Assembly: GCA_045541975.1 (NCBI GenBank)
Contig: JAZQKB010000041.1
Location: forward strand, 40-64,039
Reading direction: 5' to 3'
Length of the DNA stretch: 64,000 nucleotides
Origin: Clostridia bacterium
GTDB taxonomy: Bacteria; Bacillota; Clostridia; UMGS1840
Shown: positions 1-64,000 of the stretch, one piece after another
How positions within the stretch are numbered: the stretch's first letter is position 1
How the letters are laid out: the number at the start of each line of letters is the position of its first letter
The notes under the pieces: model-generated
What the model saw: the letters and a program-made list of their open reading frames with translations, nothing else
What the model was told of the DNA's origin: nothing
Database searches by the model: none
Made by a program: the position numbers and the translations under genes

Positions 1-1
1 T

Positions 2-325
2 AACGTCAACGGCAAGGTAACAGATGCTTGGTTTATGGAATTATCTCACAAATACGAGGTTGAGCGTGATGAGCTTAAAAAGAAGATTCTTGAACTGAAT
101 CAGCAGCTTGCAAAGATAAGTAAAGTTCGTGAAGGCAAGGAGCATTTTCTGTCTTGTGTCAGAAGCTTTGCTGAAATGAATGAAGTTACACCGATGATTC
201 TTCAGGAGCTAATCGAGAAAATCGAAGTTCACGCAGTAGAAGGCACGGGATTAAACCGCACTCAATCGGTAATAATACATTACAAGTTCATTGGTGAGCT
301 TGATATGCCGGAGAACTTTGACTAG
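2..325 (+). CDS. Large serine recombinase, C-terminal DUF4368-type region (5'-partial)
   Basis: Frame is open from base 2 (NVNGKVTDAWFMELSHKYEVER...LIEKIEVH...IIHYKFIG), typical of the coiled-coil/C-terminal part of TnpX-like recombinases. Ends at TAG 323-325, but an in-frame conserved-looking tail runs to TAA 386-388. Confidence 0.8.
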   Translation, partial: NVNGKVTDAWFMELSHKYEVERDELKKKILELNQQLAKISKVREGKEHFLSCVRSFAEMNEVTPMILQELIEKIEVHAVEGTGLNRTQSVIIHYKFIGELDMPENFD

Positions 326-391
326 ATAAAAGTCAATACAAGAAAAGGTGTTGAGGTTGAGTACTTAAGAACAACTAAAACTGCATAAAAA

Positions 392-435
392 CAAAAAAAT
401 CTAGTGTTCATAACTTCATACACGTTATGAACACT
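392..435 (-). terminator. Inverted repeat AGTGTTCATAAC-N9-GTTATGAACACT; terminator for tRNA-Pro and/or part of the attachment site
   Basis: Perfect 12-bp arms at 403-414 and 424-435, followed on the minus strand by a T-run (393-399). Confidence 0.6.
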
Positions 436-440
436 CGATA

Positions 441-517
<77 letters not shown>

Positions 518-542
518 AGATGTCCGTTTACGGACAGATGAT

Positions 543-571
543 ATTATAGCATACATTTTTTAAAAAATCAA
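543..571 (-). promoter_or_regulatory. sigmaA promoter of tRNA-Pro
   Basis: TTGATT-17 bp-TATAAT (with TG extension) on the minus strand, just upstream of the tRNA. Confidence 0.7.
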
Positions 572-604
572 GGAAAATTTCTAAAAAAATGAAAAAACCG
601 CAAA

Positions 605-1291
605 TTATCGCTTGGCATTGCCTAAAAGGGTGAGCACATACACATCTTTGGCACCTAAGGAAAGCAGAAGTTTTGTGCATTCCCGGGCGGTGGAGCCTGT
701 GGTGTAAACATCGTCTATCAAAAGAACGGTTTTGCCTCGGATTTTCTTTTTGCGGTGAGGAAGTGCCACAAAACTGATTTTGGCATTTTCCACCCGTTCT
801 TTTCCGTTTAGGGAAGATTGCCGTTTTGTAAACAGTTTCTTTCTGAGAAAGCCTGCACAAAGGGGGATTTTTAGCATTTTCTTTAGGGGCATTGCCAATT
901 CCAATGCAGGACTGTAGCCTGTTTTCAGAAATGTTTTTATGCCGGAGGGAACGGCGGTAATAAGGTCTGGGGTAATCCGGTAGGATGCCAGAGTTTCTGC
1001 CATCAGTTTTGCAAAGCCTTTTGCTTTATAGAATTGGTTTCCCAGTTTATAGGCTAATAAAGCCTCTTTGGGAGTGCTGTCATAATGATAGCAGGAAATG
1101 GCAAGCCGAAAGGGCGGCAACTGTTTGTCACATTCCTTACAAAGAGGGGTTTGTCCTTTATCCTGACCGCAAACGACACATCTGGGTGTTTTGCGGTATT
1201 CTTTTATCAGTTCTCTGCATTTGGGACAAAGAAAATCGTCTTTTGGGGCGGGACTGTCGCAAAAAGGACAGATACGAAAGGGATTTTTCAT
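605..1291 (-). CDS. comF: ComF family protein (double zinc ribbon + PRTase fold)
   Basis: CPFC/CPKC/CVVC/CKEC motifs; C-terminal VLLIDDVYTTGST PRPP-binding loop. Confidence 0.9.
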   Translation of the reverse strand: MKNPFRICPFCDSPAPKDDFLCPKCRELIKEYRKTPRCVVCGQDKGQTPLCKECDKQLPPFRLAISCYHYDSTPKEALLAYKLGNQFYKAKGFAKLMAETLASYRITPDLITAVPSGIKTFLKTGYSPALELAMPLKKMLKIPLCAGFLRKKLFTKRQSSLNGKERVENAKISFVALPHRKKKIRGKTVLLIDDVYTTGSTARECTKLLLSLGAKDVYVLTLLGNAKR

Positions 1292-1299
1292 ACGCTACC

Positions 1300-2235
1300 T
1301 CACGCCAACGCCAACAGTTTTAAAAGATACACGCAAACAAAAATACTGCCGATGGAGGCAAGGCAGGTAAGGGATACGCCGTATGCGGAAATATCGGGGT
1401 CCACCCCTAATTTTTTTGCCATTACAAAGCAGTTCACTGCGGCAGGAGTGGCACTTAAAATGGCAATAATGATGAGGGCATCTCCTCGAAATCCCAGTAA
1501 AATCGCAGAAACGAGGAACAAAAGCGGTGCTAACACATTACGGAAAAACACAGCCAAAAAAATATAGCCTCGATTATTTTGAAAGCCTTTTAGCGAAATG
1601 TTGGCACCGATAATTAAAAGTCCTAAGGATGTGGCAATGTCACCTGCGTATTCCAGTCCCTTATTTAAAATAGGCGACATGGGAATTTTGAAAATAGAAA
1701 CCACAAGTCCCAACACGGTGCCGATAATCAACGGGTTTTTCAGAACTCCCAGCACCAAAGAGGAAAACTTCTGAGTTTTGTTGCCGTAGTAAGAAAGCAT
1801 AATCACGGCAGTCACATTATAGCAAATGGTCACAAAGGCAACGGTAATTGCCATGGTGAGAACCCCGGATTCCGCCATTAAGCTCATGGCAAGGGGCATT
1901 CCTGCAATGGCGATGTTGGAACGATACCCGATTTGCACAATGGCACCCTTCTTTTTGGGATCACGAATCCCAAAACAGAGGAAAATGAGTAAAAACACAT
2001 AGCATAACACAGCGCAAAGCATAAACATAATCAGCTTTGGCTCCATAGCCACGGTTAAATCTGCCTTTGCCACTGTGTGAAACAGAAGGGCAGGTGTGCC
2101 CACATAGTAGACCAGTTTTACAATTTCATCCTTGGTGATTTCCGAGAAGAAGCGGAGTTTATTTAAAAACATTCCCAAAAACATCACTAAAAACACGGGA
2201 GAAATAGCGTTGACGGTTTCCAAAAGTAGCGTCAT
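1300..2235 (-). CDS. AEC (auxin efflux carrier) family transporter
   Basis: About 10 hydrophobic segments; motifs SNIAIAGMP, KNPLIIG, ATPAAVN. Confidence 0.85.
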   Translation of the reverse strand: MTLLLETVNAISPVFLVMFLGMFLNKLRFFSEITKDEIVKLVYYVGTPALLFHTVAKADLTVAMEPKLIMFMLCAVLCYVFLLIFLCFGIRDPKKKGAIVQIGYRSNIAIAGMPLAMSLMAESGVLTMAITVAFVTICYNVTAVIMLSYYGNKTQKFSSLVLGVLKNPLIIGTVLGLVVSIFKIPMSPILNKGLEYAGDIATSLGLLIIGANISLKGFQNNRGYIFLAVFFRNVLAPLLFLVSAILLGFRGDALIIIAILSATPAAVNCFVMAKKLGVDPDISAYGVSLTCLASIGSIFVCVYLLKLLALA

Positions 2236-2253
2236 AACAAACTGTCCTTTCTC

Positions 2254-3264
2254 TTACAGAGACCAAAATTTTAAAAACAGGGTGTAAATCCCCAAATACG
2301 GATCTGTTACCTGACCGCTTTTTAATTTGTAGTCAGTTTCGGCACAGAAACCGATTAACTGTTCTAATTTGGAGATAGGAATATTTTTTGCCTGTCTTAC
2401 GTACTTAGAAATCACAAAATCAGGCACGTTTTTGCCGAGCATCGGCTTGATTTCGGCAGAGGGAATCCGTTCCTCCTGACTGACTTTTGCCAAATACATT
2501 CCGGAAATATGGCGGGAGAGCAGGGTAAAAATCATTTGGGCAGGTGTTTTGGAAGGAGTCAGCTTCAGTTGGTTTAAAAGCTGATAGGCTTTTTCCTTTT
2601 GCCCTGTGACTAAAAATTCCGACAAATCAAAAATCACCGCCTGCATAGACTTTTGCAAAAATTGGTTCAGGATTTGCTCGGAAACGGTGTCAGTGTCTTG
2701 CATATAGGCGCAAACGGTGTCGATTAAATTCACTGTGGCATACAGATTGGGTTCTCCCTCTGTAATGATTTTTTCAATCAGAACAGCGGGGATTTTCTTT
2801 TGCCGTTTTGCAAATTCTCGATTGATAAAGGCACGCATATCTGCCTGGTTGGGATGCACACATTCCACAATTTCTCCCACGGTTTTTGCGGTATTCCAAA
2901 TGGAGGAACGCTTGTCCACTGCGGTTTCTCTTAAAATTAAAATGGTGAAGGGAGCAAGATTTTTCATTTGCTCGGTGAGTGCTTCCCGAAAATCGGCAGG
3001 AGCTTTCATGAGGTCTACCTGATTTAAGTAAACCACCTTGTATTCTGCCATCATAGGCGGTTGCTCCAGAGCGTTTCTCAGCTCGGTTTTTTCGGGTAGA
3101 TTCTGATAATGGAATAAATTAAAGCAAGCAAAATTATCATCCACAACACTCTGGATGATTCGATTGGCATAAAATTCTTTGAGGTAATCCTCTTCGCCGT
3201 AAAACAGATAGAGATTGGAGAAATTTTTTTCGGAAATCTTGCGGTTTAGTTCTTTTAATTCCAT
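2254..3264 (-). CDS. holA: DNA polymerase III delta subunit
   Basis: NLYLFYGEEDYL motif, ETDYKLKSG C-terminus, position directly after comEC. Start moved to ATG 3264 (MELKEL), which overlaps the comEC stop. Confidence 0.9.
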   Translation of the reverse strand: MELKELNRKISEKNFSNLYLFYGEEDYLKEFYANRIIQSVVDDNFACFNLFHYQNLPEKTELRNALEQPPMMAEYKVVYLNQVDLMKAPADFREALTEQMKNLAPFTILILRETAVDKRSSIWNTAKTVGEIVECVHPNQADMRAFINREFAKRQKKIPAVLIEKIITEGEPNLYATVNLIDTVCAYMQDTDTVSEQILNQFLQKSMQAVIFDLSEFLVTGQKEKAYQLLNQLKLTPSKTPAQMIFTLLSRHISGMYLAKVSQEERIPSAEIKPMLGKNVPDFVISKYVRQAKNIPISKLEQLIGFCAETDYKLKSGQVTDPYLGIYTLFLKFWSL

Positions 3265-5435
3265 AACGGCGTTTGCTCCTTTTTGCCTGTGGAAGTTCCG
3301 TAAAAGGATACTTCGTTTTGGCTGAATATCAGCAGAGAATGGTTGTCGTAGTATTTGGCATTGGGATGCCATTGTTTTTTGGATAGTATATGTAATTTAT
3401 CCGAAAGATTTGCAAAGTTTTTGGTAGCCTGACTTGATTGCTTAAAATTAATAATCCAGATTTTATCGGGATTTTGGTACGAATTGCGAAGCAAATAGTC
3501 GGCATCTTGCGAAAAAGAAAACTGATGGGTTTGATAAGAAAATTCCGCTTCGTATAAGGTGTTGGAATCCGAAAACAAGCGGATATTGATGCCGTCTACA
3601 TGGGTGGAAAAATTCTCTTGCAAGAAAACGGTATTGTGAAAATCCTTTAGAAGAGTACCGTACTTTGCAGGACAAACAATCTGTGCAGAGGGCAGTTCTT
3701 TTAAGAAAGCATCGGTTTTTTCGGAATTGGAAAGCTCTGTCAGAATGATCAGCGCCACAGAGGCGTGTTCGTCGTAGGAGGAGCCTCGTCCGTATGCAAG
3801 ATCCTGTAAGTTTCCGTATAAAATCAAACGGTCTGCAGGTGTGGTAATCATAGCGGAATTGGTATTTTTGGCGCCCAGAAAGCCAACCGTCAGTTCACCG
3901 TGTGGAACGGGAAAGACTGTGTGGATTAATGCTGTCATCATGAAGATTATGGCAAGGGATGCGGACAAAATTTTTCTTAATTTGGATTGCATCTTACTTC
4001 CAATAAACAAAACTACGCCACTGCCCATCCACGTCAGAAAGGGAAACTCTCCAAGGGGAACCGTCAACGGACGGCAGATTGTGGCAGAAAGATGAATCAG
4101 CCAAAGGAATAACTGGGTAAGCAGTGTTCCGGCACCTATTACGAAGCTTCCCAGCAGAGGCACGTTTGTTACCGCCATCCCGAAAATCGTAAGAATCAAA
4201 ATGGGGGAAACCAGGGGCGCCACCAGAAAGTTGGCTAGGATTGTACCCATGGGCATCCTGGAAAAATACAATAGAATCACAGGCAGGGTGAAGGGTTGCA
4301 CCGCAACATACAGGGCAAGATTGCTTCTGAAATATTTGGTAGGAAGTTTCTGAAATACCTTTTCCAAAGGTTCATAAAAGGCAGTAATCCCAAAGGTTGC
4401 CCCGAAGGTGAGAAGAAACGACGGATTTAAAATCAGGGTTGGGGTTATGGTGACAAACAGACAAGCAACTGCCAACACTGTTACATAAGATTTTACGGGT
4501 TTTATATAGAAAATATCATAGCAAAACAAAAGGGAAATCATCAGAAGGGACCGTAGCACAGAAACGGTTCCACCCGTAAACCAGGCGAACAGAAAAAGGA
4601 GCGGAAAGGTGAATAACAGCCGTTTTCTCCGGCCTTGCATCACGGTGCCCAAAATCATCAACATTGCAGAGGCAAGAAATGAAAAATGCATTCCCGAAAC
4701 GACCACAATATGAACGGTTCCCGTGCTCAAAAATTCCTGATATTGTTCAGTTGTCATTGTGGACTTATCGGAGCTTAACAGCGCCGTTAAAAAGGATGCG
4801 ACCGAAGACGGATAGTTGGCTTGCAAGTGTTCTTTTGCCGAATTTCGCAGAAGCTTGGACTGATATAGCCACTCATTTGCCACTCCATGACGGATGACAG
4901 TGGGTTCATAGGGAAACGTGGCGGACAAGAAGGTGTCATTCCCCAGAAGACGGCGTACCTGGGAGGAGGTTTTGTTTTGAGGTTGCACAACCGCCAAGAC
5001 AGGTTCTGCCAGCGTTACCTTTTCTCCGGGGAGTAATGGTTTATCTGTTCTGATTTTTACAAAAATATGTTCTCCATTTTCTAACGTGAGAGTGCAGTAG
5101 TCAATGCCGTTATAACGACTGACTTCACTGGTTACTACGCCTGTGACGGAATCGGGATTTTCCCTACAAAGGGAAATGGATTTTTCAAAATGATACTGCT
5201 CATATCCTTGATAAAGAAAGGAAGATGCTATTGCAATCACGATTACAATGAATACTTTGAAAAGTTTTTTTAGAGTGGGGAACTTCTTTTTTTGAATACG
5301 GGATATGAAATAGGAAATTCCAATCTCAAATAAGGCATAAAAAGAGGCCGATATAAAAACCAGGATATTTGAATCCAAATATCCTGATAAAAATATGCCA
5401 GATAGCCATGCAATCAAACAAGTGGCTAAAAACAT
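3255..5435 (-). CDS. comEC: ComEC/Rec2 competence membrane protein
   Basis: HIVVVSGMH and SFLLTFGATFGI competence-domain motifs, many TM helices, comEC-holA synteny. Confidence 0.88.
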   Translation of the reverse strand: MFLATCLIAWLSGIFLSGYLDSNILVFISASFYALFEIGISYFISRIQKKKFPTLKKLFKVFIVIVIAIASSFLYQGYEQYHFEKSISLCRENPDSVTGVVTSEVSRYNGIDYCTLTLENGEHIFVKIRTDKPLLPGEKVTLAEPVLAVVQPQNKTSSQVRRLLGNDTFLSATFPYEPTVIRHGVANEWLYQSKLLRNSAKEHLQANYPSSVASFLTALLSSDKSTMTTEQYQEFLSTGTVHIVVVSGMHFSFLASAMLMILGTVMQGRRKRLLFTFPLLFLFAWFTGGTVSVLRSLLMISLLFCYDIFYIKPVKSYVTVLAVACLFVTITPTLILNPSFLLTFGATFGITAFYEPLEKVFQKLPTKYFRSNLALYVAVQPFTLPVILLYFSRMPMGTILANFLVAPLVSPILILTIFGMAVTNVPLLGSFVIGAGTLLTQLFLWLIHLSATICRPLTVPLGEFPFLTWMGSGVVLFIGSKMQSKLRKILSASLAIIFMMTALIHTVFPVPHGELTVGFLGAKNTNSAMITTPADRLILYGNLQDLAYGRGSSYDEHASVALIILTELSNSEKTDAFLKELPSAQIVCPAKYGTLLKDFHNTVFLQENFSTHVDGINIRLFSDSNTLYEAEFSYQTHQFSFSQDADYLLRNSYQNPDKIWIINFKQSSQATKNFANLSDKLHILSKKQWHPNAKYYDNHSLLIFSQNEVSFYGTSTGKKEQTPLWN

Positions 5436-5437
5436 TG

Positions 5438-5845
5438 TTATCGTTTCGGATTAACAATATCACGCCATCCGAAGTCTCCGCGTTCCAGCCCTTGAATTAA
5501 AACTTCTGCTGTTGCCACGTTGGTAGCTAAGGGAATGTTATGTACGTCACATAAACGGAATAATGCATTTACATCGGGTTCGTGAGGCTGAGCAGTCAGC
5601 GGGTCACGGAAGAAAAGCACCAAGTCGATTTCGTTGTAGGCAATTCTTGCGCCAATCTGCTGGTCACCGCCCTGAGGACCGGATAAAAACCGATGGACCT
5701 GAAGTCCTGTTGCATCTGCAACCAATCCGCCGGTAGTACCGGTGGCAAATAAATTGTGCTTTTGCAGAATAAATTTGTATGCAATTGCGAACTGAACCAT
5801 CAGTTCCTTCTTTTGATCGTGTGCAATTAAAGCAATATTCATCAA
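5438..5845 (-). CDS. mgsA: Methylglyoxal synthase
   Basis: [48 protein letters not shown]. Confidence 0.97.
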
Positions 5846-5891
5846 CGAACCTCCGTTTCTGTGTGTGGTTTTTCCAATGGATCTGAATCGT

Positions 5892-6635
5892 TTATCGTAA
5901 TTTGACGGGTACTTGTTCCCCCGTTAAGCGTTTTGCGGAATTTGTAATTTCTTTCACGCATTTTTTATGTTTATCATCCAGAATCAACTTGCCCTGATTC
6001 TGGAAAGAAATCATGCTGTCTTCATACCGCCAGATGCCAAGCAGCGGCGTTCCTAAACGGTTTAGAATTTCATCCACGTTGGGCATCAGTTTTTTACGCA
6101 CCAATTTGGGATTGAATTTATTGATAATGACATAATTTTCTTGGATATTTACTTTGTTTGCTGCCGAAAGCACGCGGTCTGCATCCCGCATGGATGCAAA
6201 GTCGGGCGTTACCACCGTTACGGTGGCATCTGCTTTGGAAATACAATTTTTAAAGCCGGTTTCAATACCTGCGGGGGCATCCAGCAGAATATAGTCAAAC
6301 TCTTTGGCTGCCTCGGTCAGCATTTGGGAAAATTTTTCTTCCACCAGATCTTCTTTTTCAATGGTCTGGGATGCAGGCAGAAAATACAGTTCTCCGTATT
6401 GTTCAAAATGGTAGCAAGCGTCTTTCAACGGGATTTTCCCTTCATACACATCGGTCACGTCATACACGATCACGCTTTGCACCCCAAACACAATATCTAA
6501 GTTGCGAAGGCCGATATCCGTGTCAATAATGAGCACTTTTTTGCCCAGTTTTGCCAAAGCTGCAGACAAATTTGCAGCAACCGTGGTTTTTCCCACGCCG
6601 CCTTTTCCTGATGCAATTGCAACAATTTTGCCCAT
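5892..6635 (-). CDS. minD: Septum site-determining ATPase MinD
   Basis: Deviant Walker [32 protein letters not shown]. Start at ATG 6635 after a GGAGG RBS. Confidence 0.9.
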
Positions 6636-6734
6636 TGGATAATCGCCTCCTTTTTGGTTTGGTTTGCCTTCGGATATTATCATATCACAAATCATATGAA
6701 AAGTCAATTTTCTTTTGAATTTCTCCTGGAAAAT

Positions 6735-7232
6735 TTATATGGATACCCTGTCATTTCCGGATTTTGTATTCTTATGCTTTTTGTTTTTTTTAGTAAGGAG
6801 CATCATCACCAGAATGGCGGTTGCCACGCCGCAGGTGTCTAAAATCATATCGGTAACACGCATGGCTCTGCCGGCTCCTGTGCAGAATTGAATACATTCA
6901 TCTGCCACAGCCACCAAAGCACCGTACAACAGGGCAATCCATTTTTTTTGGATTTTCTGAACGTTTTGCAACAGATATTTACTTGCCTGATAGGATAATA
7001 CACCAAGCAGAAAAAATTCGCAGAAGTGAGCGGTTTTTCGGATGATTGTGTGCATCAGATCTGCCGGAAGATGAATGCCGGTTAATCCATAAAACCAGGT
7101 CAGAAGACTTTGCAACAACCCGCCGGACAAACCGACAGATACCGTTGCAGGTTGCATGGAAAAGGAAAAAATCACTGCTGTCCAAAGAAGGGTAAGCAGT
7201 GTGTATAAAACAGCTTTTTTCTGTAGCTTCAT
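6735..7232 (-). CDS. VanZ family membrane protein
   Basis: IFSFSMQ, IRKTAHFCEF, DECIQ, GR...DMILD motifs. Start at ATG 7232 after AGAGG. Confidence 0.85.
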   Translation of the reverse strand: MKLQKKAVLYTLLTLLWTAVIFSFSMQPATVSVGLSGGLLQSLLTWFYGLTGIHLPADLMHTIIRKTAHFCEFFLLGVLSYQASKYLLQNVQKIQKKWIALLYGALVAVADECIQFCTGAGRAMRVTDMILDTCGVATAILVMMLLTKKNKKHKNTKSGNDRVSI

Positions 7233-7248
7233 TGTGAAAAAACCTCTT

Positions 7249-7788
7249 TTATTCGTATACTGCACGGGCGCCGCCAATCAGTTTCGGACGGGTATGGGCA
7301 CAAAGAACAGTTGCCTGCCCGATGAGGGCGCTTTCCAATCTTACGGGAACAGCTACCTTTTTTAAATGCATACCAATGAGAGTACCGCCAATATCAATGC
7401 CCAAATCTGCACGGATGTTTTCCACCACCACGGGTTCAGAAAAATTTTGGTAGCAGGCAGTGGCAAAAGAACCGCCTGCTTTAGGTTTTGGAACCACCCA
7501 AACAGGCTCATATCCAAATAATTTTGCCGTTTTTTTCTCCATCACAAGGGCACGGTTTAAATGTTCGCAACACTGTGCCGCCAGATGGATTCCTTTTTTC
7601 TTTAACACGGGATAAAGGCCCAAAAATAACGCTTCTGCCGCTTCGTAGGCAGAGTTGGTGCCGATTTTATCCCCTAAGATTTCGGAAGTGGAACAACCGA
7701 TGACCAAAAGACTTCCTTCTTTGGCATCGGTCTTTTTTAGAAATTCTTTGATTAAAGCTTTGGCTTCGGTCTTGATATTTTCGTACAT
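7249..7788 (-). CDS. TIGR01440 / UPF0340 (YwlG-like) protein
   Basis: VIGCSTSEI, AAQCCEHLNRALV, KAGGSFAT, GIDIGGTLIGMHLK, RPKLIGGARA. Confidence 0.9.
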   Translation of the reverse strand: MYENIKTEAKALIKEFLKKTDAKEGSLLVIGCSTSEILGDKIGTNSAYEAAEALFLGLYPVLKKKGIHLAAQCCEHLNRALVMEKKTAKLFGYEPVWVVPKPKAGGSFATACYQNFSEPVVVENIRADLGIDIGGTLIGMHLKKVAVPVRLESALIGQATVLCAHTRPKLIGGARAVYE

Positions 7789-7809
7789 GGCAATTCTCCG
7801 TTTGTTTCT

Positions 7810-8286
7810 TTATTGGAGCACCGTTTCTTGAAAGAACCGGTTTTTCCGAAGAGCGGTGAATAAAGGCACGCCGATTGCAGTAACCACAACCAGTTCTCCC
7901 AGTGCCGCTGTTACAAAACTGTACCAAAACGGCATGTTCAGTAAGGAAAGCTCCCATGCCACAAACACCATGGAAATGGCAGGAAATAAAGATGCCACCC
8001 AAATGTTTTTAACAGCTCGCATTCCCACCACGGTAAACACAGTGGATGCCACCCCAAAGATCAAGTCCAATGCCCCTAAGGGACTGAACAGATTACTGAT
8101 GGCACAGCCTAAAATTAAGGCGTAGCAATAGTCCTTCTTAAAAAAGCAGAGCAGGGTTAATACTTCTGAAATGCGAAATTGCACCGCTCCGTAAGATAAG
8201 GGGGCAACTGCTAAGGTGAGCGCCACATATAGTGCGGCGGTGACTGAAATGCGCAAAAATGCGCGTAATGCGGATTGTTTCATCAT
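7810..8286 (-). CDS. queT: QueT family queuosine-precursor transporter
   Basis: AALYVALT..APLSYGAVQFRISEVLTLL motif and 5 TM segments. Start MM at 8286/8283 after AAGGGAG. Confidence 0.85.
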   Translation of the reverse strand: MMKQSALRAFLRISVTAALYVALTLAVAPLSYGAVQFRISEVLTLLCFFKKDYCYALILGCAISNLFSPLGALDLIFGVASTVFTVVGMRAVKNIWVASLFPAISMVFVAWELSLLNMPFWYSFVTAALGELVVVTAIGVPLFTALRKNRFFQETVLQ

Positions 8287-8291
8287 AAATT

Positions 8292-8350
8292 CTCCCTTGT
8301 TTTTTAGTGGAGGAAATCCTCCGAAGATGGTTAGCAAGAGCAACATCTTC
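8292..8350 (-). promoter_or_regulatory. preQ1-I-like riboswitch with an extra hairpin in L3
   Basis: Minus strand: P1 GAAGATG/CATCTTC; loop TTGCTCTTGCTAAC ending in the ligand-position C; inserted hairpin GGAGG-ATTT-CCTCC; A-rich ACTAAAAAACAAGGGAG whose CAAGGG can pair with loop CTCTTG and overlaps the SD. Lies upstream of queT. Confidence 0.7.
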
Positions 8351-8359
8351 TTATCAAAA

Positions 8360-8388
8360 AGTATACCATATGGGGAGTTTTTTGTCAA
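8360..8388 (-). promoter_or_regulatory. sigmaA promoter of queT
   Basis: TTGACA-17 bp-TATACT. Confidence 0.85.
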
Positions 8389-8411
8389 TTCATTTCCCCT
8401 GATTTTTCGGG

Positions 8412-8444
8412 AAAAGAAAAGGGGAGTGTTTTGCTACGCTCCCC
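8412..8444 (-). terminator. Rho-independent terminator after spoIIID
   Basis: GGGGAGCG-TAGCAAAA-CACTCCCC followed by TTTTCTTTT; the stop codon lies in the loop. Confidence 0.75.
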
Positions 8445-8694
8445 GTTCGGCATATTTCTGTTTGGTGGCAAGACCGCCTCTGATATGCCGTTCTGCTTTA
8501 TTCTTGTTTAAAACTTCCCGCACCGCATCATAACGGTCAGGATCTAAAAATCTCAGACGCACCGCCACATCTTTATGTACCGTGGACTTGGAAATACCGA
8601 AATATTTAGCGGTTTTACGCACAGTGGTGCGGTTTTCGATAATGTAATCCGCAAAGAGAATTACTCGCTTATCAATATCGTAGCAAAAGTCCAA
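8434..8694 (-). CDS. spoIIID: Sporulation transcriptional regulator SpoIIID
   Basis: YIIENRTTVRKTAKYFGISKSTVHKDV...NKAERHIRGG.AT. Likely TTG start at 8694 after GAGGTG. Confidence 0.95.
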   Translation of the reverse strand: MDFCYDIDKRVILFADYIIENRTTVRKTAKYFGISKSTVHKDVAVRLRFLDPDRYDAVREVLNKNKAERHIRGGLATKQKYAERGA

Positions 8695-8758
8695 AAAAAT
8701 CACCTCTCAGATTTGTATCAGTTTTGGGTTGATACAATATATGAGAGGTGTTTTTGTT

Positions 8759-10354
8759 TTATTCCGAAGGTTTTGGAAAGCGGATGATAACTCGGGTATA
8801 GCTGTTTTTTTCGCTTTCAAAACGGATGGAGCTTTCTTCTCCGAAAAAGAGTTTCATTCGTTTTAAGGAGTTGGAAATGCCAATATGTTTCTGCTCCTGA
8901 GTTCCTTCGTTTAACACGGCAAGACGTTCGGGAGTCATACCGTAACCGTTATCGTAAATTTCCGAGAGAATATAGCCGTTTTCTTCCCGCATGGAAATCT
9001 GAATCAAACAGTCTTTTCTGGCACCGGAAAGTCCATGCACCACGCAGTTTTCCACAAAGGTATGGAAGAACTGGGGTGGAATGGGAAGTGTCATCAGCTG
9101 TGGCTCAATTTTTGTTTCCAGCGGATATTTCTTTTCGTGGGAAAGTTCGTTAATAAACAGATATTTGCGAATAGTTTCCATTTCATCTGCTACAGAAATA
9201 TATTTTCGGTCCTTTTTTAAAATTTCCCGATAATACAGCGCCATATTGTCTACTAGATTCATAATTTTTTGGTTCTGAATCCGATATGCATCCAAACGGA
9301 TGGAGGCAAGAGAATTATAAAGCATATGAGGGTCCAACTGCATAGAAAGTCGTTCCATTTCCAGTTGTCTGTTTTCCAGTTCTGCAGCTTGGATTGCATC
9401 GTGATATGCCTTTAATTCCAGGGAAAGCTTATGCAGGGTTTGTTTAATGGTATTCAATTCCTGTAAATCGTACTCGGTGCGAAAAAATTCACTGTCATAA
9501 AGCAAATCTTCGCCGTCCAGATTTCCCATGAACCGATAAATTTCCCCTAAGGTTTTTCGTGCGGTGTGACGGGTAATCCAGAGAATCAAAGCAATCAACA
9601 CCATCAGCATAATAAAACCTGAAATAATAATTTCCGCACATCGTTGGTATAGCTCACCCTTGGGGATTTTCATCATACAAGAGAGACTGTCGTTTACGGA
9701 CAGTGAGATATAGTTTTCGGAATCCTGCACTCTGGGGTCATTGGAAAACACAATTTCCACGGGGAATCCCAACGACTCGGAATGCAAAATCTGAATCTGA
9801 TAGCGAAGGATACTGTCCGGGTTTCTCGGCAGACGGCGGTACATTATAATGCCTGTCATTTTTTCGCCGGAATACTTCATAGACTTATCAAACACAATAT
9901 CCGTTTTTTTGGACTCAAATGCTTCCATAATTTTGTTGTAATCATGTAAACGGGAAACATGGGAATATAGGTTGGATTCTTGTATGGAGCGGTTGGTTGT
10001 GTAAATCATAGGGGCATTTTGATAAATGGTTGCAGACATCAAAATTTCCTTAGAATAGTCCAGCATTTCCAGCATTTCATCGGTGGAATAGTTTTCCTTT
10101 TTTAACGCATTGCTGATGTAGGAAGACTGCACAATATGCTCCGAGTGAATCATCGCCTGATTCAGGGTTTCCTCTACAGTATCCACATACATTGAAAAGT
10201 CGCTTTTTCGCTCTGAAAGACCGAACTGATAGGCGTTTAGGGTGGCGAAGCAAATAGTGTAGGTCCAAACAAGCAACACAAAAAAACCGATAACGCGGAT
10301 GTTACCGTGTAAAATCTGTTCCAGTAAACTTTTGCGCATCGGTTTTTTCATCAA
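8759..10354 (-). CDS. YesM/LytS-type sensor histidine kinase
   Basis: Two TM helices; QLDPHMLYNSL H-box; FVENCVVHG N-box; DNGYG and HIGISN G-boxes. Confidence 0.92.
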   Translation of the reverse strand: MMKKPMRKSLLEQILHGNIRVIGFFVLLVWTYTICFATLNAYQFGLSERKSDFSMYVDTVEETLNQAMIHSEHIVQSSYISNALKKENYSTDEMLEMLDYSKEILMSATIYQNAPMIYTTNRSIQESNLYSHVSRLHDYNKIMEAFESKKTDIVFDKSMKYSGEKMTGIIMYRRLPRNPDSILRYQIQILHSESLGFPVEIVFSNDPRVQDSENYISLSVNDSLSCMMKIPKGELYQRCAEIIISGFIMLMVLIALILWITRHTARKTLGEIYRFMGNLDGEDLLYDSEFFRTEYDLQELNTIKQTLHKLSLELKAYHDAIQAAELENRQLEMERLSMQLDPHMLYNSLASIRLDAYRIQNQKIMNLVDNMALYYREILKKDRKYISVADEMETIRKYLFINELSHEKKYPLETKIEPQLMTLPIPPQFFHTFVENCVVHGLSGARKDCLIQISMREENGYILSEIYDNGYGMTPERLAVLNEGTQEQKHIGISNSLKRMKLFFGEESSIRFESEKNSYTRVIIRFPKPSE

Positions 10355-10362
10355 TTGTTACC

Positions 10363-11916
10363 TCAATTTTCGGAAGTTTTCTGATTTGCTTGCTGAAACT
10401 CCCTGGGAGTGATTCCGTTATATTTTGCAAAAACGGTTTTAAAGTAATCGTAGTCACTGTAGCCCACCTTATAGGCAATCTGGGTCAGATTCATTTTGCT
10501 GGTGGAAAGCAGTTTTTTAGCTTCCTCCATACGAACGGACAGCAAATAGTCGTAAATGGTGATGCCAAGTTCCCGTTTGAACACATTTCTTAAGTGAGAA
10601 TAGCTCACAAACAGTTGGGAAGCAATCTCTTCAATGGAAGAAATGGTGGAGAAATTGTTGTGAATATAGTTGATGGTCTTCTGAACCAGAGCAAACTGGG
10701 ATTTTCCTTTGTAATTCTTTAAATATTCCCCTGTTAACGTGAGAATATTGCGAAGCCAGATCAAAAAATGTTCCGGATCGGAAAACCGGTTGATTTTATG
10801 GTAGGAAAGGTCTGTTCTTCCCACAATCTGAGCAATGTCAATGTCGTTTTTTAACAGCACTGCCTGAATGGAAGAAATGGTGGAAAGATACAGTTCCTTC
10901 AGCAGGGTTTCGTCATATTCCGGCTCTGAGAAATTGAAGGTTCTGATAAACTGCCCGATTTCTGCGGGAGTAACATCAGCCCGCACCAAATTGGCAACAG
11001 ACTCATTATAGGCAATAAAGTTGAACGAAACATTTTTTACCGAAATATCGGAGTAAGCAATGTAGTCCGAACGAATCAGTTCCAGATTGGTTTTCAGGGC
11101 GGAATCTGCCTGTTTTTCCAAGGATTTCAGCTCAAACAGGTTGCCACCTGTGTCGGAAGCACCTGCTTTCACGGTGACTGCATAGCGGTCAAACAAATCC
11201 TTGATTTTATTGCACATGACACTACGGACGGTATCCTGGAAATTGCTGTTTTTTTCACTCATAAACAGCACTAGTATCGCATCGGTTCCGTGGGGCAGTA
11301 CCACCGGTTCAATTCCCTGAGAGAGTGCCTCCGGAAAGTCTTTTAAATCGCTGTAGGAAGAGAAAATATCTCCTTCTGTTTCCAGAAATTTCGCTTTCAC
11401 CAGAATGAAATGGCGGAAATCCTGCATCAGCAGTGTTGGTGCTGCTTCAAACAGATGAGAGGCATCTGTGGTGTCGGCAGAAAGCAGACGAAACACATAG
11501 TTTTCCCGCCCCAGCTGAAGACTGTTGGCAGATTCAAAATTCTTTTCTGCCCGTTTAATTGCTTTTTTAATGGCATGAATCAGTTCTTCGGGGATAATGG
11601 GCTTCATCAGATATGCCACAACACCGTTATCAATCGCGCGTCTGAAATACTCCACATCATCATAACAGCTAATGTAGATAAATTGAGCGTCAATTCCCAT
11701 GTCACGGATTTTTCCGGTTAATTCCATCCCGTCAATTTCAGGCATGGAAATATCGGTAATCACAACGTCAGGCTTGAACTCTTTGCAGATTTCCAGCGCT
11801 TCGTATCCGCTTTGGGAAATTTTGATACCGCTGATATTAAATTCTTCCGGCTCAATATAACTGAGCAAACTCTGCAGATGCACATAATTGTCATCCACAA
11901 GTAATATTTTATACAT
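10363..11916 (-). CDS. YesN-type response regulator (REC + AraC HTH)
   Basis: ILLVDD...DVVITDISMPEIDG receiver domain; C-terminal IAYKVGYSDYDYFKTVFAKYNGITPREF AraC domain. Confidence 0.93.
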   Translation of the reverse strand: MYKILLVDDNYVHLQSLLSYIEPEEFNISGIKISQSGYEALEICKEFKPDVVITDISMPEIDGMELTGKIRDMGIDAQFIYISCYDDVEYFRRAIDNGVVAYLMKPIIPEELIHAIKKAIKRAEKNFESANSLQLGRENYVFRLLSADTTDASHLFEAAPTLLMQDFRHFILVKAKFLETEGDIFSSYSDLKDFPEALSQGIEPVVLPHGTDAILVLFMSEKNSNFQDTVRSVMCNKIKDLFDRYAVTVKAGASDTGGNLFELKSLEKQADSALKTNLELIRSDYIAYSDISVKNVSFNFIAYNESVANLVRADVTPAEIGQFIRTFNFSEPEYDETLLKELYLSTISSIQAVLLKNDIDIAQIVGRTDLSYHKINRFSDPEHFLIWLRNILTLTGEYLKNYKGKSQFALVQKTINYIHNNFSTISSIEEIASQLFVSYSHLRNVFKRELGITIYDYLLSVRMEEAKKLLSTSKMNLTQIAYKVGYSDYDYFKTVFAKYNGITPREFQQANQKTSEN

Positions 11917-11983
11917 AAGAATACCTCGCTTTGCAACCTTAAAAGTCTCTTTATGGAAGGTCGTAGCGGTTTTTCATCATAAA

Positions 11984-13666
11984 CTAAATCAGATTTTTTA
12001 ATTCCTGATTGATTTTTTCACGGTAGTGAACAATGTAGTCACCAAAGTAGGGGAAGCTATCAAAGGTGATGGTCTGTCCTGCAATTTCTTCGATTAAGTT
12101 AACTACATAGTCTTTTCCTTTGTAGCTTGCCAACAGGTGCATCGCAGTGTAGTCCTGAATCCCGTCTTTAAACACTTTTAAGCGGATACTTTCCACCACT
12201 TCATCACCGTAGGGATACACGCTGAAACCGTCCCCTGCAGGGAAAGCACCTTCGGAATCCACGGTTTCGTAGGGATTAATTAATCCTCTGGACAAAATGG
12301 AGTAGAAGTAGTTGTAACCCCAATGCAAGAAGCCTACACAGTCATACTTAAACATCTGGGTACCCATAATTCTGTTTCTTGCAGAGGGCTGTGCCAAGAA
12401 TCGGTTTGACACATCCTTTGCCTGAGCAGAACAGTAGTAAACCCAACGGTTTTCGATGTCTTCCTGTAAGAATTTGTCCATGCGGTCGCTGGCAGGAACG
12501 GGGGTGTTTACCAGGCCTTTTTTATAAAAATCAATGTCGGAAAGAGCATCCAGCATTTTAAAGCCTTTGGTATAGGGGGCAATCAGCTCCTGTGCATATT
12601 TGTACGAATCAAAATGTCCTAAGCTTAAGAAGGGTTCGTCAGACACATGGAAATACACCTTGTCCTGCACACCTTTCGCTTTTAAGAATGCTACCAGCTC
12701 GGGCATCATTGCATCAATAAACTCTTTGTATTCAGGAGTTTTTGCTTCCACATGCCAGCCAAAGCGTTTTTCTTCTTTGCCGTCTGCAATGACCACAATT
12801 TTGGGGGTATGCACTGCACCCCACTGGGTAAACAGATGGCTCATTTCAAAATACTGTACGCCGTTCTTCAGGCAGATGTCAATCCACTTGTCCAGCTTAT
12901 CAAATTTGAAGGAATATTTGCCGCTGTCGCAGAAACAGTCTACCAACTGAACGGTTTTTCTTTCTCCTAAGTAAGCAGTATCCAGAGGCGGTGTAAACAG
13001 GGGAGTGAGCAGCATGTTGATGCCATTGTCCACTGCCACACGGATGTATTTTTCAATCATTTCCCAATGTTTGTCGGAAAAGATTTCGCAGTTGTGCATA
13101 TCAGCGATACAGTCGCAATGGAACCACTGGGTAAAGATCATTTCCTGCTTGGGAAGTTTCATATCAATTACTTCCAGATTAAATACCGAGGAAGTTTTAT
13201 AATCGTCATCATAATCGGTGCCCTCAAAGGTCACTTCGATGGGGTATACGCCGGGTTTGCAGTCTTCCGGAACCCGCACACTGATCCACACAGCCTGCCA
13301 TTTGTGACAAACAGCGTACAGCGGATGTTCATTGGTAATGGGCATTAACGGGTCAGGATACATTCCTGCGGATAAAGAATAGTAACCGTTATCGCATTTG
13401 GTGGGAAATGCAGCCAGTTCCACCGGCACGTTTCTTACCTTTCTGACGGTAACATAGGGAGCCAGCTCGGAGTTCACGCTAACCTTCAGGTTGCTTCTGC
13501 CGTGCCACCAATCGGTTTTGAAAATCTTAGTGAATGCAATCTGATAGGAGTATTCTTCTCCTTTTAACGCAGAACCGCCACGGATGGTTTCATGAACGGG
13601 TTCTTTGTCAAACAGCACCTTTTCCAGGGAAGATACCTGTTTTAATTTCAGCTCGTAAATAGCCAT
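11984..13666 (-). CDS. DUF4091-domain glycoside hydrolase, GH123-like (putative beta-N-acetylgalactosaminidase), no signal peptide
   Basis: HVSDEP catalytic-type DE pair, WVYYC, GFLHWGYNY, PAGDGFSVYP, SIRLKVFKDGIQDY. Start at ATG 13666 after AAGGA. Confidence 0.75.
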   Translation of the reverse strand: MAIYELKLKQVSSLEKVLFDKEPVHETIRGGSALKGEEYSYQIAFTKIFKTDWWHGRSNLKVSVNSELAPYVTVRKVRNVPVELAAFPTKCDNGYYSLSAGMYPDPLMPITNEHPLYAVCHKWQAVWISVRVPEDCKPGVYPIEVTFEGTDYDDDYKTSSVFNLEVIDMKLPKQEMIFTQWFHCDCIADMHNCEIFSDKHWEMIEKYIRVAVDNGINMLLTPLFTPPLDTAYLGERKTVQLVDCFCDSGKYSFKFDKLDKWIDICLKNGVQYFEMSHLFTQWGAVHTPKIVVIADGKEEKRFGWHVEAKTPEYKEFIDAMMPELVAFLKAKGVQDKVYFHVSDEPFLSLGHFDSYKYAQELIAPYTKGFKMLDALSDIDFYKKGLVNTPVPASDRMDKFLQEDIENRWVYYCSAQAKDVSNRFLAQPSARNRIMGTQMFKYDCVGFLHWGYNYFYSILSRGLINPYETVDSEGAFPAGDGFSVYPYGDEVVESIRLKVFKDGIQDYTAMHLLASYKGKDYVVNLIEEIAGQTITFDSFPYFGDYIVHYREKINQELKNLI

Positions 13667-13742
13667 AACTCTCAGTCCTTTCGGCATTGATCCTATAAAA
13701 ATAATTGACGGTCTGATAATCAGACAACAATACTTCAATGAT

Positions 13743-13771
13743 AGTATAATTTATCTTTTGTTTTTTGTAAA
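13743..13771 (-). promoter_or_regulatory. sigmaA-type promoter of the GH123-like/two-component arm
   Basis: TTTACA-17 bp-TATACT. Confidence 0.65.
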
Positions 13772-13920
13772 CCTAAAATGTGTTTTTTTGAACCCCCTAA
13801 AATCTGCTTTTCTGAAGGCCGGAAAATTACAAGGTCCAAATTTAGAAAAAAACAGCATAAAAAAGCTTCCATTATTTTACAAAAAATAGTGATTTGAGGT
13901 TTTTTACCCCTAAAATCTGC
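13772..13920. repeat. Direct repeats CCTAAAAT / CCCCTAAAATCTGC, candidate regulator-binding sites
   Basis: Exact 14-mer at 13794-13807 and 13907-13920; 8-mer core also at 13772-13779, abutting the leftward -35. Confidence 0.55.
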
Positions 13921-13983
13921 CAAAAACTGTGATTATTATTGAAAAAAAGCACATTTTAGTATATAAAAAAAGCAGATTATGGG

Positions 13984-14012
13984 TTCACAAAAACAGTTTT
14001 TTTTTGTATAAT
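13984..14012 (+). promoter_or_regulatory. sigmaA-type promoter of the ABC/surface-protein operon
   Basis: TTCACA-17 bp-TATAAT. Confidence 0.65.
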
Positions 14013-14265
14013 ATAGACAAAATAATATAGTTTGGTTCGACCAAAAACTACAATTTCTGAACGAACCGTATTCTGGGTGGCGCTTCCAGTGGGGAGGTGC
14101 TGCCGGCGAGGACAACGTCAACTTCTATAAAAAGGGTGGACTTTGTCCGTTTTGTCGTCTGATAAAACGTTATCGGAAACGGTTTTTCATGAGTTGAGGT
14201 TCCGGAAAAACCGACGTGTTCCAAAAAAACGCAAAAACATTAAAGTAAGGTGGAATGAGAGAAAC

Positions 14266-15291
14266 ATGAAAAAAGTAATGGAACAGACAAATGAACAAGT
14301 TCTGGAATCAGTTGCCACCCCCGAAGTTGAAACGGGTGTTGCTGAAATGGAATTTGTTGCACCGCCGAAAAAGAAGAAAGGCTTCTTTTTCAACATTCGC
14401 AAATTCAGCGGTGCGTACTTAATGATTTTGCCGGCAATTGTGCTGACAATCATCTTTTCCTACCTGCCTATGTACGGTATCGTGATGGCATTTAAAAACT
14501 TCCATCCGGTAGAAGGTATTTTGGGAAGCCCCTGGGCAGCAAACTATGGATTTGAGCATTTCATTGCGATTTTCCAAGAGCCCGATTTGGTGAAAGCTGT
14601 ATCAAACACCGTTGTATACGGTCTGGTTATTTTATTCGGAGGTTATCCCTTCCCGATTATCCTGGCTCTGATGTTCAACGAAATCAGAAGCAAATGGTTT
14701 AAGAAAGTTTCCCAGACCATTGCATACTTTCCCCACTTCTTATCCTGGATTTCCGTTATCGGTCTGCTGTATACCTTCTTAGCAAAAGAAGGACCCTTCA
14801 ACCAGCTGATGGGATCTTTGGTAAATGGTTGGGTTCCCGTAAACCCCTTAATGAAGCATGAATACTTCTTAACCATTATGTTTGTTTCCCACTTATGGAA
14901 AAACGTTGGTTACTCTTCCGTTGTATTCTTAGCAGCGATTACCGGTATTGACCCCGGCCTTTACGAGGCTGCAAGTATTGACGGTTGCGGCAAGTGGAAA
15001 CAGGTTTGGCATATCACCCTGCCCAGCATCAAGCCTACCATGGTAATTATCCTGGTTATGTCTTTGGGCGGCCTGATCAACGTAAACTTTGAACAGGTAT
15101 ATGGTATGCAGAATGCATTTACCCAGCCGTACACTGAAGTAATCGGTACTGTTGTATACCGTCGTGGTATTATGGGCGGTGACTATTCTTCATCCACTGC
15201 ATTCGGTTTATTCCAGGGTCTGGTTAGCTTATTCCTGGTAGTGTCTGCAAACTGGATTTCTAAGAAAGTCACCGAACAGAGTATTTGGTAA
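14266..15291 (+). CDS. Carbohydrate ABC transporter permease (LplB/YteP type)
   Basis: YLPMYGIVMAFKNF, PHFLSWI, LYEAASIDG EAA loop. Start uncertain (14143-14278). Confidence 0.92.
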   Translation: MKKVMEQTNEQVLESVATPEVETGVAEMEFVAPPKKKKGFFFNIRKFSGAYLMILPAIVLTIIFSYLPMYGIVMAFKNFHPVEGILGSPWAANYGFEHFIAIFQEPDLVKAVSNTVVYGLVILFGGYPFPIILALMFNEIRSKWFKKVSQTIAYFPHFLSWISVIGLLYTFLAKEGPFNQLMGSLVNGWVPVNPLMKHEYFLTIMFVSHLWKNVGYSSVVFLAAITGIDPGLYEAASIDGCGKWKQVWHITLPSIKPTMVIILVMSLGGLINVNFEQVYGMQNAFTQPYTEVIGTVVYRRGIMGGDYSSSTAFGLFQGLVSLFLVVSANWISKKVTEQSIW

Positions 15292-15309
15292 GAAAGGAGA
15301 TTGATTGAC

Positions 15310-16197
15310 ATGAAGAGAAGTTTAGGAGAAAAAAGCTTTGGCGTTGTAAACATGATTCTCATGATACTCATCTGCATCATCTCTGTTTACCCGTATTTAA
15401 ACCAGGTAGCGGTTTCGTTAAACGACGGTAGAGACGTTATGGCAGGCGGTATCACCATTTTCCCCAGAAAATTCACCTGGGAAAACTACACCACTGTACT
15501 TTCCAACCCCTCATTCCTGCAGGCTGCAAAAGTTTCTGTTACAAGAGTTATTTGCTCCACTGTGTTATCCCTGTTGGTAACCTATTCTGCAGCATACGGC
15601 TTAACCAGAAGAGGTTTACCTTATAGAAAATTCTTAACTTTATTCCTGATGTTACCCGGCTATATTCCGGTTGGTACCATTCCTACATACATCAACATCA
15701 GTAACTTAGGTTTACTGGATAACTTCTGGGTATATATCATTCCCGGACTGTTCGGTTTCTACAATATGATTATTATCCGTTCCTATCTGCAAGAGCTTCC
15801 GCCTGAAATGGAAGAAAGTGCGAAGATTGACGGTGCAAACGACTTAATCATTATGTTCCGCATCATTTTCCCCATGACACTGCCGGTAGTTGCCTGCGTA
15901 GCACTGTGGGTATCCGTTGGTGCATGGAACGACTGGACCTCCACTTTGATTTATGTTACTGACCCCGACCTGCACACTCTGCAGTACTTAATGATGCGTC
16001 TGGTAAAAGAAGCAGAAACTGCAAACCAGATGTCTATGCAGGCTGCTATGAGTAAAGGTCAAACGGTTCCCCGTGTTACCGGTGATACTGTAAAAGCAGC
16101 AACCTTAATTATCACCACATTACCGATTCTGATGGTATATCCCTTCTTGCAGAAATACTTCATCAAAGGTATCAATATTGGTGCAGTAAAAGGTTAA
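15310..16197 (+). CDS. Carbohydrate ABC transporter permease (LplC/YtcP type)
   Basis: EMEESAKIDGAND EAA loop, WNDW, YPFLQKYFIKGINIGAVKG end. Confidence 0.93.
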   Translation: MKRSLGEKSFGVVNMILMILICIISVYPYLNQVAVSLNDGRDVMAGGITIFPRKFTWENYTTVLSNPSFLQAAKVSVTRVICSTVLSLLVTYSAAYGLTRRGLPYRKFLTLFLMLPGYIPVGTIPTYINISNLGLLDNFWVYIIPGLFGFYNMIIIRSYLQELPPEMEESAKIDGANDLIIMFRIIFPMTLPVVACVALWVSVGAWNDWTSTLIYVTDPDLHTLQYLMMRLVKEAETANQMSMQAAMSKGQTVPRVTGDTVKAATLIITTLPILMVYPFLQKYFIKGINIGAVKG

Positions 16198-16293
16198 TTC
16201 TGAAAATCCCCTATACTATTATATATTATATAGGGAAAAACTTCCCCATTTATTTTGTAAAAATAAAATACATATAAAAAGGAGAAAAACATT

Positions 16294-18222
16294 ATGAAAA
16301 CCATGAAAAGAATTCTCGCGTTACTATTAGTAGCGACCATGGCTCTTTCTCTGGCAGCTTGCGGATCAAGCAAACAGAGACAGGCAGCAACAGTTGAGTT
16401 TGACGAAAACGGCAACTACATCGTGCCGGACAGACACCTCGAAATCATTGGTTGGAACACTCAGGGTACTGACTACGCTATGGGTGCTGACCTTGGCTTC
16501 AAAGACGTTACCGCTGATTGGCTGGAAGCAAGAACCAACGTTTCCTACAAAAACATCTATGGTAATGACAACGGTTCCTGGGATGCGAAGCTGACCAGAC
16601 TGGTAACCGGTAAAAACATGCCCGATGTTGTGTTCTGTGGCGCTTTCCAGGGTCCTGCACACTTCAACAAATTAGACGAGATGAACGTTCTGTATCATCT
16701 GACTCCCGAAATGATTCAGAAAGTTGCTCCCAACCTGTGGGCAAGAACTCCTCAGGATTGTTGGGATGCTTTCACCGTAACCAGAGACGGCGAAACCTAC
16801 ATCACCGGTATTCCTTACAACATTCATGTAAGCTATGATGAACCCTTCTACGCTCAGACCGCAGAATTTGAACCTTACGCTGAAGAAGATGTTCAGTACA
16901 TCAGAGAAACTCAGTTAAAATATGAAACTGACGTTACCTTCTTATCTACACAGTGCTTATATGTTCGTGATGACATTTTAAAAGACTTCTTCCCCGAAGC
17001 AAAAACCTATGACGAATTAGTTGAAATCTTAGAAGAAACCAACGCTCCTTTAGGCGACATTATGCTGGACGTTCCGATTTATTCTACTGAAGAATTAGTA
17101 GACTTTATGTATGCAATCCAGGCAAAAGGCTATAAAGAAGGCGGCAAAACCGTGTATCCCTTCGGTTACAACGGTGGTGACAACTGGTTAGCATTATCTC
17201 AGTTCGGTTCCGAATTAATGGGTTACAAAAACCACAACTATTCCGGTACCATCAACTGGAACACCAAACGTTACGAATTATTCTTACTGTCTGACATCGT
17301 TAAAGAATCTGCAAGACTGCAGAACCAGATGTTAAACGACGAAGTTATCGAATCTGAATCCTTAGCACAGCCCACCAACTTATATCAGGAAAAAGTATTA
17401 AACGGTCAGTATGCAATCGCTGCAATCAACGCATTCAGCCAGGTTGGTATCGTAAATGACCAGCTGGAAGAAATGGGCAAAACCTTCAGATATCGTCCCT
17501 TAATCATGCAGATTCCTAACCATCCGGATTATCCTGCATTCACTGAAAAAACCATGTGGATGAACTCTCTGGCTATGACCACCACTATGACCGAAGCTGA
17601 CGTTTATCAGTACTTATACTGGATTGATTCTCAGTACACTACCGAATGGGAAGAAATCGCAGCTTGGGGTTCCCAGTCCGATGAATTATGGCACTATGAA
17701 ACTGACGAAAACGGTCGTCAGATCAGAAAATTCAATGACGAAAGATTCAACCAGGAATTCTTAGACCTGGATGACACTGCATTAGCTGATGGCGAAACCT
17801 TAGGTTTAGGTGATACCTCCGGTTCCGAATTCCCCGTTTATCCGCTTTCCACCACTAAATGGAACCACTTAATTTACAACAGGGGTTACGTTTATTCTGA
17901 AACCGGTGATGGTGGCTTCAGATTCCCGCCTGAAAGCGAACACGTTAAAAACGTTGTTGCATATCCGCCCACTCAGATTTGGTCTTCCATCTATGCTGAT
18001 ATTCCGGAAGTTGTTGATTTCTGGTCTACCAGAGAACAGTGGGAATCCAAAACCCGTATCGCTTTAGGTGCAAAACCCGGCGAATTTGAAACCAGATGGG
18101 CTGAATTAGAAGCTTGTATCGAAGGTATTGTTGATATCGAAGCATTTGAAGATGCTTGTACCGCAGCAGCAGTTCCCTACATGGAAGCTTTAGGCGCAAT
18201 TGAAACCGCTCCTGAATCCTAA
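16294..18222 (+). CDS. Extracellular solute-binding lipoprotein of the ABC importer
   Basis: Lipobox LAAC-GSS, SBP-like segments (KLTRLVTGKNMPDVVF), position after two permeases. Confidence 0.85.
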   Translation: MKTMKRILALLLVATMALSLAACGSSKQRQAATVEFDENGNYIVPDRHLEIIGWNTQGTDYAMGADLGFKDVTADWLEARTNVSYKNIYGNDNGSWDAKLTRLVTGKNMPDVVFCGAFQGPAHFNKLDEMNVLYHLTPEMIQKVAPNLWARTPQDCWDAFTVTRDGETYITGIPYNIHVSYDEPFYAQTAEFEPYAEEDVQYIRETQLKYETDVTFLSTQCLYVRDDILKDFFPEAKTYDELVEILEETNAPLGDIMLDVPIYSTEELVDFMYAIQAKGYKEGGKTVYPFGYNGGDNWLALSQFGSELMGYKNHNYSGTINWNTKRYELFLLSDIVKESARLQNQMLNDEVIESESLAQPTNLYQEKVLNGQYAIAAINAFSQVGIVNDQLEEMGKTFRYRPLIMQIPNHPDYPAFTEKTMWMNSLAMTTTMTEADVYQYLYWIDSQYTTEWEEIAAWGSQSDELWHYETDENGRQIRKFNDERFNQEFLDLDDTALADGETLGLGDTSGSEFPVYPLSTTKWNHLIYNRGYVYSETGDGGFRFPPESEHVKNVVAYPPTQIWSSIYADIPEVVDFWSTREQWESKTRIALGAKPGEFETRWAELEACIEGIVDIEAFEDACTAAAVPYMEALGAIETAPES

Positions 18223-18278
18223 ATCCTAAATCATACTAAAATTTCTAACCACACAACAGAAAATATGAGGAAGAATTT

Positions 18279-21200
18279 ATGAAGTTAATGAAAAAATCGT
18301 TCTGTCTGCTGTTAGCACTGATGATGTTGTTTAGCATCTCCATCATTGCTCATGCAGAAGAATCAACTCCTTTTAAACAGCATAATCTTCCGGGCACAAT
18401 TAATATGGCAGACTTCGACTTGGGTGGCCCTGGCGTGGGCCACTCAAGAATGAATGGTTCCACGGAAGCATGGGCGGAAGATTACCGTGACGATGCTACC
18501 TTAAACTTTTATACCAGCCCGGTTCTTCACATGGGTTCTATGCCTCCCATGTGGTATCAGTACACTGTTAACGTAACCAAACCAGGTACTTACGATGTGT
18601 ACGGTAGTGCTGCAGCAATGTACGGTGTAACCTTTGGTGTTACCGTAGACGGTGTGTTTGCAGGTGAAGGCTCTATTTCTGCCAGCGGAAACTGGTCCAA
18701 CTTCTGGAGCGGCAAAGTTGCTACCGTTGAAATGACTGCAGGTAAGCATGTCATCAGAATTGACCACACCGGTGCAGGTGCTAATATTTATGAATTACGC
18801 TTTGAATATATGGGCGAAGTTTCTAAAATCAACTTAGCTCCTACCGAAGGCCCCTACCGTTTCCACTATCTGCCCACCAGAATTCAGGCAGAAGACTTCG
18901 ACGTGGATAATTTCTACAGTGTAGATGGCGAAGGTAACGGTAGTTCCGATTACCGCAAAAAATCCGTGATGGACTTAAATGTTGACGAATATGAAGAGCT
19001 GGAAGACGACGTTTGGTATGAATACGAAAAGACTTCTCTTGCTCTGAAAAAAGGCGAATTTGTTACTTATACCGTAAACGTTGAAAACGCAGGTGCATAT
19101 GCGCTGGCAATTAATGCAATCAAAAACAGTAGCATTACCGCATATTTAGATGGCATTGAATTAGCAGTAGCAGATGTTGCCGGCTGTACCTATAGAAACA
19201 GCCAGGAAATTGCAACTGTATGGGTTCCCGAAGGCGAACATCAGTTGAAAATTTTCTGTCATGACAAATCCGCAGAAATCGATTTCATCAATTTCTTAGA
19301 AACTGATGAACCCAGCTACAAACTGGACGATTTCAAACAGGATACCGAAGAAGAAACTGAGGAAGTTAAACTTCTGGCAAATGTTTATAAAGACATTTAT
19401 GTTGCTCCCAACGGAAGCGACGAAAATGACGGTTCCAAAGCAGCTCCCTTTGCTACCTGGCAGAGAGCAAACGAAGAAGTGCAGAAATACAATGCTGAAA
19501 TGACCGGCGATATCGTGGTTCATTTTGCAGGCGGTAACTATCCCGTGAAAGAAATGATGACCATGGACGAAAAAATCAGCGGTAAAAACGGCTATAAAGT
19601 AATTTACAAAGGCGACGAGCTGTTAAATCCCCCGGTATTCAACGGTGGTACCCAGATTACCGGCTGGCAGCCTCAGGAAGGCTCTCCCATTTGGGTTGCA
19701 GATGCAAGCCATGTGGAAGATACCAGAAATATGTATGTAAACGAATTTCCGGCAGTTTTGGCAAAGAGCCGTTACCGTTACACAGCTTCCGAATTATATA
19801 AAATTGAAGGAAGCAAATACGATTCCGACGGTTTAGTAGTTCCTTTAACCAACTTCCCGAAAAAGCTGACTCATCCGGAAGATATGATGATTGTTTGGCC
19901 CATTCTTTGGACCACCTCCAGAACCCCGGTTGAGACTGCGTTTTATAGCGATACCGCAGTTACCTTTAAAATGACTCAGCCTACATGGACTTGTGCTACC
20001 AGCTTAGGTGGAATGGGCCATCTGGATGTTGACCCGTCTGATGCATTCTACCTGGAAAATGCAATTGAATTGCTGGACGAACCTGGTGAATTTTTCTTTG
20101 ATAAATATGCAAAGAAAATTTACTACTATCCCTATCAGGAAGAAGATATGACCACTGCAGACGTTTGGGTTTCCACTACCGAAAAACTGCTCAATATGTC
20201 CGGTAGCTCCTTGCAGAGTAAGGTACAGAACGTGGAATTTAATAACTTAAGATTCCAGTATGGCGCATGGAATGAAATTTCCAAAACCGGTATGAAGGAA
20301 AACCAGACTGACCAATATCTGATCGCAAGCACCAACGATGCAATCTGGCACAAGGAAATTATGAAACCTGCACAGGTTACCATCGAAGCTGCACAGTATA
20401 TTGACATTAAAAACTGCGAATTTGTAAACTTAGGTTCCAACTGTCTGAACATGACCAACGGTGTTTTAAATTCCAACGTAGTTGGTAACTTATTCAGAGA
20501 CAGCGCTGCAACCGGTCTGGTTGTTGGTAACTGGAACCATAAGGTTGAGCTTAACGACGATCAGGAAAGATGTGAATACATCACCGTTTCCAACAACTTA
20601 TTCCACCGTGTGGCATATGAACATTGTGGATCTGCTGCATTGGCAGTTTACTATCCGGCACACACCGTGATTGAACATAATGACGTTCGTGACGTTCCCT
20701 ACACCGGTATCTCCGTTGGTTGGGGTTGGGGTGCTTGGAACCCGCCGGAAGTAAGAGATATTCACGTGTTATCCAACTACGTGGAAAACGTTACTTCTCA
20801 GAACTTTGACGGTGCCCATATCTACACCTTGGGCAGAATGGAAGAATCCACCATTAAATACAATCACTTAGTGGATTCCGGCGATACCCGTGGCGGTATT
20901 TACTTGGACGAAGCTAGTGCAGCGATTACTGTTGAAGAAAACGTTGTTCAGCGTGCAGCAAACCCCATCTTTGCACGTGCCGGCGCAATCATCAGAGATA
21001 TTTACGCAAACAATAACTATGTTGATACCGATTACACCGGCTTCACTGCAGAAACAGAAGATTCTCACAGAAACAGAATTGATGTTACCTACCATATTTT
21101 AGATGGTAAATGGCCCGCAAGAGCACAGGAAATTATGGCTGACGCAGGCTTAGAAGACCAGTACAGCCATCTGTTAAAAGAAGCAGAATATCCCGAATGG

Positions 21201-22202
21201 AGAGTTTTTGCTTGGGAATATAACCCGGATGACTTATATCAGGTAGGCGTAATTCCGGACGTAAACCGTTGGGTATTAGGTCAGGAATATGATGATTTCT
21301 TTGAAATCAGCCATTCCAAACCCACCGTGTATGCAGGCGGTCACTTAGGTGACACCAAACCCGGTGAATGGGTATCCTTTAATGTTCACGTTGAAGATGA
21401 AGGCAACTACAAACTGTCTATCCGTGGTTCCGATGGTTGGACCGGCGGTGAAGAATGTACTGCAAAGCTGACTCTGGATGATGAAGTTATCGCAGATGGC
21501 TTTGTTATCAAACGTGGCGGTTGGGATTTGAAAAACTTTGAAGTTGGCAATGTATACTTAACCAAAGGCGACCACGTCTTCAAAATGGAAGTTCAGGGTA
21601 ATGACTGGATGGTCGGCGGCTTCATCTTTGATAGCGGTAAGCTGTTACCCGATGATCCCAATTATGATGAAGGTATGCTGGTAGACCAGGCAACCTTCGT
21701 GGAACGCTTCTCCGAAGGCTTCCAGGATATTGATGATCACTGGGCATACTACAACATTCTTGACATGACTGATGCAGGCTACATCAAAGGATACGACGCA
21801 AAAACCTTTGGTCCCGATGATGCAGTTACCTTACATCAGGCTTGTATGTTAACCTTAAGAGTTATGAACGACACTTCTGATGACACCAACTGGAAAGAAC
21901 AGGCTGCCCAACAGGGTATGCTCAAATCCGTAAACGAAGCGGATGCTCCTGTTTCCAGAGAACGTTTCATCGACATCCTGATGAAAGCATACAAACAGGT
22001 TGTTGGCAACTATACCATCGTGGTTGACAAAGAATACTGCTCTGATGCCAATGCAATTGCTGATCAGTACCGCAATGCTATCTACGGTGCAATTGATCAG
22101 GAACTGATTGAAGGCTATGAAGACGGCACCTTCCGTCCGCAGAATACCTTAACCAGAGCAGAAGCAACTACCGTATTATATCGTTTTACCGATAAATTCT
22201 AA
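18279..22202 (+). CDS. Secreted SLH-anchored GH141-like enzyme: 2x CBM6/35-like, beta-helix, CBM, 3x SLH
   Basis: Signal peptide; IQAEDFD and YTVNV..G.Y CBM motifs; YVAPNGSD..DGS..PFAT, YTGISVGWGWG, DGAHIYTLG, GGIYLDE beta-helix motifs as in GH141; FQDIDDHWAY...FRPQNTLTRAEA SLH repeats. Confidence 0.8.
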   Translation: MKLMKKSFCLLLALMMLFSISIIAHAEESTPFKQHNLPGTINMADFDLGGPGVGHSRMNGSTEAWAEDYRDDATLNFYTSPVLHMGSMPPMWYQYTVNVTKPGTYDVYGSAAAMYGVTFGVTVDGVFAGEGSISASGNWSNFWSGKVATVEMTAGKHVIRIDHTGAGANIYELRFEYMGEVSKINLAPTEGPYRFHYLPTRIQAEDFDVDNFYSVDGEGNGSSDYRKKSVMDLNVDEYEELEDDVWYEYEKTSLALKKGEFVTYTVNVENAGAYALAINAIKNSSITAYLDGIELAVADVAGCTYRNSQEIATVWVPEGEHQLKIFCHDKSAEIDFINFLETDEPSYKLDDFKQDTEEETEEVKLLANVYKDIYVAPNGSDENDGSKAAPFATWQRANEEVQKYNAEMTGDIVVHFAGGNYPVKEMMTMDEKISGKNGYKVIYKGDELLNPPVFNGGTQITGWQPQEGSPIWVADASHVEDTRNMYVNEFPAVLAKSRYRYTASELYKIEGSKYDSDGLVVPLTNFPKKLTHPEDMMIVWPILWTTSRTPVETAFYSDTAVTFKMTQPTWTCATSLGGMGHLDVDPSDAFYLENAIELLDEPGEFFFDKYAKKIYYYPYQEEDMTTADVWVSTTEKLLNMSGSSLQSKVQNVEFNNLRFQYGAWNEISKTGMKENQTDQYLIASTNDAIWHKEIMKPAQVTIEAAQYIDIKNCEFVNLGSNCLNMTNGVLNSNVVGNLFRDSAATGLVVGNWNHKVELNDDQERCEYITVSNNLFHRVAYEHCGSAALAVYYPAHTVIEHNDVRDVPYTGISVGWGWGAWNPPEVRDIHVLSNYVENVTSQNFDGAHIYTLGRMEESTIKYNHLVDSGDTRGGIYLDEASAAITVEENVVQRAANPIFARAGAIIRDIYANNNYVDTDYTGFTAETEDSHRNRIDVTYHILDGKWPARAQEIMADAGLEDQYSHLLKEAEYPEWRVFAWEYNPDDLYQVGVIPDVNRWVLGQEYDDFFEISHSKPTVYAGGHLGDTKPGEWVSFNVHVEDEGNYKLSIRGSDGWTGGEECTAKLTLDDEVIADGFVIKRGGWDLKNFEVGNVYLTKGDHVFKMEVQGNDWMVGGFIFDSGKLLPDDPNYDEGMLVDQATFVERFSEGFQDIDDHWAYYNILDMTDAGYIKGYDAKTFGPDDAVTLHQACMLTLRVMNDTSDDTNWKEQAAQQGMLKSVNEADAPVSRERFIDILMKAYKQVVGNYTIVVDKEYCSDANAIADQYRNAIYGAIDQELIEGYEDGTFRPQNTLTRAEATTVLYRFTDKF

Positions 22203-22228
22203 TTTATAGTTCCAATTATTTTAGGGCT

Positions 22229-22309
22229 ATCGTAAGAATGAAAATCTCTCCTGTCTTCGGGGTTTCGGAGGCAGGAGAGTCTCACAGCAAGTTTATACAC
22301 CCTTACGAT
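22229..22309 (+). other. Nested intergenic stem-loop without U-tract
   Basis: Outer ATCGTAAG/CTTACGAT (22229-36/22302-09); inner CTCTCCTGTCTTCG/CGGAGGCAGGAGAG (22246-59/22266-79). Confidence 0.7.
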
Positions 22310-22379
22310 GTTTCCGATCTCATTTTTTATTAAAAAAAAAACAAAATAATAAAAAAATTAAGAAAGGACATCAAGTAAT

Positions 22380-25300
22380 ATGAAAAAACTTATTAGTATT
22401 TGCTTAGTACTGTGCATGCTCTTAGGTATGGTAAGCGCATTCCCGGTATCAGCAGCTCTCACCTGGCCCGGTGCATACAACGGTTTAGGTGCTGAGTACA
22501 AAAACGGCTACGTTTCCACCGTTGGAGACTATGTAGCAGCATTCAGAAAAAGCGGTGCAGACGGCACTGCAGAAGCAGGTGTAGACTATCAGGCAACCTC
22601 TTCCGATCCCTGGGGTGCCGATGGCGCATTCGTTCAGGTTGTTGGCGACTGGGCTTATTTAGAAGTTGATATGCCCTACACCGGCGTTTATGTAATGCAG
22701 ATGCATAACGCCTGGCTTGCTAGCAGTTCCGCTGTTTACCATGTAACCACTGACGAAGGCTATGCAGCTGAATTTAACATCACTAACACCGGTTGGTCTT
22801 CCGGTTGCGGTCAGGACCAGCCCATCTACTTAAAATCTGGTCTGAACGTGATTAAAGTTGCTCTGGTTGGCGGCGGCAATGCAATTATCGACGGTCTTGA
22901 CTTCGGTGCAATGAACGCTACCAGTGCAGAAAAATCCTTAGACTACTTACCTAACGTTAAATTAGCAGACGATTTGGTAGTGCCCACTCCGGCACCGACT
23001 CCCACTCCGAAGCCGGTTTATCCCGAAGGCTGGGATGGCGTAGTTGAAAATCATCCCGATTACAATGCAGATGCAGAAGCATTATACATTGATGCATTCA
23101 TGCCCAATATGTCTTCTGACGAAGGTATGGAACAGTTTGGTACTGACTGGAGCTATTCAGACGAAACCGGTTCTGTTCCCAACAAAGGCCAGGAAGACGG
23201 TATCTACTTTACTCCCGGCACCACCGCAACTTACACTTTAACCGTTGCAGAATCCGGCGTATATGCTGCACAGATTAAGGTTGGTAACGGTAACGGCACC
23301 ACCGCACATATGGAGTTGAAAAACACTGTAGGCGGTGTAGAATACATTGCTCGTTATGCAATCCCCAACATTGGCTCCTGGGGTGGTCTCTGGACTAACG
23401 ATGCGAATATTATGAAAGACGATTTGATTTATCTGCAGGCTGGTGCAAACGAAATTACCTTAACCAACGTTGGCGAAACTGGCGGCGTTGTATACTATGA
23501 CAGTGACTACGGTCTGTTAAACAACACTGATTTCTACATGACCTATGTTGGTACTACCGAAGATCCCGATAACACCTGGCCTGAAGGCTGGACCGGTAAC
23601 GTTCGTAACTGTGCTGACTGGACCGGTAGCTACACCTCTGCCTATGGTGGTAACAACTTAGCATTAGATTACGATTCTCTGTATATTCCCATTCCCTATA
23701 CCGAAAACGGTATCGCATTAGACGGCGTTTGGGTAAACTACACTGTAACTGCTCCCGCAGCAGGTATGTATTTAGTAACTGCAGAAGCTGCTGAAGCTTC
23801 CGGTGAACTTACCTTAACCAATCAGAATGGTGATTATGTAATCTTTGATTTGGCAGATGCTACTCCCGAATATATTTGGTTAGACGAAGGCGATAACACT
23901 ATCACTGCTACCGGTAGTGCTGAATTTGTTAGCGCAACCTTCTATCAGCTGAACAATTCTGATGACTATCTGTCTCAGAACAAAAACGTAAACGATGTTC
24001 CCGAAGTTGCAACTGATCTGACCATTAAACCTTATTCCGACAGAACCAATGACTCTGGCTTCTATCGTTGGAGCTCTTCCTACGAAGCAGTTGTTCAGTA
24101 TTCCGGTTCTTCCATGACCTACGATGTAAACTGTGCATTCCCTGGAATTTACAGAGTACAGGCAAAAATCGGTGGTACCACTGGTCCTAGCTATCCCGTT
24201 ATCACTATTGATACTGATGCAGACGAAGGGTACCGTGCAAAGCTGGCTACCAGTTATGTAGATGACTGGGGTACTTGGAGATCAACCGATGAAAACGGTG
24301 CATATCAGTATGTATACTTAAAAGAAGGCGTTAACAAGGTTGTTGTTACCGCAGGCGGCACTCACCACGTACTGTGGAGTGTTGAATTTAAACTGTTAAG
24401 CGCAGAAGAAGAAGCATCCATCACCATGGATGACTTAACTAAAACTCCTCCGTCTGACCTGGTAATCAATCCTTATACCGATTCTATCGTTGAAACCGAA
24501 AATGTGGACTATCACATGATCAATGGTCGTAACCCGGATAATAAACCCGCTTTAGGTTCTTCTATCGGTACTCAGTTGATGAGCGGAGAATGGCAGAGAT
24601 TTGAAGTAACTGCAAAAGTTGCAGGTTACTATCGTGTTGCTACCACCGCTGCAACCTACGATGCAGAAGCTACTATTGCAGTAGAAACTGACAATACCAT
24701 CGCTTCCGTTAAACACGTTACCAGCCCCGATAACTACAGAACTTTTGAAGGCGATGTAGTTTATCTGGACGAAGGCGTAAACTCCATCTGGGTACAGAAC
24801 CTCGGTGGCGGTTGGGTATACTTACAGAGAATTACTTTATCTTATGTAGACGACATGACCGATGTTACCATTAGAACCTTTGTTCAGGGTCATAACTTCA
24901 TTGGTGCATCTGCAAATCCTGCAGAAATTACAAAATATACCGTTAGAAATAACTACTACGGTCTGCACATGGGTGATACCAGCAACACCGGTGCTGATAC
25001 TGAAGTGTTATCTTACAATGTAACCATTCCTGCAGACGATTACTACGGTTTGGTTATGACTGCTACGATGCCTCTGACTCCCACTATGAAGGTTACCATG
25101 AATAACGGTACTGATGACATCGTAATCTTTGAAGGCGAACCTGCATACTTCGGTAACGAAAACGAAGCTAACAGCTTAACCTTAAATGCTGATAAAGTTT
25201 ATTTAGCAGCTGGTGACTACACCATGACCGTTTCCTACACCGAAAATCCGGATGCAGGCAGCGACTCTATGATGATGGCTCACGTTCACGGTTATGAATT

Positions 25301-25811
25301 CACCACTTTAACCCGTCAGGATATGTTCTTAGCTGCTATGCAGGCTGCAGGAACCACTGATGATATCGCGGATGCTTTAGCAGAATTTGAAGATATCATC
25401 AAGTCTGAAATTTCCTTAACTCCGGAAACTGACTTCATCTATCCTGAATATGCATACAATGCATTATTAAACTGCGCTATGCTGGAAAGCGGTTCATACG
25501 AAACCTATGATGATGTAAAAACTGCATATGACTTTGCGAAAAATATGATTGCTGTGGCAGACGACGGTACCGGTTCCTTAGTTTACACCGTTCAGGTTGG
25601 TGACTGGAACGCACAAGATACTATGGTTTTAGTTGCAGTATACGCTGGCGAGCAGTTATACATGATGGGCGAAGGCTATCTGAACTATACTGAAGCTACT
25701 GGTACTTATATTCCTGTAGAAGCTACCTTATATGACTATGTTCCTGAAGATGGGGACACTATCAAAGTATTCATCTGGGATAGCTTTGACGGATTGAGAC
25801 CCGTATTCTAA
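22380..25811 (+). CDS. Secreted non-catalytic protein with about six tandem CBM-like beta-sandwiches, a helical module and a C-terminal beta domain
   Basis: Signal peptide; six recurrences of G.Y...(I/V)YL..G.N.(I/V) motifs; PT linker; no recognisable catalytic, SLH, LPxTG or dockerin motif; ends IKVFIWDSFDGLRPVF. Confidence 0.7.
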   Translation: MKKLISICLVLCMLLGMVSAFPVSAALTWPGAYNGLGAEYKNGYVSTVGDYVAAFRKSGADGTAEAGVDYQATSSDPWGADGAFVQVVGDWAYLEVDMPYTGVYVMQMHNAWLASSSAVYHVTTDEGYAAEFNITNTGWSSGCGQDQPIYLKSGLNVIKVALVGGGNAIIDGLDFGAMNATSAEKSLDYLPNVKLADDLVVPTPAPTPTPKPVYPEGWDGVVENHPDYNADAEALYIDAFMPNMSSDEGMEQFGTDWSYSDETGSVPNKGQEDGIYFTPGTTATYTLTVAESGVYAAQIKVGNGNGTTAHMELKNTVGGVEYIARYAIPNIGSWGGLWTNDANIMKDDLIYLQAGANEITLTNVGETGGVVYYDSDYGLLNNTDFYMTYVGTTEDPDNTWPEGWTGNVRNCADWTGSYTSAYGGNNLALDYDSLYIPIPYTENGIALDGVWVNYTVTAPAAGMYLVTAEAAEASGELTLTNQNGDYVIFDLADATPEYIWLDEGDNTITATGSAEFVSATFYQLNNSDDYLSQNKNVNDVPEVATDLTIKPYSDRTNDSGFYRWSSSYEAVVQYSGSSMTYDVNCAFPGIYRVQAKIGGTTGPSYPVITIDTDADEGYRAKLATSYVDDWGTWRSTDENGAYQYVYLKEGVNKVVVTAGGTHHVLWSVEFKLLSAEEEASITMDDLTKTPPSDLVINPYTDSIVETENVDYHMINGRNPDNKPALGSSIGTQLMSGEWQRFEVTAKVAGYYRVATTAATYDAEATIAVETDNTIASVKHVTSPDNYRTFEGDVVYLDEGVNSIWVQNLGGGWVYLQRITLSYVDDMTDVTIRTFVQGHNFIGASANPAEITKYTVRNNYYGLHMGDTSNTGADTEVLSYNVTIPADDYYGLVMTATMPLTPTMKVTMNNGTDDIVIFEGEPAYFGNENEANSLTLNADKVYLAAGDYTMTVSYTENPDAGSDSMMMAHVHGYEFTTLTRQDMFLAAMQAAGTTDDIADALAEFEDIIKSEISLTPETDFIYPEYAYNALLNCAMLESGSYETYDDVKTAYDFAKNMIAVADDGTGSLVYTVQVGDWNAQDTMVLVAVYAGEQLYMMGEGYLNYTEATGTYIPVEATLYDYVPEDGDTIKVFIWDSFDGLRPVF

Positions 25812-25834
25812 AAAATGTTTTAAACAAAAGGACT

Positions 25835-25931
25835 TTGGCAGGAGCGATATGCTCCTGCCAACCCTGATGTTTTCTCGTAACTCTATTGAGGAAACATTCT
25901 GCAGGCGAATGGGTTTGCAGAATGCTTCCTC
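25835..25931 (+). other. Two intergenic stem-loops without U-tracts
   Basis: TTGGCAGGAGC/GCTCCTGCCAA (11 bp perfect); GAGGAA-A-CATTCTGCA/TGCAGAATG-C-TTCCTC. Confidence 0.7.
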
Positions 25932-25985
25932 TGTAGAATTGCGGCATCTTAGTTAAAAAAATCTCAAAGAGAGGTAATTAAAAAA

Positions 25986-28900
25986 ATGAAAAAACTGTTG
26001 TCTGCAATTCTTGTTATTGCAATGCTATGCAGTATGTTGGCGAGCTTTACTGCCTTCGCCTACACCGAAATTCATATTCTTGCAACCGATTTCAGCTTGA
26101 CAAGCGGAGAATATAAAGATAATTCTCCCAATAGTTTCGATAATACCACGTACTTAACAAAATACTTCCCCGTGGAAGTATACAGCGGAAACTATGGTAC
26201 TTTTGTGGAAATGCTGAATGGCGAATGGCTGACTTACCGTGTGAATGTGGAGCATGCAGGAACCTATACCCTGGCACTTGACGCAGGAACCTCCAGTCAA
26301 ACTTCTGCTACTGTTACTGTAAACGGTACAGAATACAGCATCAGCTTACCTTCCACCTCCGGTGTGCTGGAATTCACCGAAATGAACAATCTAGCAAGTT
26401 TTCCCTTACACGAAGGTGTGAATGAAATTATTTTAGAAAACTCCGGCAGATACTATTTTAACTACCGTGAGCTGATTTTATCTTCCTCCGTAGGCCCCAA
26501 TACTGAAGCTGACTACGAAGAAGAAGAGGGCATTATCTGGTGGGGAAATGCCAGATGGGAAACCGGCTACAATGGCTACTACGGTGATTTTTCCGCAACC
26601 GATTTTACCGGTGACTATTCCGGTACCGTTGGTTCCGGCACCTTTACCATGGAACCCGGTGACTTCGCAACCTACACCTACAATGCACCCTACACCGGCG
26701 TGTATGCAATGCAGATTCAAGTTTCCTCATTACCGGAAGGAACTGCTGCAATCCGTGCCGTATCCGGTGACTACTATGCAGAATTCTTTATGGCATATCC
26801 CGGTTGGTCCAACAGTAACGATAACCTACAGGATCAGCCCATGTATTTTACTAAAGGCGCAAACACCGTTGTGGTAACCAATGTTGGTGATGCTACGGTA
26901 ACCGTGAGTGCCTATGACTTTGGTCGTCTGGATGCCACTGGCAGCAATTCTCTGGATTTTCTGCCTCTGGTGAGAAAAGTAGCAGATATGCCGGCAGAAG
27001 GAGCAACCCCTACCTTCTGTCCTACTCCGACTCCTACGCCCTCTCCGGTTGCAACTGCAACTCCTACGGTAGCGCCAACCGCAACTCCTACTGTAGCGCC
27101 AACCGCTACTCCTACGGTAGCGCCGACCACGAAACCCACCGCAACCCCGACGGCAACACCCACACCCACTCCCACACCCACTCCTACTCCTACTGTGGAA
27201 CCAACTGCAACTCCGACAGCAACACCTACCCAGGTAACTACCTGGATCGGTAACGTAAAACAGGAGCCTGCATTTAACGGTTACAGCGGGGAAGTGGCTG
27301 CAACCAGCTTCAGCGGTGAATATTATGCACAGGCTGACCATATCAGCGGTGATAATTTCACCATGTCCAACGGCGAATGGGGAACCTACACCTTCAATGC
27401 TCCCTATACCGGCGTCTACGGTGTTCAGCTGAGAGTTAATTCCATCAGCGGTAAAACCACCGTCCGTATGATTTCAGGCGATTATTATGCTGATTTCCCG
27501 CTTTCCGTCACTGGTTGGACCAATCAGAGCGGTGTGCTTGTTGACCAGCCCATGTATTTCACCGAAGGGGCAAACACCTTTACCTTAAAAAATATCGGAG
27601 CAAATGAGGTAACCTTATCTGATTTGGATTACGGCTACTTAAATGCCACAGGATATGACTCTATGTCTTATATGAGTTTTGTGAAATCGGTATCTTCTAT
27701 GCCGGCAGAACCTGTGTATACTCCGACTCCGACTGCAACTCCAACTCCTACCGCTACTCCGACTCCCACTCCTCCCTCTGTAAACCCCGATGTGTCCGAC
27801 AGAGTGATGAGAACGGTTTACGAAGCAGAAAGTTATACTTCCGGTACCCTCACAAAAACTACTTATGACAGTGTTTCTGTTGGAAAAGCTACCAACACCT
27901 CCACTGCAACCTACACGGTAACCGTGGAAGAGGACACCATTTACAACTTATATATGAAAGGCGCTGCCTGGAAGGATGTATCCTACGATATTTCCATTGA
28001 CGGAACCGTATATTATTACGAAACTTCCCATTTCCACAGCGACCGTTCCTCTACCTATGCCTACAATGAAGAATGTGTGGTTTCCTTCCCCTTATCCAAA
28101 GGAACTCACACCCTTGGCTTCACCTTCTACTGTGACGAATTTTATTTTGATTCCTTCACCTTAGAAGATACCTATTCCAAGCAGTATCAGATTCTGTACG
28201 GATTAAAAGATATTGCAACCTCTCAGGGAATTTACGAAGCATTGCTTGCCTCCGGTGACTACATCTATGTGGATGTGGCAGCCGATACAGAAAGCCTGGC
28301 ATATCCGCCCATGTCTTTCTGGGGAATGGTTGGCAAAGATTACGAAACTCCCGCTGAATTAACAGCACTTTACGAAGCTGTGTTGGAAGAGGAGCTTGAA
28401 AATCCCACCGTTAGAATCAGAAATGCTTCCAATGTGGCGGTAACTACCTTACCGGAAGGCAAATCTACTGTAACGGTAAACTGTGCAAAAATCCCTACCA
28501 ATATTACTTTGATCTGTGCCATTTATAATAATGGTAAATTAACCCAGATTCCGCAGACGGCACAGAGCAATTCTTCCTCTGTTTCCTTTAGCTTAGCTGA
28601 TGTAGAAGCAGGAAGCAACTTAAAAATCTTAGCAATTGCCAATATGGAAGAAGTAACACCGTATACTTCCTCCGGTACCTATATGGACTTCTATGTAGCA
28701 ACTACCGGCAAATCTACCAATGACGGATTAACTCCCGATACTCCTGTTGCCACTCTGGCACAGGCGCTGACCAAAGTGAAAGCTGTCAATTCCGAAATGA
28801 GCGGTGACATTATTGTTCACGTAGCACCTGGTGTATACCGCAGTAATGTAACCATTGAAATTGACCAGACCATGAGCGGTATGAACGGCTATAAAGTCAT

Positions 28901-30560
28901 CATTCAGGGTGACGATCCAGACAACCGCCCTGTATTCTCCGGTGGAGAACCCTTAACCGGCAAATGGTCCAAGGTTTCCGGCGAAAACTATTGGGTAGCT
29001 ACTACCTCCACCCGTGAAACCAGAGCGTTGTATGTTGGTGGCTACCAGGCGGTGCTGGCAAGAAGCTCCGGCACTTATGACGGCTCTTACATTACGCCTT
29101 CTTCTCCGAAAAATGATTATCATATCGCAGACGGTCTGAAGGTAAGCAGATCCAGCTATCCCGATTTCCCCACAGGCTTAGAAGGGGAAACCAGAATGCA
29201 GATGGTGTATAACTTAGCTTGGGCAAATCAGCGTTTCCCCATTGACAGTGTTACCTACGATTCCAGCTATGCTTATATCAATGCAACCTATCCCTACTAT
29301 AACGCATTCTTGGGAAGTGGACACACTTCCACTGTTATGCCTACAGAGGGAAGAGATTTCTACTTAGAAAACGCCATGGCGCTTTTAGATCAGCCCGGCG
29401 AATTCTATTTTGATAAAGCGAACCGCAAAATGTATTACTATCCTTATTCCAATGAGGATATGACTACCATTGAAAGCTACTGTGCAGTAACCGACGGTCT
29501 GCTGACCATTCAGGGAACTTCCACTACCAACCCTGTGCAAAATTTTGAATTTCGCGATATTTCCTTCCGCTATGGTGCCTGGGATGATGCCACCACCTAC
29601 GGTGCAGCATACAATCAGGCAGACGAGCTCCGTCGTGGCACGGAAACCGGATTCAGTCAGAATCTGATGCCGGCGCAGATTATGGTAAGTTATGCAGATG
29701 CTTTAGTGTTTGACGGCTGTGAATTTGCTTGCCTTGGCTCCAGCGCTATGTATATGACTGAAGGAGTTGTAAATTCCAAAGTGGTAAACTGTGATTTCCA
29801 CGATATTTCCGGCGGTGGCGTTTCGGTTTCCAACTACCTGCACAACAGTAACTACAGTGGCGGTATCCGTTGTAAAAACATTGAAATCGGTAACAACATT
29901 TTCCGCCGTGTGGCTCAGGAATTTATGAACTTGCCTGCCATTGCGGTATACTATGTGGATTCTGCGAACGTTCATCACAACGATATCAAGCATCTGCCCT
30001 ATACCGGGATTTCCATCGGTTGGGGTTGGGGTTACTATGAACCCACCGATGTTGGTAATCACATTGTTTCTTACAATAAAATCACCGAAGTCTGCCAGGT
30101 GTTAGACGACGGTGCGCAGATTTACACCTTAAGTGACCAGGAAAATATGCACTTAAACGATAACTACTTAATTGATCCGGGTAACTACCGCCGTGGCGGT
30201 GTGTACTTTGACGAAGCAACTGGTTACATTTCCATGTGTGACAATGTTGTGGAAGGCGCAAACGATTCCGGTGACTTCTGGCTCTTTGCAAGAAAATACG
30301 TAAACTTAAATGACAACTATGTAGCGTATAACTACACCGACGGTGGTAACCCCAAATCTTTCGCCACCTTCCCCTTAGATACCTCCGGTGTAACCTACGC
30401 AACCAACTATATCAATCAGACATCCTGGAACACGACAGCACAGAGAATTATGGCAGAAGCAGGATTAGAAGACAAAGAAAGAGTTGCCAATGTGGATTAT
30501 TATCCCTCCTGGCGTACCCTTCCCATGTTTAACCTTCCCGCAGATGCAATCATTGACTAG
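25986..30560 (+). CDS. Secreted multimodular GH141-like enzyme (CBM, 2x novel module A with PT linker, CBM, helical + beta module, C-terminal beta-helix)
   Basis: Signal peptide; [41 protein letters not shown]. No SLH or dockerin. Confidence 0.8.
27057..27128 (+). repeat. 3x 24-bp tandem repeat encoding ATPTVAPT, inside a Pro/Thr linker (about 27007-27230)
   Basis: gcaactcctacggtagcgccaacc / gcaactcctactgtagcgccaacc / gctactcctacggtagcgccgacc. Confidence 0.85.
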
Positions 30561-30638
30561 TACAGAATCCGGCTGGACCTGCTAATCTTTTGTCCGGCTT
30601 ACAAATACAAACAGAAATGTTTGAAGGAGGATTTTCCA

Positions 30639-33600
30639 TTGAGAAACGAAATCAAAAAGCTGTTGTCCATCTGCTTACTCGTTGCTATGATTTGCAGCAT
30701 GATGGCGTTCCCCGTAAGTGCGGCACCCACCTGGACCGGTAAATTCAGCGATTTATCCGGTTATACCAACGGCTATGTTGGTGAAAACTATGCAATGTCT
30801 ACCTTTACCAAAAGCGGTGCAGATGGCTCTTCTGTTTCCGGCACTGACTACTATGCAACTGCATCGAATCCGTTTGGTGCATCCGGTGCCTTTACTATGG
30901 TTACCGGCAACTGGGGCAGATATGAATTAACTGTTCCTTACACCGGCGTATATGCATTCCAGTTGAGAACTGACTGGTTCGGCGGTTCCGGTACCGGCTA
31001 CCGTGTAACCACTGAACATGGCTACTATGCAGAATACAGTATTTCCGATACCGGCTGGAGCTCCGGCGGTTTGCAGGACCAGCCCCTTTATTTGAAGGAA
31101 GGTACCAATATTATCACCATTGAATGTATTGGTCCCGGTAATGCAATTTTAGGCGCTTGGGACTTAGGTCGTCTGGATGCGCAGGGTGCAGATTCTTCTT
31201 TAGATTTTCTGCCTCTGGTAAAATTGACTTCCGATTTACCGGAAGCAACTGCAACTCCTGAACCTACTGAAACTCCCACTCCCACCGAGGCTCCTTTAAC
31301 CTGGCCCGGTGCTTACAGCGATTTAGATGAAAATTATAAAAACGGTTATGCCGGCGAAGTATATACGATGACCACCTTCACTAAAAGCGGTGCAGATGGA
31401 TCCTCCGTTTCCGGCACTGACTATGTGGCAACCTCCGGTTCACCGTTTGGTTCCACCGGCATGTTCACTATGCTGGTAAATGACTGGGGCAGATACGAAA
31501 TCACTGCTCCCTATACTGGCGTATACGCTCTGCAGCTGAGAACCTCGTGGATTGCCGGAGACGGTACCACCAGCTATCAAGTGATTACTGAACATGGCTA
31601 TTATGCGGATTATACCATTACCAATACCGGTTGGTCCAGCGGTATTTATCAGGATCAGCCTATCTATTTGGAAGAAGGTACAAACATTGTTACTATCGTT
31701 TGTACCGGTCCCAATGCGGCTATTTTAGAAGCTTATGATATGGGGCTGTTAAACAAAGGTGGCGCAGAAGCTTCCTTGGATTATCTGGGATTTGTGAAAA
31801 TCGGAACTCCTGCAGTTCCCACTCCGACTCCCACCGCAGAACCCACTGCAGAACCTACTGCAACTCCTACTCCTACTGTAGCACCCACTGCTACCCCGAC
31901 TACAGCACCCACTGCTACTCCTACCGCAACACCTACCGCAACACCTACCGCAACTCCCACTCAGGTAACCACCTGGATTGGGAACGTAAAACTGGAACCC
32001 GCATTTAACGGTTACAGCGGTGAAGTGGCTGCAACCAGTTTCAGCGGTGACTATTATGCGCAAAGCAATCATATCAGCGGTGATAATTTCACCATGGCTA
32101 ACGGTGAATGGGGAACCTACACCTTTAATGCACCCTATACTGGTGTATATGGTGTTCAGTTGTATGTTGAGTCTATTGCAGGTGACACCACCGTTCGTAT
32201 GATTTCAGGCGATTACTATGCGGACTTTGAACTGACCACCACCGGATGGACCAATCAGGATGGTGTTCAGATTGACCAGCCCATGTACTTTATCGAAGGT
32301 GCAAATACCTTTACTTTAAAAAATATCGGTTCCAATTCGGTAATCTTATCCAGCATGGATTACGGCTATTTAAATGCCACCGGATATGACTCCATGTCTT
32401 ATATCGGCTTTGTAAAACCGGTATCTTCTATGCCGGCTGAACCTGTGGTAACTCCCACACCTACCGCAACTCCCAACTATACCGATTCTGAATATATGAT
32501 TATCACCGAAGCAGAAGCCTATACCACTCAGAGCGGTACAACTCAGGGAACTCACGGTAATGCAACTGTAATTACTGCTACTAACGAATCCACCTCTACC
32601 TATACCGTTACCGTTCCCGATACCGGTGTTTACAATCTGTACTTAAGAGGTGCAGCTTGGAAAGACGTTTCTGTTGACATCACTGTTGACGGAACCTATC
32701 AGTCTTATGAAACCATGCATTTCAACCTGCATAAAGATGATACCTATCCTCTGCAGACTGAAAAAATCTATTCTATGCATTTGACTGCAGGTACTCATAC
32801 CCTTACCTTTACCTATTTCTGTGATGTGTTCTACTTTGACGATTTCCGTCTGGAAAACACCAGCAGCAGAACCTATCATCTGTTATACGGCTTTAAAGAT
32901 GCTACTACCTCTCAGGAAGCATACAACATTTTAGTGGAATGTGGCTCTCTGCTTGGCATTGATGTAGAAGCTGACACTGCAAACATTTTCTATCCGCAGA
33001 TGTCCTTCTGGCCCATGGTTAGTAAGGACTACGACTCCTTAGATGCAATGCTTGCAGCATATAACGATATCATTACCAGCGAATCTTCCAGTCCCACCGT
33101 GAAGTTATACAATGTTTCCAACACTCCGGTAAGCACCTTACCCACCGGCACTGCAAGATTGATTATCAATACTTCCAATATGCCTGCAAACTCTACCGTT
33201 GTTGTGGCAGAATATCAGGGCAGCAAAATGGTTGGTAACTTAAATACCTTAACCAGCACTTCCACCACTGTTACCTGTACTTTAACCGGTTTAACCGCAC
33301 AGAGTCAGGTGAAAATTATGGTGTTCTCCGAAATCGAGGAAGCAAAACCCTACTCTTCCTCCGGTGTTTATAAAGATATCTATGTAGCAACCACCGGTAA
33401 ATCCACCAATGACGGTCTGACTCCGGAAACTCCGGTTGCAACCGTTGCACAAGCGTTAACCAAAGTAAAAGCATACAATTCCACCATGACTGGTGACATT
33501 GTGGTACACATTGCTCCCGGTACTTACCGCAGTAATGTAACCATCGCAATTGACCAGACCATGAGCGGTATGAACGGCTATAAGGTTATCTTAAAAGCAG

Positions 33601-35258
33601 AAGATCCCAACAACCGTCCCATTTTATCCGGCGGTGAACCCTTAACCGGTAAATGGAGTAAGGTTTCCGGCGAAGAATATTGGGTAGCTACTACCTCCAC
33701 CCGTGAAACCAGAGCATTATATGTCAACGGCTATCAGGCAACTATGGCAAGAAGCAGTGGCTGGTATATTGCAGACGACGTTATTGCTCCGGAAACTCCG
33801 GTAAATGATGTGCATATTGCAGACGGTTTTAAGGTAAATATTGAACAGTGGGATACTGATTTCCCCAGAAACTTAGATGATGATACCAGATTACAGGTAG
33901 TATTCCAGAAAAACTGGGCAAACCATCGTTTCCCTGTGGAAAAAGTAGTTTATACTACTTATTTAGGTTATGAATACGCATATGTATACATTCCGTTCCC
34001 CAGATATCACATCTTCTTAAACGATGATGCCACTACCTCTACCATTCAGCCTACCGGTTCCTTCTACTTAGAAAACTCTATGGACTTCTTGGATGAACCC
34101 GGTGAATTCTTCTTTGACAAGGCAAACCGTAAGATGTACTACTATCCCTATGCAGAAGAAGATATGACCACTGCAGAAACCTTCTGTGCAGTTACCGACG
34201 GATTAATGACCATTACCGGTGTTGGTGCTACCAACAAGGTTACCAACATGGAATTTGACGGTTTATCCTTCCGTTACGGTGCTTGGGATGAAGCTTCCAC
34301 CAACGGTGCAGCCTTCAACCAGGCAGACGAAATGCGTTTGGGTGGCGAAATCTGGTACGGAAGCTATATGTTCCCCGCACAGGTTACCTTAAACTATGCA
34401 GATAACGTAGTATTTAAAAACTGTGAATTTGCAAACTTAGGCTCCAGTGCAGTTCTCTTTGAAGAAGGGGATACCAACTGCCGTGTAACCGGAAGCTCCT
34501 TCCATGATATTTCCGGTACCGGTGTTGTAGTCGGAAACTTCCTCCACGATGTGAATATGTCTTCCGATAAACAGCGTTCTACCCATATTGAAGTAGACAA
34601 CAACATCTTCCGCCGTTGTGCACAGGAATACTTAGGGACCACCGCAGTTGCGGTATACTATACCGGTGATTCCAAAGTTCATCACAACGATATCGCTGAT
34701 ATGCCTTATACCGGTATTACCCTTGGTTGGGGTTGGGGCGCAGCATTACCTGACGATTGCGGAAACAACGTTGTGTCCTACAACAAGATTGAAGATGTAA
34801 TGCAGACTATGTATGACGGGTCTCAGATTTACACCGTAGGTCTGCAGGGATACAACCAGATTAACGATAACTACTTTATCGATCCGGGCGATCACTTAAG
34901 AGGCGGTCTGTATCTTGACCAGGCAACTCAGGATCTGTACTTCAGCGATAACGTATTTACCGATGCAAAACCCACCACTGACCGTTGGTTATTCGCAAGA
35001 AGATATGTAGATATTGAAAATTGCTACGGTTCTTATAACCATACTGACGGTAAAATGCCTTCCACCGGCGGTTCCTACGGTTTTGACAACTCCGGCGTAA
35101 CCATGGAAAACAATAACGTAAGCGTGACCAGCTGGTCTTTATCTGCACAGAGAATTATGTCCGAAGCAGGTGTTGACAATCAGACCGAGCTTCAGACTGT
35201 AGACTACTATCCGTCCTGGAGAACCATGCGTATGTTAGACGTTCCCGCAGACGAATAA
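30639..35258 (+). CDS. Secreted multimodular GH141-like enzyme, paralog of 25986-30560 (3x module A, PT linkers, CBM, helical + beta module, beta-helix)
   Basis: TTG start at 30639 after AAGGAGG; signal peptide; [40 protein letters not shown]. Confidence 0.8.
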   Translation: MRNEIKKLLSICLLVAMICSMMAFPVSAAPTWTGKFSDLSGYTNGYVGENYAMSTFTKSGADGSSVSGTDYYATASNPFGASGAFTMVTGNWGRYELTVPYTGVYAFQLRTDWFGGSGTGYRVTTEHGYYAEYSISDTGWSSGGLQDQPLYLKEGTNIITIECIGPGNAILGAWDLGRLDAQGADSSLDFLPLVKLTSDLPEATATPEPTETPTPTEAPLTWPGAYSDLDENYKNGYAGEVYTMTTFTKSGADGSSVSGTDYVATSGSPFGSTGMFTMLVNDWGRYEITAPYTGVYALQLRTSWIAGDGTTSYQVITEHGYYADYTITNTGWSSGIYQDQPIYLEEGTNIVTIVCTGPNAAILEAYDMGLLNKGGAEASLDYLGFVKIGTPAVPTPTPTAEPTAEPTATPTPTVAPTATPTTAPTATPTATPTATPTATPTQVTTWIGNVKLEPAFNGYSGEVAATSFSGDYYAQSNHISGDNFTMANGEWGTYTFNAPYTGVYGVQLYVESIAGDTTVRMISGDYYADFELTTTGWTNQDGVQIDQPMYFIEGANTFTLKNIGSNSVILSSMDYGYLNATGYDSMSYIGFVKPVSSMPAEPVVTPTPTATPNYTDSEYMIITEAEAYTTQSGTTQGTHGNATVITATNESTSTYTVTVPDTGVYNLYLRGAAWKDVSVDITVDGTYQSYETMHFNLHKDDTYPLQTEKIYSMHLTAGTHTLTFTYFCDVFYFDDFRLENTSSRTYHLLYGFKDATTSQEAYNILVECGSLLGIDVEADTANIFYPQMSFWPMVSKDYDSLDAMLAAYNDIITSESSSPTVKLYNVSNTPVSTLPTGTARLIINTSNMPANSTVVVAEYQGSKMVGNLNTLTSTSTTVTCTLTGLTAQSQVKIMVFSEIEEAKPYSSSGVYKDIYVATTGKSTNDGLTPETPVATVAQALTKVKAYNSTMTGDIVVHIAPGTYRSNVTIAIDQTMSGMNGYKVILKAEDPNNRPILSGGEPLTGKWSKVSGEEYWVATTSTRETRALYVNGYQATMARSSGWYIADDVIAPETPVNDVHIADGFKVNIEQWDTDFPRNLDDDTRLQVVFQKNWANHRFPVEKVVYTTYLGYEYAYVYIPFPRYHIFLNDDATTSTIQPTGSFYLENSMDFLDEPGEFFFDKANRKMYYYPYAEEDMTTAETFCAVTDGLMTITGVGATNKVTNMEFDGLSFRYGAWDEASTNGAAFNQADEMRLGGEIWYGSYMFPAQVTLNYADNVVFKNCEFANLGSSAVLFEEGDTNCRVTGSSFHDISGTGVVVGNFLHDVNMSSDKQRSTHIEVDNNIFRRCAQEYLGTTAVAVYYTGDSKVHHNDIADMPYTGITLGWGWGAALPDDCGNNVVSYNKIEDVMQTMYDGSQIYTVGLQGYNQINDNYFIDPGDHLRGGLYLDQATQDLYFSDNVFTDAKPTTDRWLFARRYVDIENCYGSYNHTDGKMPSTGGSYGFDNSGVTMENNNVSVTSWSLSAQRIMSEAGVDNQTELQTVDYYPSWRTMRMLDVPADE
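31816..31965 (+). repeat. Pro/Thr-rich low-complexity linker ([24 protein letters not shown]...)
   Basis: Degenerate 12- and 24-bp repeats within the CDS. Confidence 0.8.
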
Positions 35259-35273
35259 TCTAAAATTAAAAAA

Positions 35274-35308
35274 TCCGGAATATGCCTGTTTTTCAGGCAT
35301 ATTCCGGA
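35274..35308. other. Perfect 15-bp stem-loop TCCGGAATATGCCTG-TTTTT-CAGGCATATTCCGGA
   Basis: No U-tract in the sense direction; a T-run follows only on the minus strand. Confidence 0.75.
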
Positions 35309-35368
35309 ACCAAATAATAAAACCCCGCATGACTACGATGTTTTTGCAACTTAAGGAGGGTTCAGACA

Positions 35369-35650
35369 GCGATACAAGTCCGCATAAAAAATTTAGTTTC
35401 ATTTCTTTTGATTTTCACCATGATGGCAAGCATGCTGACGGTCATGATGCTGCAGACAGCTTCTGTTCCTGTTTGTTGTAACCCCAATATGAACAGGGGG
35501 ACCAACTACAGTAAATTAATCAACCGGCCTGCTATCGCACAGATATGTAAGGGAGAAGCAGACGTCACCGATCAATTCCGATTCGACGAGATTAATAGTT
35601 ATCCCTCTTGGAGAATCACACGAATGCTGGATATTCCGGCAAAAGAATAA
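35369..35650 (+). pseudogene. Mini-ORF or remnant: signal-peptide-like N-terminus joined to the C-terminal tail of the GH141-like paralogs
   Basis: RBS AAGGAGG at 35353-59; open frame RIKNLVSFLLIFTMMASML...; ends AQICKGEADVTDQFRFDEINSYPSWRITRMLDIPAKE, collinear with [37 protein letters not shown]. No canonical start codon at the RBS distance. Confidence 0.6.
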
Positions 35651-35815
35651 GTGCTAATTGAGAAAAATTTCAAAATCAGATCAGAACTTCTCATTGTTGA
35701 TTTTTAATACTGTTTTTCAGACAGAATCAAATGTCTTCTGTCCGAAGAACCCCAAATTTGCTAATAAAAATTTTATATATATCAAATTACATGCAAAAAT
35801 TAAGGAGGATTGCTT

Positions 35816-38800
35816 ATGAACCGTAATTTGAAACGAGTGCTCTCTGTAGCACTTATGGCTGTCATGCTGGCAGTGAATTTTGTAATTCCTGCAATGGCAG
35901 CAACAACCGTTACCGTATCCTATACGGACTTATTAACTTATGGCTCCTTGACCGGCAGACAAGGTGAGCTATACTATGAGACCAATGCCAGTTCAGTTGA
36001 ATCTGCTAGCACTAAAAACGGTGCGTATAATCCGTTAGAAGTGTGGTCCAACGTAAACAATGCCGGCTTGAACATAAAAGCCAGTGAATGGGTAAGATTT
36101 GAAGTAACTGCTGAAACTGCAGGCTACTATTCTGTCGGCATGAATGCTGCTGTTGGTGCAACCAACGGTACTGATGTTTACATTCGTACCGAAAGCAGTA
36201 TCACAGAAAAAGATCTTGCAAGAACCGGTACTCAGTATCAGTATACTGATATCACTGATTTAGGATATGTATACTTAGAAGAAGGTTCCAACTACATTTA
36301 TGTAGATAACAAAGGCGGTTCTTATATCAACTTCAGAAGCTTAACTCTGACTTTGGATGAAACTGCTGATGCTACCGATGTAGCATGGTTGGCTCCCATT
36401 GCAAGTGCAAATGAAATTGCTGGCTTGACCGTAGTGTATAATGACGGTTACAATCAGGCAGATGTAAGCGAAGCAACCCTGACCTTCCCCGTAGATATTC
36501 CGTTAGACGGTAAATATCAAGTATCCGTAATGGGGAAAGCCGGTGGTTCTAACACTGTAGCTACTGATTTTGGCGGCGATGCAAAAGAAGCAACCGTTTC
36601 TAACAGTGCATATGGCTACACCGCATTAGGTGTATTCCCCTTAACAGCAGATGAATATACTCTGACTTTAGACGGTTTCACCAACTATAGCTTAGCTTGG
36701 GTAAAAGTGGAATACGTAGGTACTTACAACACGGAAATCGTTAGTGAAACCATTTCCGATGGTGCCACCGTTTCCAGAGGTACCGATAGCTATGTGATTG
36801 AATTGAACGATAACATTGTCTCTGTGGATGCAGCTACTCAGATTACTTTAGCCTCTGCAGAAGACACGATTGAAACCGTTGCAACGGTTGAAGGCAAAGA
36901 ACTGACCGTTTCTTTCAAAGAAACTCTGGACTATGAAACTCCCTACACTTTAACCGTAACCGGCTTAAAAGGTGTATACGATGAAGAAGCGATGGCAGAT
37001 CATGTGGTAACTTTCACCACTGCTGACGAAACCAATACTGACGGTACCGCAACCGTGGAAGTAACTGATGTTACCACTTCCCGTGAAAACGGTACTGTAA
37101 CCGGTATCGTAAAAGGTTCCACCGGCGTTGGAATCAAAGGCAGAGCAGTTACCGTTTATGACAGTTATATGGGCGAAGTTGCAACCGGAGTATCCGGCGA
37201 TGGCGGTGTATTTGAAATTGACTTCACCATTACCGAAACTGTCGCAGGTGTACATACTTACACTGTAGATTCCGAGTACGGCGCAACTGCTTCTGCAATT
37301 GTAAGCTATGTATCCGAAGCAGAAGAATTAGGAATTCTTAGCTTATTTGCAAGTGCAACCACTCCCGAAGCTGTATATAGCATTTTTGAAAACTACGGCG
37401 AAGTTCTGATGGTTCCCACTTACGCAGAAGATTGTGACGCTTTAGCTAACGATGCTCTGTTTTTAGCTCACTTTATGGGCAAAACATTCACTGCAGTTTC
37501 TGAAGTGGCTCCCTTCTACAAGAAAATGCTGACATTAGAAGGTATGAACCAAGCAACCGTTGGTTCCAGAGTGGATGATTATCTGACTGCAGAAATCTGT
37601 GAATTAATCGGCATTGCATCTGATAAATTGGATTTAGTTATTATCAATGACCCCAGCAACAGCAATAAGATTTCTTTTGCAGCAGACATTGCAAGAGATA
37701 CCAACACCAACGGTGCAAGCACCTCTGAAGAAGATTTCAAAGGAAGAATTGCAAGATTACTGGATGCTTGGTTATTAGTGAAATACCAGATTGAGCCCAC
37801 CACTTTAGTTTTACCCACAGAAACCATTTCTTGCAGATATGCAAGTGAAATTGCAATTCCGATCAAGTTTGCAACTGCACAGACCAAAGTAAAAACCATT
37901 GTTGTGACAGTAACTACCGCTCAGGCAGCATTACTCGAAAATGCAAAAGCAGTTGTGGCAGGATTAGCACCTGTTAATGCTGTTATTTCCGGTAATACTG
38001 CAACCTTCACTCTCGACTTTGAAGAAAATGCTGAAAAAGAATATACCGAAGTTGGTAAAATTTCTTTGCAGGCATCCATAATTGATACCCACTCTATCGA
38101 TGTGGCAGCAACTGTTTCCTATCGTTTGACTTCGGATGATAACTATGCGGATATGGACCGTCCTGTAACCGGTGATACCGTTAGTGCAACTGTAACTTCT
38201 TCTATTACTGAAACCCCAAGACCCGTTACCGGTGGCGGTGGATACACCGCTCCTCCGAAGGAGCCTGAAAAAGAAGAGGAAGATACTCAGAAATCCAAAT
38301 ACTTCTTCGACGATATGGCTGACGCTCTCTGGGCTCAGGATATGGTTCATGCTTTAGTTGGAAAAGGTGTTATTTCCAAAAATGATGAAAGAGCATTCCG
38401 TCCCATGGACAATGTAACCCGTGAAGAATTTGTTAAAATGTTGGTAACTGTAGTAGGTACCCACAATGCAAATGCAACCTCCAGCTTAACTGATGTTGGT
38501 GCAAACCATTGGGCAACTTCCTACATTGCAACCGCTCAGGAACTTGGTATTGTTCAGGGCAATGCAGACGGCACTTTCGGCTTAGGTCAGAAAATTACCC
38601 GTCAGGATATGGCAGTTATGGTTTACAGAACCTTTGCTCTCTTAGGGATTGACCTTTCCGCAGGTTCCACCGCATTTGCAGATGGCGGCGATATTGCCGA
38701 CTATGCAAAAAATGCTGTTAGCGCACTGGAAAAACAGGGTATTATCAACGGTATGGGTGATGGCACCTTTGCTCCTGTTTCCAACGCTACCAGAGCACAA

Positions 38801-38845
38801 TCCGCTAAAATTATCTATGCTATGATGGAGGTGTTAGGCGTATGA
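35816..38845 (+). CDS. SLH-anchored scaffold-like surface protein (2x CBM-like, Ig-like domains, 2x helical module, cohesin-like beta-sandwich, 3x SLH)
   Basis: Signal peptide; GYYSVG..GYVYLEEGSN; LTVSFKETLDYETPYTLTVTGLK (Big_5/SbsA-like); GGGGY linker; FDDMADALWA..FRPMDNVTREEF, FGLGQKITRQDMA, FAPVSNATRAQSA SLH repeats. Confidence 0.75.
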   Translation: MNRNLKRVLSVALMAVMLAVNFVIPAMAATTVTVSYTDLLTYGSLTGRQGELYYETNASSVESASTKNGAYNPLEVWSNVNNAGLNIKASEWVRFEVTAETAGYYSVGMNAAVGATNGTDVYIRTESSITEKDLARTGTQYQYTDITDLGYVYLEEGSNYIYVDNKGGSYINFRSLTLTLDETADATDVAWLAPIASANEIAGLTVVYNDGYNQADVSEATLTFPVDIPLDGKYQVSVMGKAGGSNTVATDFGGDAKEATVSNSAYGYTALGVFPLTADEYTLTLDGFTNYSLAWVKVEYVGTYNTEIVSETISDGATVSRGTDSYVIELNDNIVSVDAATQITLASAEDTIETVATVEGKELTVSFKETLDYETPYTLTVTGLKGVYDEEAMADHVVTFTTADETNTDGTATVEVTDVTTSRENGTVTGIVKGSTGVGIKGRAVTVYDSYMGEVATGVSGDGGVFEIDFTITETVAGVHTYTVDSEYGATASAIVSYVSEAEELGILSLFASATTPEAVYSIFENYGEVLMVPTYAEDCDALANDALFLAHFMGKTFTAVSEVAPFYKKMLTLEGMNQATVGSRVDDYLTAEICELIGIASDKLDLVIINDPSNSNKISFAADIARDTNTNGASTSEEDFKGRIARLLDAWLLVKYQIEPTTLVLPTETISCRYASEIAIPIKFATAQTKVKTIVVTVTTAQAALLENAKAVVAGLAPVNAVISGNTATFTLDFEENAEKEYTEVGKISLQASIIDTHSIDVAATVSYRLTSDDNYADMDRPVTGDTVSATVTSSITETPRPVTGGGGYTAPPKEPEKEEEDTQKSKYFFDDMADALWAQDMVHALVGKGVISKNDERAFRPMDNVTREEFVKMLVTVVGTHNANATSSLTDVGANHWATSYIATAQELGIVQGNADGTFGLGQKITRQDMAVMVYRTFALLGIDLSAGSTAFADGGDIADYAKNAVSALEKQGIINGMGDGTFAPVSNATRAQSAKIIYAMMEVLGV

Positions 38846-41685
38846 TGAAAAGAAGCTTATCTCTGTTACTCGTTCTGATTCTGGCTTTAACTTCTTTTAG
38901 TCTGGTTGCTTCTGCAGCATCCGGTGCAAGCCAGGTGATTTCCCAGTTCAACATTATGCCCCAGAGCTGCTCTGCAGACTCCGAAAATTTAGTTACCCGT
39001 AGAGACTTTGCTTACACCATTGCCAATATTTTAGGCAGTGGTGAAGCAGCACCCCGTGCAACTGACTTTATTGATATTGGCGAAGATATTGAAGATTCCG
39101 GTTACATCTACTATGCAACTGTAAACGGTTTCTTAGCAACTACCGGCAATATGTTCTGCCCCGATGATCCAATCTCTTTGCATGATTTTAACGATGCAGT
39201 AATTAAACTGCTGGCTTATGAAACCATTGCAGAAGCAAACGGCGGCGGAAAAGACGGTGCGTTAAAAACCGTTAGAGATTTAAAAATTTACAATGGTGTT
39301 ACCATTAAAGATTATGAAACCGTAACCGTAAAACAGTACCGTCAGTTGGTATATAACTTGATGACTGCAGATATCACTGATTTCAGCTATAGCTATGATC
39401 AGGACGGCAACATCAATCTTTACAGAACCGGTACTACCAAAACCCTTTTATCTCAGTATTTTGGTATTTCTCGTTACTATGGTTCCATTACCGAAGTTAA
39501 TAATCAGAAACCCAGCGCAAAATTCAGAGTAACCAAAAACGTTTCTGAAGCAAATCCTGAAATGCTGGTTGTTGGTTCTGACTACTATTTCTTATCCAAT
39601 GGTACTGTAGACTTAAACTTCTATCAGAACATTCCGATTGAAATCTGGACCAATAAAGACGGTGTGATTGTTTATATTGCTCCCCAGCCCAATGTAGAAG
39701 TGTTCTACGATGTGATCTACAGCGTAAACAACGATACCAACCCCAATAATGCATATGCTTTGAATCTGGTTGATGAAATTGAATTCAACCGTGATACCAG
39801 AGAATATAAAATTGACAGTTCTGCAACAGTAAGTTATAACGGTGCTATTACCGGTATTCCCGTGAAACTGGCTGGCAAATATGCGAAAATTGTTTTAATT
39901 AACAACAAAGTAACCTTCATTGAAACCTGGAACCTCCAGGAAGGTGGTATGGTTTTAGAAATTAACAACAGCTACATTTCTTACATCAAAGGAGAAGCTG
40001 AAGATAAACTGAAGAGAATCGGTGAATACGACGATATCATGGTTATTATCGAAGGCAGAAGCACCGACCGTAACCAGATTAAACCCGGTAGTTTATTCTC
40101 CTATTATCAGACCGATAATCTTCTGGTAATCGTAGTTTCCGAAAAAACTCTTGTTGGTAACTTTGACAGTATGTCCACAGGTGAAATCGAAATCGGCAGA
40201 CATTTCTATCCCACCAGCGGTAATATTTATGTTTCCGAAGACGGCGAAAACTATCATGAAAATGATTTTGACAGCGTATTCGATACTCAGGTAACCTGCT
40301 ATGTGGATATTTTCGGTAACATTCGTTACATGAAATCCAACGGTTACTTAAACGAAGCAAACGTGTTTACCGCTTATATCCTCGGTTCTTCTCAGAAGGG
40401 CTTTGAAGATATCAAAATTAAAGTTCAGAAAATTTATCCCACTCTTGAAGAAGTGATTATTACCAAGCCTTCTGATTTGGCAGATTCTAAATATGTTGCA
40501 TATGACGATACTACTGCAAGCAGCTTGCGTGATACTTTCAGAAGTGCACAAAGCATACAACAAGCAGCATTGACTACGAGACAACAAGATATTGAAAGAG
40601 CGGCTGACTTTCTTTACAAGTTTACAGTGGATGAGGATGGCGTGATTACTCAGATTTCTGAACCTGATTTCTTTCTCCTATTTGGGGAGGAACACTACAT
40701 TCCGTTTACTCCCGAAGCTACCGATGCAGTACCTGCTCCTACTCCTACCAATGTACCCATTCCTCGTACACCAGTAAAAGATGCAATGTTAGACCATTTC
40801 TGCGGGGATGAACGTGCAATTTACTTCCCCTATACCACAGATAGCGAGAGCGGATATATCAACGGTTATAACCGAAATGCGACTGACGTAGCTTCCAATT
40901 GGACCTATTTCTGGATTCGTGACGAAAAATTTGTAGTATTAACCACGATTGACGGAGAATTAGGTGTTGTACAAAGATCTCATGGCGATATGGTTGGTCT
41001 TGGTACTTATACGTTGAGTCAGGGAAGTTCAGATGGTATCGTAAGAATTGCGATGTTGGCAGAACCCGGTGCATCTCAGCCCCAGTGCTGGTTCCTTTAC
41101 GGTGCAACTGATAAAATGCGTGGCGATACTTCTAGAGGAAAGACTGCCATGATCGACTCTGTAACTCAAAGATACGATTTGGAAGAAGATCGTAAGTACT
41201 ACGAAGTTGTTTTAGACAACGGTGATATGGTATGGAAGTTAGATACCGATGCTATTGACCATGAAACTTGGGATGTAGTGCATCAGAGAGGCGAAAATGA
41301 AGATCCTCCTGAAAAATTGGAAGCCGGCATGAGAGTTACCTATACTGGAAGAGCAGAATTTACGAGAAACGGAAGTTATATTACCGGCGTGGAAGAGTTC
41401 ATGCAGAGTACATCCGGTTCTGATCTGACTATGGATGACTGGCTTGCAACTCAGGGCAGTGGCCTTCTTCAGGGTACTGTTAAGAAAGTAACTGGTCAGA
41501 GACTGTACTTGGATAATGGTGCAGCTTATCATATCAGTGACAAGGGCGATCTGATTGGTCTGAAATTTAAAAATGGTAAAGTAGAAGAAGTAGACATTAG
41601 TACAACAGATATTTCTGCAGGTTCTACTGTTTACTACGGATCAACCTTTGGTGTTGGCAATATCTACGTGGAAGTTACTGACTAA
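38842..41685 (+). CDS. S-layer-type protein with N-terminal degenerate SLH repeats and beta-rich repeats
   Basis: Signal peptide; VTRRDFAY..TDFID..SGYIYYAT.NGFL..FCPDDPI..AVIKLLAY SLH-like region; start overlaps the previous stop (ATGA). Confidence 0.7.
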   Translation: MMKRSLSLLLVLILALTSFSLVASAASGASQVISQFNIMPQSCSADSENLVTRRDFAYTIANILGSGEAAPRATDFIDIGEDIEDSGYIYYATVNGFLATTGNMFCPDDPISLHDFNDAVIKLLAYETIAEANGGGKDGALKTVRDLKIYNGVTIKDYETVTVKQYRQLVYNLMTADITDFSYSYDQDGNINLYRTGTTKTLLSQYFGISRYYGSITEVNNQKPSAKFRVTKNVSEANPEMLVVGSDYYFLSNGTVDLNFYQNIPIEIWTNKDGVIVYIAPQPNVEVFYDVIYSVNNDTNPNNAYALNLVDEIEFNRDTREYKIDSSATVSYNGAITGIPVKLAGKYAKIVLINNKVTFIETWNLQEGGMVLEINNSYISYIKGEAEDKLKRIGEYDDIMVIIEGRSTDRNQIKPGSLFSYYQTDNLLVIVVSEKTLVGNFDSMSTGEIEIGRHFYPTSGNIYVSEDGENYHENDFDSVFDTQVTCYVDIFGNIRYMKSNGYLNEANVFTAYILGSSQKGFEDIKIKVQKIYPTLEEVIITKPSDLADSKYVAYDDTTASSLRDTFRSAQSIQQAALTTRQQDIERAADFLYKFTVDEDGVITQISEPDFFLLFGEEHYIPFTPEATDAVPAPTPTNVPIPRTPVKDAMLDHFCGDERAIYFPYTTDSESGYINGYNRNATDVASNWTYFWIRDEKFVVLTTIDGELGVVQRSHGDMVGLGTYTLSQGSSDGIVRIAMLAEPGASQPQCWFLYGATDKMRGDTSRGKTAMIDSVTQRYDLEEDRKYYEVVLDNGDMVWKLDTDAIDHETWDVVHQRGENEDPPEKLEAGMRVTYTGRAEFTRNGSYITGVEEFMQSTSGSDLTMDDWLATQGSGLLQGTVKKVTGQRLYLDNGAAYHISDKGDLIGLKFKNGKVEEVDISTTDISAGSTVYYGSTFGVGNIYVEVTD

Positions 41686-41698
41686 TTTCTAACCAAAT

Positions 41699-41733
41699 AA
41701 AAAACAGAGAGAAGCAATTCTCTCTGTTTTTTT
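41699..41733. terminator. Bidirectional rho-independent terminator closing the PUL operon
   Basis: AAAACAGAGAGAA-GCAA-TTCTCTCTGTTTT with A- and T-runs on both sides. Confidence 0.9.
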
Positions 41734-41862
41734 ATGTTCTGGTTGAAAGGAAGCGACGCTAAAGCCTTCTTCTTGCGGAGAAGGTGGGGGCAAAGTAACT
41801 CGGATGAGGTGGTGATGCATGAAAACAGGTGTCAGGCTGAATGGTTCATCAGATAACTGTCT

Positions 41863-42540
41863 CTATCTATTCTTTTGTTTCTTTTCCATTCTTCTCCAGT
41901 TATAAAAACCGTAGAGGTCGTTTGCCAAAAACACCAAGAAACAAATCACAACTGAAAGGTAGTTATGGTCGGTTACCGATGCAATCCCCCACAACACAAT
42001 CAGCACAATGTCGTTGAAAGAATAAATCAGTGCAAAATAGGGACTTCGCCGTGCCGTCAGGTAGCAGGCACCAAAGCTGGTTGCAATTGACAGGGTACTC
42101 CACCAAAGATTGGGGGTATCCAATTCTTTTAGGATCAGGTAGAACAAACCCGTTACCAAAAGAGTTAAAACACCAAGAAACCACCATTCTCTTTTTTTGA
42201 TACGGTTTACCGCTACTTGTGATTTCTTCCCCTGAAAAGGGTTTTTCAGCCAGCAGATTAAAGCATAGACTGCCATGGGAACGGTCATGCCAAGATAGGT
42301 GATCATTTCGCTGTAGTATCGTGTCTGATAGGAAATGTAGCCATAAATAGAGCCAAACAGAATCATCATCACTTGTCCCATGGGATTCCCCTTGGCACAA
42401 AAAATCAGAGAAGTAACCCCAAGCAAAGAAGCAATCAACGTGAAAAAACTTTCCTGGCGAAATAACACATAGGATAGCAGGATAATGCCCATAGAGCTAC
42501 CCCATAGAACCCATTCTCGTTTTTTAAAATACTGAAACAT
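41863..42540 (-). CDS. pnuC: PnuC family (nicotinamide riboside-type) transporter
   Basis: LIFCAKGNP, YYSEMITY, LTARRS.Y..Y..NDIVLIVLW, NDLYGFYNW. Likely start at ATG 42540. Substrate not determinable from sequence. Confidence 0.85.
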   Translation of the reverse strand: MFQYFKKREWVLWGSSMGIILLSYVLFRQESFFTLIASLLGVTSLIFCAKGNPMGQVMMILFGSIYGYISYQTRYYSEMITYLGMTVPMAVYALICWLKNPFQGKKSQVAVNRIKKREWWFLGVLTLLVTGLFYLILKELDTPNLWWSTLSIATSFGACYLTARRSPYFALIYSFNDIVLIVLWGIASVTDHNYLSVVICFLVFLANDLYGFYNWRRMEKKQKNR

Positions 42541-42659
42541 TTTGATCATTCCTCCAACAAAAAAAGCACCCGCACATACAACTTCTAAAGACCTAACGCT
42601 GTATGCCGAATGCTTCCGCACGACTTCTACCCGGTGGCAGAAGTCTTTGATATTCGATT
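42541..42659 (-). promoter_or_regulatory. Structured 5' leader/attenuator upstream of pnuC (unrecognised family)
   Basis: Hairpin GACTTCTGCC-ACCG-GGTAGAAGTC; GTGC-GGAA-GCAT; terminator GCATTCG.GCATACAGC/GTTGTATGT.G.CGGGTGC followed by T7. Confidence 0.65.
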
Positions 42660-42665
42660 AATAAC

Positions 42666-42694
42666 AGTATAGCATGATTTTTTGAAGTTGTCAA
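42666..42694 (-). promoter_or_regulatory. sigmaA promoter of pnuC
   Basis: TTGACA-17 bp-TATACT. Confidence 0.85.
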
Positions 42695-42697
42695 GCC

Positions 42698-43225
42698 TTA
42701 AAACTGATTGTAGGTGACAACTTCCTCCATGGGGCGTACCTCTTCGTGACGGGGATTGGGGACGCTGTCTTTGGCAGGGTATCCCATCACCAACAGTGCC
42801 ACGGGTTCCAACTCATCGGGAATCTGATAGGACTCTCTCATTGCCACGGGATCAAAGCTCATCACCCAGCAGGAGCCGATGCCCAATTCCCAGGCACCCA
42901 GCATCAGATGAGTGGTCACAATGGCACAGTCCACGGGAGCGGATTTTGCACCGTCATACCGACGGGTCCAGCCTTCCTCCTTATGATAGCAGATTAACAT
43001 GGCCAACGGTGCATCAAAATGACTTCTGGTGCAGTTTTTAAGTTTCATGATATTTTCATCAGAATCTAACACCAAAATTCTCTGAGGCTGAATATTACAG
43101 CCGGTGGGGGCAATATGCCCGTAGGCTAAAATCTTTTCGATGATTTCCGAAGGAACCTTTTTTTGTTGAAAATTTCTCACTGAGTAACGGCTTTTTGCAA
43201 ATTCAAAAAAATTCATTTCTTTCAT
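42698..43225 (-). CDS. Nitroreductase family protein
   Basis: SRYSVRNF, APTGCNIQP, LGIGSCWV, ALLVMGYP. Start at ATG 43225 after AAGGAG. Confidence 0.92.
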   Translation of the reverse strand: MKEMNFFEFAKSRYSVRNFQQKKVPSEIIEKILAYGHIAPTGCNIQPQRILVLDSDENIMKLKNCTRSHFDAPLAMLICYHKEEGWTRRYDGAKSAPVDCAIVTTHLMLGAWELGIGSCWVMSFDPVAMRESYQIPDELEPVALLVMGYPAKDSVPNPRHEEVRPMEEVVTYNQF

Positions 43226-43236
43226 ATTCATTCTCC

Positions 43237-44109
43237 TTAACATTTGATTTTCGGTAATAATAGGGGATACACGCCAAATACCACGGTAATAAGCACCAGA
43301 TGACGGATACTGTCCCAAATCAGAGAAAGTGTCAGATTAGTTGGAAAAGAAATCAGTTCTGTTGCCTTTTTGATGAGTAGGGCAAGAGCTAATGCCACCA
43401 CTACCCGAATCAGTTTTTTATAAAAGGGCACAGTATAGGACATGGTGCCGTAGCGGGTATCCAGCCGAGAAGAAACCGTCAGTCCGCCCATTAATCCCAC
43501 ACACTTAAAATAATCGGCATAGTGAGGATCGGGAGCAATCAGGAAAAACAGGGCAAAGCCAACCAACCCAAAAAATATGGGAGCAAACAGTTTTTTGGGA
43601 TTGTTTGCTTTTTCATATAGAATGCTTCCTAAAATCCCTACCAAAATGCCAAGCAAAAGTCCGATGATTACATCCGACGGGTAGTGAGCTCCCAAGTACA
43701 TTCTGGAAAATCCCATCAGAGCAGATACGATCAGCACCGTCCACCAAATCCACTGTTTTTTCAGAATTTGGGCAACAGCGGTAGTCCAGGTGGCAAAATT
43801 CTGGGTATGACCGCTGGGGAACGAATATCCTGTTGCCGTTTCCGGTCGGACACAGGTCACCTTTCCCGTAGCAAAAGGACGGGGAATTTTACAAACATTT
43901 TTCACAATACCGTTTAGCCCCAAAGAGCAAACGGTGATAAAACAAATCCGATAGGCTGATTCTTTTTGAACCATAAAATATAATATAGAAACCAACACGA
44001 TCAGCACCGTGTCTTCTCCCAAAAAGGAAACTGTTTCCATCAGGGTATTAAGAAATGGTGTTCGCAGGCTTTCCAGCCAGTTTAACACTGAAATTTCACC
44101 GGTTAACAT
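43237..44109 (-). CDS. PAP2 family membrane phosphatase
   Basis: K....PRP, YSFPSGH, SRMYLGAHYPSDV. Confidence 0.92.
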   Translation of the reverse strand: MLTGEISVLNWLESLRTPFLNTLMETVSFLGEDTVLIVLVSILYFMVQKESAYRICFITVCSLGLNGIVKNVCKIPRPFATGKVTCVRPETATGYSFPSGHTQNFATWTTAVAQILKKQWIWWTVLIVSALMGFSRMYLGAHYPSDVIIGLLLGILVGILGSILYEKANNPKKLFAPIFFGLVGFALFFLIAPDPHYADYFKCVGLMGGLTVSSRLDTRYGTMSYTVPFYKKLIRVVVALALALLIKKATELISFPTNLTLSLIWDSIRHLVLITVVFGVYPLLLPKIKC

Positions 44110-44167
44110 GGTTTCACCTCTTTGGTTTATTGTAGCATAACCTGGAAGAAAATGCAAGAGAAATCTC

Positions 44168-44196
44168 TTTACATTTCCTGGCTTCTATGCTATAAT
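44168..44196 (+). promoter_or_regulatory. sigmaA promoter
   Basis: TTTACA-17 bp-TATAAT (with TG extension). Confidence 0.7.
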
Positions 44197-44235
44197 CATT
44201 TTATGAAAGATATTTTAGAAAGAAGGTTTTTTAGT

Positions 44236-44622
44236 ATGAAACTTGCAGTCACTTACGAAAACAATCAGGTGTTTCAGCATTTTGGACACACCGAAGCCTT
44301 TAAAATCTATGAAATAGAGGATGGACAGGTGATTTCTGCCCAAGTGGTTTCCACCAACGGCAACGGTCACGGTGCGTTGTCCGGCTTTTTAAAAGGATTG
44401 GATGTTCGTGTAGTAATTTGTGGCGGAATCGGCGGAGGTGCCCAGAATGCGCTGACGAGTGCAGGAATCCGGTTTTTCGGTGGCGTCAAAGGAGACTGCG
44501 ATCAGGCTGTTGTGGCATATCTGAGCGAAAGCCTTTCCTTTAACCCCAATGTAACCTGCAATCATCATGGGGAAGGGCATTCCTGCAGCGGACATAGCTG
44601 TGGCAATCACGGCTGTCACTAA
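44236..44622 (+). CDS. NifB/NifX (FeMo-cofactor-binding fold) family protein with His/Cys tail
   Basis: VFQHFGHTEAF, VICGGIGGGA, C-terminal CNHHGEGHSCSGHSCGNHGCH. Confidence 0.88.
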   Translation: MKLAVTYENNQVFQHFGHTEAFKIYEIEDGQVISAQVVSTNGNGHGALSGFLKGLDVRVVICGGIGGGAQNALTSAGIRFFGGVKGDCDQAVVAYLSESLSFNPNVTCNHHGEGHSCSGHSCGNHGCH

Positions 44623-44647
44623 GATAGGATAAAATTTGAAAAACACC

Positions 44648-44676
44648 TTGCATTTTCTCTGAAATAGGAGTATAAT
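44648..44676 (+). promoter_or_regulatory. sigmaA promoter
   Basis: TTGCAT-17 bp-TATAAT. Confidence 0.7.
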
Positions 44677-44716
44677 GTAGAAAAGATCATAAGAAACATC
44701 TTGGAGGATGAAAAAC

Positions 44717-45091
44717 ATGAAAAAATTAACCGCACTCTTATTGGCAGTTCTGATGGTATTTACCTTAGCTGCTTGCCAGAATAACAAAAAAGCAGAAGCA
44801 CCCGCAGACGAATCTGTTGTAGGTTCTTATGCGTTAGTCAGCGCTTCTGACAACGGAGAAGAACTGGATCTTTCCATGTTCCCCGAATTAAAGTTCACTT
44901 TAAATGAAGACGGCAGCGGTGTTTACGGAAACGGCGGTACTGACATTGAAATCACCTGGGCTCAGGATGGGGAAACCGTTACCTTTACTGCAACCGGCGA
45001 CGGACCTGCAGATCCGTTGGTACTGATTGCAAACGGTGATATCCTGGTTGCAACCGAAGGTACTTCTCAGATGACCTTCCAAAAACAGTAA
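44717..45091 (+). CDS. Small lipoprotein with a lipocalin-like beta-barrel
   Basis: Lipobox LAAC; VVGSYALVS..FTLNEDGSG..ITW..DGETVTF. Confidence 0.7.
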   Translation: MKKLTALLLAVLMVFTLAACQNNKKAEAPADESVVGSYALVSASDNGEELDLSMFPELKFTLNEDGSGVYGNGGTDIEITWAQDGETVTFTATGDGPADPLVLIANGDILVATEGTSQMTFQKQ

Positions 45092-45159
45092 GTAAAAACC
45101 TAAATGGGCCCGAATCATAGTTTATGGTTCGGGCTTTTTTCAAAATAAGGAGAATGCTT

Positions 45160-46704
45160 ATGAAAAAATTATGTTCCCTTTTACTGTGTACTGTAATTGT
45201 AGTGTTATTCGCTTCTTGCGGTTTAAAGACTTCCAAAGAGCCAGCCACACAGCAACCTTCCCAGATGGGGCATACCGAAACTCTGCAGGTTGTCAGCGGC
45301 AACGGGCAAACCTGGGAATACGGAGACGGAAGCTATCTTCCCTATGTGAAGGTGGAATATCCGTACATCCACATAGCCGGTGAGGACGAAGAAACTTATC
45401 AGAGAATGAATTTCATGCTGGAAGAACTATATGAAACCAAGCGTGCCAACAAACTGGATTTTTTAGAGCTGAATCAGGAGGATGCCAAGCAGAATCTTTT
45501 GGACAATCCGGATTATTGGTACCCCTATGAATCGTTAGAGCAGGCATCTGTCCGTCGTGCAGACACCAAGGTGTTAAGCATTCTGTATAACGGCTACACT
45601 TACACCGGCGGTGCACACGGATTTCCCTATTTTTGGGGTGAAAGCTATGACGTTACCACAGGAGAACTGCTTTCCTTATCTGATGTGGTAACCAAAAAAG
45701 ACGGACTTTCTGATTTGATTTGGAAAGAATTATCAGAAGCCTATCCTGATGAAACCTGGGATGGAGAAGCCGACCTTGCTGATTTGATGGAAGCGGAAGA
45801 TGTGCTTTCCTGGACCTTGGATTATAACGGCATCACCTTCTATTTTAATCCTTATGACCTTGCTGCCTATGCCTACGGCCGTCAGCAGGTAACACTGTCT
45901 TTTTTGGAATATCCCGACCTTGTCAAAGAAGCATATCTGACGGTGCCTGTTTCCTACGGGGTGCAGATTCCACGAGATTGCAATTTCTATGATGATGTAA
46001 CCGGCGACGGCAAAGCGGATACCCTCTCCTGGAATACCTTCGGGTTGTACGACGGTGTGGCAGAAACGCTGACCGTTACCCTAAACGGAACCGATTATGA
46101 CTTTGAAATCTATGCTTTTGACACTGTGGTAACCTTCTTAAAAACCCGTGAAGGTGAATATTATCTTTATGCACAGAATACCATGGAAAACGACTATACC
46201 GAAACCCATTGTTACCGTTTGGGTGAAACTGTAGAGCATATGGGGGTGATGGACGGCGGACTGCGGTATCATCACCACAATGCAGAAGATTTGTATTTTG
46301 TTTCCGATGTGTTGACCAATCCCGATTCCTTCTGGATGAGTGTCCGCACTCAGATTGCAAGCACGGTAACCGGTTTCCGGGAATACCGTATGGGCACTTA
46401 TGGCATTGCCGTATCGGATGAACCCTTCTATCAGTTTCCCCAAGAATCCCGGTTTGTTTTTACCGTTCTTCATGATTTTAGCGTAGAACTGTATGATGAG
46501 AAAACTGGCACTGCCAAAGGCACCGTAACCGTAGCCAAAGGGGAACAGGTAACCTACTATGCTACCGATAATGACCGCTACATCTGGCTGTTATTGGAAG
46601 ACGGCACGCTCTGTCGCAAAGAAGTGGTAACGGATGACTATCTGCCCACGGTGGATGGATATCGTATGGAAGAAATATTTGAAGGAGTTATGTATGCAGG
46701 ATAA
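45160..46704 (+). CDS. Lipoprotein with DUF4163/DUF3298 (RsiV/PdaC-like) domain and extra C-terminal region
   Basis: Lipobox FASC; YTGGAHG..YDVTTGELLSLSDV; GITFYFNPYDLAAYAYG. Confidence 0.8.
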   Translation: MKKLCSLLLCTVIVVLFASCGLKTSKEPATQQPSQMGHTETLQVVSGNGQTWEYGDGSYLPYVKVEYPYIHIAGEDEETYQRMNFMLEELYETKRANKLDFLELNQEDAKQNLLDNPDYWYPYESLEQASVRRADTKVLSILYNGYTYTGGAHGFPYFWGESYDVTTGELLSLSDVVTKKDGLSDLIWKELSEAYPDETWDGEADLADLMEAEDVLSWTLDYNGITFYFNPYDLAAYAYGRQQVTLSFLEYPDLVKEAYLTVPVSYGVQIPRDCNFYDDVTGDGKADTLSWNTFGLYDGVAETLTVTLNGTDYDFEIYAFDTVVTFLKTREGEYYLYAQNTMENDYTETHCYRLGETVEHMGVMDGGLRYHHHNAEDLYFVSDVLTNPDSFWMSVRTQIASTVTGFREYRMGTYGIAVSDEPFYQFPQESRFVFTVLHDFSVELYDEKTGTAKGTVTVAKGEQVTYYATDNDRYIWLLLEDGTLCRKEVVTDDYLPTVDGYRMEEIFEGVMYAG

Positions 46705-46705
46705 C

Positions 46706-47011
46706 ATGCTGAAAACTTGTAAAATTACGGCAGTTATAAAAACCGAGTACACGGATTTAATGGCGCAGTATGAAAATCCCATAGAGCACGCCTGCGAGGT
46801 TTGTGTGGGGGACGTATTCTATGCCAAAAACGGAGAAAAACCGGAAAACCTTTGTCAGAGCGCCTGGGACAGTATGGCATATTTTGTGAAGGAATTAGCC
46901 CGTGGCGGCGGAAATTTTTACGATGGCTGGATGCAAAATCCAAAGTCCGCAATGATTTCCTGCAATGACGGATTCCGTCCCGTCAGCTTCTATATTGAAG
47001 TGGTTGATTAA
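46706..47011 (+). CDS. TIGR04076 family protein
   Basis: CKITA, ACEV, KPENLCQSAW, SCNDGFRPVSFYIE. Confidence 0.85.
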   Translation: MLKTCKITAVIKTEYTDLMAQYENPIEHACEVCVGDVFYAKNGEKPENLCQSAWDSMAYFVKELARGGGNFYDGWMQNPKSAMISCNDGFRPVSFYIEVVD

Positions 47012-47017
47012 GAGCGC

Positions 47018-47116
47018 TTCCCACACTTTTTCCCACACCTTTTTGAAAAAGGGGAAAAATCCCACACCAAATTTATCAAAAAGTGTGGTGACAAACCGTA
47101 AAAACCGTGCTAAGAT
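47018..47116 (+). promoter_or_regulatory. Promoter GTGACA-17-TAAGAT preceded by CCCACAC repeats
   Basis: TTCCCACAC at 47018 and 47030, ATCCCACAC at 47059, inverted GTGTGG at 47083-88; -35 at 47088-93, -10 at 47111-16. Confidence 0.5.
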
Positions 47117-47196
47117 AAAATCAACAAAATTGTAGTTTGCTTCCGCAGGAAGCAAGTTAAAAAGCGAAGAAACCAAACCGGTAGGAGGAACCGACT

Positions 47197-48276
47197 ATGG
47201 ATACCATGAACAGTTATCAGTGTCCCTGCTGTGGAGCGCCCCTGGTCTTTTTAGGGGAAGAGCTGCATTGTGATTCCTGCGACAATTCCTTTTCCTTAGA
47301 ATCCATCCGTCAGATGAATGAGGGAATGGAAGGTGCTGCCAAAGAATCCAAGTATGATTGGGACCATTACGAACCCAGAAGCTACGAAGCGGACGGCAAT
47401 ATTAATCTGGCAAACTATTCCTGTAAGTCCTGTGGCGCAGAGATTACGGGGGATGACACCTTAGGTGCCACGGTTTGCCCTTATTGCGGGCAGTCCACCA
47501 TTGTGAAAGGGCAATTTGAAGGTACCCTTCGTCCCGATTATATCATCCCTTTCAAGGTGGATAAGAAAGCGGCGATGGCAGCCTTTGAAGCAGCTTCCCA
47601 GAAAGCACCTTTTCTGCCGGACAGTTTCCGTGACAGACGAAAAATTGAAGAAATGGCAGGGGTGTACGTGCCGTTCTGGATGTTTGACTGTGACTGTGAT
47701 GCCTACCTTACCTACAATGCACAGCGTGTGACCACCTGGAGCGATGCCAACTACCGTTACACCAAAACCGATTTCTATAAACTGCTCCGCCAGGGTGGTG
47801 TTGGCTTTGCCAACATTCCTGTGGACGGTTCCAAAAAGGCAGACGATGCCTATATGGAAGCGGTGGAGCCTTTCGATTATAACGATGCCGTGGAATTTAA
47901 CGGTGCTTACCTTTCCGGTTACCTTGCCGATAAATACGATGTGTCCCACGAGGACAGTATCAGCCGTGCCAACGAACGGGTAAAAAATTCCACCGTCAGT
48001 GCCTTTATGGACACCACCATTGGCTATACCAGTGTATTCCCTGACCAGACCCATGTCAGCTTTTCGGGTGGGAAGACCCGCTATGCACTGTTACCTGTGT
48101 GGATGCTGAACATTAAGTATCAGGATCAGAATTACCAGTATGCCATCAACGGGCAGACCGGAAAAGTGGTTGGAAAATATCCTGTGGATAAGAAGAAAAA
48201 ATGGAAATATTTCTGGAAAGTTGCAGGCATTGCGGCTGCCGTTTGTGCAGTGATTGCATACCTGATGTTACAGTAG
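47197..48276 (+). CDS. Zinc-ribbon membrane protein (YdjG-like)
   Basis: CPCC/CDSC/CKSC/CPYC; PDYIIPFKV; YVPFWMFD; LLPVW; NGQTGKVVG; C-terminal TM helix. Confidence 0.75.
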   Translation: MDTMNSYQCPCCGAPLVFLGEELHCDSCDNSFSLESIRQMNEGMEGAAKESKYDWDHYEPRSYEADGNINLANYSCKSCGAEITGDDTLGATVCPYCGQSTIVKGQFEGTLRPDYIIPFKVDKKAAMAAFEAASQKAPFLPDSFRDRRKIEEMAGVYVPFWMFDCDCDAYLTYNAQRVTTWSDANYRYTKTDFYKLLRQGGVGFANIPVDGSKKADDAYMEAVEPFDYNDAVEFNGAYLSGYLADKYDVSHEDSISRANERVKNSTVSAFMDTTIGYTSVFPDQTHVSFSGGKTRYALLPVWMLNIKYQDQNYQYAINGQTGKVVGKYPVDKKKKWKYFWKVAGIAAAVCAVIAYLMLQ

Positions 48277-48288
48277 GGAGGTGAGGAT

Positions 48289-49062
48289 ATGAAACGAATT
48301 TTATCGGTATTATTTGTTTTGTTATTCTGCCTCACGGTAAGTACTCCTGCTTTTGCAGAAGAGGAAATTTCTCCGGTCATTGATATACCAGAACTTCTGA
48401 CCTACGAAGAATGGGAAGAACTGTGCGAAAGTCTGGAAGACACCCGTAATCAATACAATTGTGATGTGGCCATTATTTTAGACGAAGAATTTTACAGCAG
48501 CACCGCAGAGGCGTCAGCAGATGATTTGTATGACGATCTGGGATACGGTGTTGGTCCTAATGATGACGGCATTTTGTTCTACATTTCCACCGACGAGAGA
48601 GAATATCATTTCTCCACTCACGGATATGGCAGAACCGCTTTCAATGATGATGCCATTGAGTATTTAAAACGGGAAGTGGAACCCCACTTAAAAAACGAAG
48701 ACTATTACCGGGCAATGAAGGCTTTTGCAGATTGCTCCGAGGAACTGCTTTCCATGGCAAGAAACGGCAATCCCTACGAGGAAACTGACTGGGGCTATGT
48801 TGCCATTGTGATAGGCTGTGCCGTTGGGATTCCGCTGATTCTGGCATTTATTATGATGATGGTTCAGTTATCAAAAATGAACACGGCAGTAACAAATGAT
48901 TACGCTAAAAATTATATCAAACCGGGAAGCTATCACTTAGACATGGCAAGAGACATTTTCTTATACAGCCATGTGACCCGGGTGAAAAAAGAAACCTCCT
49001 CCAACTCTTCTCATACCTCCTCTTCGGGAAGAACACACGGTGGCGGAGGCGGATCATTTTAA
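48289..49062 (+). CDS. TPM domain membrane protein (YdjH-like)
   Basis: Signal peptide, TPM domain (DGILFYIST..REYHFST.G), TM helix, SSSHTSSSGRTHGGGGGSF tail. Confidence 0.88.
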   Translation: MKRILSVLFVLLFCLTVSTPAFAEEEISPVIDIPELLTYEEWEELCESLEDTRNQYNCDVAIILDEEFYSSTAEASADDLYDDLGYGVGPNDDGILFYISTDEREYHFSTHGYGRTAFNDDAIEYLKREVEPHLKNEDYYRAMKAFADCSEELLSMARNGNPYEETDWGYVAIVIGCAVGIPLILAFIMMMVQLSKMNTAVTNDYAKNYIKPGSYHLDMARDIFLYSHVTRVKKETSSNSSHTSSSGRTHGGGGGSF

Positions 49063-49108
49063 AGAAAAAAATAAAATATACTAATTTTTTTAGAAAGAAG
49101 GAAACAGT

Positions 49109-49540
49109 ATGAAAAAATTAGTTGCATTATTGTTAGTTTTTGTAATGGCTTTGTCTCTGGCGGCTTGTGGCACTCCAGCAACCAAAGCTCCTGAAGACGG
49201 CTCTTCCTTTGGAATTGACTTAACCAAGGAAGGTGCTCAGACCATGGGAGAAGAAATGGCTACAGTGGAAGTGCTAAAGAAAACTGCAGAAGAGTATTTA
49301 GAAGGCGGCACTTTATTTGCTTACTCCAATGACACAAGAACCTACGGTGACTTCAAAGCCTATATCGGTGTGCATGCTAACGAATATCAGTACAATGAAG
49401 ACCAAAACCAGAGAACCTATATCTGGAAAGCATCCGACGATTCCACCGCTTGGTTTGCAGCAATCTTTCAGGAAAAAGACGGCAATTGGACTCTGTATGC
49501 GTCCTCCTCTGCAAATTTAGGATTAAGCGTGAACCAGTAA
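49109..49540 (+). CDS. Hypothetical lipoprotein
   Basis: Lipobox LAAC-G, RBS, host-like codon use. Confidence 0.7.
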   Translation: MKKLVALLLVFVMALSLAACGTPATKAPEDGSSFGIDLTKEGAQTMGEEMATVEVLKKTAEEYLEGGTLFAYSNDTRTYGDFKAYIGVHANEYQYNEDQNQRTYIWKASDDSTAWFAAIFQEKDGNWTLYASSSANLGLSVNQ

Positions 49541-49610
49541 TTCTAAAAACTGATTGATTTTTTTAGAAAAATATGTTACAATAAAATTGTGAAAAAAGGG
49601 AGAAAGAATC

Positions 49611-50324
49611 ATGAAAAAACTACTTACATTCTTATTGGCAATGATGATGGTATTATCTTTAGCTGCTTGTGGCGGCAACAAAGCAACCACCAAACTGGAT
49701 GAAAAGTTTGTCGGCGACTGGGTTGGCGTTGGCGGTGATGTTTTTGACATCACCATGACTGCAGAAGAAGCTGCTGCATATACTATGAAAGTTGCAGAAA
49801 ACGGAAAAGTAGCTCTTTCTATTGACGGAGAAACATTAGAAGCAACCGGCACCGTATCCGGTGACACCTTAACCTTCAAAGAACCCACCTTAGACATCAC
49901 CAATACCGCTGTTCTGACCGACAATGTGCTTTATTTGGAAAATATTATGGATTTCGGTATTAATGTTTACATGGTAAAAGAAGGGGACACCTCTTATGAT
50001 CCTACTCAGTTTATGCCGGAAGAGCTCCAGGCAGTGGTTGGTACCTGGCAGTCTTACGAAGTATTGAATGTATTGGATGAAGATGTTTCCGACCAGATTC
50101 CTGCGGATTCGTTAACTATGGAATTTTTAGCAGACGGCACCGCAAACGTTATGATTGGTGAAGACTTCTATCCTGAAGAAAGATGGGTTATGATGGACAC
50201 CTTCGGCTACCTAGAAGAAAGCGCATGTGACCTTACCTGGGATATGGAAGACGGTGAATTAAGAGCTAGCTATTATGACGCAGAAAACAACGGCTTCTAC
50301 TTTACCTGCGAAAAAATCGACTAA
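49611..50324 (+). CDS. Lipoprotein with two tandem lipocalin-like beta domains
   Basis: Lipobox LAAC-GG; FVGDWVG... and VVGTWQS...EFLADGTA repeats; promoter TTGATT-17-TACAAT at 49554-49582. Confidence 0.7.
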   Translation: MKKLLTFLLAMMMVLSLAACGGNKATTKLDEKFVGDWVGVGGDVFDITMTAEEAAAYTMKVAENGKVALSIDGETLEATGTVSGDTLTFKEPTLDITNTAVLTDNVLYLENIMDFGINVYMVKEGDTSYDPTQFMPEELQAVVGTWQSYEVLNVLDEDVSDQIPADSLTMEFLADGTANVMIGEDFYPEERWVMMDTFGYLEESACDLTWDMEDGELRASYYDAENNGFYFTCEKID

Positions 50325-50472
50325 TATTTTTCTGTTTGATGATTAACAATGAAATTATTGAATCTGCCGCCGCAATATTGCGGAGGCAGACCCATACCCT
50401 GATAACGATTCGATTTTATGACCTTATTTTGATGTTTCTTAAAACAAACAAATAAAAGGAGGCGTATTTAAT

Positions 50473-51645
50473 ATGAAAAAAATTCTTTCCCTGATACTTG
50501 CAGTGATTTTAATGGTTTCCATGGCAGGCAGTGTGTTTTCAGAGGAATACTTACCGATTGAGTTTGAAATCACTCCCCAAGGCGAAATCACTTCCTACTT
50601 TGGGGAAAGCTTTGTATATATTCCTTCCGAAGTGGACGGAGTTCCCGTTACCACAATCGGCGAAAAAGCATTTTTCGACTTGGATTTAGAAAGCGTTTAT
50701 ATGGAACCCGGTGTCACTACCGTTGGCAAAAGTGCTTTTGAAGGAGCAAGTCTGGAATCTGCAGACTTTGCACCCACGGTTACCAAAATTGGTGACTGTT
50801 CCTTTATGAACTGCGAAAACTTGTCCGAGATTTTTTTCTTTGACAGAGATTTGATTCCCACCTTTGGAGAAAAAGCGTTTTACAATACTCCCCATATCAC
50901 GGCGCACATCTATTGCACCACCGATGTGGAAGCATTCCACGAGGCTTTCTACAAGGCAAAAGGCGACTGGGAGTTTTCCGTGGAGCTGATTCATTGGGTT
51001 TCGGAAGACACTGTGGAGCAACGGGGCGACTATAAGCTTCCCGTTTCGGTTTGTCTGGGTTGCGGTTATGCCGAAACCAGATATCCGGGACTTTCGGGAC
51101 ATCCTTTCTCTGATGTAGCAGAGGCAGACTGGTTTCATCAGTATGTGGATGTGGCATACAATGTGGGCATTTTAAACGGAAAAGGCCCCAATACCTTTGA
51201 TCCCAATGCAACCATGACCTGTGGGGAAGCTGCCAAAATTGCGGCAAGTATTGCAGCGATGCTAAACGGACAGACCATTGATAAACAAACCACCGGTCCC
51301 TGGTACACTCCCTATGTGGACTATTGCTACAAAAATTATGTGATCGAAGAAGGCATGATGTTTGATTGGGATGCTCCCATCACCCGTGCACAGATGGCAT
51401 ACATATTCTGCCGTGCAGATGCCACCAACTTCTACCCCAACGAAGTTCCCATGACCGATATACCCGATGTGGACGAAAATACTCCCTTTGCCACCGAAAT
51501 TTTAGAATTGTATGACCGTGGCGTGGCTGTGGGAGACTCCACCATGAGCTTCCATCCGTTTGACCCCATCAAACGAAGCGAAGCGGCCGCAATTGTGGTT
51601 CGTATTATTTTCAACGAAACCCGTGTGGAATTACCCAAAGGCTAA
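50473..51645 (+). CDS. BspA-type leucine-rich-repeat surface protein with SLH domains
   Basis: VTTIGEKAF, VGKSAF, IGDCSFMNC LRR_5 repeats; FSDVAEADWF..FDPNATMTCGEAA, ITRAQMA, IKRSEAAA. Confidence 0.85.
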   Translation: MKKILSLILAVILMVSMAGSVFSEEYLPIEFEITPQGEITSYFGESFVYIPSEVDGVPVTTIGEKAFFDLDLESVYMEPGVTTVGKSAFEGASLESADFAPTVTKIGDCSFMNCENLSEIFFFDRDLIPTFGEKAFYNTPHITAHIYCTTDVEAFHEAFYKAKGDWEFSVELIHWVSEDTVEQRGDYKLPVSVCLGCGYAETRYPGLSGHPFSDVAEADWFHQYVDVAYNVGILNGKGPNTFDPNATMTCGEAAKIAASIAAMLNGQTIDKQTTGPWYTPYVDYCYKNYVIEEGMMFDWDAPITRAQMAYIFCRADATNFYPNEVPMTDIPDVDENTPFATEILELYDRGVAVGDSTMSFHPFDPIKRSEAAAIVVRIIFNETRVELPKG

Positions 51646-51695
51646 AACAGTTTGATAGATATTACCAAGATTCATATATGTAAAGGAGAATACTT

Positions 51696-53018
51696 ATGGG
51701 CTTATTAAAAGCAGGCTTTGGTGCGCTGGGCGGTGTTTTGGCGGATCAATGGCGTGATTATTTCTATTGTGACAGTATGGACGCCGACACCTTAGTGGTC
51801 AAAGGCGAAAAGAAGGCAGGAGGCCGTTCCTCCAACACCAAAGGTACGGATAACATTATTTCCAACGGTTCCATTATCAATGTGAACGAAGGTCAGTGTA
51901 TGATGATTGTGGAATCCGGCAAAGTGGTGGAGGTTTGTGCGGAACCCGGCGAATTTGTGTACGACAATCAGACTGAACCCAGCATTTTCTACGGCAAATT
52001 AGGAGAAAACATCAAAAAATGTTTCTCTGAAATCGGCAAACGTTTTGCCTTTGGAGGAGAACCTGCCAAAGATCAGCGGGTATATTTCTTTAATACCAAG
52101 GAAATTATGGGCAATAAATACGGTACTCCCTCTCCGATTCCGTTTCGTATTATGGATCAGGCAATCGGATTCCCCTTGGATATTAAAATCCGTTGTCACG
52201 GCGAATATTCCTATCGGATTACCAATCCGCTTTTGTTTTACACCAATGTGTGCGCCAACGTGGATTATGCTTTCACCCGTGATGAAATTGACGGTCAATT
52301 GAAATCCGAATTGCTGACTGCCTTAAATCCGGCAATGTTCAAGATTTCTCAGAATAATATTTATTATGCTGCCATTCCTGCATACACCATGCAGTTGGCA
52401 GACGAATTAAACGAGTTGTTATCTTCCAAATGGAGAGACAGACGTGGGATTGAAATCGTGGAATTTGGCGTTTCTTCCGTCAATGCCACCGAAGAAGATG
52501 AAGCAAGAATCGTGGAATATCAGCGTTCCACTGCAATGGGCAGAGATGACAGTATGCTACGGGGTCATATGGCAGGTGCAACCGCTCAGGCGATGAACAC
52601 TGCTGCAGCAAACGAAGCAGGCGCAGCAATGGGTTTTATGGGCATGGGTATGGCAGGCAATATGATGGGTAACATGGCTGGCTTTATGGGCAATGGACAG
52701 AATCAGCAGAACACCATGGTGAACCAGCAGGTTGGCGGTGTGGCTTCCCAAGGCGGCTGGGTTTGCTCCTGCGGTGCCCAGAACACCGGTAAATTCTGCG
52801 CAAACTGCGGAAAAGCTCAGCCTGTAGCAAATGGCTGGACCTGTTCCTGCGGTGCGGTAAACCAGGGCAAATTCTGTCAGAATTGTGGCGCAAAAAAGCC
52901 CTCTGATGCACCGTTATACAAATGCGATAAATGCGGATGGACTCCTGAAGATCCGTCCAATCCTCCCAAGTTCTGTCCCGAATGCGGTGACTTATTTGAC
53001 GAAAACGATAAAGCGTAA
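51696..53018 (+). CDS. SPFH (band 7)/YdjI-like protein with C-terminal zinc ribbons
   Basis: IISNGSII.V.EGQCMMIV, QRVYFFNTKE..GTP.PIPF; repeated W.CSCG...GKFC..CG. Confidence 0.88.
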   Translation: MGLLKAGFGALGGVLADQWRDYFYCDSMDADTLVVKGEKKAGGRSSNTKGTDNIISNGSIINVNEGQCMMIVESGKVVEVCAEPGEFVYDNQTEPSIFYGKLGENIKKCFSEIGKRFAFGGEPAKDQRVYFFNTKEIMGNKYGTPSPIPFRIMDQAIGFPLDIKIRCHGEYSYRITNPLLFYTNVCANVDYAFTRDEIDGQLKSELLTALNPAMFKISQNNIYYAAIPAYTMQLADELNELLSSKWRDRRGIEIVEFGVSSVNATEEDEARIVEYQRSTAMGRDDSMLRGHMAGATAQAMNTAAANEAGAAMGFMGMGMAGNMMGNMAGFMGNGQNQQNTMVNQQVGGVASQGGWVCSCGAQNTGKFCANCGKAQPVANGWTCSCGAVNQGKFCQNCGAKKPSDAPLYKCDKCGWTPEDPSNPPKFCPECGDLFDENDKA

Positions 53019-53031
53019 CAGTAAATGATGT

Positions 53032-53063
53032 TGTTGGAGTGCTATCCGGCACTCCAACATTTT
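53032..53063 (+). terminator. Probable terminator
   Basis: TGTTGGAGTGC-TATCCG-GCACTCCAACA followed by TTTT. Confidence 0.65.
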
Positions 53064-53085
53064 GGTAGGAAAGGAATGCTTTGTT

Positions 53086-53856
53086 ATGAAATTTGTTCGA
53101 GTATTATTGGTTTTGCTGGCAGTGACCTTGTTTTTAACCTCCTGTGGCAGCACTGCACCCGCTCCTAAGGAACCGGAAGCTTTAATGGACTATACTCCCA
53201 AGGCTGCAGCAGATTTGAAGGCTCCCACCTATGAGGAAGCCACAGCAAAGCTGAAAGCTGACTTGGAAGAAGTCCGTCAGTCTTTATCCCACGGATACCA
53301 ATTTGCAGATCCCGATTCCAAAATTACCCTTTACGGAGAAGACTGCAGTTTGGTAAACATTGTTGAAGAAGATGGAACCAGTGTGGCTTTTTGCTATGCA
53401 GTGGGCGAAAGAGGTTCTGTTTATTATCTGGAAAATGACGGCTGGATTGCTGTGAACGGTCCTGCATTTGTATATTCTCAGGCACTGGACAATCTGTTTT
53501 ATGTGTCTAATTTAAATGACTCTTTAGAATATGCACACTTTTCCCAAGATGCTGCCCAGGTTGCAACCCCGGTGGTAGGATTAGAAGAAAATGTTCCGAT
53601 TCTGGTGGTAGCCTTAAAAGACGGGTTGCAGCTCAGAATCGAATTGGTGAATGAACAAGATGAAGTGGATTATCTGATTTTAGATTCCAAATTACGTTGC
53701 GGAGAAACACTGTTGGTGGATGCAGCACTTTCCGAGCATAATTCTCCCGTTAAAATTACTGCGGAATTTGAAGGAGAAACCGGTGTTTGGTATGCAAATT
53801 ACCAAGAAGGCGGTTACCGTTTCTACGATGCCTATATTTCCGGCGTAGCGAAATAA
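53086..53856 (+). CDS. Hypothetical lipoprotein
   Basis: Lipobox LTSC-G; RBS; 257-codon ORF. Confidence 0.7.
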   Translation: MKFVRVLLVLLAVTLFLTSCGSTAPAPKEPEALMDYTPKAAADLKAPTYEEATAKLKADLEEVRQSLSHGYQFADPDSKITLYGEDCSLVNIVEEDGTSVAFCYAVGERGSVYYLENDGWIAVNGPAFVYSQALDNLFYVSNLNDSLEYAHFSQDAAQVATPVVGLEENVPILVVALKDGLQLRIELVNEQDEVDYLILDSKLRCGETLLVDAALSEHNSPVKITAEFEGETGVWYANYQEGGYRFYDAYISGVAK

Positions 53857-53925
53857 GTCAACGGTTCGTGGATTGTTTTTTGATTCATTTTTGATACAAT
53901 CTTATATAAGAGGTGATCAAAAGAT

Positions 53926-54519
53926 ATGGATTTACAAAAAACGGGAATGTTACTGGCGACTCTCCGCAAAACAAAAAGTCTGACCCAAAAGGATGTGGCA
54001 GAACAACTTGGGATTTCTCCGAAAACTGTTTCCAAATGGGAAACGGGACACGGATTTCCCGATGTTGCCACGGTGTCTTCCTTAGCTGGGATTCTCGGTG
54101 TCAGTGAGCAAACACTCTTATCGGGAAGATTAGAGATTGGCAAAGGAGAATCCGGCAATATGAAACGAACGAAATTTTATGTGTGTCCCACCTGCGGAAG
54201 TTTTTTGACGGGAACGGCAAACAGTCAGATTGTGTGTTGCGGAAAGCTGTTGGATGCACTTGTTCCAAAAAAGGCAGACAGTGACCACGAAATATGTATT
54301 ACTCAGCCGGATGACGAATTCTATCTGGAATTTCATCATTCTATGACCAAAGAACACTATATTTCTTTTGTGTCCTACGTCCGGTTTGACAGAGTGCTTA
54401 CCGTACGGCTCTACCCCGAACAGGACGGAGCTGTCCGTATCCCGAAGATGTATGGCGGAAAGCTGTATTTTTATTGCAACCGACATGGACTAATGGAACA
54501 TTCTATGAAAAACCAATAA
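53926..54519 (+). CDS. XRE HTH regulator fused to a desulfoferrodoxin-like domain
   Basis: LTQKDVAEQLGISPKTVSKWETG; CPTCG..CCG; H.M..EHYI..YCNRHGL. Confidence 0.88.
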   Translation: MDLQKTGMLLATLRKTKSLTQKDVAEQLGISPKTVSKWETGHGFPDVATVSSLAGILGVSEQTLLSGRLEIGKGESGNMKRTKFYVCPTCGSFLTGTANSQIVCCGKLLDALVPKKADSDHEICITQPDDEFYLEFHHSMTKEHYISFVSYVRFDRVLTVRLYPEQDGAVRIPKMYGGKLYFYCNRHGLMEHSMKNQ

Positions 54520-54525
54520 CCCCTA

Positions 54526-54550
54526 AAAAAGCACCGTTTCGGTGCTTTTT
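54526..54550. terminator. Bidirectional terminator
   Basis: AAAAAGCACCG-TTT-CGGTGCTTTTT. Confidence 0.85.
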
Positions 54551-54582
54551 CCGGCTATATTTGAATTTTGGAGGAATGCATA

Positions 54583-55296
54583 ATGAGATCTTATATTATT
54601 TGCCATATGGTAACATCCATCGACGGCAAAGTGACCGGTGACTTTTTGTCCCGTCCCGAATGTGAACCGGCAACAGATGTTTACTATGAATTAAATCGAA
54701 ACTTCAACAAAAACGGTGCCAACGGATTCCTTTGCGGTCGTGTAACCATGGAGGGAAGCTTTACCGGTGGCTGGTATCCCGACTTGGAAACATACGAACC
54801 TCTAAAGAATCAGGAAGATTTTATTCCCGAAAATTTATCGGGATTTTATGCCATCAGCTTTGATCCTAAGGGAAAACTGGGTTGGAAGGAAGCTAGGATT
54901 ATCGACGAAGACCCGGGCTATGGCGGTGCACAGATTGTGGAAGTATTAACCCGTCAGGTTGACAGACGGTATCTTTCTTATTTAAAGGCGTTGGGGATTC
55001 CCTACATTTTCGCCGGAGATATTGAAATTGATGTTTCCATAGCTTTACAAAAGCTGAAAACCCTGATGGGGATTGAAACAATCTTATTAGAGGGCGGAAG
55101 CATTGTGAACGGTTATTTTAACCGTTGTGATGTGATTGACGAAGTAAGTCTTGTGGTGGCACCTATAGTGGCAGAAGGGGAAGACAAACCATTATTTATG
55201 GATAGTGTGTTATCTCAGTTTCAATTAAAAGAATTAAAGCAATACGGTGATGTTGTGTGGCTTCATTATAAAAAGGGGAGCAAACATGTTAAATAA
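54583..55296 (+). CDS. RibD C-terminal / DHFR-fold reductase family protein
   Basis: ICHMVTSIDGKVTG, ILLEGGSIVNG, DEVSLVVAP. Confidence 0.88.
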   Translation: MRSYIICHMVTSIDGKVTGDFLSRPECEPATDVYYELNRNFNKNGANGFLCGRVTMEGSFTGGWYPDLETYEPLKNQEDFIPENLSGFYAISFDPKGKLGWKEARIIDEDPGYGGAQIVEVLTRQVDRRYLSYLKALGIPYIFAGDIEIDVSIALQKLKTLMGIETILLEGGSIVNGYFNRCDVIDEVSLVVAPIVAEGEDKPLFMDSVLSQFQLKELKQYGDVVWLHYKKGSKHVK

Positions 55297-55642
55297 ATTA
55301 TTAAAAAGTGTGTTGGATCAGGACACGGCTCCCGTGGTGGTGTGCGATACCAATCATACTATTGTCTATATGAATCCCTGCGCCGTTAAGCGCTATCATC
55401 GGGACTTGACGGGAAATTGTATCAAAGACTGTCATCCTCCCAAGGCAAATGAACTGATTGATAAGGTGGTCGCCTGGTTTTTGGCAGACAAAGACCACAA
55501 CATCATGTATACTTATCATAACGAAAAGGAAAACAAGGATGTGTATATGGTGGCGCTTCGTGACGAGGACGGAACCTTGATCGGTTACTACGAAAAGCAC
55601 GAATACCGTAACCGTGAAACAAAACCCTTATATCATTTTTAG
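55286..55642 (+). CDS. Small stand-alone PAS-domain protein
   Basis: APVVVCDTNHTIVYMN, IKDCHP, ALRDEDGTLIGYYEKHEY. Confidence 0.75.
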   Translation: MLNKLLKSVLDQDTAPVVVCDTNHTIVYMNPCAVKRYHRDLTGNCIKDCHPPKANELIDKVVAWFLADKDHNIMYTYHNEKENKDVYMVALRDEDGTLIGYYEKHEYRNRETKPLYHF

Positions 55643-55697
55643 CGGTATCTGTGAAAGATAAAATCTATGCTGAATTGCCAATGCCGAGGAACAAGAA

Positions 55698-56018
55698 ATG
55701 AAATGCTGTAACCATGACGAATTTGAACTGATCAAAGAATACGACCCAAAGCCTAAAAATCCTGACGGCAGTATCCGTTGGTTTTTATACCGTTGGGATG
55801 ACGGCAAAGACGGCTACCGAAAGCTCATCCGTTGCAAAAGCTGTGGTCGGTATTTTTTGGTGCAATGCTATCGGCTGAATAAGTTTTCAGAAGATGATGA
55901 CAAGTTACATGAGGATTGGTATGCGGTGGAAAACGAACAGCAGGCAGATTATTTAAATCGCACCTACACAGGACCCGAACTGGAAAGAATGTTGAAAAAC
56001 TGGAGGGATAAATATTGA
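55698..56018 (+). CDS. Hypothetical protein (possible metal-binding CC/CxxC)
   Basis: RBS, 106 codons, stop overlaps the next start; RCKSCG motif. Confidence 0.6.
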   Translation: MKCCNHDEFELIKEYDPKPKNPDGSIRWFLYRWDDGKDGYRKLIRCKSCGRYFLVQCYRLNKFSEDDDKLHEDWYAVENEQQADYLNRTYTGPELERMLKNWRDKY

Positions 56019-56362
56019 GAACAAGGCAAGAAGTGATAGATTTTTGTCTGTCGCTTTTGGAAGCTTACGAAGATTATCCCTTCCACGATTTTAACTGGAC
56101 GGTGATGCGCCATAAAGGAAACCAAAAAATGTTTGCCGCTATCTGTGAACGGCTGGGAAATATCTGGATTAATGTAAAATGTGATCCTAACCTGACATAT
56201 CTGTGGCGAAATACCTATCAGTCCGTGGTGCCTGCCTATCATATGAATAAATTTCATTGGAATTCCATTATTCTAGATGGCTCTATTCCCGCGGAAGAAA
56301 TCAAAAATATGATTTGGGACAGTTACGAGCTAACCAAACCTAAAAAGAGAGGGAAAAAGTGA
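56015..56362 (+). CDS. MmcQ/YjbR family DNA-binding protein
   Basis: EDYPF, KMFA, NVKCDP, PAYHMNKFHWNSI. Confidence 0.92.
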   Translation: MRTRQEVIDFCLSLLEAYEDYPFHDFNWTVMRHKGNQKMFAAICERLGNIWINVKCDPNLTYLWRNTYQSVVPAYHMNKFHWNSIILDGSIPAEEIKNMIWDSYELTKPKKRGKK

Positions 56363-56772
56363 TTATGAAAAAAAAATACTGTGTCCTGACAGTTTTTCTT
56401 TGTATATTCTTAACCGCTTGCGGAAATTCTACAAGTAATATGACAAAAGAACAGGGAGAACAAACGATGTACGAACAGATTACACCTCAGCAGGCAAAAG
56501 AACTGATGGAGTCTTATCCTGACGCCGTCATTTTAGATGTGAGAGAACAGGACGAATATGATAGCGGTCATATCAAAAATGCCATTTTAATTCCTCATAC
56601 CGAAATTAAGACGCAGGCAAATGAAAAACTTCCCGACAAAAATCAGCTGATTTTAGTGTATTGCCGTTCGGGACGCCGCAGTAAAATTGCCTCCGAAAGC
56701 CTTGTGAATTTAGGTTATACCAATGTGAAAGAGTTTGGCGGCATCAACGATTGGCCATACGGTGTGGAATAG
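56359..56772 (+). CDS. Rhodanese-like domain lipoprotein
   Basis: Lipobox LTAC; ILDVRE..EYDSGHI; VYCRSGRRS; FGGINDWPY. Confidence 0.92.
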   Translation: MIMKKKYCVLTVFLCIFLTACGNSTSNMTKEQGEQTMYEQITPQQAKELMESYPDAVILDVREQDEYDSGHIKNAILIPHTEIKTQANEKLPDKNQLILVYCRSGRRSKIASESLVNLGYTNVKEFGGINDWPYGVE

Positions 56773-56792
56773 AAGAAATATTTCCGATTGGC

Positions 56793-56821
56793 TTGACAAT
56801 CCTCCAAAAATTTGGTAAACT
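56793..56821 (+). promoter_or_regulatory. sigmaA promoter of the (broken) tRNA-Ser locus
   Basis: TTGACA-17 bp-TAAACT, 16 nt upstream of the tRNA 5' half. Confidence 0.7.
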
Positions 56822-56837
56822 ATGAAGGATTCAATCG

Positions 56838-56877
56838 GGAGTGGTATCGAAGTGGTCATAACGGACATGACTCGAAA
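56838..56877 (+). pseudogene. 5' half of a tRNA-Ser(CGA), interrupted at the anticodon loop
   Basis: GGAGTGG TA TCG AAGTGGTCATAA CGG A CATGA CTCGAAA, after which the expected 3' anticodon strand (TCATG) is replaced by AACCTTAAG... Confidence 0.8.
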
Positions 56878-56959
56878 AACCTTAAGTTTTTTGGAACCTC
56901 ACACCCCCAATCCCTTGATATTACTGACTTTTTTGAAAATTTAATATTGCTAATTTTGC

Positions 56960-56982
56960 AGTTCCCAAAAGGAGTTCCCAAA
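56960..56982 (+). repeat. Direct repeat AGTTCCCAAA x2, candidate integrase arm-type sites
   Basis: Copies at 56960-69 and 56973-82, about 85 bp inside the break point. Confidence 0.55.
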
Positions 56983-57021
56983 GATTTTCACACCTTTTGC
57001 AGGGCTGAAAAATATAAATTT

Positions 57022-57113
57022 GGAGATGTACCCAAGTGGTTGAAGGGTCCGGATTCGAAATCCGGTAGGTCGGTTTTGCCGGCGCTAGGGTTCAAATCCC
57101 TACATCTCCGCCA
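57022..57113 (+). tRNA. tRNA-Ser(CGA), intact
   Basis: Acceptor GGAGATG/CATCTCC, discriminator G, CCA; anticodon stem CCGGA/TCCGG with loop TTCGAAA; long variable arm GTCGG-TTTTG-CCGGC; T-arm TAGGG-TTCAAAT-CCCTA. Confidence 0.95.
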
Positions 57114-57114
57114 T

Positions 57115-57149
57115 AGCAAGGTTTTGCATAGTCAAAACCTTGCTTTTTT
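57115..57149 (+). terminator. Terminator after tRNA-Ser
   Basis: AGCAAGGTTTTG-CATAGT-CAAAACCTTGCT followed by T5. Confidence 0.9.
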
Positions 57150-57211
57150 ATTTCACCTACTGTTTATTAAATGATACCATATTTGAGTTTTAAAAACAAA
57201 AAATATAGAAC

Positions 57212-57240
57212 AAAGCAGCAGAATTAAATTCTGCTGCTTT
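57212..57240 (-). terminator. Terminator ending the island cargo transcript
   Basis: AAAGCAGCAGAAT-TAA-ATTCTGCTGCTTT, 10 nt past the TIGR04141 stop. Confidence 0.75.
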
Positions 57241-57249
57241 TGGCGATTT

Positions 57250-58845
57250 TTATAATTTTTTTATTAACGCAACCGAACATTTAAAATGCATTCTATCCAA
57301 CTCTTGAGCTGTAAGCATTAAATTTACTTTGCTAAAAAAAGGAAGTTTATCGACTAATGTTGATTCTTTATCATCAATTATTGCATATATAACTTCATAT
57401 TCATTTGAGTTAGGTTTGTCTGAATAATTGAAAACCTCTTCTCCAAATTCGTTTTTTGCTATTTCGGATACTTGTTTTCTAAATTCCTCATCACTTATAA
57501 AGCACTCTGCCGAAATTTTTCCTTGTGCAAATAAATGACTCAGCTGAGCTGATTGTCCTTTGTTTTTTACATGAATAAACTTTTTACCTTTATCAAAAAT
57601 ATCACAAGCTTCTATTTTTTTAGGTCCACCAGCAACGGAAACCAATTTTTGATCCATTAAGCAGTAATTTGGATTTCCATTAGCGACCAATTCATTATAA
57701 CCCTCTTCGTATTCATCCGAAGGACATTCAGGCAAATGAATATCCGAGATTTTAATTTGTGTTCTTATATAATTGTTTACCCTTTCAAAAAAAGAGGTTT
57801 CAACACGATACCATGAACCTGAACACAAAATATAATTTTCTCCTTCATATTCCGTTTGAAATACAAGTGCCGAGTATATACTACAAATAGTAAAAGGTGT
57901 ACCATCAGAATTCATTGCATATAATTTATCTCGTCTCAGCTTCTGATACACATTCGTATTCGGTTTTATTTTGTCTATATATTCTGAAATATTTAGGTTA
58001 AGATTGTAATTATCTTCATCAGATGTCTTTTTTCCCATGCCGGAATAGCAAAAACCTATAATTCTATCCCAATCAGTTGTCTCTGGTGGAGCAATATGTA
58101 AGTGTTCAGTTCTTTTTTCTTCAATAGCTGTAGATAATTCGAAATCTAAAGCTTCTGACAATACCGAATCCCTAACTTCTGCAATATTATCAACCCATTC
58201 AAATCCAATATTCTTATATCTCTCATCATTATATGCAGAATAATACAAATTCAGTTTTTCTTTAAGCTCTGTTAAATCCATAAAAACTGAAACCACTAAA
58301 GAGTCTTTCCCGCTTATATGATTACCATATGTTTCACTATACGGTTCTCCTGTTATGCCTTTCATTATGTCATTTGTTACATTTAATCCGAATTCTTCTT
58401 GAGAAGTACTATAACTCGCTTGTCTTTGAGTAGTCACGACCATATCTTCTATTGTAGCAGCATTAACACTCCTCATTTTGTTAGGATTTATTGTATTCAA
58501 GGCAACTTTTAATCCAAAGTTACGCTCTATATGCTCTTCCTTCAAAAATGAACGACCGTAACCAAATACCACTGCCATTATGCGGTTTTGAATTTTGGCT
58601 AATAGTATAGCTTTATTAGAAGCGTTATCTGAAATATCTATTGAATCTTTTGCCCAAGAATCTAAATAAGGCTTCCATTTAGGGACCTTTCTATTACTGT
58701 CACAGTAATAAATTTCACCAGCCAATGCAAATTCTGATTTTAATTTCGACGAAGAAAGTGTATGCGGTGATTTTAAACAGTCCTTAAAATCGTCAATATA
58801 GTCTTTGATTAAAAATATGGTTAAATTTATAACTTGTTTATCCAT
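57250..58845 (-). CDS. TIGR04141 / DUF6119 'sporadically distributed' protein
   Basis: LTIFLIK, AVVFGYGR..L, FGLKVALN, QRQAS, IEACD..HVK..S.QLSHLFAQG..SA. Confidence 0.8.
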   Translation of the reverse strand: MDKQVINLTIFLIKDYIDDFKDCLKSPHTLSSSKLKSEFALAGEIYYCDSNRKVPKWKPYLDSWAKDSIDISDNASNKAILLAKIQNRIMAVVFGYGRSFLKEEHIERNFGLKVALNTINPNKMRSVNAATIEDMVVTTQRQASYSTSQEEFGLNVTNDIMKGITGEPYSETYGNHISGKDSLVVSVFMDLTELKEKLNLYYSAYNDERYKNIGFEWVDNIAEVRDSVLSEALDFELSTAIEEKRTEHLHIAPPETTDWDRIIGFCYSGMGKKTSDEDNYNLNLNISEYIDKIKPNTNVYQKLRRDKLYAMNSDGTPFTICSIYSALVFQTEYEGENYILCSGSWYRVETSFFERVNNYIRTQIKISDIHLPECPSDEYEEGYNELVANGNPNYCLMDQKLVSVAGGPKKIEACDIFDKGKKFIHVKNKGQSAQLSHLFAQGKISAECFISDEEFRKQVSEIAKNEFGEEVFNYSDKPNSNEYEVIYAIIDDKESTLVDKLPFFSKVNLMLTAQELDRMHFKCSVALIKKL

Positions 58846-58925
58846 TTTTCCTCCTAACCATTTATCTCTTGAAATAAGATTTGTTAAGTTATTCTTTCGT
58901 GCTATCCCGCTATATTTTCGTCTTA

Positions 58926-59426
58926 TTAGTATGATTCATACAATTCGTCAAATAAACTAAAAGCTACAATCTTAGCAGTATTAAAATCTAAAATCTTCTT
59001 GCCCTGATAATCCCATATAAATTGACCTTTGAAAGCAACGCCCCAACCCGAGCCAAACTTACTCCTCATAATGGTTATGTATTCTCCTTTATACTTCAAT
59101 GTATAATTGCCATTTTCAGGCTTTAGAATCCACTTTTGTTTCATAAAATTTTTTCTTCGATTGGTACGATTTCTTAAGCCTTTTTCAATCTCAGTTGGAG
59201 AAACATACCCCTCTATCATTTTGGATGCACAATCGCAGCCAACATGTATTTCCCCTACATAGTCAGGATGCTTTAGTATGTGCACATATCTTATTTTTTC
59301 TTGGTCGCACATCTCACAACTTTCGTAAGGGATAGGGTCCCCTTCACATACATCTTCACCTAAATCTATTACTCCAACGTATTCCCAACCTTTATGAGGG
59401 ATACCTTCTTTGCTCCATCTCGACAT
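58926..59426 (-). CDS. Uncharacterised protein with a putative Zn-binding motif
   Basis: CEMC...IRYVHILKH...VGCDCA; RBS GGTGAG. Confidence 0.7.
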   Translation of the reverse strand: MSRWSKEGIPHKGWEYVGVIDLGEDVCEGDPIPYESCEMCDQEKIRYVHILKHPDYVGEIHVGCDCASKMIEGYVSPTEIEKGLRNRTNRRKNFMKQKWILKPENGNYTLKYKGEYITIMRSKFGSGWGVAFKGQFIWDYQGKKILDFNTAKIVAFSLFDELYESY

Positions 59427-59441
59427 ATGCTCACCACCAAA

Positions 59442-59792
59442 TTATATTTTTTCGCTCCATTCACTTTCTTTAAATCCAACTAAAACAACATCTTCGCCAA
59501 TTACAAGTGGACGTTTTACGAGCATTCCGTCTGTTGAGAGCAACTTTAACTGTTCTTCTTCAGACATAGCAGGAAGCTTGTCCTTCAGTTCCATTGACTT
59601 ATATAAAAGCCCGGATGTGTTAAAGAATTTCTTTAACGGAAGTCCGCTCATTTTATGCCATTCTGATAACTCTTCAAAACACGGATTATCTTCTTTTATA
59701 TCACGCAGATCATATTCTATTTTATTGTCATCTAGCCATTTCTTTGCCTTTTGACAGGTTGTACATTTTGGATAACAAATAAATTTAAGCAT
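59442..59792 (-). CDS. ArsC/Spx family (arsenate reductase-like) protein
   Basis: YPKCTTCQKA, FFNTSG, MLVKRP. Confidence 0.92.
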   Translation of the reverse strand: MLKFICYPKCTTCQKAKKWLDDNKIEYDLRDIKEDNPCFEELSEWHKMSGLPLKKFFNTSGLLYKSMELKDKLPAMSEEEQLKLLSTDGMLVKRPLVIGEDVVLVGFKESEWSEKI

Positions 59793-59850
59793 AGTTATTC
59801 CTCTATCACAAGTTATAGTTTTATTTCTTTTTTAAATCAAAAGATTGCTT

Positions 59851-60435
59851 TTAATTACCAAACTTTGTTCCCAATTCAATTATAGTTTTCATACTTTCTG
59901 GGTTTTTTATGAGTTCGGGTAGAATTTGCGCTAATAATTGCTGATTAGATTGTTCTTGGGTAGAAATGTTTTGCTGATCCTTTTGAGTTTCAAGTGAATT
60001 AGCTACACTTTGAAGCTGCATCTTTCTCAACATTTCTTCCTCGTGTATTTTTTCAGATAAGCCATTAGGACAATATGCTTGTTTAATATCATCCCAATGA
60101 ATATTTTTTAAATTCAAAGCTTTTGCTATTTCTTCAAGAAGTTTTAAGTGCTTGTCGGCCGTATTGGGATTCATTTCTGGACTTTTAGCAGCTTCGTTTA
60201 AGAAGTCATTATATGCACGTCTAACATTATCATCTTTATAAAATATTACATCTATTGAATTTAAGGCATGGACACTGGGTTCAGCTACAATCCAATATCT
60301 GTATGACATTAGCGTTTCAAAAATTTTCATCTTACTATTACGTATAGCAACTTTACCTTGCCACCATATAGTAATTAAAGTCGCCAACAAACCTGATATC
60401 AACGCTGTGGCAACCAACATAATTATTTCACTCAT
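59851..60435 (-). CDS. DUF6680-like protein with N-terminal TM helix
   Basis: IFETLMSYR, VHALNSIDVIFY, LLEEIAKAL. Confidence 0.65.
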   Translation of the reverse strand: MSEIIMLVATALISGLLATLITIWWQGKVAIRNSKMKIFETLMSYRYWIVAEPSVHALNSIDVIFYKDDNVRRAYNDFLNEAAKSPEMNPNTADKHLKLLEEIAKALNLKNIHWDDIKQAYCPNGLSEKIHEEEMLRKMQLQSVANSLETQKDQQNISTQEQSNQQLLAQILPELIKNPESMKTIIELGTKFGN

Positions 60436-60505
60436 TTAAAATTCCTCCATTCATCGTTTGTAACTTATATTTATAAGTAGTAAATTTTTTTCACAGCAAC
60501 ACAAA

Positions 60506-61246
60506 TTATTTGCCATTATATAATTCGTCATAGAAAGATAATTTAGATTTGTATTCTGATTTCATATTGCTATCAAAATAAACAACTTGAATTCTCTTTT
60601 TATCCCCATCTAGCAGTTCGAATGTAGGTACTTTTGAAAAGTTGAACCTAGTTTTATCAGGATTTTTTCCAGCCTTTAAAACTCGTTCTTTATAGTGCGG
60701 CTCTAACACACCATTGGGCATACACATAATTGAAATAGTCAAAATATCGAGATTTTCCTTTTCGTACAAAATTGTAACGAAATATGAAAGACAAATCTTT
60801 TCATCATCTTTACCCTCGTTATAAACATACGGCAAAGACGGAATATATGGTCTAAGACCTCCATTTACAGCAATATTTCCTTTATAACTATTTTGATTTT
60901 TGCCAACAAATATACTTGTTTTGTAATCGCCGATATTATCTGTCTGCACTGTCTTTAAATCAATATGTATATATGCATCCTCTACTTCAAAAAATAAATC
61001 TGCTCCAACAGGAGATGAATTGGGTTGACCTATTCCTTTGCCGTTTAGAAGTGCATATACAATTCGTTCAGCACCTACAGCAAAATCAGATATCCCAGAT
61101 GCGTAATATCCATACCAATCATCTTTGATTTTCTCCTTAGTCTTAAATCCAAGCATCATTTCATCTTCTGCAAACTTTAAAAAATGATAGTATTTCATTA
61201 AATACTTATATTCCAATTCTTCAACTTGTTTCATTGTGTATTTCAT
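60506..61246 (-). CDS. Type II restriction endonuclease, BglI/SfiI-like PD-(D/E)xK fold
   Basis: VGAERIV, PVGAD..HIDLKTV, GKNQNS, PSLPYVY, CMPNG, AGKN are collinear with motifs I recall from BglI. Starts 1 nt after the MTase stop. Confidence 0.7.
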   Translation of the reverse strand: MKYTMKQVEELEYKYLMKYYHFLKFAEDEMMLGFKTKEKIKDDWYGYYASGISDFAVGAERIVYALLNGKGIGQPNSSPVGADLFFEVEDAYIHIDLKTVQTDNIGDYKTSIFVGKNQNSYKGNIAVNGGLRPYIPSLPYVYNEGKDDEKICLSYFVTILYEKENLDILTISIMCMPNGVLEPHYKERVLKAGKNPDKTRFNFSKVPTFELLDGDKKRIQVVYFDSNMKSEYKSKLSFYDELYNGK

Positions 61247-61247
61247 A

Positions 61248-62783
61248 TTACTTCTTCTCCTTCTTTAGTATCTCAGCCTTAATCCCATCAGCAATTTTTT
61301 CTGCCAATTTCACAGGAACAGCATTGCCAATTTGTGTGTACATTTTGTTTAAGCTTCCTTCAAACTCATAAGAAACAGGGAAACATTGAAGTATCGCACA
61401 TTCTCTAGCACTAAGTCTCCTCTTTTTGTTTACATGGATTTCAGGACTTGTTGCTGTTATAGTGTCACTTGGTCTGTCCCAGTTTGTGATTCTCAAAGAT
61501 TGTTCAAATTTAATCTCTTTTTCAACTAGTGTAGTGACAGCTTTATCATATCTATCATCAAATCCCAAAATTTTCTTTAATTCCCACCAATCTTCAGGAC
61601 TAGGAATGCTTCCTGAATTATTATCCTTTCTAAACCAATGCCCAGCTGTGTACGAGTAACCAAAATGTTCATCTACCTTTTTGGTAGTCCAACCTGCCTT
61701 ATCTCTCCAGTATCTTAAATAATCACAAATATCATGTTGGTTGACTTCATATTTTCTGCCCCAAAATGTATCTGCAACATTTTCAGATGCAATATGGTTT
61801 TTTATGACAATACTTTCAAAATTCTCAGGAATGCCTAATATATCATAGAACTCTTCTGCGTCTTCTATGTTTGTTTTCTCAATATGCTTTTCTATATCCT
61901 TTTTAGTGATAACATGAGATTTGTTAGAAATTTTAACATTGGAAAGAAAACCAATTGCTTGTTCAGTAGTTAATGCCGGTTTTAAATCCTTGTTCGGATT
62001 CTCTTCTGTATCAAGATAATGAGTTTTTGTCGGATATGGGTTTTCTGCACCTATACAATTTCCGATAATAACAACACGTTCTCTTGCTTGCGGAACACCA
62101 TATTCGGCAGCATTTAAAATACGTGCTTCGACTTTGTATCCCAATTGCTCAAAGTCTTTTTTTATCATCTCAAAAACTTTTCCTTTTTCTATAGATAAAA
62201 TGCCCTTTACATTTTCAGCAACAAAGAATTTAGGAGTTTTATCTTTTATTATTCTAAGCATTTCCCTATATAAGAAATTACGCTTATCTTCCATCGATCT
62301 TTTTGTATTTGCCACAGAAAAACCTTGACAGGGGAAACCACCAATTATGACATCGGCACCATTAGGAATATCGTCACTAGAAATCTTGGTAATATCCCCA
62401 TATATCATATGCTTACCTATATTCTTTCTATAGGAATCAACCGCTTCTTTGAAGAAATCATTTGCCCAAATAATTTCAAATCCTGATTTGATAAACCCCA
62501 AATCCATTCCACCTGCTCCAGAAAAAAGCGATACAACTTTCAATTTATCAAGGGAATTGACTACTTCGTACTCTTCGTTTTCATCCTTCACTAGTTCAAC
62601 GATATCTCCAATATCACAATCAAGCACTTGACATATTTTCATCAAAACATCAGGACTTAGCATTTCTTCTTTCCCAATTTTTGCTAAAGTACTTGAGCTG
62701 ATTTTGGCGCGTTCCCTTAATTCAGTTTTAGTCATATGACTGTCAATAAGGCGTTTTAACAACTTGTTATAATTAGCTTTCAC
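61248..62783 (-). CDS. m5C DNA methyltransferase with N-terminal XRE/Cro HTH and a second HTH-like insert in the variable region
   Basis: Motifs I SLFSGAGG, IV GGFPCQGFS, VI ENVKG, VIII YGVPQARER, IX RRLSARE, X QIGNAVP; N-terminal YNKLLKRLIDSHMTKTELRERAKISSSTLAKI. GTG start. Confidence 0.93.
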   Translation of the reverse strand: MKANYNKLLKRLIDSHMTKTELRERAKISSSTLAKIGKEEMLSPDVLMKICQVLDCDIGDIVELVKDENEEYEVVNSLDKLKVVSLFSGAGGMDLGFIKSGFEIIWANDFFKEAVDSYRKNIGKHMIYGDITKISSDDIPNGADVIIGGFPCQGFSVANTKRSMEDKRNFLYREMLRIIKDKTPKFFVAENVKGILSIEKGKVFEMIKKDFEQLGYKVEARILNAAEYGVPQARERVVIIGNCIGAENPYPTKTHYLDTEENPNKDLKPALTTEQAIGFLSNVKISNKSHVITKKDIEKHIEKTNIEDAEEFYDILGIPENFESIVIKNHIASENVADTFWGRKYEVNQHDICDYLRYWRDKAGWTTKKVDEHFGYSYTAGHWFRKDNNSGSIPSPEDWWELKKILGFDDRYDKAVTTLVEKEIKFEQSLRITNWDRPSDTITATSPEIHVNKKRRLSARECAILQCFPVSYEFEGSLNKMYTQIGNAVPVKLAEKIADGIKAEILKKEKK

Positions 62784-62827
62784 GACTTCCTCCTAAAAGT
62801 ATCATACACATATAAAAATACTATTAT

Positions 62828-62856
62828 ATTATAATACATTTTTCGTCAAAAGTCAA
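62828..62856 (-). promoter_or_regulatory. sigmaA promoter of the MTase-REase operon
   Basis: TTGACT-17 bp-TATAAT. Confidence 0.75.
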
Positions 62857-62930
62857 ACATAATCTTCGAAGCACGAAATAAAATGTTTAGTGCATTCAAA
62901 CTAAAGATGATGTAAAAATTAACCAAGCAA

Positions 62931-63467
62931 TCATCTTCTGACGATTGCTTGGTTGAGTATCGGTTTCAATCTGCTATCCTTGGGGTAGTTATATATAAAA
63001 TCATCTGTAAGCATAAATTCGAGGAGCCATTGTTTTGGCACAATGCTTACGTTGCTGTTGAGTTTCACTACCTTAAGTTTTCCTGCTGATGTCCATTTGC
63101 AAACACAACCTCTTGCACGGCCTGTTATCTTTGCTATATCATCATAACTCAGAGCATCGGGATATTCGCTCATTCTCTCTTTAAACAATTCTTTTAATTT
63201 TTTCTTGTTAAACTTTATTCTCTCTACTTCTGCTTGCGGTTTTCTTTTGAACACACCAGGCGGAATATCGGGGGATATTCCGCTTTTGATGTACGCCACT
63301 ACATCTTTGGTGCGTATCTTATACCTCCATGTGACTGAGTCCCGAATTTCGCACGGGATGTATCCGTTTTGCAGTAGATATGCCAATCGCCGCTTTGACA
63401 TATGCAATTCTATGCGGACATTGTCCATGCTTATAAATTCTCCGTATGTATGAGCGTTAATCTTCAT
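62931..63467 (-). CDS. Tandem excisionase-like (HTH_17/MerR-type) DNA-binding protein
   Basis: Two repeats: EFISMDNVRIELHMSKRRLAYLLQNGYI..RYKIRTKDV and DALSYDDIAKITG..V.KW..GKL..IVPKQWL. Overlaps the integrase stop. Confidence 0.7.
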   Translation of the reverse strand: MKINAHTYGEFISMDNVRIELHMSKRRLAYLLQNGYIPCEIRDSVTWRYKIRTKDVVAYIKSGISPDIPPGVFKRKPQAEVERIKFNKKKLKELFKERMSEYPDALSYDDIAKITGRARGCVCKWTSAGKLKVVKLNSNVSIVPKQWLLEFMLTDDFIYNYPKDSRLKPILNQAIVRR

Positions 63468-63999
63468 TTCCAATCACCTTCGCCATCATTTCTGCCGACT
63501 GCAGTTTGGTATCGTATTCTAAGTGGGCATAGATGTTTGCCGTTGTTGAGAAGTCTGAGTGCCCGAGCCAGTCTTGTATTTGCTTCATAGATATGCCGTT
63601 TGCCAAGAGAAGCGAAGCACATGTGTGTCTTAGGTCGTGGAATCTAATCCTTTTTAAGCCATGCTCTTCCAACAGATGCCTGAAGTGATCTGTAACGAAG
63701 TTCGGCTTTATTATTCCGCCGAGGGGGTCCACACACACATAATCCTTATACTCTCTTGAATAAGAGCTTCCGAACAATTTCATATATTCCTCTTGCTTTG
63801 CCTTGTGTTCAAGAAGAATTTTCTCTACCGCAGGTATGAGAGGCATCGTTCTTCGGCTTGACTTATTTTTCATTGTGTCATATCCCACAATCTGAGTACC
63901 GCCATCTTCGTTTTCCTCTTGCATTACCTTATGCCTTATATTAATTCGCTTTGCATCGAAGTCTATGTTGCTCCACTTAACACCGATTACCTCGCTCCG
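63457..63999 (-). CDS. Tyrosine recombinase/integrase, C-terminal catalytic domain (5'-partial)
   Basis: Frame is open to the window edge: RSEVIGVKWSNIDF (box I R), RFHDLRHTCAS (HxxR), LGHSDFSTTANIYAH (H/Y). Confidence 0.95.
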   Translation of the reverse strand, partial: RSEVIGVKWSNIDFDAKRINIRHKVMQEENEDGGTQIVGYDTMKNKSSRRTMPLIPAVEKILLEHKAKQEEYMKLFGSSYSREYKDYVCVDPLGGIIKPNFVTDHFRHLLEEHGLKRIRFHDLRHTCASLLLANGISMKQIQDWLGHSDFSTTANIYAHLEYDTKLQSAEMMAKVIGNED

Positions 64000-64000
64000 T

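Follow-up and report, generated by a model that had tools for sequence, protein, structure and literature searches.

The window analysed here comprises 64,000 nt of contig JAZQKB010000041.1 (positions 40 to 64,039, forward strand; assembly GCA_045541975.1). Positions 8759-41685 of the window hold a locus of ~33 kb with 12 ORFs, bounded by housekeeping genes on both sides (Table 1). A sequence-only reading had placed a glycan-utilisation locus here, and every gene that it described was found at its position. Sheridan et al. in 2016 reportedly defined Gram-positive PULs by the presence of a regulator, a transporter and degrading enzymes together, and enzymes, a sugar transporter and a regulator are co-located at this locus. 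It is a Gram-positive PUL of an already-known type, with a pairing of GH123 and GH141 enzymes that the other loci compared here lack. Like other Gram-positive PULs, it joins a regulator, an ABC importer and glycan-degrading enzymes, with the ATPase encoded elsewhere. It differs from those described in having GH123-type and GH141 enzymes only, in its number of CBM modules and in its SLH wall proteins.

Table 1. Features of the locus and its flanks (window positions)
Feature	Position	Strand	Remarks
QueT, left-flank housekeeping gene	7810-8388		
YesM-like sensor histidine kinase	8759-10354	-	Pfam His_kinase 3e-14, HATPase_c 8e-06
Response regulator, REC + AraC-type DNA-binding domain	10363-11916	-	Response_reg 1e-22, HTH_18 9e-22
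Predicted cytoplasmic exo-beta-N-acetylgalactosaminidase, Group 4	11984-13666	-	GH123_cat; listed ORF to 13738
Putative operator array, divergent promoter	13772-13983		five CCTAAAATSTGY-like sites, three direct and two inverted
Sigma-70-like promoter, importer/enzyme arm	13984-14012	+	TTCACA-17-TATAAT, 11/12, consensus match only
ABC permease 1, CUT1 type	14143-15291	+	BPD_transp_1 6e-15; UgpA-like
ABC permease 2	15301-16197	+	BPD_transp_1 6e-15; GlcU/UgpE/MalG-like
Lipoprotein, predicted substrate-binding protein	16294-18222	+	642 aa, divergent; lipobox LAAC
GH141 enzyme a	18279-22202	+	signal peptide, 2 CBM6-like modules, GH141 catalytic domain, CBM35-like module, SLH anchor
Secreted non-catalytic protein	22380-25811	+	six CBM6/35-clan modules; C-terminal helical plus beta module
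GH141 enzyme b	25986-30560	+	four CBM6/35-clan modules, helical/beta module, catalytic domain
GH141 enzyme c	30621-35258	+	layout as enzyme b; 58% identical paralog of b
Relic of lost GH141 paralog	35384-35650	+	signal-peptide-like start fused to GH141 C-terminal tail
SLH-anchored wall protein	35810-38845	+	CBM-like modules, Big_5; SLH 3e-28; Sap SLH 4e-12
SLH-anchored all-beta wall protein	38842-41685	+	start overlaps preceding gene's stop
Two-way terminator hairpin, locus end	41699-41732		15-pair stem, T runs on both strands
NMN transporter, right-flank housekeeping gene	41863-42621		

The sensor kinase contains two membrane segments flanking an outside domain of ~200 aa, as read from hydrophobic segments in the translation. 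With its His_kinase domain (PF06580) and the REC-AraC regulator encoded beside it, the pair constitutes a YesM/YesN-type two-component system (TCS). All matches to the CCTAAAATSTGY-like motif in the whole window at ≤1 mismatch (4/4) fall inside the putative operator array, and the layout of the array is the same in 8/8 related loci from 8 related species. The confinement of the motif to the divergent promoter and its retention in these species argue for co-regulation of both arms, in support of the single divergent unit that had been proposed. Further hairpins stand 3' of the genes for the six-module protein and enzyme c, and given these internal hairpins the last four genes may or may not share a transcript with the importer.

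The importer comprises two permeases and a lipoprotein. The true start of permease 1 is probably a little downstream of the listed one, as relatives align from residues 17-39. The Pfam search gave no match for the lipoprotein, and its ESM neighbours belong to SBP_bac_8/1 clusters. AF2 modelled it with low confidence (pLDDT 61), and the top Foldseek matches of this model are the oligosaccharide-binding proteins 5gx8, AlgQ2, FusA and CbpB (E 7e-12 to 1e-10). An ABC ATPase domain (ABC_tran) was found in none of the 12 ORFs, as the sequence-only reading had stated. A search of the genome (1.69 Mb) for OB_MalK gave one match, on contig C17, in an orphan UgpC/MalK-type ATPase (NF008653, 483.6 bits against a cut-off of 432) whose gene is surrounded by non-transport genes, including one for an rRNA methyltransferase. 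The genome encodes three CUT1 permease pairs. As in systems with a shared MsmX-type ATPase, the locus has no ATPase gene of its own and a MalK/UgpC-type one lies elsewhere; we infer that this orphan ATPase powers the importer.

The third gene of the regulatory arm encodes a protein with a GH123_cat domain (Pfam, 6.2e-105, residues 205-536). Its start is most likely Met25 (13666), which would give a protein without a signal peptide, and relatives align from residues 11-30. The best match in the PDB is 8k2l (2e-154), covering residues 30-582 and thus nearly the full length. By bit score the protein lies nearest to Group 4: the monosaccharide-releasing enzymes 8k2l/8k2m and 8k2n score 518 and 322, against 123 for Group 3, 47 for Group 2, 43 and 29 for classic GH123 and 19 for Group 1. 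The Niabella enzymes score 177. We take 8k2l/8k2m to be NgaP2, reading this from which enzymes have two entries. The sequence HVSDEP, which includes the DE motif, lies opposite an identical stretch of 8k2l. Of the 5 substrate-contact residues that could be mapped, 4 are kept by a hand count on this alignment (equivalents of W196, D244, W298 and F489). Consecutive Asp-Glu (DE) residues are reported to be catalytic in GH123 superfamily enzymes, and Group 4 enzymes to be strict monosaccharide-releasing beta-GalNAcases (Sumida et al. 2024, PMC11087588). Judged by its sequence, the protein (hereafter GalNAcase) is a close relative of NgaP2 and a predicted strict exo-beta-GalNAcase of Group 4; the PDB ranking and the DE motif both uphold and refine its earlier description as a GH123-like enzyme. 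It resembles NgaP2 of Paenibacillus sp. TS12 over nearly the full length, keeps the DE motif and, like it, is predicted to have no signal peptide. It differs from NgaP2 and other Group 4 enzymes in coming from an uncultured Clostridia lineage and in being set among secreted GH141 enzymes.

In enzymes a, b and c, Pfam detected a right-handed beta-helix (Beta_helix) and the GH141 insertion domain (GH141_M; 4.8e-11, 6.2e-09 and 9.4e-08). BT1002 (PDB 5mqp) is an RG-II alpha-L-fucosidase and Xyn141E is an endo-xylanase. The match to BT1002 extends over the whole catalytic domain (enzyme a 5e-46, b 8.5e-37, c 1.3e-36); enzyme b has no anchor. D844 and D880 of enzyme a align with two Asp residues 41 apart in 5mqp_A, and both motifs recur in b and c. 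We equated this Asp pair with D523 and D564 of BT1002 by an inferred offset between chain and native numbering; both residues are reported to be essential (PMC12786026). All three secreted enzymes therefore appear to keep both catalytic Asp residues and are predicted hydrolases, so the three GH141-like secreted enzymes of the earlier reading are retained. Its list of characterised GH141 members, a fucosidase and a xylanase, is outdated, since the family is now reported to include the endo-1,4-alpha-L-fucanases Wf141_1/2/4 (PMC12786026).

The locus enzymes share with BT1002, Xyn141E and Wf141_1/2/4 the essential Asp pair and a beta-helix with the insertion domain, but they match BT1002 only distantly (E 5e-46 to 1e-36) and differ from characterised GH141 enzymes in being giant, multi-CBM, Gram-positive forms that occur as 3-5 tandem paralogs with a GalNAcase partner. 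To our knowledge, they have no characterised close relative, and no characterised GH141 enzyme (RG-II alpha-L-fucosidase, xylanase or fucanase) acts on a GalNAc-bearing glycan. The family is large, with 2655 matches at E≤1e-10 in one search, and the best matches outside the lineage are unnamed and 41-43% identical. GH141 genes are expanded in the family to which the lineage belongs, being carried by 14/15 of its genomes versus 0/9 in the sister family. Contig C26 of the genome bears another GH141 locus, with rhamnosidase-, GH3- and GH29-like genes. A tblastn search with residues 1509-1545 of enzyme c detected the relic downstream of the enzyme c gene (49% identity), and in one genus member two additional GH141 genes occupy the place of the relic.

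Neither the Pfam nor the PDB search gave a match for the six-module protein. Its modules were detected with an HMM built in this analysis, which gave a total of 18-19 CBM6/35-clan modules for the locus. For the protein encoded by the last gene (AF2 pLDDT 71), the solved-fold match is restricted to the N-terminal SLH triad, and the ESM neighbours are SLH proteins.

The order TCS-GH123-ABC-SBP-first GH141 is kept in 8/8 full-length related loci. In 5 further genus members, 28-37 kb of a single contig separate the GH123 gene from the last locus gene. This synteny indicates that the locus is more than a chance grouping, and the whole unit appears to be kept at the same chromosomal site across a genus of uncultured Clostridia from the ruminant hindgut. 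Depending on the species, the locus holds 3-5 GH141 copies, and across the related loci compared its extracellular parts have diverged more quickly than the GalNAcase. Genus member G004 (94% completeness) yielded one GH141 match, no GalNAcase and no full-length counterpart of the last gene. The GH123-GH141 pairing was found in 0/80 metagenome loci with other Group-4-like genes, which agrees with the earlier remark that the combination fits no standard plant-glycan PUL, and it is absent from 8 related-genus loci carrying the same GalNAcase type. In other loci, Group-4 enzymes adjoin GH35, GH27 and GH109 exo-glycosidases, a neighbourhood that fits host-type Gal/GalNAc oligosaccharides.

Genes for the use of GalNAc lie outside the locus. 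They encode a NahK homolog (4e-101) adjoined by NagA and NagB, a type 2 GalT scoring 596, below the curated cut-off of 650, and GalE; AgaS was looked for in the genome and not found. Outside the locus, the genome also has one GH20, one BNR_2 (BNR/sialidase-like) and one GH2 gene, and one Sulfatase-family match of 628 aa, which we assume may be a lipoteichoic acid synthase.

Taken together, the locus is probably a PUL that cuts, imports and digests a GalNAc-bearing polysaccharide of microbial or protist surfaces in a five-step scheme. At the cell surface, the three GH141 hydrolases, with 3-4 CBM6/35-type modules each and one of them SLH-anchored, would cut the polymer, assisted in binding it by the six-CBM protein and the two SLH wall proteins. 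The lipoprotein and permeases would then take up the oligosaccharides, with the orphan ATPase as motor. In the cytoplasm, the NgaP2-like enzyme would strip beta-GalNAc from non-reducing ends, and the GalNAc would pass to NahK, GalT, GalE, NagA and NagB. The kinase and the AraC-type regulator would turn on both arms by binding the repeated operator in the shared promoter. Since the GalNAcase is the sole cytoplasmic enzyme of the locus and is predicted to be exo-acting, the substrate fragments should end in beta-GalNAc. As the source, we favour a surface polymer of a microbe or protist (capsule, EPS or wall polysaccharide) over host mucin and plant fibre. A polymer is favoured over a small host glycan by the 18-19 CBM modules, the three endo-capable enzymes with one exo enzyme, the variable GH141 copy number and the faster divergence of the extracellular parts.

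Host glycans ending in beta-GalNAc, such as Sda/LacdiNAc epitopes of colonic mucins or glycolipid heads, are an unlikely source, with the GH141 enzymes as fucosidases or endo-enzymes acting on mucin chains. The ruminant hindgut habitat, the GH35, GH27 and GH109 genes in other Group-4 loci, the alpha-L-fucosidase activity of BT1002 and the single GH20, BNR_2 and GH2 genes in the genome are consistent with such a harvest, as is the report that characterised GH123/Group 4 enzymes cut host-type GalNAc-beta-1,3/4-Gal ends (PMC11087588). However, sialidase, fucosidase, galactosidase and sulfatase genes are all missing from the locus, its modules belong to the CBM6/35 type rather than to mucin-binding types, and the usual mucin exo-enzymes are single-copy in the genome.

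We consider it very unlikely that the locus serves ordinary plant fibre, be it xylan, pectin/RG-II or a related hemicellulose, and that the GH123-like enzyme has a side role or another specificity. In favour of this, the two GH141 enzymes known for longest have plant glycans as substrates, hemicellulases often carry CBM6/35 modules, the host animal is a plant eater, and the GH141 locus on contig C26 includes rhamnosidase-, GH3- and GH29-like genes. Against this, the sole cytoplasmic enzyme matches a strict beta-GalNAcase with its DE motif and most mapped contacts kept, xylosidase, arabinofuranosidase, esterase and uronate-pathway genes are absent from the locus, and identity to GH141 relatives outside the lineage does not exceed 43%. 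The least probable reading is that the locus remodels or recycles a GalNAc-containing wall polymer or biofilm matrix made by the bacterium itself: SLH domains tie three proteins to the cell's own wall, NahK-type salvage genes are present and the locus has a fixed core position, but a dedicated oligosaccharide importer, a two-component switch and ~18 CBMs are the usual make-up of a foraging locus, and the gene absences in G004 argue against an essential wall function.

Within the preferred reading of a foreign surface polymer, the GH141 enzymes might, with quite low probability, endo-act on the GalNAc-rich wall polymer of another gut microbe. Candidates are the methanogen wall polymers pseudomurein and methanochondroitin, which contain GalNAc. 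Giardia-type cyst walls, a further candidate, are reported to contain a beta-1,3-GalNAc homopolymer (PMC2924369). A polymer largely of beta-GalNAc would fit a cytoplasmic exo-beta-GalNAcase as the only downstream enzyme. If the enzymes digest such walls, they would add a new activity to GH141 and belong to the first bacterial pathway that feeds on these walls.

Few GH141 members have been characterised so far, despite the size of the family. For the beta-GalNAcases, Sumida et al. state that the natural substrates of several of their enzymes are not known and that few beta-GalNAc oligosaccharides are on sale for testing (PMC11087588). The present locus links GH141 and Group-4 beta-GalNAcases in a small, conserved, regulated unit with one downstream enzyme, which makes it a clean test bed. 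The inducing glycan, once found, would give both families a substrate and also reveal what a widespread ruminant-hindgut lineage feeds on.

The locus at 8759-41685 is a Gram-positive PUL, and it is bounded as the sequence-only reading had proposed, since housekeeping genes lie on both flanks: QueT, DUF436, and VanZ precede it, and genes for an NMN transporter and a nitroreductase come after it. A two-way hairpin of 15 pairs at 41699-41732 ends the locus, and Rfam returned zero family matches across 8000-42800 of the window. A search for RNA runs covering 12000-21999 listed none. Every gene named in that reading was recovered by ORF listing and Pfam/NCBIfam searches, and its interpretation was borne out in each testable part. 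Elsewhere in the window, a low-GC block at 56000-64000 (33-38% vs ~43%) encodes DUF6119, DUF6680, and a C-5 cytosine methylase with an HTH domain, and is probably a mobile or defence island.

Genes of the locus, in order along the window
Feature	Coordinates	Strand	Basis
YesM-like histidine kinase	8759-10354	-	ORF listing, Pfam/NCBIfam
REC-AraC response regulator	10363-11916	-	ORF listing, Pfam/NCBIfam
GH123_cat protein (GalNAcase)	11984-13738	-	Pfam, E 6e-105
CUT1-type permease	14143-15291	+	Pfam/NCBIfam
CUT1-type permease	15301-16197	+	Pfam/NCBIfam
Lipoprotein, 642 aa (binding protein)	16294-18222	+	No Pfam match
GH141 insertion domain and beta-helix (enzyme a)	18279-22202	+	Pfam
Secreted protein (six-CBM protein)	22380-25811	+	ORF listing
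GH141 insertion domain and beta-helix (enzyme b)	25986-30560	+	Pfam
GH141 insertion domain and beta-helix (enzyme c)	30621-35258	+	Pfam
Secreted protein (SLH protein)	35810-38845	+	ORF listing
Secreted protein (last gene)	38842-41685	+	ORF listing

The nearest solved structures of the GalNAcase in a PDB search are 8k2l/8k2m (2e-154, 518 bits, residues 30-582), followed by 8k2n (6e-95), all titled 'monosaccharide-releasing beta-N-acetylgalactosaminidase'. According to the accessible part of Sumida et al. 2024 (PMC11087588), these structures originate in that work, which divides DUF4091 proteins into classic GH123 and Groups 1-4 and in which ligand complexes were obtained for NgaAt, NgaDssm, and NgaP2 only. 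Because 8k2l/8k2m form a two-entry pair and only those three enzymes yielded complexes in the text available, we read the pair as NgaP2. The protein retains the catalytic DE motif, its HVSDEP lining up with that of 8k2l, and equivalents of NgaP2 W196, D244, W298, and F489 are conserved as counted on the printed alignment, on which the D297 position was not placed. The bit scores rank Group 4 above Group 3, Group 2, classic GH123, and Group 1, a ranking that places the GalNAcase in Group 4 and predicts for it an NgaP2-like, strict exo-beta-GalNAcase activity. The listed ORF begins at TTG; alignments to relatives and structures start no earlier than residues 11-30, and the protein from Met25 (MAIYELKLKQ...) carries no hydrophobic leader. 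Both features argue for a cytoplasmic enzyme, which we take as its predicted location.

The match to BT1002 (PDB 5mqp) spans the catalytic domain of all three GH141 enzymes (5e-46, 8.5e-37, and 1.3e-36 for a, b, and c, respectively). To the two GH141 activities cited earlier, an RG-II alpha-fucosidase and a xylanase, the available portion of Rubtsov et al. 2025 (PMC12786026) adds a third, endo-1,4-alpha-L-fucanase; it also describes D523 and D564 as essential in BT1002. D844 and D880 of enzyme a match two Asp residues separated by 41 positions in the 5mqp chain, and the motifs DG(A/S)xIYT and YxD(E/Q) are common to the three enzymes. Enzymes b and c share 58% identity, whereas enzyme a is 35-38% identical to either, a gap from which at least two specificities are likely. 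Among the candidates scored, 2655 GH141 matches were obtained at E<=1e-10; the nearest full-coverage catalytic domains outside the lineage are unnamed and 41-43% identical. For enzymes b and c, the PDB search also returned circumsporozoite protein and AaBglC; these alignments cover Pro/Thr linkers and were taken as low-complexity matches. The 551-bp gap at 35259-35809 contains a relic, in which a signal-peptide-like start is fused to a GH141 C-terminal tail (short ORF 35384-35650); the tail of ~37 residues is 49% identical to residues 1509-1545 of enzyme c. This ORF resembles what an internal deletion of a fourth GH141 paralog would leave behind. In-locus GH141 copies number 3 in the window, 4 in the related genomes G001, G003, G006, and G009, and 5 in G007. 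Two extra GH141 genes stand at the relic's position in one genus member.

The secreted proteins are rich in carbohydrate-binding modules. An HMM built iteratively from one repeat defines a ~140-aa module family that occurs three times in enzyme a, coinciding exactly with the CBM_6 and CBM_35 regions of Pfam, six times in the six-CBM protein, four times each in enzymes b and c, and once or twice in the SLH protein, so that the locus total by this HMM is 18-19 CBM6/35-clan modules. The six-CBM protein has no PDB match. By eye, four places share a helical stretch with a beta module after it: the C-terminal end of the six-CBM protein (approximately 25300-25811), the regions preceding the catalytic domain in enzyme b (approximately 28200-28700) and in enzyme c (approximately 32900-33400), and an internal part of the SLH protein (approximately 37300-38200). 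A 34% match sits in a CBM-like stretch, outside this recurring module. The last gene has no Pfam, NCBIfam, or PDB sequence match; an AF2 model from 12 orthologs (pLDDT 70.8) shows an N-terminal SLH triad followed by all-beta domains. The triad resembles SpaA-SLH (target TM 0.63-0.71), and the rest has no meaningful match. Fold matches of this model to DDB1 and bS1 (TM 0.06-0.09) are meaningless. Sequence searches and the last-gene model revealed no further enzyme in the locus, the last gene included.

The 642-aa lipoprotein has a lipobox and falls among solute-binding protein clusters in the ESM Atlas. For its low-confidence AF2 model (pLDDT 61.4), the best Foldseek matches are all oligosaccharide binders, namely 5gx8 (glycosaminoglycan-disaccharide), AlgQ2, FusA, and CbpB (E 7e-12 to 1e-10, target TM 0.40-0.52). 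The genome (1.69 Mb, 42 contigs, 97.9% complete) has three CUT1 permease pairs and a single OB_MalK match, which is one MalK/UgpC-type ATPase (483.6 bits against NF008653, cut-off 432) adjoining an rRNA methyltransferase gene. The lone ATPase and the three pairs support the shared MsmX-type ATPase that the sequence-only reading had invoked, and this protein would presumably energize the present importer as well. A 619-aa lipoprotein beside a second permease pair, on contig C26, is 24% identical to the binding protein over its full length, and two of the eight GH141_M matches in the genome lie in that second importer locus. This locus (C26:45481-69939; L021, L022), with its paralogous binding protein and two GH141 genes, also contains rhamnosidase-, GH3-, GH29-, GH63-, and GH130/32-like genes, a PfkB kinase, a class II aldolase, and an FAD oxidoreductase, and is probably a system for a different complex glycan. 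For the fate of GalNAc, AgaS of the AgaS-type pathway was not found in the genome. A NahK homolog (4ocu, 4e-101) is clustered with NagB and NagA, a type-2 GalT scores 596 bits, below the 650 cut-off, and GalE is also encoded. At C21:2267-6538 (L027), the NahK homolog, NagB, and NagA share a row with a 443-aa protein that only faintly resembles ROK/sugar kinases (PDB 3r8e, 7e-04); this row is a possible HexNAc salvage operon in which one step lacks an assigned enzyme.

The motif CCTAAAATSTGY has four copies at <=1 mismatch in the window, against 1.72 expected by chance over its full length, and every one of them falls at 13772-13960, in the divergent promoter between the two arms. With a fifth, weaker copy, the array consists of two direct sites 24 bp apart, a middle site, and two inverted sites 23 bp apart. 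This five-site layout recurs in full in the same intergenic region of 6 of the 8 related loci (L013 and L016 have only 3 sites). At <=2 mismatches, the related loci (~21 kb) have 5-14 sites, of which 3-6 cluster in this region of ~500-600 bp. We read the array as a putative operator of the regulator, serving both arms.

The close relatives are 'Clostridia bacterium' MAGs in a species-representative collection, from buffalo colon, water deer cecum and rectum, roe deer rectum, and similar sources. Synteny in all eight full loci covers the kinase, the regulator, the GalNAcase, the two permeases, the binding protein, and enzyme a; QueT and DUF436 then follow in six, and the start of the six-CBM gene is found in five among the matches passing the output filter. 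The GalNAcase is present in 9 of 10 genus members, as is a full-length or nearly full-length last gene; G004 (94% complete) has neither the GalNAcase nor a full-length last gene. Five genomes carry both genes on a single contig, separated by 28-37 kb. GH141 occurs in 14 of the 15 genomes of the window's family (1-11 matches each), and no match was found in nine genomes of the sister family or in one of another family.

The GH123-GH141 pairing was not seen outside this lineage in the sets searched. At eight loci from the same order but different genera, the GalNAcase homologs are 41-58% identical, and no neighbours resemble the importer or GH141 enzymes of the present locus; in seven of these loci, 41 of the 56 called ORFs were scanned with Pfam, and no GH141 was detected. 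One locus from another family of this order (L035, G024:C40:1-20000) encodes a GalNAcase homolog, an AraC regulator, SLH wall proteins, and two heparinase II/III-like secreted proteins of ~1150-1200 aa, which hints at a uronic-acid and GalNAc polymer as its target. We also retrieved 80 metagenome loci by GalNAcase alignment (39-50% identity). Our GH141 HMM, positive in 8/8 control loci, matched none of the 80, including 37 of >=12 kb. Scanning 78 neighbours at 18 of the 23 full-flank metagenome loci (five were excluded, some duplicate-looking) yielded GH35 (2 loci), GH27 (2), GH109 (1), ABC binding proteins/permeases (4), and AraC regulators. No description of a GH123-GH141 locus was found in the literature searched; the accessible part of a preprint (bioRxiv 10.1101/2022.06.28.497753) names GH141 and GH123 in separate gene neighbourhoods.

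The imported fragments should end in beta-GalNAc. Host glycans are a possible source, but the many CBMs, the three endo-capable enzymes with one downstream exo enzyme, and the turnover of GH141 paralogs between species point to a polymer rather than a small host glycan. Plant glycans are a less likely target. The boldest reading, to which we give a low probability, is that the GH141 enzymes cut the GalNAc-rich wall of another gut microbe. Between species, the extracellular parts of the system diverge faster than the GalNAcase. Against window positions 8759-22202, the related loci L010-L017 show identities of 47-86% for the kinase, 68-93% for the binding protein, and 65-93% for enzyme a vs 86-96% for the GalNAcase; in L012, the binding protein (68%), enzyme a (68%), and kinase (64%) fall below the GalNAcase (87%), regulator (91%), and flanks (82-83%). 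Such faster extracellular divergence would fit a polymer target that is a structurally variable microbial surface polymer.

Follow-up and report, generated by a model that had tools for sequence, protein, structure and literature searches.

Anchoring scaffoldins of cellulosomes, such as SdbA, OlpA, and OlpB of Clostridium thermocellum, carry one or more cohesins followed by three SLH repeats, and non-cellulosomal cohesin–dockerin pairs of Clostridium perfringens bring glycosidases together in settings other than cellulose degradation. For Roseburia and Eubacterium rectale, Gram-positive polysaccharide utilisation loci whose enzymes are anchored to the wall have been described. Here, we analysed a 64-kb stretch of DNA (the window) from an uncultured gut Clostridia bacterium, in which the region of interest encodes the exported half of a polysaccharide-utilisation cassette of the Gram-positive type (Table 1). 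Like the Roseburia and E. rectale loci, the cassette combines a regulator, an ABC importer whose binding protein is a lipoprotein, CBM-bearing surface enzymes, and cytoplasmic glycosidases; unlike them, it uses SLH repeats and a putative beta-domain tag for anchoring, not LPXTG/sortase. The two-component regulator and the importer are accompanied by an SLH-anchored GH141 enzyme (p18279), three exported proteins for which no anchor is known (p22380, p25986, and p30621), an SLH-anchored protein with CBM-like domains and a cohesin fold (p35810), and its translationally coupled partner (p38842). In contrast to cellulosomes, the enzymes are GH141-type proteins, not cellulases, and the locus includes an ABC importer.

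Table 1. Features of the cassette, with positions in the window
Feature	Position	Strand	Evidence
Two-component regulator pair: His_kinase/HATPase sensor and response regulator with AraC-type HTH	8759..11916	-	Pfam
ABC sugar importer: two BPD_transp_1 permeases and 642-aa lipoprotein solute-binding protein (lipobox LAAC)	14143..18222	+	Pfam, N-terminus
p18279, SLH-anchored GH141-type enzyme: CBM6/35, GH141_M, beta-helix, SLH	18279..22202	+	Pfam
p22380, exported: CBM-like domains only, helix-and-beta module at end; signal peptide, no anchor	22380..25811	+	
p22380 helical unit, aa 980-1051	25317..25532	+	helix HMM i-E 9e-4
p22380 beta domain, aa 1064-1142, C-terminal	25569..25805	+	beta HMM i-E 7.5e-7
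p25986, GH141-type enzyme A: CBM-like domains, helix-and-beta module, catalytic beta-helix; signal peptide, no anchor	25986..30560	+	Pfam
p25986 module: helix aa 731-804, beta aa 806-908	28176..28709	+	HMM E 2e-58; AF2
p30621, GH141-type enzyme B, paralogue of A, architecture alike	30621..35258	+	Pfam
p30621 module: helix aa 749-822, beta aa 824-926	32865..33398	+	HMM E 5e-62
p35810, SLH-anchored protein	35810..38845	+	Pfam, AF2
p35810 helical unit, aa 503-580	37316..37549	+	hhalign prob 96.6%, P 5.6e-10 vs enzymes' unit
p35810 second helical subdomain, aa 585-658	37562..37783	+	AF2
p35810 nine-strand beta sandwich with predicted cohesin fold, aa 673-796	37826..38197	+	AF2, Foldseek
p35810 three SLH repeats, aa ~835-1011	38312..38842	+	Pfam SLH E 3e-28, three stretches
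p38842, 947-aa exported partner, no known domain	38842..41685	+	

Composition and conservation of the cassette

Three proteins of the cassette, p18279, p25986, and p30621, match GH141_M, an insertion domain, and a right-handed beta-helix, as in the GH141 family of the Bacteroides thetaiotaomicron alpha-L-fucosidase BT1002 and a C. thermocellum xylanase. Against Pfam cut-offs of 27.0 bits for GH141_M and 25.9 bits for Beta_helix, the former scored above threshold in all three (43.2, 36.3, and 32.5 bits, respectively) and the latter in p30621 only (44.9 bits, with 24.3 in p18279 and 21.4 in p25986). Unlike other GH141 proteins, p25986 and p30621 carry a helix-and-beta module before the catalytic domain, an architecture that defines a small subfamily (~25 representatives among 1.84 billion). 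Neither part of this module occurs in p18279 (best module-profile value 0.15, not significant), which bears SLH repeats (PF00395, E 2e-19); its orthologues (32–36% identity) head the cassette in L013–L017 and likewise lack the module.

The cassette and its module distribution are conserved over deep divergence. All 11 related loci with sufficient flank, down to 27% identity, encode a GH141-SLH enzyme, one to three exported beta-domain proteins, a CBM/helix/cohesin-fold/SLH protein, and a coupled partner of ~900 aa; the SLH proteins of L013–L017 share 27–29% identity with p35810. The regulator pair also flanks the cassette in L013, L014, and L016, and the gene order of the importer is unchanged in the latter two. 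A survey of this linkage had been proposed in the first-pass annotation; run at the level of loci, it was positive from both directions, with an SLH/cohesin-fold orthologue and partner beside 5/5 module-bearing genes when started from the enzymes, and a module-bearing gene, an SLH/cohesin-fold orthologue, and a partner in 6/6 neighbourhoods when started from the scaffold side (readable neighbourhoods in each case). The other glycosidases with N-termini read in these loci (GH123, GH89, GH28, and melibiase) have no signal peptide; therefore, each exported protein, the partner excepted, has a lipobox, SLH repeats, or a beta domain.

The SLH protein and its coupled partner

p35810, for which 32 homologues were found, opens with two CBM-like domains, Big_5, and a region that matches CarboxypepD_reg in its orthologues only, and continues with the helical unit, the second helical subdomain, the cohesin-fold sandwich, a linker, and the three SLH repeats. 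At fold level only, its C-terminal half has the layout of an anchoring scaffoldin, and, as in the setting of those proteins, it is encoded beside multimodular glycosidases without an anchor of their own. It differs from them in its own CBM-like domains, Big_5, and ten-helix region, and in a sandwich that the Pfam Cohesin model misses. The proposal that p35810 is an enzyme-free scaffold stands in part: it has no catalytic domain and the SLH/cohesin-fold layout is present, but the protein and its orthologues bear CBM6/35-like domains, and p35810 is predicted to be a CBM-bearing glycan binder itself, not a bare scaffold.

A cohesin-like sandwich had likewise been suggested for this protein, and the fold supports it where sequence models do not. 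In the AF2 model of aa 498-806 (pLDDT 93.3), the sandwich has nine strands, as in the nine-stranded jelly-roll of ~140 aa typical of cohesins, and retrieved cohesins as ~22 of its best 35 Foldseek matches against the PDB (E 5e-5 to 1e-3, prob 1.00, target-normalised TM 0.5–0.69), including 6kgf_C (E 4.8e-5) and the OlpA cohesin 3ul4. The best TM-scores, 0.57–0.69, were to cohesin-like modules of C. perfringens GH84/GH33 proteins (2vo8, with TM 0.69 and rmsd 3.9, 2jh2, 2o4e, and 2w1n), which are borne by enzymes, whereas the module here sits on an SLH protein. Pfam Cohesin (PF00963) gave no match at E<=10 in p35810 or any of 21 family members, and a profile search of PDB sequences found no cohesin; its cohesin likeness is one of predicted fold alone. 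The cassette has a single such module, against up to three beta-tagged proteins.

No dockerin was found to complement this module, in agreement with the first reading of the locus. Dockerins are marked by a duplicated 22-residue calcium-binding loop-helix (F-hand) motif, modelled in Pfam as Dockerin_1. The six large proteins and the isolated modules contain none by Pfam (E<=10), a calcium-loop regex run over every ORF of the window and of L001–L009 gave no match, and no cognate dockerin-bearing enzymes occur within the window or the related loci scanned. In this, the cassette departs from both the anchoring scaffoldins and the C. perfringens pairs, in which the partners are true calcium-binding dockerins.

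Of the two helical copies reported for the SLH protein, one holds: aa 503-580 is, by profile comparison, homologous to the helical unit of the anchorless enzymes (HMM 1e-4 on p35810, and 6e-8 to 3e-4 at the matching position in its orthologues). The second helical subdomain is no copy of the first and bears no similarity by hhalign (prob 0.8% and 0.6%).

The start of p38842 overlaps the stop of p35810 by 4 nt, and overlap and strict adjacency alike hold in 13/13 related loci reaching that far, each with a p38842 orthologue directly downstream of the SLH protein; the orthologue is absent downstream of LRR-fused variants, which themselves lack SLH. p38842 has no Pfam (E<=10), NCBIfam, or PDB match. 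Its N-terminus is only weakly SLH-like (hhalign against the SLH region, P 0.005, prob 7%; weak precomputed SLH Pfam matches in the L015 and L017 orthologues), and its earlier description as an S-layer protein is not confirmed.

The helix-and-beta module of the anchorless proteins

In p22380, p25986, and p30621, none of which has SLH repeats, a five-helix unit of ~75 aa is packed on an Ig-like beta sandwich of ~85 aa. The peptide strings on which this module had first been recognised were all found in place, and its presence in the three proteins was borne out by sequence profiles and, for p25986, also by AF2. p25986 and p30621 are full-length paralogues with a mosaic identity of 20–92%, and their modules are 41% identical (E 1e-40). 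BLASTP detected no similarity of the p22380 C-terminus to these two modules; it nevertheless matches the whole-module profile (hmm 3-166, i-E 1e-10), which was made from other family members alone. The p22380 architecture recurs in P0026, P0027, and P0029. The helix-then-beta unit is therefore present on three proteins as described, but its pairing is not obligatory, as each domain is also found without the other.

AF2 modelled the p25986 module as a single rigid body of five helices and a 6–7-strand sandwich (pLDDT 93.9, pTM 0.86), without a PDB fold match at E<=1e-3. Its weak matches are to generic beta sandwiches—FN3-type domains, the Wzt carbohydrate-binding domain, and CBM51, with the carbohydrate-binding ones all at E>=0.007—and include neither dockerin nor X-dockerin (XDoc). 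The XDoc dyads of type II/III cohesin–dockerin systems, in which an Ig-like X module is packed on a dockerin as a unit, likewise join a sandwich and a small helical domain on the cargo in one body, as predicted here for the helix-and-beta module. This resemblance was considered and rejected: here the order is reversed, with the helices before the sandwich, and the helical part has five helices, lacks duplicated calcium loops, and is not a dockerin.

The beta domain and its proposed role in surface retention

The helical unit had been taken as the mark of the anchorless proteins; it occurs on the proposed scaffold as well as on its putative cargo and, therefore, does not separate anchorless from anchored proteins. 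The beta domain does. Among the exported multidomain proteins of the cassette, none combines SLH with the beta domain and each has one or the other: every GH141 gene of these loci that lacks SLH bears the beta domain, 0/6 GH141-SLH genes do, and an SLH, dockerin, or LPXTG anchor was found in 0/24 module-bearing representatives. A lone C-terminal beta domain also occurs on a GDSL esterase (L014), a CBM protein (L017), and BspA-LRR proteins (L005, L006, and P0028). Given this exclusivity and these lone terminal copies, the discriminating tag is the beta domain and not the helix, and, judged from its distribution in sequence, the beta domain appears to act as a mobile terminal tag. The exclusivity itself may amount to just four or five independent domain-shuffling events and two old GH141 lineages.

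Our preferred reading, held tentatively and at somewhat less than an even chance, is that the beta domain retains exported proteins at the surface through the SLH-anchored pair, by putative docking on p35810 or p38842. Whether or not the helix accompanies it, the beta domain would serve as a surface-retention tag that replaces SLH on exported proteins lacking it, and would bind the cohesin-fold module or the free helical unit of p35810, or else the p38842 partner. Since helix and beta domain pack rigidly in cis in the model, beta-only proteins could possibly bind in trans to the helical unit carried by p35810. Between p25986 and p30621, conservation within the C-terminal half is lowest in the beta domain (~27% identity, against 50–83% for the catalytic domain), which is contrary to what a shared receptor would predict.

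We regard as rather unlikely, though worth weighing, that the helical unit and beta domain are inert elbow or stalk elements of the multidomain surface and secreted proteins of this lineage, together with free release of the GH141 enzymes and the CBM protein and with p35810 as a stand-alone SLH-anchored glycan binder whose sandwich is a mere stalk. The GH141 enzymes carry the module internally, always immediately N-terminal to the catalytic domain, a position that fits a structural role as well; the helical unit occurs on anchored and unanchored proteins alike, the beta domain folds as a generic Ig/FN3-like sandwich, and the models of the p25986 module and the p35810 region are both rigid multi-domain bodies (pTM 0.84–0.86). 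The CBM6/35-like domains of p35810 and its orthologues suit such a binder, and operon linkage is to be expected in any polysaccharide-utilisation locus. Against a spacer role count the GH141 family, which dispenses with the module precisely when SLH is present, and the terminal position of the beta domain on CBM-only proteins, the GDSL esterase, and LRR proteins, for which a spacer offers no reason; the domain is also ~90% conserved, as judged by eye, between p30621 and its L003 orthologue.

It is improbable, in our estimate, that the beta domain binds a secondary cell-wall polymer or peptidoglycan directly, or is a substrate CBM, with the SLH protein uninvolved. Its C-terminal position on diverse exoproteins, its exclusivity with SLH, the weak Wzt and CBM51 fold matches, and the location of the tagged BspA-LRR proteins in loci without an adjacent GH141 cassette would all fit; yet no known CBM or cell-wall-binding module is significantly similar, and this reading does not account for the constant company of the cohesin-fold SLH protein and partner, strictly linked in 11/11 loci. 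A similarly low probability attaches to p38842 being the ligand of the p35810 cohesin-fold/helical region in an SLH-anchored heterodimer or lattice to which the enzymes' modules are unrelated; the gene overlap, the strict adjacency, and the missing orthologue beside SLH-less variants favour it, but p38842 has no dockerin or other recognisable interaction module and the SLH/beta dichotomy would be left unexplained.

Overall, the observation made in the first-pass annotation is partly confirmed and its interpretation partly supported. Retention through the beta domain would yield a functional anchoring-scaffoldin arrangement without dockerins, and the cassette suggests a putative new means, independent of dockerins, of keeping enzymes at the cell surface.

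Gene content of the cassette and its neighborhood

Gene calls and Pfam searches delineated a single cassette on the + strand of the window, from 14143 to 41685, whose proteins are named here by their start coordinates (Table). Upstream, the opposite strand encodes a two-component pair (a histidine kinase and an AraC-type HTH response regulator) as well as a GH123 enzyme. The locus joins GH141 with this cytoplasmic GH123, and relatives add GH89: five related loci (L008-L012) have a GH89 (NAGLU) gene, lacking a signal peptide, downstream of the gene for the partner, p38842. The GH89 of the relatives and the upstream GH123 hint that the substrate contains amino sugars and may be a host glycan. 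In the window, the other strand downstream of the partner carries a nicotinamide mononucleotide transporter, a nitroreductase and a PAP2 gene, with no GH89. Further along, a minus-strand island of low GC (33-38% versus about 43% elsewhere) encodes DUF6119, DUF6680, an HTH_17 protein and a C5 cytosine methylase-HTH fusion; it resembles mobile or defence islands.

Features of the cassette, its surroundings and selected related loci (window coordinates unless a related locus is named)
Feature	Coordinates	Strand	Length	Content
Two ABC permeases	start of cassette	+		
Solute-binding lipoprotein	within cassette	+	642 aa	
p18279		+	1307 aa	CBM6/35, GH141_M, beta-helix, SLH
p22380		+	1143 aa	CBM-like domains only, besides the C-terminal module
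p25986		+	1524 aa	CBM-like domains, then GH141 catalytic region
p30621		+	1545 aa	CBM-like domains, then GH141 catalytic region
p35810		+	1011 aa	Big_5, three SLH repeats
p38842 (partner)	38842-41685	+	947 aa	without known domain; start overlaps p35810 stop by 4 nt
Start of p30621	30621-30680			listed TTG start
Highly identical paralogue stretch	27200-27750 (p25986) and 31900-32450 (p30621)			paralogue identity
Low-GC island	56000-64000	-		
LRR fusions	L005 5778-10157; L006 6458-9898 and 10001-14296			p35810-like N-terminus, beta domain end
ORF pair in L015	L015 5852-10808			CBM+helix+beta ORF (P0029), then an ORF 74 nt on

The listed TTG of p30621 adds an N-terminal extension (KEDFPL...) ahead of the signal peptide. 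The first-pass annotation took 30639 as the start; as both P0002, a protein from the representative search, and the L003 orthologue keep the extension, the true start codon is uncertain. The GH141 paralogues p25986 (aa ~410-590) and p30621 (aa ~440-620) share 82-92% identity over their third CBM-like domain plus linker, against 20-53% in the flanking domains, a sequence pattern that suggests recent gene conversion or domain replacement.

Sequence and predicted fold of the helix-beta module

The peptides on which the first-pass annotation had based a shared helical and beta unit are all present where it had placed them. By BLASTP, the module is common only to p25986 and p30621 (41% identity), which are full-length paralogues, so profile methods were needed. 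A profile of the p25986/p30621 module, searched against 1.84 billion representatives, recovered only 32 proteins, about 25 of which span both helix and beta domain. Most of the module-bearing representatives are CBM-rich GH141-type enzymes with the module directly before the catalytic domain, and three are CBM-only proteins with a terminal module, as in p22380. Five proteins with multi-stretch matches (P0008, P0010, P0018, P0019 and P0032) are unrelated, mostly obvious tandem repeats (cadherin-like, WD40-like, FN3-like), and we read these matches as spurious. A word-index homologue search, queried with a single module and then with the 26-sequence module alignment, returned no match; since the exhaustive representative search does find relatives, we read this null as a limit of the index rather than as absence.

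An HMM was built from the representative matches, leaving out p22380 and p35810. It matched the C-terminus of p22380 across the whole module (i-E 1e-10) and p35810 in the helical part only (aa 510-577, i-E 1e-4). In hhalign, the helix of the enzymes aligned with the first helical unit of the p35810 family at 96.6% probability (P 5.6e-10) and with its second helical subdomain at 0.8%. The sharing is therefore real, but p35810 holds one helical copy rather than the two previously proposed. A common origin of the enzymes' beta domain and p35810's cohesin-fold sandwich was likewise rejected (0.5%, hhalign). Neither Pfam and NCBIfam searches of the isolated modules nor PDB sequence searches with both module profiles gave any match, and we found no description of the module or the cassette in the literature. 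Helix and beta domain are two orphan families, with no relatives in Pfam, NCBIfam or the PDB. The 947-aa partner, for which no Pfam, NCBIfam or PDB relatives were detected, is an orphan family as well; its N-terminus is only weakly SLH-like.

AF2 modeled the p25986 module (26-sequence alignment; pLDDT 93.9, pTM 0.86) as a single body of five helices followed by a 6-7-strand sandwich, for which Foldseek found nothing in the PDB at E<=1e-3. For p35810 aa 498-806 (21 sequences; pLDDT 93.3, pTM 0.84), the model comprises ten helices at aa 503-658 and a nine-strand sandwich at aa 673-796. Its PDB fold matches are mostly cohesins, including C. acetobutylicum CohA2, C. thermocellum OlpA, R. flavefaciens type III and the A. 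fulgidus non-cellulosomal cohesin; the closest fold relatives of the sandwich are the non-cellulosomal cohesins of C. perfringens GH33 and GH84 (TM up to 0.69, rmsd 3.9). Sequence methods detect no cohesin in p35810, so the "cohesin-like sandwich" of the first-pass annotation stands as a fold in the AF2 model but not as family membership.

Cassette conservation and the distribution of beta domain and SLH

We surveyed related loci from both sides. From the scaffold side, with p35810 homologues at 38-64% identity, all loci that extend far enough upstream (L003, L008, L009, L010, L012 and the window) have a GH141 gene with the helix-beta module directly upstream and an overlapping p38842 orthologue downstream. 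From the enzyme side, five distant module-bearing proteins, with modules about 20% identical to those of the window, all lie in the same cassette type (L013-L017). These loci encode a GH141-SLH enzyme (32-36% identical to p18279), one or two exported beta-domain proteins, a partner (27-32% identity), and an SLH protein 27-29% identical to p35810, in which HMMs detect helix 1 and the cohesin-fold sandwich, and in four of five also the second helical subdomain. The first-pass annotation had asked whether the beta domain always comes with such an SLH scaffold; at locus scale, the cassette was present in 11 of 11 loci. The relatives come from animal guts and are uncultured Clostridia, some labelled Ruminococcaceae or Oscillospiraceae. 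In L015, the start of the second ORF of the pair (561 aa, no signal peptide) coincides exactly with that of the GH141 catalytic domain, reflecting either a GH141 gene broken by a split or frameshift or a faulty assembly; the case hints at an origin of CBM-only proteins such as p22380 from truncated GH141 enzymes.

Helix and beta domain are separable, and the discriminating element is the beta domain. SLH proteins carry the helix without it, while it occurs without the helix at the end of a GDSL esterase with CBM6 (L014), a CBM protein (L017) and BspA-type LRR proteins (L005, L006, P0028). No exported multidomain protein of the cassettes combines SLH with the beta domain: the latter is present in every GH141 gene without SLH and missing from all six GH141-SLH genes. 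No SLH, dockerin or LPXTG anchor was found in any of 24 module-bearing representatives. Given this split, and because no signal peptide was seen at the N-termini read for the other glycosidases of these loci (GH123, GH89, GH28, melibiase), every exported protein bears a lipobox, SLH or beta domain, with the partner as the sole exception.

L005 and L006 encode fusions in which the first 790 aa of a p35810-like protein, helix and modified sandwich included, are joined to LRR_5 and Flg_new repeats and a terminal beta domain replaces SLH. These BspA-type fusions occur in the same MAGs as the SLH cassette and have a Tyr/Asp-rich insertion in the sandwich.

Proposed surface retention and its alternatives

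The closest known arrangement is an anchoring scaffoldin (cohesin plus SLH) with dockerin-bearing enzymes. As the first-pass annotation had noted, dockerins are absent: none was found in the six proteins, the isolated modules, any ORF of the window, or L001-L009, and these negative searches also led us to reject the helical unit as a degenerate dockerin. With no dockerin and no sequence-level cohesin, we do not class the system as a cellulosome; if it works in a cellulosome-like way, it uses a different cargo module.

Starting from the observed modules, their predicted folds, the cassette and the SLH/beta dichotomy, we favour, at somewhat less than an even chance, the reading that the beta domain serves, alone or together with the helix, as a retention tag, through which anchorless exoproteins would be held at the surface by the SLH-anchored cohesin-fold protein or its partner. 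Against this tag stand the module's dissimilarity to any dockerin or X-dockerin dyad, the fold-level nature of the cohesin likeness, and the dichotomy itself, which may stem from only a handful of independent shuffling events. A more elaborate scheme is somewhat unlikely: a dockerin-free surface enzyme assembly conserved among deeply diverged uncultured Clostridia, with the new ~85-aa Ig-like beta domain (often with the five-helix unit) as cargo tag and, as receptor, the sequence-orphan cohesin-fold module or adjacent helical unit on the SLH-anchored CBM protein, or the coupled partner. The LRR fusions, combining receptor region and tag, would fit as adaptor subunits.

Also counting against a tag, the module is internal in the GH141 enzymes, fixed before the catalytic domain, and no other segment of the C-terminal half has diverged as far between p25986 and p30621 as the beta domain (about 27% identity). 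That the module is a pure spacer is somewhat unlikely. Weak Foldseek matches of the module include, besides generic Ig/FN3 sandwiches, a Wzt carbohydrate-binding domain and CBM51, and direct binding to the cell wall or a glycan is distinctly unlikely. A partner orthologue is kept in every cassette, always overlapping the SLH gene by 4 nt, and a pairing of p35810 with p38842 that leaves the enzymes uninvolved is quite improbable.

Irrespective of docking, the analysis defines a conserved, uncharacterised cassette and two domain families lacking Pfam coverage and fit for curation. Should the beta domain prove to be a tag for docking or retention, these orphan families and the cassette would provide a sequence handle for surface enzyme systems that Cohesin/Dockerin models overlook, and designer enzyme scaffolds would gain a new interaction pair. 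The tag would then represent a second, independent answer to the problem that cellulosomes solve by dockerins, in a system belonging to gut Clostridia that act on non-cellulosic glycans.

Follow-up and report, generated by a model that had tools for sequence, protein, structure and literature searches.

A very probable guanidine-IV riboswitch in the leader of a PnuC-like transporter gene from a Clostridia bacterium

The minus strand of the window, the whole stretch of 64,000 nucleotides of Clostridia bacterium DNA analyzed here, carries at 42659..42541 a leader that is very probably a guanidine-IV riboswitch (mepA/GGAM-1), with a PnuC-like transporter gene under its control through antitermination of transcription. 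Membership in this class is assigned in our analysis from a match in sequence and structure, from covariation, and from gene context. Both the class of the leader and its association with PnuC genes are already known and not new. An earlier, sequence-only reading of the same DNA had proposed a cis-acting riboswitch of a new class, acting through an intrinsic terminator on a PnuC-family gene. The riboswitch, the terminator, and the gene family stand, and the new class falls away because the core of the RNA matches guanidine-IV; this strong match to a known family emerged from the literature and from profile scoring, and not from Rfam. Guanidine binding by the PnuC-associated sub-group is extrapolated, because the validated RNAs come from leaders of sugE/emrE and mepA genes.

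Promoter, fold, and conservation of the leader

The leader is headed by a promoter of the form TTGACA-17-TATACT, which matches 11 of 12 consensus positions, has a TG within its 17-nt spacer, and is also kept among relatives in the genus (see Table 1 for the positions of all elements). Transcription would start near 42659, as judged from the -10 element. The leader folds with a minimum free energy of -42.3 kcal/mol (z = -4.67), and none of 200 shuffled sequences is as stable. A near-consensus promoter and a leader of about 120 nt had both been claimed from the sequence, and both are found on the minus strand, together with the 10-bp hairpin, the GNRA mini-hairpin, and the long terminator with its U7 tract just before the Shine-Dalgarno sequence that the same reading had described; by our fold, this terminator comprises 17 bp.

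Upstream of the promoter lies a co-oriented nitroreductase-family open reading frame (PF00881; 42698..43228, minus strand) that ends 4 nt before the -35 hexamer, and this neighbor is also present in several relatives from the genus (L002-L007). A terminator scan called no terminator between this reading frame and the riboswitch promoter. The leader terminator was itself missed by a simple terminator scan, for the sole reason that its loop exceeds 8 nt. At the other end of the transcription unit, a 947-aa open reading frame with a signal-peptide-like N-terminus (38842..41685, plus strand) is oriented convergently with the PnuC-like gene, facing its 3' end, so that the riboswitch transcript is monocistronic here.

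Table 1. Elements of the leader and the downstream gene, in window coordinates
Feature	Position	Strand	Basis or remark
-35 hexamer TTGACA	42689..42694	minus	leader promoter, 4 nt past the stop of the upstream nitroreductase reading frame
-10 hexamer TATACT	42666..42671	minus	TG upstream (extended -10); consensus comparison
Leader, ~120 nt	about 42659..42541	minus	start inferred from the -10
P1 hairpin GACUUCUGCC-ACCG-GGUAGAAGUC	42622..42645	minus	10 bp; fold
ACC of the P1 loop	42633..42635	minus	5' strand of the kissing loop ("P2" or pseudoknot in the literature); pairs with GGU 42591..42593
Linker mini-hairpin GUGC-GGAA-GCAU	42610..42621	minus	GCAU also begins the 5' basal strand of the terminator
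Intrinsic terminator hairpin	42564..42615	minus	17 bp (basal 9 bp plus upper 8 bp), 15-nt loop
GGU of the terminator loop	42591..42593	minus	3' strand of the kissing loop; equivalent to G65, G66, and U67 in the 95 Lla construct
GAAG at the 3' end of the terminator loop	42582..42585	minus	first G corresponds to Lla G72, the "D1" position
U7 tract of the terminator	42559..42565	minus	sequence
Shine-Dalgarno GGAGG	42551..42555	minus	10 nt ahead of the ATG at 42540
PnuC-like transporter gene, 225 aa	41863..42540	minus	regulated gene; ATG at 42540

The elements between the promoter and the Shine-Dalgarno sequence form a split aptamer. Its 5' half consists of the distal CUGCC/GGUAG pairs of P1 and the ACCG loop that they close, and its 3' half is the 15-nt loop of the terminator, GUUAGGUCUUUAGAA. 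This loop is carried on a stem built from an upper segment, CAUACAGC/GUUGUAUG, and a basal segment, AAGCAUUCG/CGGGUGCUU, such that CGUUAGGUCUUUAGAAG sits inside the terminator hairpin, with the U7 tract next.

When 61 related genomes were searched at the DNA level, 14 homologous leaders emerged, some of them from other families of the same class, and all 14 precede PnuC-like genes. Among these leaders the stems vary by compensation. The top and loop of P1, CUGCCACCGGGUAG (42640..42627), are invariant in all 14, as are CGUUAGGUCUU and GAAG in the terminator loop; the conserved core comprises two invariant blocks, CUGCC-ACCG-GGUAG in P1 and CGUUAGGUC…GAAG in the terminator loop. A covariance model trained on the 14 leaders, when run on 399 genomes of the class, matched in 89 of them, representing 57 of 216 genera. 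Twelve orthologous pnuC-like loci, the closest ones, were fetched independently and belong to uncultured Clostridia, Oscillospiraceae, and Acutalibacteraceae metagenome-assembled genomes from animal and human guts; the motif was found directly upstream in 10 of them. The conservation of orthologous pnuC leaders, which the earlier reading had proposed as a check, is in this way borne out.

In an alignment of 97 covariance-model matches, standard pairs make up 97% of the cells and 22 of the 26 pairs are changed on both sides, values that none of 500 shuffles reach; when the partner columns are slid by 1 to 3 positions, pairing falls to 32-48%. Compensatory changes are seen at all six modeled pairs of P1 and at 15 of the 17 pairs of the terminator stem. 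The variable pair of the ACC:GGU helix is A:U in 76 sequences, G:C in 11, C:G in one, and G:U in two, and is unpaired in four. Such covariation between the A of ACCG and the U in GGUC speaks for a loop-loop (kissing) helix of 3 bp, ACC:GGU. A kissing loop of more than 3 bp was rejected, the adjoining positions being C·C and G·A. Two further pairings had been put forward as alternative folds, one between the 5' AAAGAC and GUCUUU of the terminator loop and the other between GACUUCU and AGAAGUU; we rejected both as conserved features because the 5' segment is kept only within the genus and is missing from other families.

Match to the guanidine-IV class

Searches against Rfam 15 gave no assignment of the leader. 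With cmscan at gathering thresholds, no riboswitch matched anywhere in the window, and the only matches at this level are two tRNA genes at 444..517 (minus strand) and 57022..57110 (plus strand). At E-values of up to 10, the region 42400..42800 produced only a terminator-like match of 15 bits to Ref64. The Rfam models for NAD+-I, NAD+-II, TPP, FMN, purine, preQ1, and HMP-PP riboswitches do not match the window leader, in agreement with the absence of TPP, FMN, purine, and NAD+ signatures noted earlier from the sequence. Five homologous loci, including ones in SMR and MATE contexts, likewise gave nothing relevant at E-values of up to 1. Because copies associated with SMR and MATE genes are unmatched as well, we conclude that Rfam 15 is without a guanidine-IV model, and it is for this reason that the leader looked new. 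A conserved, covarying leader that is negative in Rfam can belong to a class published in 2020, and an Rfam-negative result is not equivalent to novelty; other Rfam-negative leaders embedded in terminators may also be guanidine-IV riboswitches.

A literature search for pnuC in combination with riboswitches turned up only the unrelated NAD+-II class. The clue to the identity of the leader was instead the presence of MATE and NimA genes downstream of homologues, followed by the guanidine-IV paper that names PnuC. Three validated RNAs of this class have the same core as the window leader: CUGCCGCCGGGUAG … CGUUAGGCCAUAGAAG in the 92 Rti construct, CUCCACCGGGAG … CAGUAGGUCUGAGAAG in the 95/147 Lla construct, and UUGCCACCGGGUAG … UUUAGGUCUUAGUAGG in C. 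botulinum riboG. P1 of the window is identical to that of 92 Rti apart from the covarying A/G, and also matches C. botulinum riboG. When scored by nhmmer with a profile made from 96 homologues, the validated RNAs reach 38.7 bits (Rti, E 2e-11), 21.5 bits (Lla, E 5e-6), and 20.8 bits (C. botulinum, E 7e-8), and the top score among 400 shuffles is 4.8 bits. The window RNA shares with guanidine-IV the P1 core YUGCC-RCCG-GGUAR, the terminator loop UUAGGYC…GAAG, the covarying 3-bp loop-loop pairing, and the U-tract, as well as the placement before PnuC, MATE, SMR, and NimA genes and the occurrence in Firmicutes/Clostridia; in the core, there are no differences.

Positions that matter for function in the class can be traced into the window. 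The Lla mutants G66C and U67A lose the guanidine response, and the G72C and G62C mutants are inactive (PMC7736828). The window keeps G66, U67, and G72, at 42592, 42591, and 42585, respectively. The equivalent of G62, which is second in the terminator loop, is a U in the window and likewise in the validated 92 Rti (GUUAGG); by this comparison, the substitution lies within the variation of the class. Two mepA loop positions conserved at more than 97%, G26 and A63 (M1 and M2 of Salvail et al.), were compared by block only, and all such conserved blocks are intact in the window.

Several other riboswitches resemble the leader in part. NAD+-II (the pnuC motif of Streptococcus) is also located upstream of PnuC-family genes, but its fold is unrelated, a hairpin with an internal loop joined by a pseudoknot to the Shine-Dalgarno sequence, and it acts as a translational OFF switch and controls true nicotinamide riboside transporters (PMC7749635). 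In addition, its Rfam model gives no match to the leader even at E-values of up to 10. The HMP-PP riboswitch (thiS motif) has part of its aptamer embedded in an intrinsic terminator, as remarked by Salvail et al. (bioRxiv 10.1101/2020.10.21.349134), but differs from the window RNA in sequence, ligand, and gene set, and has no Rfam match here. In guanidine-II (mini-ykkC), two hairpin loops kiss in a ligand-dependent manner, whereas the loops are of the ACGR type and the switch acts on translation.

The closest look-alike is Gd4v, a variant of guanidine-IV that has two hairpins, the same pseudoknot, and half of its aptamer inside the terminator. Two features, D1 and D2, strictly set the two apart: at the D1 position, where guanidine-IV has an invariant G, Gd4v never has a G, and D2 is an extra hairpin (PMC9788692). 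The Gd4v construct 95 Csp carries CAAG and an inserted hairpin, whereas in the window GAAG is present and is separated from GGUC by UUUA only. Gd4v is located before genes of the transaminase, YitT, and GNAT types and in no case before sugE, and PnuC is listed only for guanidine-IV (PMC9788692). Gd4v constructs score 3.6 bits or nothing against the 96-homologue profile. Judged by these sequence comparisons, the window RNA is a canonical guanidine-IV riboswitch and not a member of Gd4v.

Proposed antitermination and the linker hairpin

In single-round transcription, guanidine raises read-through of guanidine-IV RNAs, with EC50 values of 260 uM (L. lactis) and 69 uM (C. botulinum). Reporters, too, are switched on by guanidine, making the class an ON switch (PMC7736828). 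In-line probing and smFRET show that guanidine, together with Mg2+, stabilizes the loop-loop helix. Binding is possible only before the terminator stem is completed; when the basal stem closes, the linker becomes shorter and the kissing loop is broken.

By analogy with these class members, the window leader would be an ON antiterminator. Its aptamer would be split between the P1 loop with its closing pairs (CUGCC-ACCG-GGUAG) and the terminator loop (GUUAGGUC…GAAG). The scheme has RNA polymerase at a point where the upper stem is made and the 3' basal strand is not yet transcribed. Guanidinium, at tens to hundreds of micromolar, would then stabilize the kissing loop between ACC (42635..42633) and GGU (42593..42591), and this docked state would keep the 9 basal pairs open, allowing the polymerase to read through into the gene. 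Without guanidine, the full 17-bp hairpin would form ahead of the U7 tract and transcription would stop at about 42559.

Between P1 and the terminator, the window copy and most PnuC-associated copies carry a short, covarying linker hairpin, in contrast to the flexible linker of guanidine-IV descriptions; the main texts of the mechanistic papers present the linker as flexible or single-stranded and leave a helix unmentioned, although their figures might draw one. The GUGC-GGAA-GCAU element had been predicted to compete for the first bases of the terminator, and it both competes for them and covaries with the terminator strand. MAFFT fails to align the hairpin in register, so the linker helix was judged by shuffling and by strand swapping. 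Among the 82 homologues with a linker of at least 6 nt, 68 can pair it by at least 4 bp with the 5' basal strand of the terminator, with a mean z of -3.7 relative to linker shuffles and an average of 4.8 cross pairs versus 1.8. A linker combined with its own terminator strand gives -4.09 kcal/mol, versus -1.86 kcal/mol for swapped strands (Wilcoxon p about 1e-12), and the helix takes covarying forms such as GGUGCC/GGCACC, GGUAC/GUACC, GACGC/GCGUC, and GAGUUUUU/AAAAACUC.

We suggest that this hairpin may serve as an anti-terminator in the PnuC sub-group. It would sequester the first four bases of the 5' basal strand of the terminator, in the manner of a small classical anti-terminator, and the docked aptamer could shield the linker helix from invasion by the terminator 3' strand. 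If this is true, then the PnuC sub-group would switch by competition between alternative helices aided by the kissing loop, and not just by the steric mechanism based on linker length that has been proposed for the C. botulinum RNA. The covarying linker hairpin would be a small refinement of an unusual switching mechanism and is possibly a new detail.

The hairpin is unevenly distributed over gene contexts, being found in 59 of 67 PnuC copies, 2 of 11 MATE copies, neither of the two NimA copies, and not in the single SMR copy. In these counts the PnuC-associated sub-group is over-represented, since the covariance model was seeded from such copies, and related sequences inflate the numbers. A feature peculiar to the sub-group in this way, compared with its rarity before MATE genes, would fit a guanidine-IV architecture with shifted specificity, in which the PnuC-associated copies respond to a derivative of guanidine or to some other small cation. 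Some room for such a shift comes from the association with PnuC being almost unique to class IV: under guanidine-I, -II, and -III, PnuC essentially never occurs, its share being 0.09% or less (PMC7736828). Gd4v, which appears to sense something other than guanidine, provides a precedent, and the binding of guanidine by the PnuC-associated copies is, as stated above, an extrapolation. The hairpin is, however, also present in the validated L. lactis sugE riboswitch (it is absent from the Rti and C. botulinum RNAs), and the conserved loop nucleotides are those of 92 Rti, a validated binder. The window RNA has the D1 G and lacks the extra D2 hairpin, the same core stands before SMR (Gdx-type) and MATE genes in the homologue set, and the profile rejects Gd4v RNAs. 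Taken with this evidence, shifted specificity is an improbable alternative to guanidine sensing.

Gene context and the PnuC-like protein

On a first look, the genes downstream of the homologues are mostly PnuC-like, with about ten MATE genes of 440 aa and two NimA/PNPOx-like genes; a classification of the reading frames by regular expressions gave 67 PnuC and 11 MATE genes, and Pfam spot checks confirmed PnuC, MatE, Pyridox_ox_2 (NimA), and SMR. This gene set corresponds to the top four classes in Table S4 of Lenkeit et al., in which GGAM-1 lies upstream of SugE in 31%, PnuC in 25.2%, MATE in 22.6%, and NimA in 10.5% of cases (PMC7736828). Lenkeit et al. 2020 suggested that the PnuC- and MATE-class genes encode putative guanidine exporters (PMC7736828). 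Among the sampled Clostridia genomes, roughly one in five has putative guanidine detoxification genes marked by the motif.

This context also bears on the view that the RNA senses no ligand and represents either protein-mediated attenuation or a plain terminator of the nitroreductase gene. A strong terminator does lie between two co-oriented genes, a location in which such hairpins are common. The promoter, however, is upstream of the terminator and not downstream of it, and across families the motif follows the downstream gene, whichever gene precedes it. A plain terminator would need neither invariant loop sequences nor loop-loop covariation, and members of the class bind guanidine without a protein. 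We regard both variants as very unlikely, and regulation by a guanidine-IV riboswitch as the preferred reading.

The product of the regulated gene belongs to the PnuC family, as had been stated from the sequence: the reading frame matches PF04973 with 123.9 bits (8.7e-36) and TIGR01528 with 82.3 bits, above the cut-off of 42.45, and aligns to PDB 4QTN with an E-value of 6.9e-13. In the Pnu vitamin transporters (PnuC, PnuT, and PnuX), the ligand is bound through the motif WxxW(x)3[D/N] in TM6 (PMC5749112). The corresponding segment of 4QTN, WALWIVVN, aligns to ALIYSFND in the window protein, which does not conform to the motif. Over the motif columns of 61 riboswitch-associated homologues (loci L006-L102), the alanine is kept in 58, the tyrosine in 60, and the asparagine and the aspartate in all 61. 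The alignment defines a clade without the first tryptophan, in which AxxYxxND takes the place of the vitamin motif and Asn-Asp is invariant. Such a motif would suit a substrate that is not a vitamin and is possibly cationic.

The label "nicotinamide riboside transporter" attached to TIGR01528 is probably over-specific for the window protein and its homologues; we doubt it because a probable guanidine-responsive ON switch lies upstream and because the ligand-binding tryptophans are missing. Since the equivalog cut-off of TIGR01528 is passed, the automatic annotation of many homologues in gut Clostridia is probably misleading. A search of the available literature returned no paper that characterizes the PnuC-like protein associated with guanidine. 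A new riboswitch class that senses nicotinamide riboside, NMN, thiamine, riboflavin, or a nucleoside and represses a vitamin importer by feedback, as the earlier choice of vitamin and nucleoside ligands implied, could appeal to the PnuC-family gene with its TIGR01528 score and to the lack of an Rfam match, but is scarcely credible given that the core and the profile match a described, biochemically validated class, that the same RNA precedes MATE, SMR, and NimA genes with no link to vitamins, that the ligand-binding tryptophans of WxxW are missing from the PnuC-like clade, and that the class switches ON, contrary to the feedback-OFF control that a vitamin importer would imply.

Returning to guanidine-IV as the class of the leader, we tentatively put forward a joint proposal, whose chances we place somewhat below even: that the linker of the PnuC sub-group is a conserved anti-terminator hairpin, and that the PnuC-like clade consists of guanidinium transporters built on the SWEET-like Pnu fold. 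If true, guanidinium transport would add a new class of substrate to the Pnu family.

A few copies of the motif deviate from the usual arrangement. Locus L066 (genome G100) has two near-identical riboswitch copies on one strand, 2.9 kb apart, of which the first (3048..3140) stands before an apparently disrupted reading frame and the second (5938..6030) before an intact PnuC-like one. A degenerate copy with 45 bits in L101 (3079..3167, genome G087) has kept the linker hairpin and the terminator but neither the P1 loop nor the GGU; its position is 200 nt upstream of a 448-aa lipoprotein-like reading frame and 2.4 kb from an intact copy. In L083, a divergent copy (3077..3166; GGACAG / AGUCAGGGUUUUGAAA, 61 bits) precedes a pseudouridine synthase gene, and the copy in L074 (3062..3152) precedes a gene for an ECF-type sigma-70 factor. 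A weak copy with 42 bits in L103 (3031..3112) is found before what, by eye only, resembles the N-terminus of a pyruvate phosphate dikinase.

Follow-up and report, generated by a model that had tools for sequence, protein, structure and literature searches.

Elements that enter tRNA genes

Classical elements that integrate into tRNA genes bring the 3' part of the tRNA with them in attP, so that the gene is made whole again at attL; in the class that targets the anticodon loop, the 7-bp overlap lies at this loop. Anticodon-loop-targeting integrases reportedly figure among the sublocation classes that Williams set out in 2002. The element described here shares its crossover position with the classical anticodon-loop integrases, but its attL holds a dead 5' half of the tRNA gene instead of a rebuilt one.

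A few described systems are closer to it. In tRNA-dependent lysogeny, found in actinobacteriophages (Fionnbharth, LeBron, Gaia and others; Guerrero-Bustamante and Hatfull, mBio 2024, PMC10865867), the core at which a tyrosine integrase acts is 8-17 bp long and lies within a tRNA gene; this tRNA is not restored, and viable lysogens need a phage-encoded tRNA of the same anticodon, as was shown experimentally. An earlier hint of this kind from the Firmicutes is the Lactobacillus johnsonii prophage Lj965 (Ventura et al. 2003, 2004, as cited in PMC10865867). In the Pasteurellaceae, insertion of integrative and conjugative elements (ICEs) of the ICEPmu1/ICEMh1 type disrupts a tRNA-Leu gene, with a 13-nt anticodon-loop remnant at the att sites, while the ICE end provides an intact copy in its place, as the authors state (PMC6028734). 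In yet another arrangement, integration in reverse orientation (Zhao and Williams 2002, as cited in PMC6563490), the element supplies the promoter and the 5' part of the tRNA gene, and the far junction is the one that is rebuilt.

The locus that we analysed lies in a 64-kb stretch of Clostridia DNA (the window; this term refers to the whole stretch). We consider it likely that a site-specific island entered a resident tRNA-Ser(CGA) gene by means of a tyrosine integrase and replaced that gene with a tRNA of its own. An earlier note, made from the letters of this DNA, had proposed such a "break-and-replace" event and had named observations that would speak against it; every one of these that could be checked came out in favour of the proposal. 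The note's view of the strategy as new was too generous, since experiments on actinobacteriophages had already shown the breaking and replacing of a tRNA gene (PMC10865867), and a similar remark exists for Pasteurellaceae ICEs (PMC6028734).

Compared with tRNA-dependent lysogeny, the locus has the same ingredients, i.e. a tyrosine integrase, an attB in a tRNA gene and a same-anticodon tRNA aboard the element (the junction read being the left one in all five loci that we compared). But the actinobacteriophages are temperate phages with tRNA-Lys, tRNA-Ile2 and tRNA-Leu as targets, whereas the island is a non-phage element of gut Clostridia that targets tRNA-Ser(CGA). The Fionnbharth tRNA lies kilobases away from attP-int, overlaps a protein gene and has a demonstrated promoter of its own, whereas the island tRNA lies 144 nt from the core and appears to sit behind a captured promoter. 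Stacked broken 5' halves, seen at one of the Clostridia island loci, are a further difference from the actinobacteriophages. The Pasteurellaceae ICEs are, like the island, non-phage elements with a broken tRNA and a replacement, but they are Gram-negative, conjugative, about 50-90 kb in size and equipped with an unrelated XerD-type integrase, and the statement on them is descriptive, with no stacking or promoter capture described. Lj965, as far as the citing paper presents it, is like the island in its Firmicutes host, in a tRNA that is not rebuilt at the junction and in a cognate tRNA carried along, and differs from it in being a prophage. The reverse-orientation type, as far as it is outlined in PMC6563490, also has an orphan promoter-bearing 5' fragment at one end; the island differs from it in supplying a whole tRNA beside this fragment. 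What appears to be new, as judged from sequence, is a non-phage island in gut Clostridia with tRNA-Ser(CGA) as its target, a tRNA embedded in the arm 144 nt from the core and behind a putatively captured promoter, and serial stacking. The apparent exchange of tRNA alleles within conserved flanks would be a further difference from the known systems.

The resident tRNA-Ser(CGA) gene is broken after its anticodon loop

In the region 56400-57500 of the window, a rhodanese-family lipoprotein gene ends at 56772. Downstream of it is the strong promoter of the resident tRNA-Ser(CGA) gene (TTGACA-17-TAAACT, 56793..56821, plus strand), with 10/12 matches and a TG ahead of the -10 box, which now points into the island. 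This promoter is followed by the first 40 nt of the tRNA-Ser(CGA) gene, GGAGTGGTATCGAAGTGGTCATAACGGACATGACTCGAAA (56838..56877, plus strand), an orphan 5' half made up of the acceptor strand, the D arm, the 5' strand of the anticodon stem and the complete anticodon loop. The loop, CTCGAAA (56871..56877, plus strand), is the presumed common core, and the junction lies after 56877: the bases 3' of the loop are AACCTTAAG, with which the CATGA stem cannot pair. Neither ARAGORN nor Rfam called a tRNA at 56838-56877. Both marks of a classical element, an intact tRNA at attL and a direct repeat of its 3' part, are absent from the window, as attL is an orphan and no tRNA-Ser 3' fragment was found anywhere in the 64-kb window. 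The earlier note had described a promoter leading into a tRNA-Ser 5' half that ends right after the anticodon loop, at a junction that does not restore the tRNA. All of these elements are present within 1-2 nt of where it had placed them, and no 3' half follows CTCGAAA at attL, either in the window or at four other loci.

By scanning species-representative genomes with the rhodanese protein, we found the empty site in a Clostridia MAG (L002). Its rhodanese protein is 84% identical to that of the window, and the two DNAs share 86-91% identity over several kb leftwards. The L002 locus has the same promoter, there located 5' of a single intact tRNA-Ser(CGA), followed by a terminator and a convergent GNAT gene; the island is absent. 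Synteny between L002 and the window covers the rhodanese gene and the promoter, continues into the 5' half and ends at position 56877 of the window, so the 5' half is not a chance similarity. GGAGTGGTATCGAAGTGGTCATAACGGACATGACTCGAAA agrees with the first 40 nt of the intact L002 tRNA-Ser(CGA) at 36/40 positions (90%), and with those of another intact tRNA-Ser(CGA), in L083, at 38/40 (95%). Two tRNAs in tandem in an island-free relative had been named beforehand as an observation against the break-and-replace reading; L002 has one intact tRNA only, of the resident type.

A whole tRNA-Ser(CGA) lies inside the end of the island

The junction is followed by a spacer, the left arm of the island, of 144 nt (56878..57021, plus strand), where the earlier note had counted 145 bp; the two repeats that it had reported there are present. 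These are exact direct repeats, AGTTCCCAAA, with a 13-nt spacing (56960..56969 and 56973..56982, plus strand), invariant in all five loci that we compared (see below), and GTTCCCAAA does not occur elsewhere in the 64-kb window. The AGTTCCCAAA pair may be arm-type integrase sites or, as another candidate role, a regulatory element.

Next comes an intact tRNA-Ser(CGA) of 92 nt (57022..57113, plus strand), called by ARAGORN and scoring 58.2 bits with the Rfam tRNA model (gathering score 29). It has a CCCA-type D arm and the anticodon loop TTCGAAA, and it differs from the broken gene in its acceptor, D and anticodon stems (the resident 3' half being absent from the window). An intrinsic terminator, found by scanning, lies at 57115..57144 (plus strand), followed by a conserved stretch of ~60 nt (57145..57203, plus strand) with which the segment shared with L101, L102 and L114 ends. 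Counted over the 90 nt after the tRNA, this stretch included, the identity is 87-94%. The earlier claim of an intact tRNA-Ser that has the same CGA anticodon, different acceptor, D and anticodon stems and a terminator of its own holds for all these parts.

A scan of the stretch from the resident promoter to the island tRNA found no terminator-like site, and a promoter scan of the spacer gave no qualifying site either. Since nothing like a terminator intervenes and no convincing promoter specific to the island tRNA is seen, the captured promoter of the broken gene most likely drives transcription of the replacement tRNA. One candidate for an own promoter, a TATAAA box, was rejected, as it ends 3 nt before the tRNA, too close for a processable transcript.

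The same junction at other loci

We compared five loci: the window, L101, L102, L114 and L113. L101 and L102 are both located on one 41.6-kb JGI metagenome contig and were found by an exact search for the repeat pair; L114 and L113 were found by a protein-database search with a spurious 120-aa reading frame that runs across the module (spacer and tRNA). The layout is the same in 5/5 loci: a tRNA-Ser(CGA) 5' half ending in CTCGAAA leads into a spacer, after which come a complete tRNA-Ser(CGA) and a terminator. The break point right after CTCGAAA, as in the window, is also found in L101, L102, L114 and unit 3 of L113.

The two sides of this break point have very different levels of conservation. 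On the left, the 60 nt upstream of the 5' halves are 53-62% identical between loci in forced global alignments, that is, unrelated, and the upstream host genes differ by locus (a rhodanese gene; RadC and a tRNA cluster; an amidohydrolase gene; a gene for a SASA-domain protein). The 5' halves themselves are 75-95% identical between loci and belong to different tRNAs. An Rfam scan upstream of the L101 5' half found nothing tRNA-like. On the right, identities among the window, L101, L102 and L114 are 88-93% for the spacer and 82-94% for the 90 nt after the tRNA (which include 57145..57203), and the terminator is conserved in L101, L102 and L114. The spacer of L113 belongs to a divergent subfamily (about 64% identity); it keeps the repeats, the 3' half of the spacer and the last ~50 nt before the tRNA. 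For the window, L102 and L114, the segment in common is about 330 nt plus ArsC, and the remaining cargo differs. A conserved right side joined to unrelated left sides is the pattern of a recombination junction at one fixed nucleotide, with a mobile segment that would extend rightwards. The spacer and the whole tRNA, which break-and-replace takes to belong to the element, indeed travel as a unit, behind four other tRNA-Ser(CGA) 5' halves with unrelated flanks. The earlier note had also asked whether this tRNA travels with the window's integrase family, and it does: in L113 the terminator of the tRNA is immediately followed by an integrase of 419 aa that is 49% identical to that of the window.

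The three bases just before the loop vary among the target tRNAs (..ATGA, ..TGCA, ..CGCA and ..CTGA), so target recognition cannot rest on most of the anticodon-stem sequence. In each intact tRNA the 3' acceptor strand is complementary to the 5' end of the same tRNA rather than to an orphan half, i.e. these tRNAs are non-chimeric. We rejected a group I intron or a split tRNA, because the break is followed by a complete, non-chimeric tRNA and not by a 3' half. The presence of an intact tRNA in 5/5 loci suggests that it is kept by selection. Copies 100% identical to the island tRNA of the window are found in L101 and L113; overall the inner tRNA comes as two alleles (100% or 68% identical) within conserved flanks, and these two alleles are not explained by a simple break-and-replace model. 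Behind the alleles, and behind the C32/T32 difference in the loop, there could be selection for tRNAs that escape re-targeting or anticodon nucleases.

A stack of broken 5' halves in L113

L113 is more complex. It has, in this order, a good promoter, a decayed TCGA-type 5' half, a spacer of type 2, a CCCA-type 5' half, a spacer of another kind (which contains an extended -10 box and repeats of its own), a TCGA-type 5' half, a spacer of type 2, an intact CCCA-type tRNA (100% identical to that of the window), a terminator and, on the opposite strand, the 419-aa tyrosine integrase (49% identity to the window fragment, E 6e-57). The gaps between the 5' halves are about 150-170 nt. Three stacked 5' halves are what repeated break-and-replace events would be predicted to leave: each newcomer would cut the sole intact tRNA-Ser(CGA), i.e. 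the copy of the previous element, and place its own beside the cut, and such stacks could form because the replacement tRNA is itself a target for later elements. The translation of a database ORF (P0269) suggests that an inner tRNA of the window type may itself have been cut just after the loop in another sample.

We tentatively extend this to a broader proposal, in which a non-phage island family of gut Clostridia serially overwrites tRNA-Ser(CGA), each newcomer cutting the intact copy and installing a promoterless copy of its own behind the captured promoter; the extension is possible, though we would not put it ahead of its negation. If it is true, the replacement tRNA would be on only when the element is integrated and off on excision, with the old gene restored, and the stacked 5' halves would be a natural, readable record of successive invasions at one locus.

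Cargo, integrase and type of the island

The G+C content drops right of the module from 0.43-0.45 to 0.33-0.38, and all genes there are on the minus strand. The cargo starts with genes for a DUF6119 protein (57250..58845) and a 166-aa protein (58926..59426); L102 and L114 lack this 2.2-kb block (57250..59426) in the interval from the module to ArsC. The ArsC/glutaredoxin-family gene (59442..59792) adjoins the module in these two loci (85% aa identity). Then follow, within 59851..62783, genes for a DUF6680 protein, a 246-aa protein resembling type II restriction enzymes and an HTH-fused C5 cytosine methyltransferase; PADLOC recognised a restriction-modification pair (type II) in the cargo and nothing else. 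The last two genes encode a 178-aa protein with an HTH_17 (excisionase-like) domain (62931..63467; 92% identical in L095), whose start overlaps the integrase stop, and the tyrosine integrase itself (63457..64000; PF00589, E 9.6e-18), which runs off the window so that the C-terminal 180 aa are seen. This fragment has the box I Arg, HDLR (HxxR) and the Tyr in IYAHL; the N-terminal part is outside the window, whose source contig (64,101 nt) ends about 100 nt further on. The integrase gene is 6.3 kb from the junction, in the same continuous low-GC block as the module.

The 7 kb of the island that we see contain no phage structural or lysis genes. In a viral contig collection, neither a relative of the integrase fragment nor an exact match to the arm-repeat or island-tRNA patterns turned up; matches in phage and plasmid collections were to tRNA bodies only, and the phage collection had no match to the spacer or the island genes. 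The one phage hit (MT838415) was set aside, being just an intact tRNA-Ser(CGA) on an unverified contig. The island does not have the make-up of a temperate phage; it works like the phage tRNA-dependent system but is no prophage.

No relaxase or oriT was found within the window's part of the island. In L095, which has an integrase 96% identical to that of the window (over the C-terminal 155 aa), the genes upstream of this integrase are an excisionase-like gene, a relaxase gene, a NikA-like gene and an AAA_25/DnaB-like gene. Given this gene order beside a near-identical integrase, the island of the window probably goes on for 4-5 kb after the contig stops. It may be an integrative mobilizable element, with relaxase genes that may sit beyond the window end. 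The L095 sequence in reach has no module. Its likely other end has neither a tRNA 3' half nor the GTTCCCAAA repeats; different repeats, CGCTGCA in four copies, are found at this putative end.

Many database relatives of the window integrase are truncated or frameshifted. Some copies of this family are likely immobile remnants, and for the same reason the island of the window may no longer be mobile. Two close relatives, P0002/L082 and P0005/L084, are no more than truncated remnants, and their cargo is different. In the P0021 loci (57% identity), the integrases are split and are found in Mob_Pre-type mobilizable elements. The L113 integrase has the domains PF14659, PF13102 and PF00589, and matches the Tn1549 Int chains 6EMZ/6EN0 weakly (E about 1e-7; the window integrase lacks its N-terminus).

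Relatives of the island have defence cargo beside the module: in L114, the genes that come after it are ArsC, GmrSD and a Dcm/EcoRII pair. ArsC homologues at 89% identity (P0225) are found in a different accessory-gene cluster, without the module. Look-ups of exact proteins returned no match for the rhodanese and HTH_17 proteins of the window (two start choices each); for the DUF6119 protein they returned only a 2.4-kb contig (L001), which ends at the tRNA terminator (57147).

Alternative explanations

The alternative that survives best, though we think it unlikely, is that the spacer, the tRNA and the terminator, perhaps with ArsC, are a small non-autonomous cassette or old remnant, inserted by an integrase acting in trans. 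Break and replacement would then be real, but the stretch from the DUF6119 gene to the integrase would be a separate, later island, and the integrase at 63.4 kb would not be the agent. This would fit the observation that the window, L102 and L114 have just the 330 nt and ArsC in common, the right flank of L102 (ArsC, a 207-aa protein and a SpoIIE-type phosphatase), which does not look mobile, and the lack of a module within reach of the L095 integrase. It is at odds with L113, in which an integrase of the same family directly follows the module's tRNA, and with the one continuous low-GC block that holds both module and integrase in the window. Conserved ends with variable cargo are, moreover, usual for islands.

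A second alternative, which we consider improbable, is integration in reverse orientation: a promoter and a 5' part located at the far end of the island would rebuild the tRNA at attR, the fragment at 56838 would be merely a displaced 5' copy, and the tRNA at 57022 would be incidental cargo. Integration at the 5' region of a tRNA gene is documented, but rare, and the integrase at the far end does read away from the far junction, mirroring the usual order of tRNA then integrase. But in L113 the integrase adjoins the intact inner tRNA, and the 150-170 nt between the 5' halves of this locus are too short for whole elements. The pairing of the acceptor strands of the intact tRNAs with their own 5' ends also argues against it, and a cognate tRNA at the same distance from the junction in 5/5 loci would be odd for incidental cargo.

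It is very improbable that we see a native tandem pair, the scar of a duplication or a chimera that arose in assembly at a tRNA repeat: the contig of the window does end inside the integrase gene, and short-read assemblies do break at tRNA repeats (L001 at 57147, L066 at the loop), but L002 has a single intact tRNA, the same junction is found at five loci with different flanks in assemblies from different projects, and the flanks lack the conservation that the spacer shows.

A proposed mechanism and its implications

Under break-and-replace, we propose that a tyrosine integrase, most plausibly that of the island itself, would recombine a short core (CTCGAAA, give or take a few bases) that is common to attP and the anticodon loop, with the crossover within or at the 3' edge of CTCGAAA. 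The attP would have no tRNA 3' half beside the core; the gene would therefore not be rebuilt at attL, and a dead 5' half would be left. The whole island tRNA 144 nt downstream would take over, its transcript starting from the captured resident promoter and its 5' end being freed by RNase P. At the far end we would expect island DNA, then CTCGAAA and the resident 3' half, TCATG...CCACTCCGCCA, with its terminator, and on excision the resident gene should become whole again. We regard the island as probably mobilizable, with restriction-modification and other genes as its cargo. Weighing against this mechanism are the 6.3 kb between the junction and an integrase that is incomplete in the window, the truncated or frameshifted integrase relatives, and the likely other end in L095, with neither a tRNA 3' half nor GTTCCCAAA repeats. 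tRNA-Ser(CGA) may also be dispensable where tRNA-Ser(UGA) reads UCG, and the compensation need not matter there.

If confirmed, this arrangement would extend the break-and-complement strategy of phages to non-phage islands of the gut that carry defence genes or are mobilizable, with tRNA-Ser(CGA) as a new target. A tRNA 144 nt from the crossover, behind the promoter of the gene that was broken, suggests a simple route to host dependence and to expression tied to integration. An integrase with a short attB could also serve as an integration tool for Clostridia, as has been proposed for mycobacterial systems.

There is also a practical side. Tools for mapping islands seek a duplicated 3' fragment of a tRNA gene; elements such as this one would be missed or wrongly bordered by them, because only a 7-nt core and an orphan 5' half are left. 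The classical outcome does occur in a related lineage: in L066, we observed a 56-nt direct repeat that extends from CTCGAAA to the 3' end of tRNA-Ser(CGA).

Diversity of tRNA-Ser(CGA) modules

We compared the island-borne tRNA-Ser(CGA) genes of the window (57022-57113) and of two loci from other assemblies that have the same module layout (L102, 3333-3423; L114, 301-391). The island-borne tRNA occurs as two alleles, one with GGAGATG and a CCCA D arm and the other with GGAGAAG and a TCGA D arm. These alleles share 68% identity, while the flanks around them are 88-94% identical. Judged from sequence comparison, the island tRNA seems to have been swapped in cassette-like fashion.

In L113, another locus with this module layout, three orphan tRNA-Ser(CGA) 5' halves are stacked between 9480 and 10285, alternating between the TCGA and CCCA types and separated by spacers of two kinds, and on the 3' side of the stack there is one intact tRNA, then the integrase. 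Integrations nested one within another appear to be recorded in this stack. At the junction of its second unit (9700-9760), two loop-like cores are found in tandem (GGATTCGAAATCA-CTCGAAATCTGTCG), and the spacer that follows has its own GGAACATATAG repeats; this unit probably marks a second family of elements, whose crossover lies at a slightly different position.

Additional layouts are encoded in two spurious ORFs of other contigs (P0274 and P0275). In one, a TCGA-type 5' half, whose last bases are CTCGAAA, is followed by an unrelated spacer of ~150 nt and a CCCA-type tRNA; in the other, two tRNA-Ser(CGA)-like segments lie in tandem, the first of them apparently broken later in the molecule. 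At 170-330 nt upstream of the 5' half of L101 (1276-1440, minus strand), there is an isolated CTCGAAA together with a third pair of arm-like repeats (ATTCCCAAAAAGTTCCCAAAGA); an Rfam search of this region gave no tRNA-like match.

The classical 3'-duplication outcome, with the crossover at the same position as in the window, is found at L066, a locus of a related lineage. Here the 3' part of tRNA-Ser(CGA) is present in two identical 56-nt copies, each starting with CTCGAAA (472-527 and 4098-4153), which bracket a blaI/blaR1-like pair (a rhodanese gene adjoins); the contig end falls exactly at the repeat.

Island boundary and incomplete integrases

In L095 (4874-5900), an island whose integrase is 96% identical to that of the window adjoins a GNAT gene. 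This GNAT is 92% identical to the one that directly follows the intact tRNA of L002, an island-free related genome, and identity falls to 70-78% in the host genes neighbouring it. The boundary retains no tRNA 3' half, and four CGCTGCA repeats are found there. Integrases of the window's family are often frameshift-split or N-terminally truncated (e.g. L095, 9282-10468; L082, 2040-2603; and L085-L094), and the database contains many fragments of 108-244 a.a.; these may reflect assembly breakage in part and real decay in part.

Genes on the two sides of the junction

Inside the window's island, the module is separated from ArsC by a 2.2-kb block (57204-59448) consisting of the DUF6119 gene and a gene for a 166-a.a. 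protein; L102 and L114 lack this block at the corresponding place. A Logan contig that stops at the tRNA terminator carries the block with 99.7% identity. Further in (60506-62783) lies a probable type II restriction-modification pair: a 246-a.a. protein resembling restriction enzymes, and a C5 cytosine methyltransferase fused to an HTH domain.

A cluster of accessory genes (MGMT, YjbR, SIR2, rhodanese, ArsC and flavin reductase) recurs in database loci (L103-L112, about 6100-8900), adjoining genes for TnpV, RepA_N and a large serine recombinase. On its 'resident' side (55100-56772), the window has several genes in common with this cluster, so this side may itself be part of an older mobile region. 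A tRNA-Pro(CGG) gene (441-517, minus strand) is located close to the window's left end.
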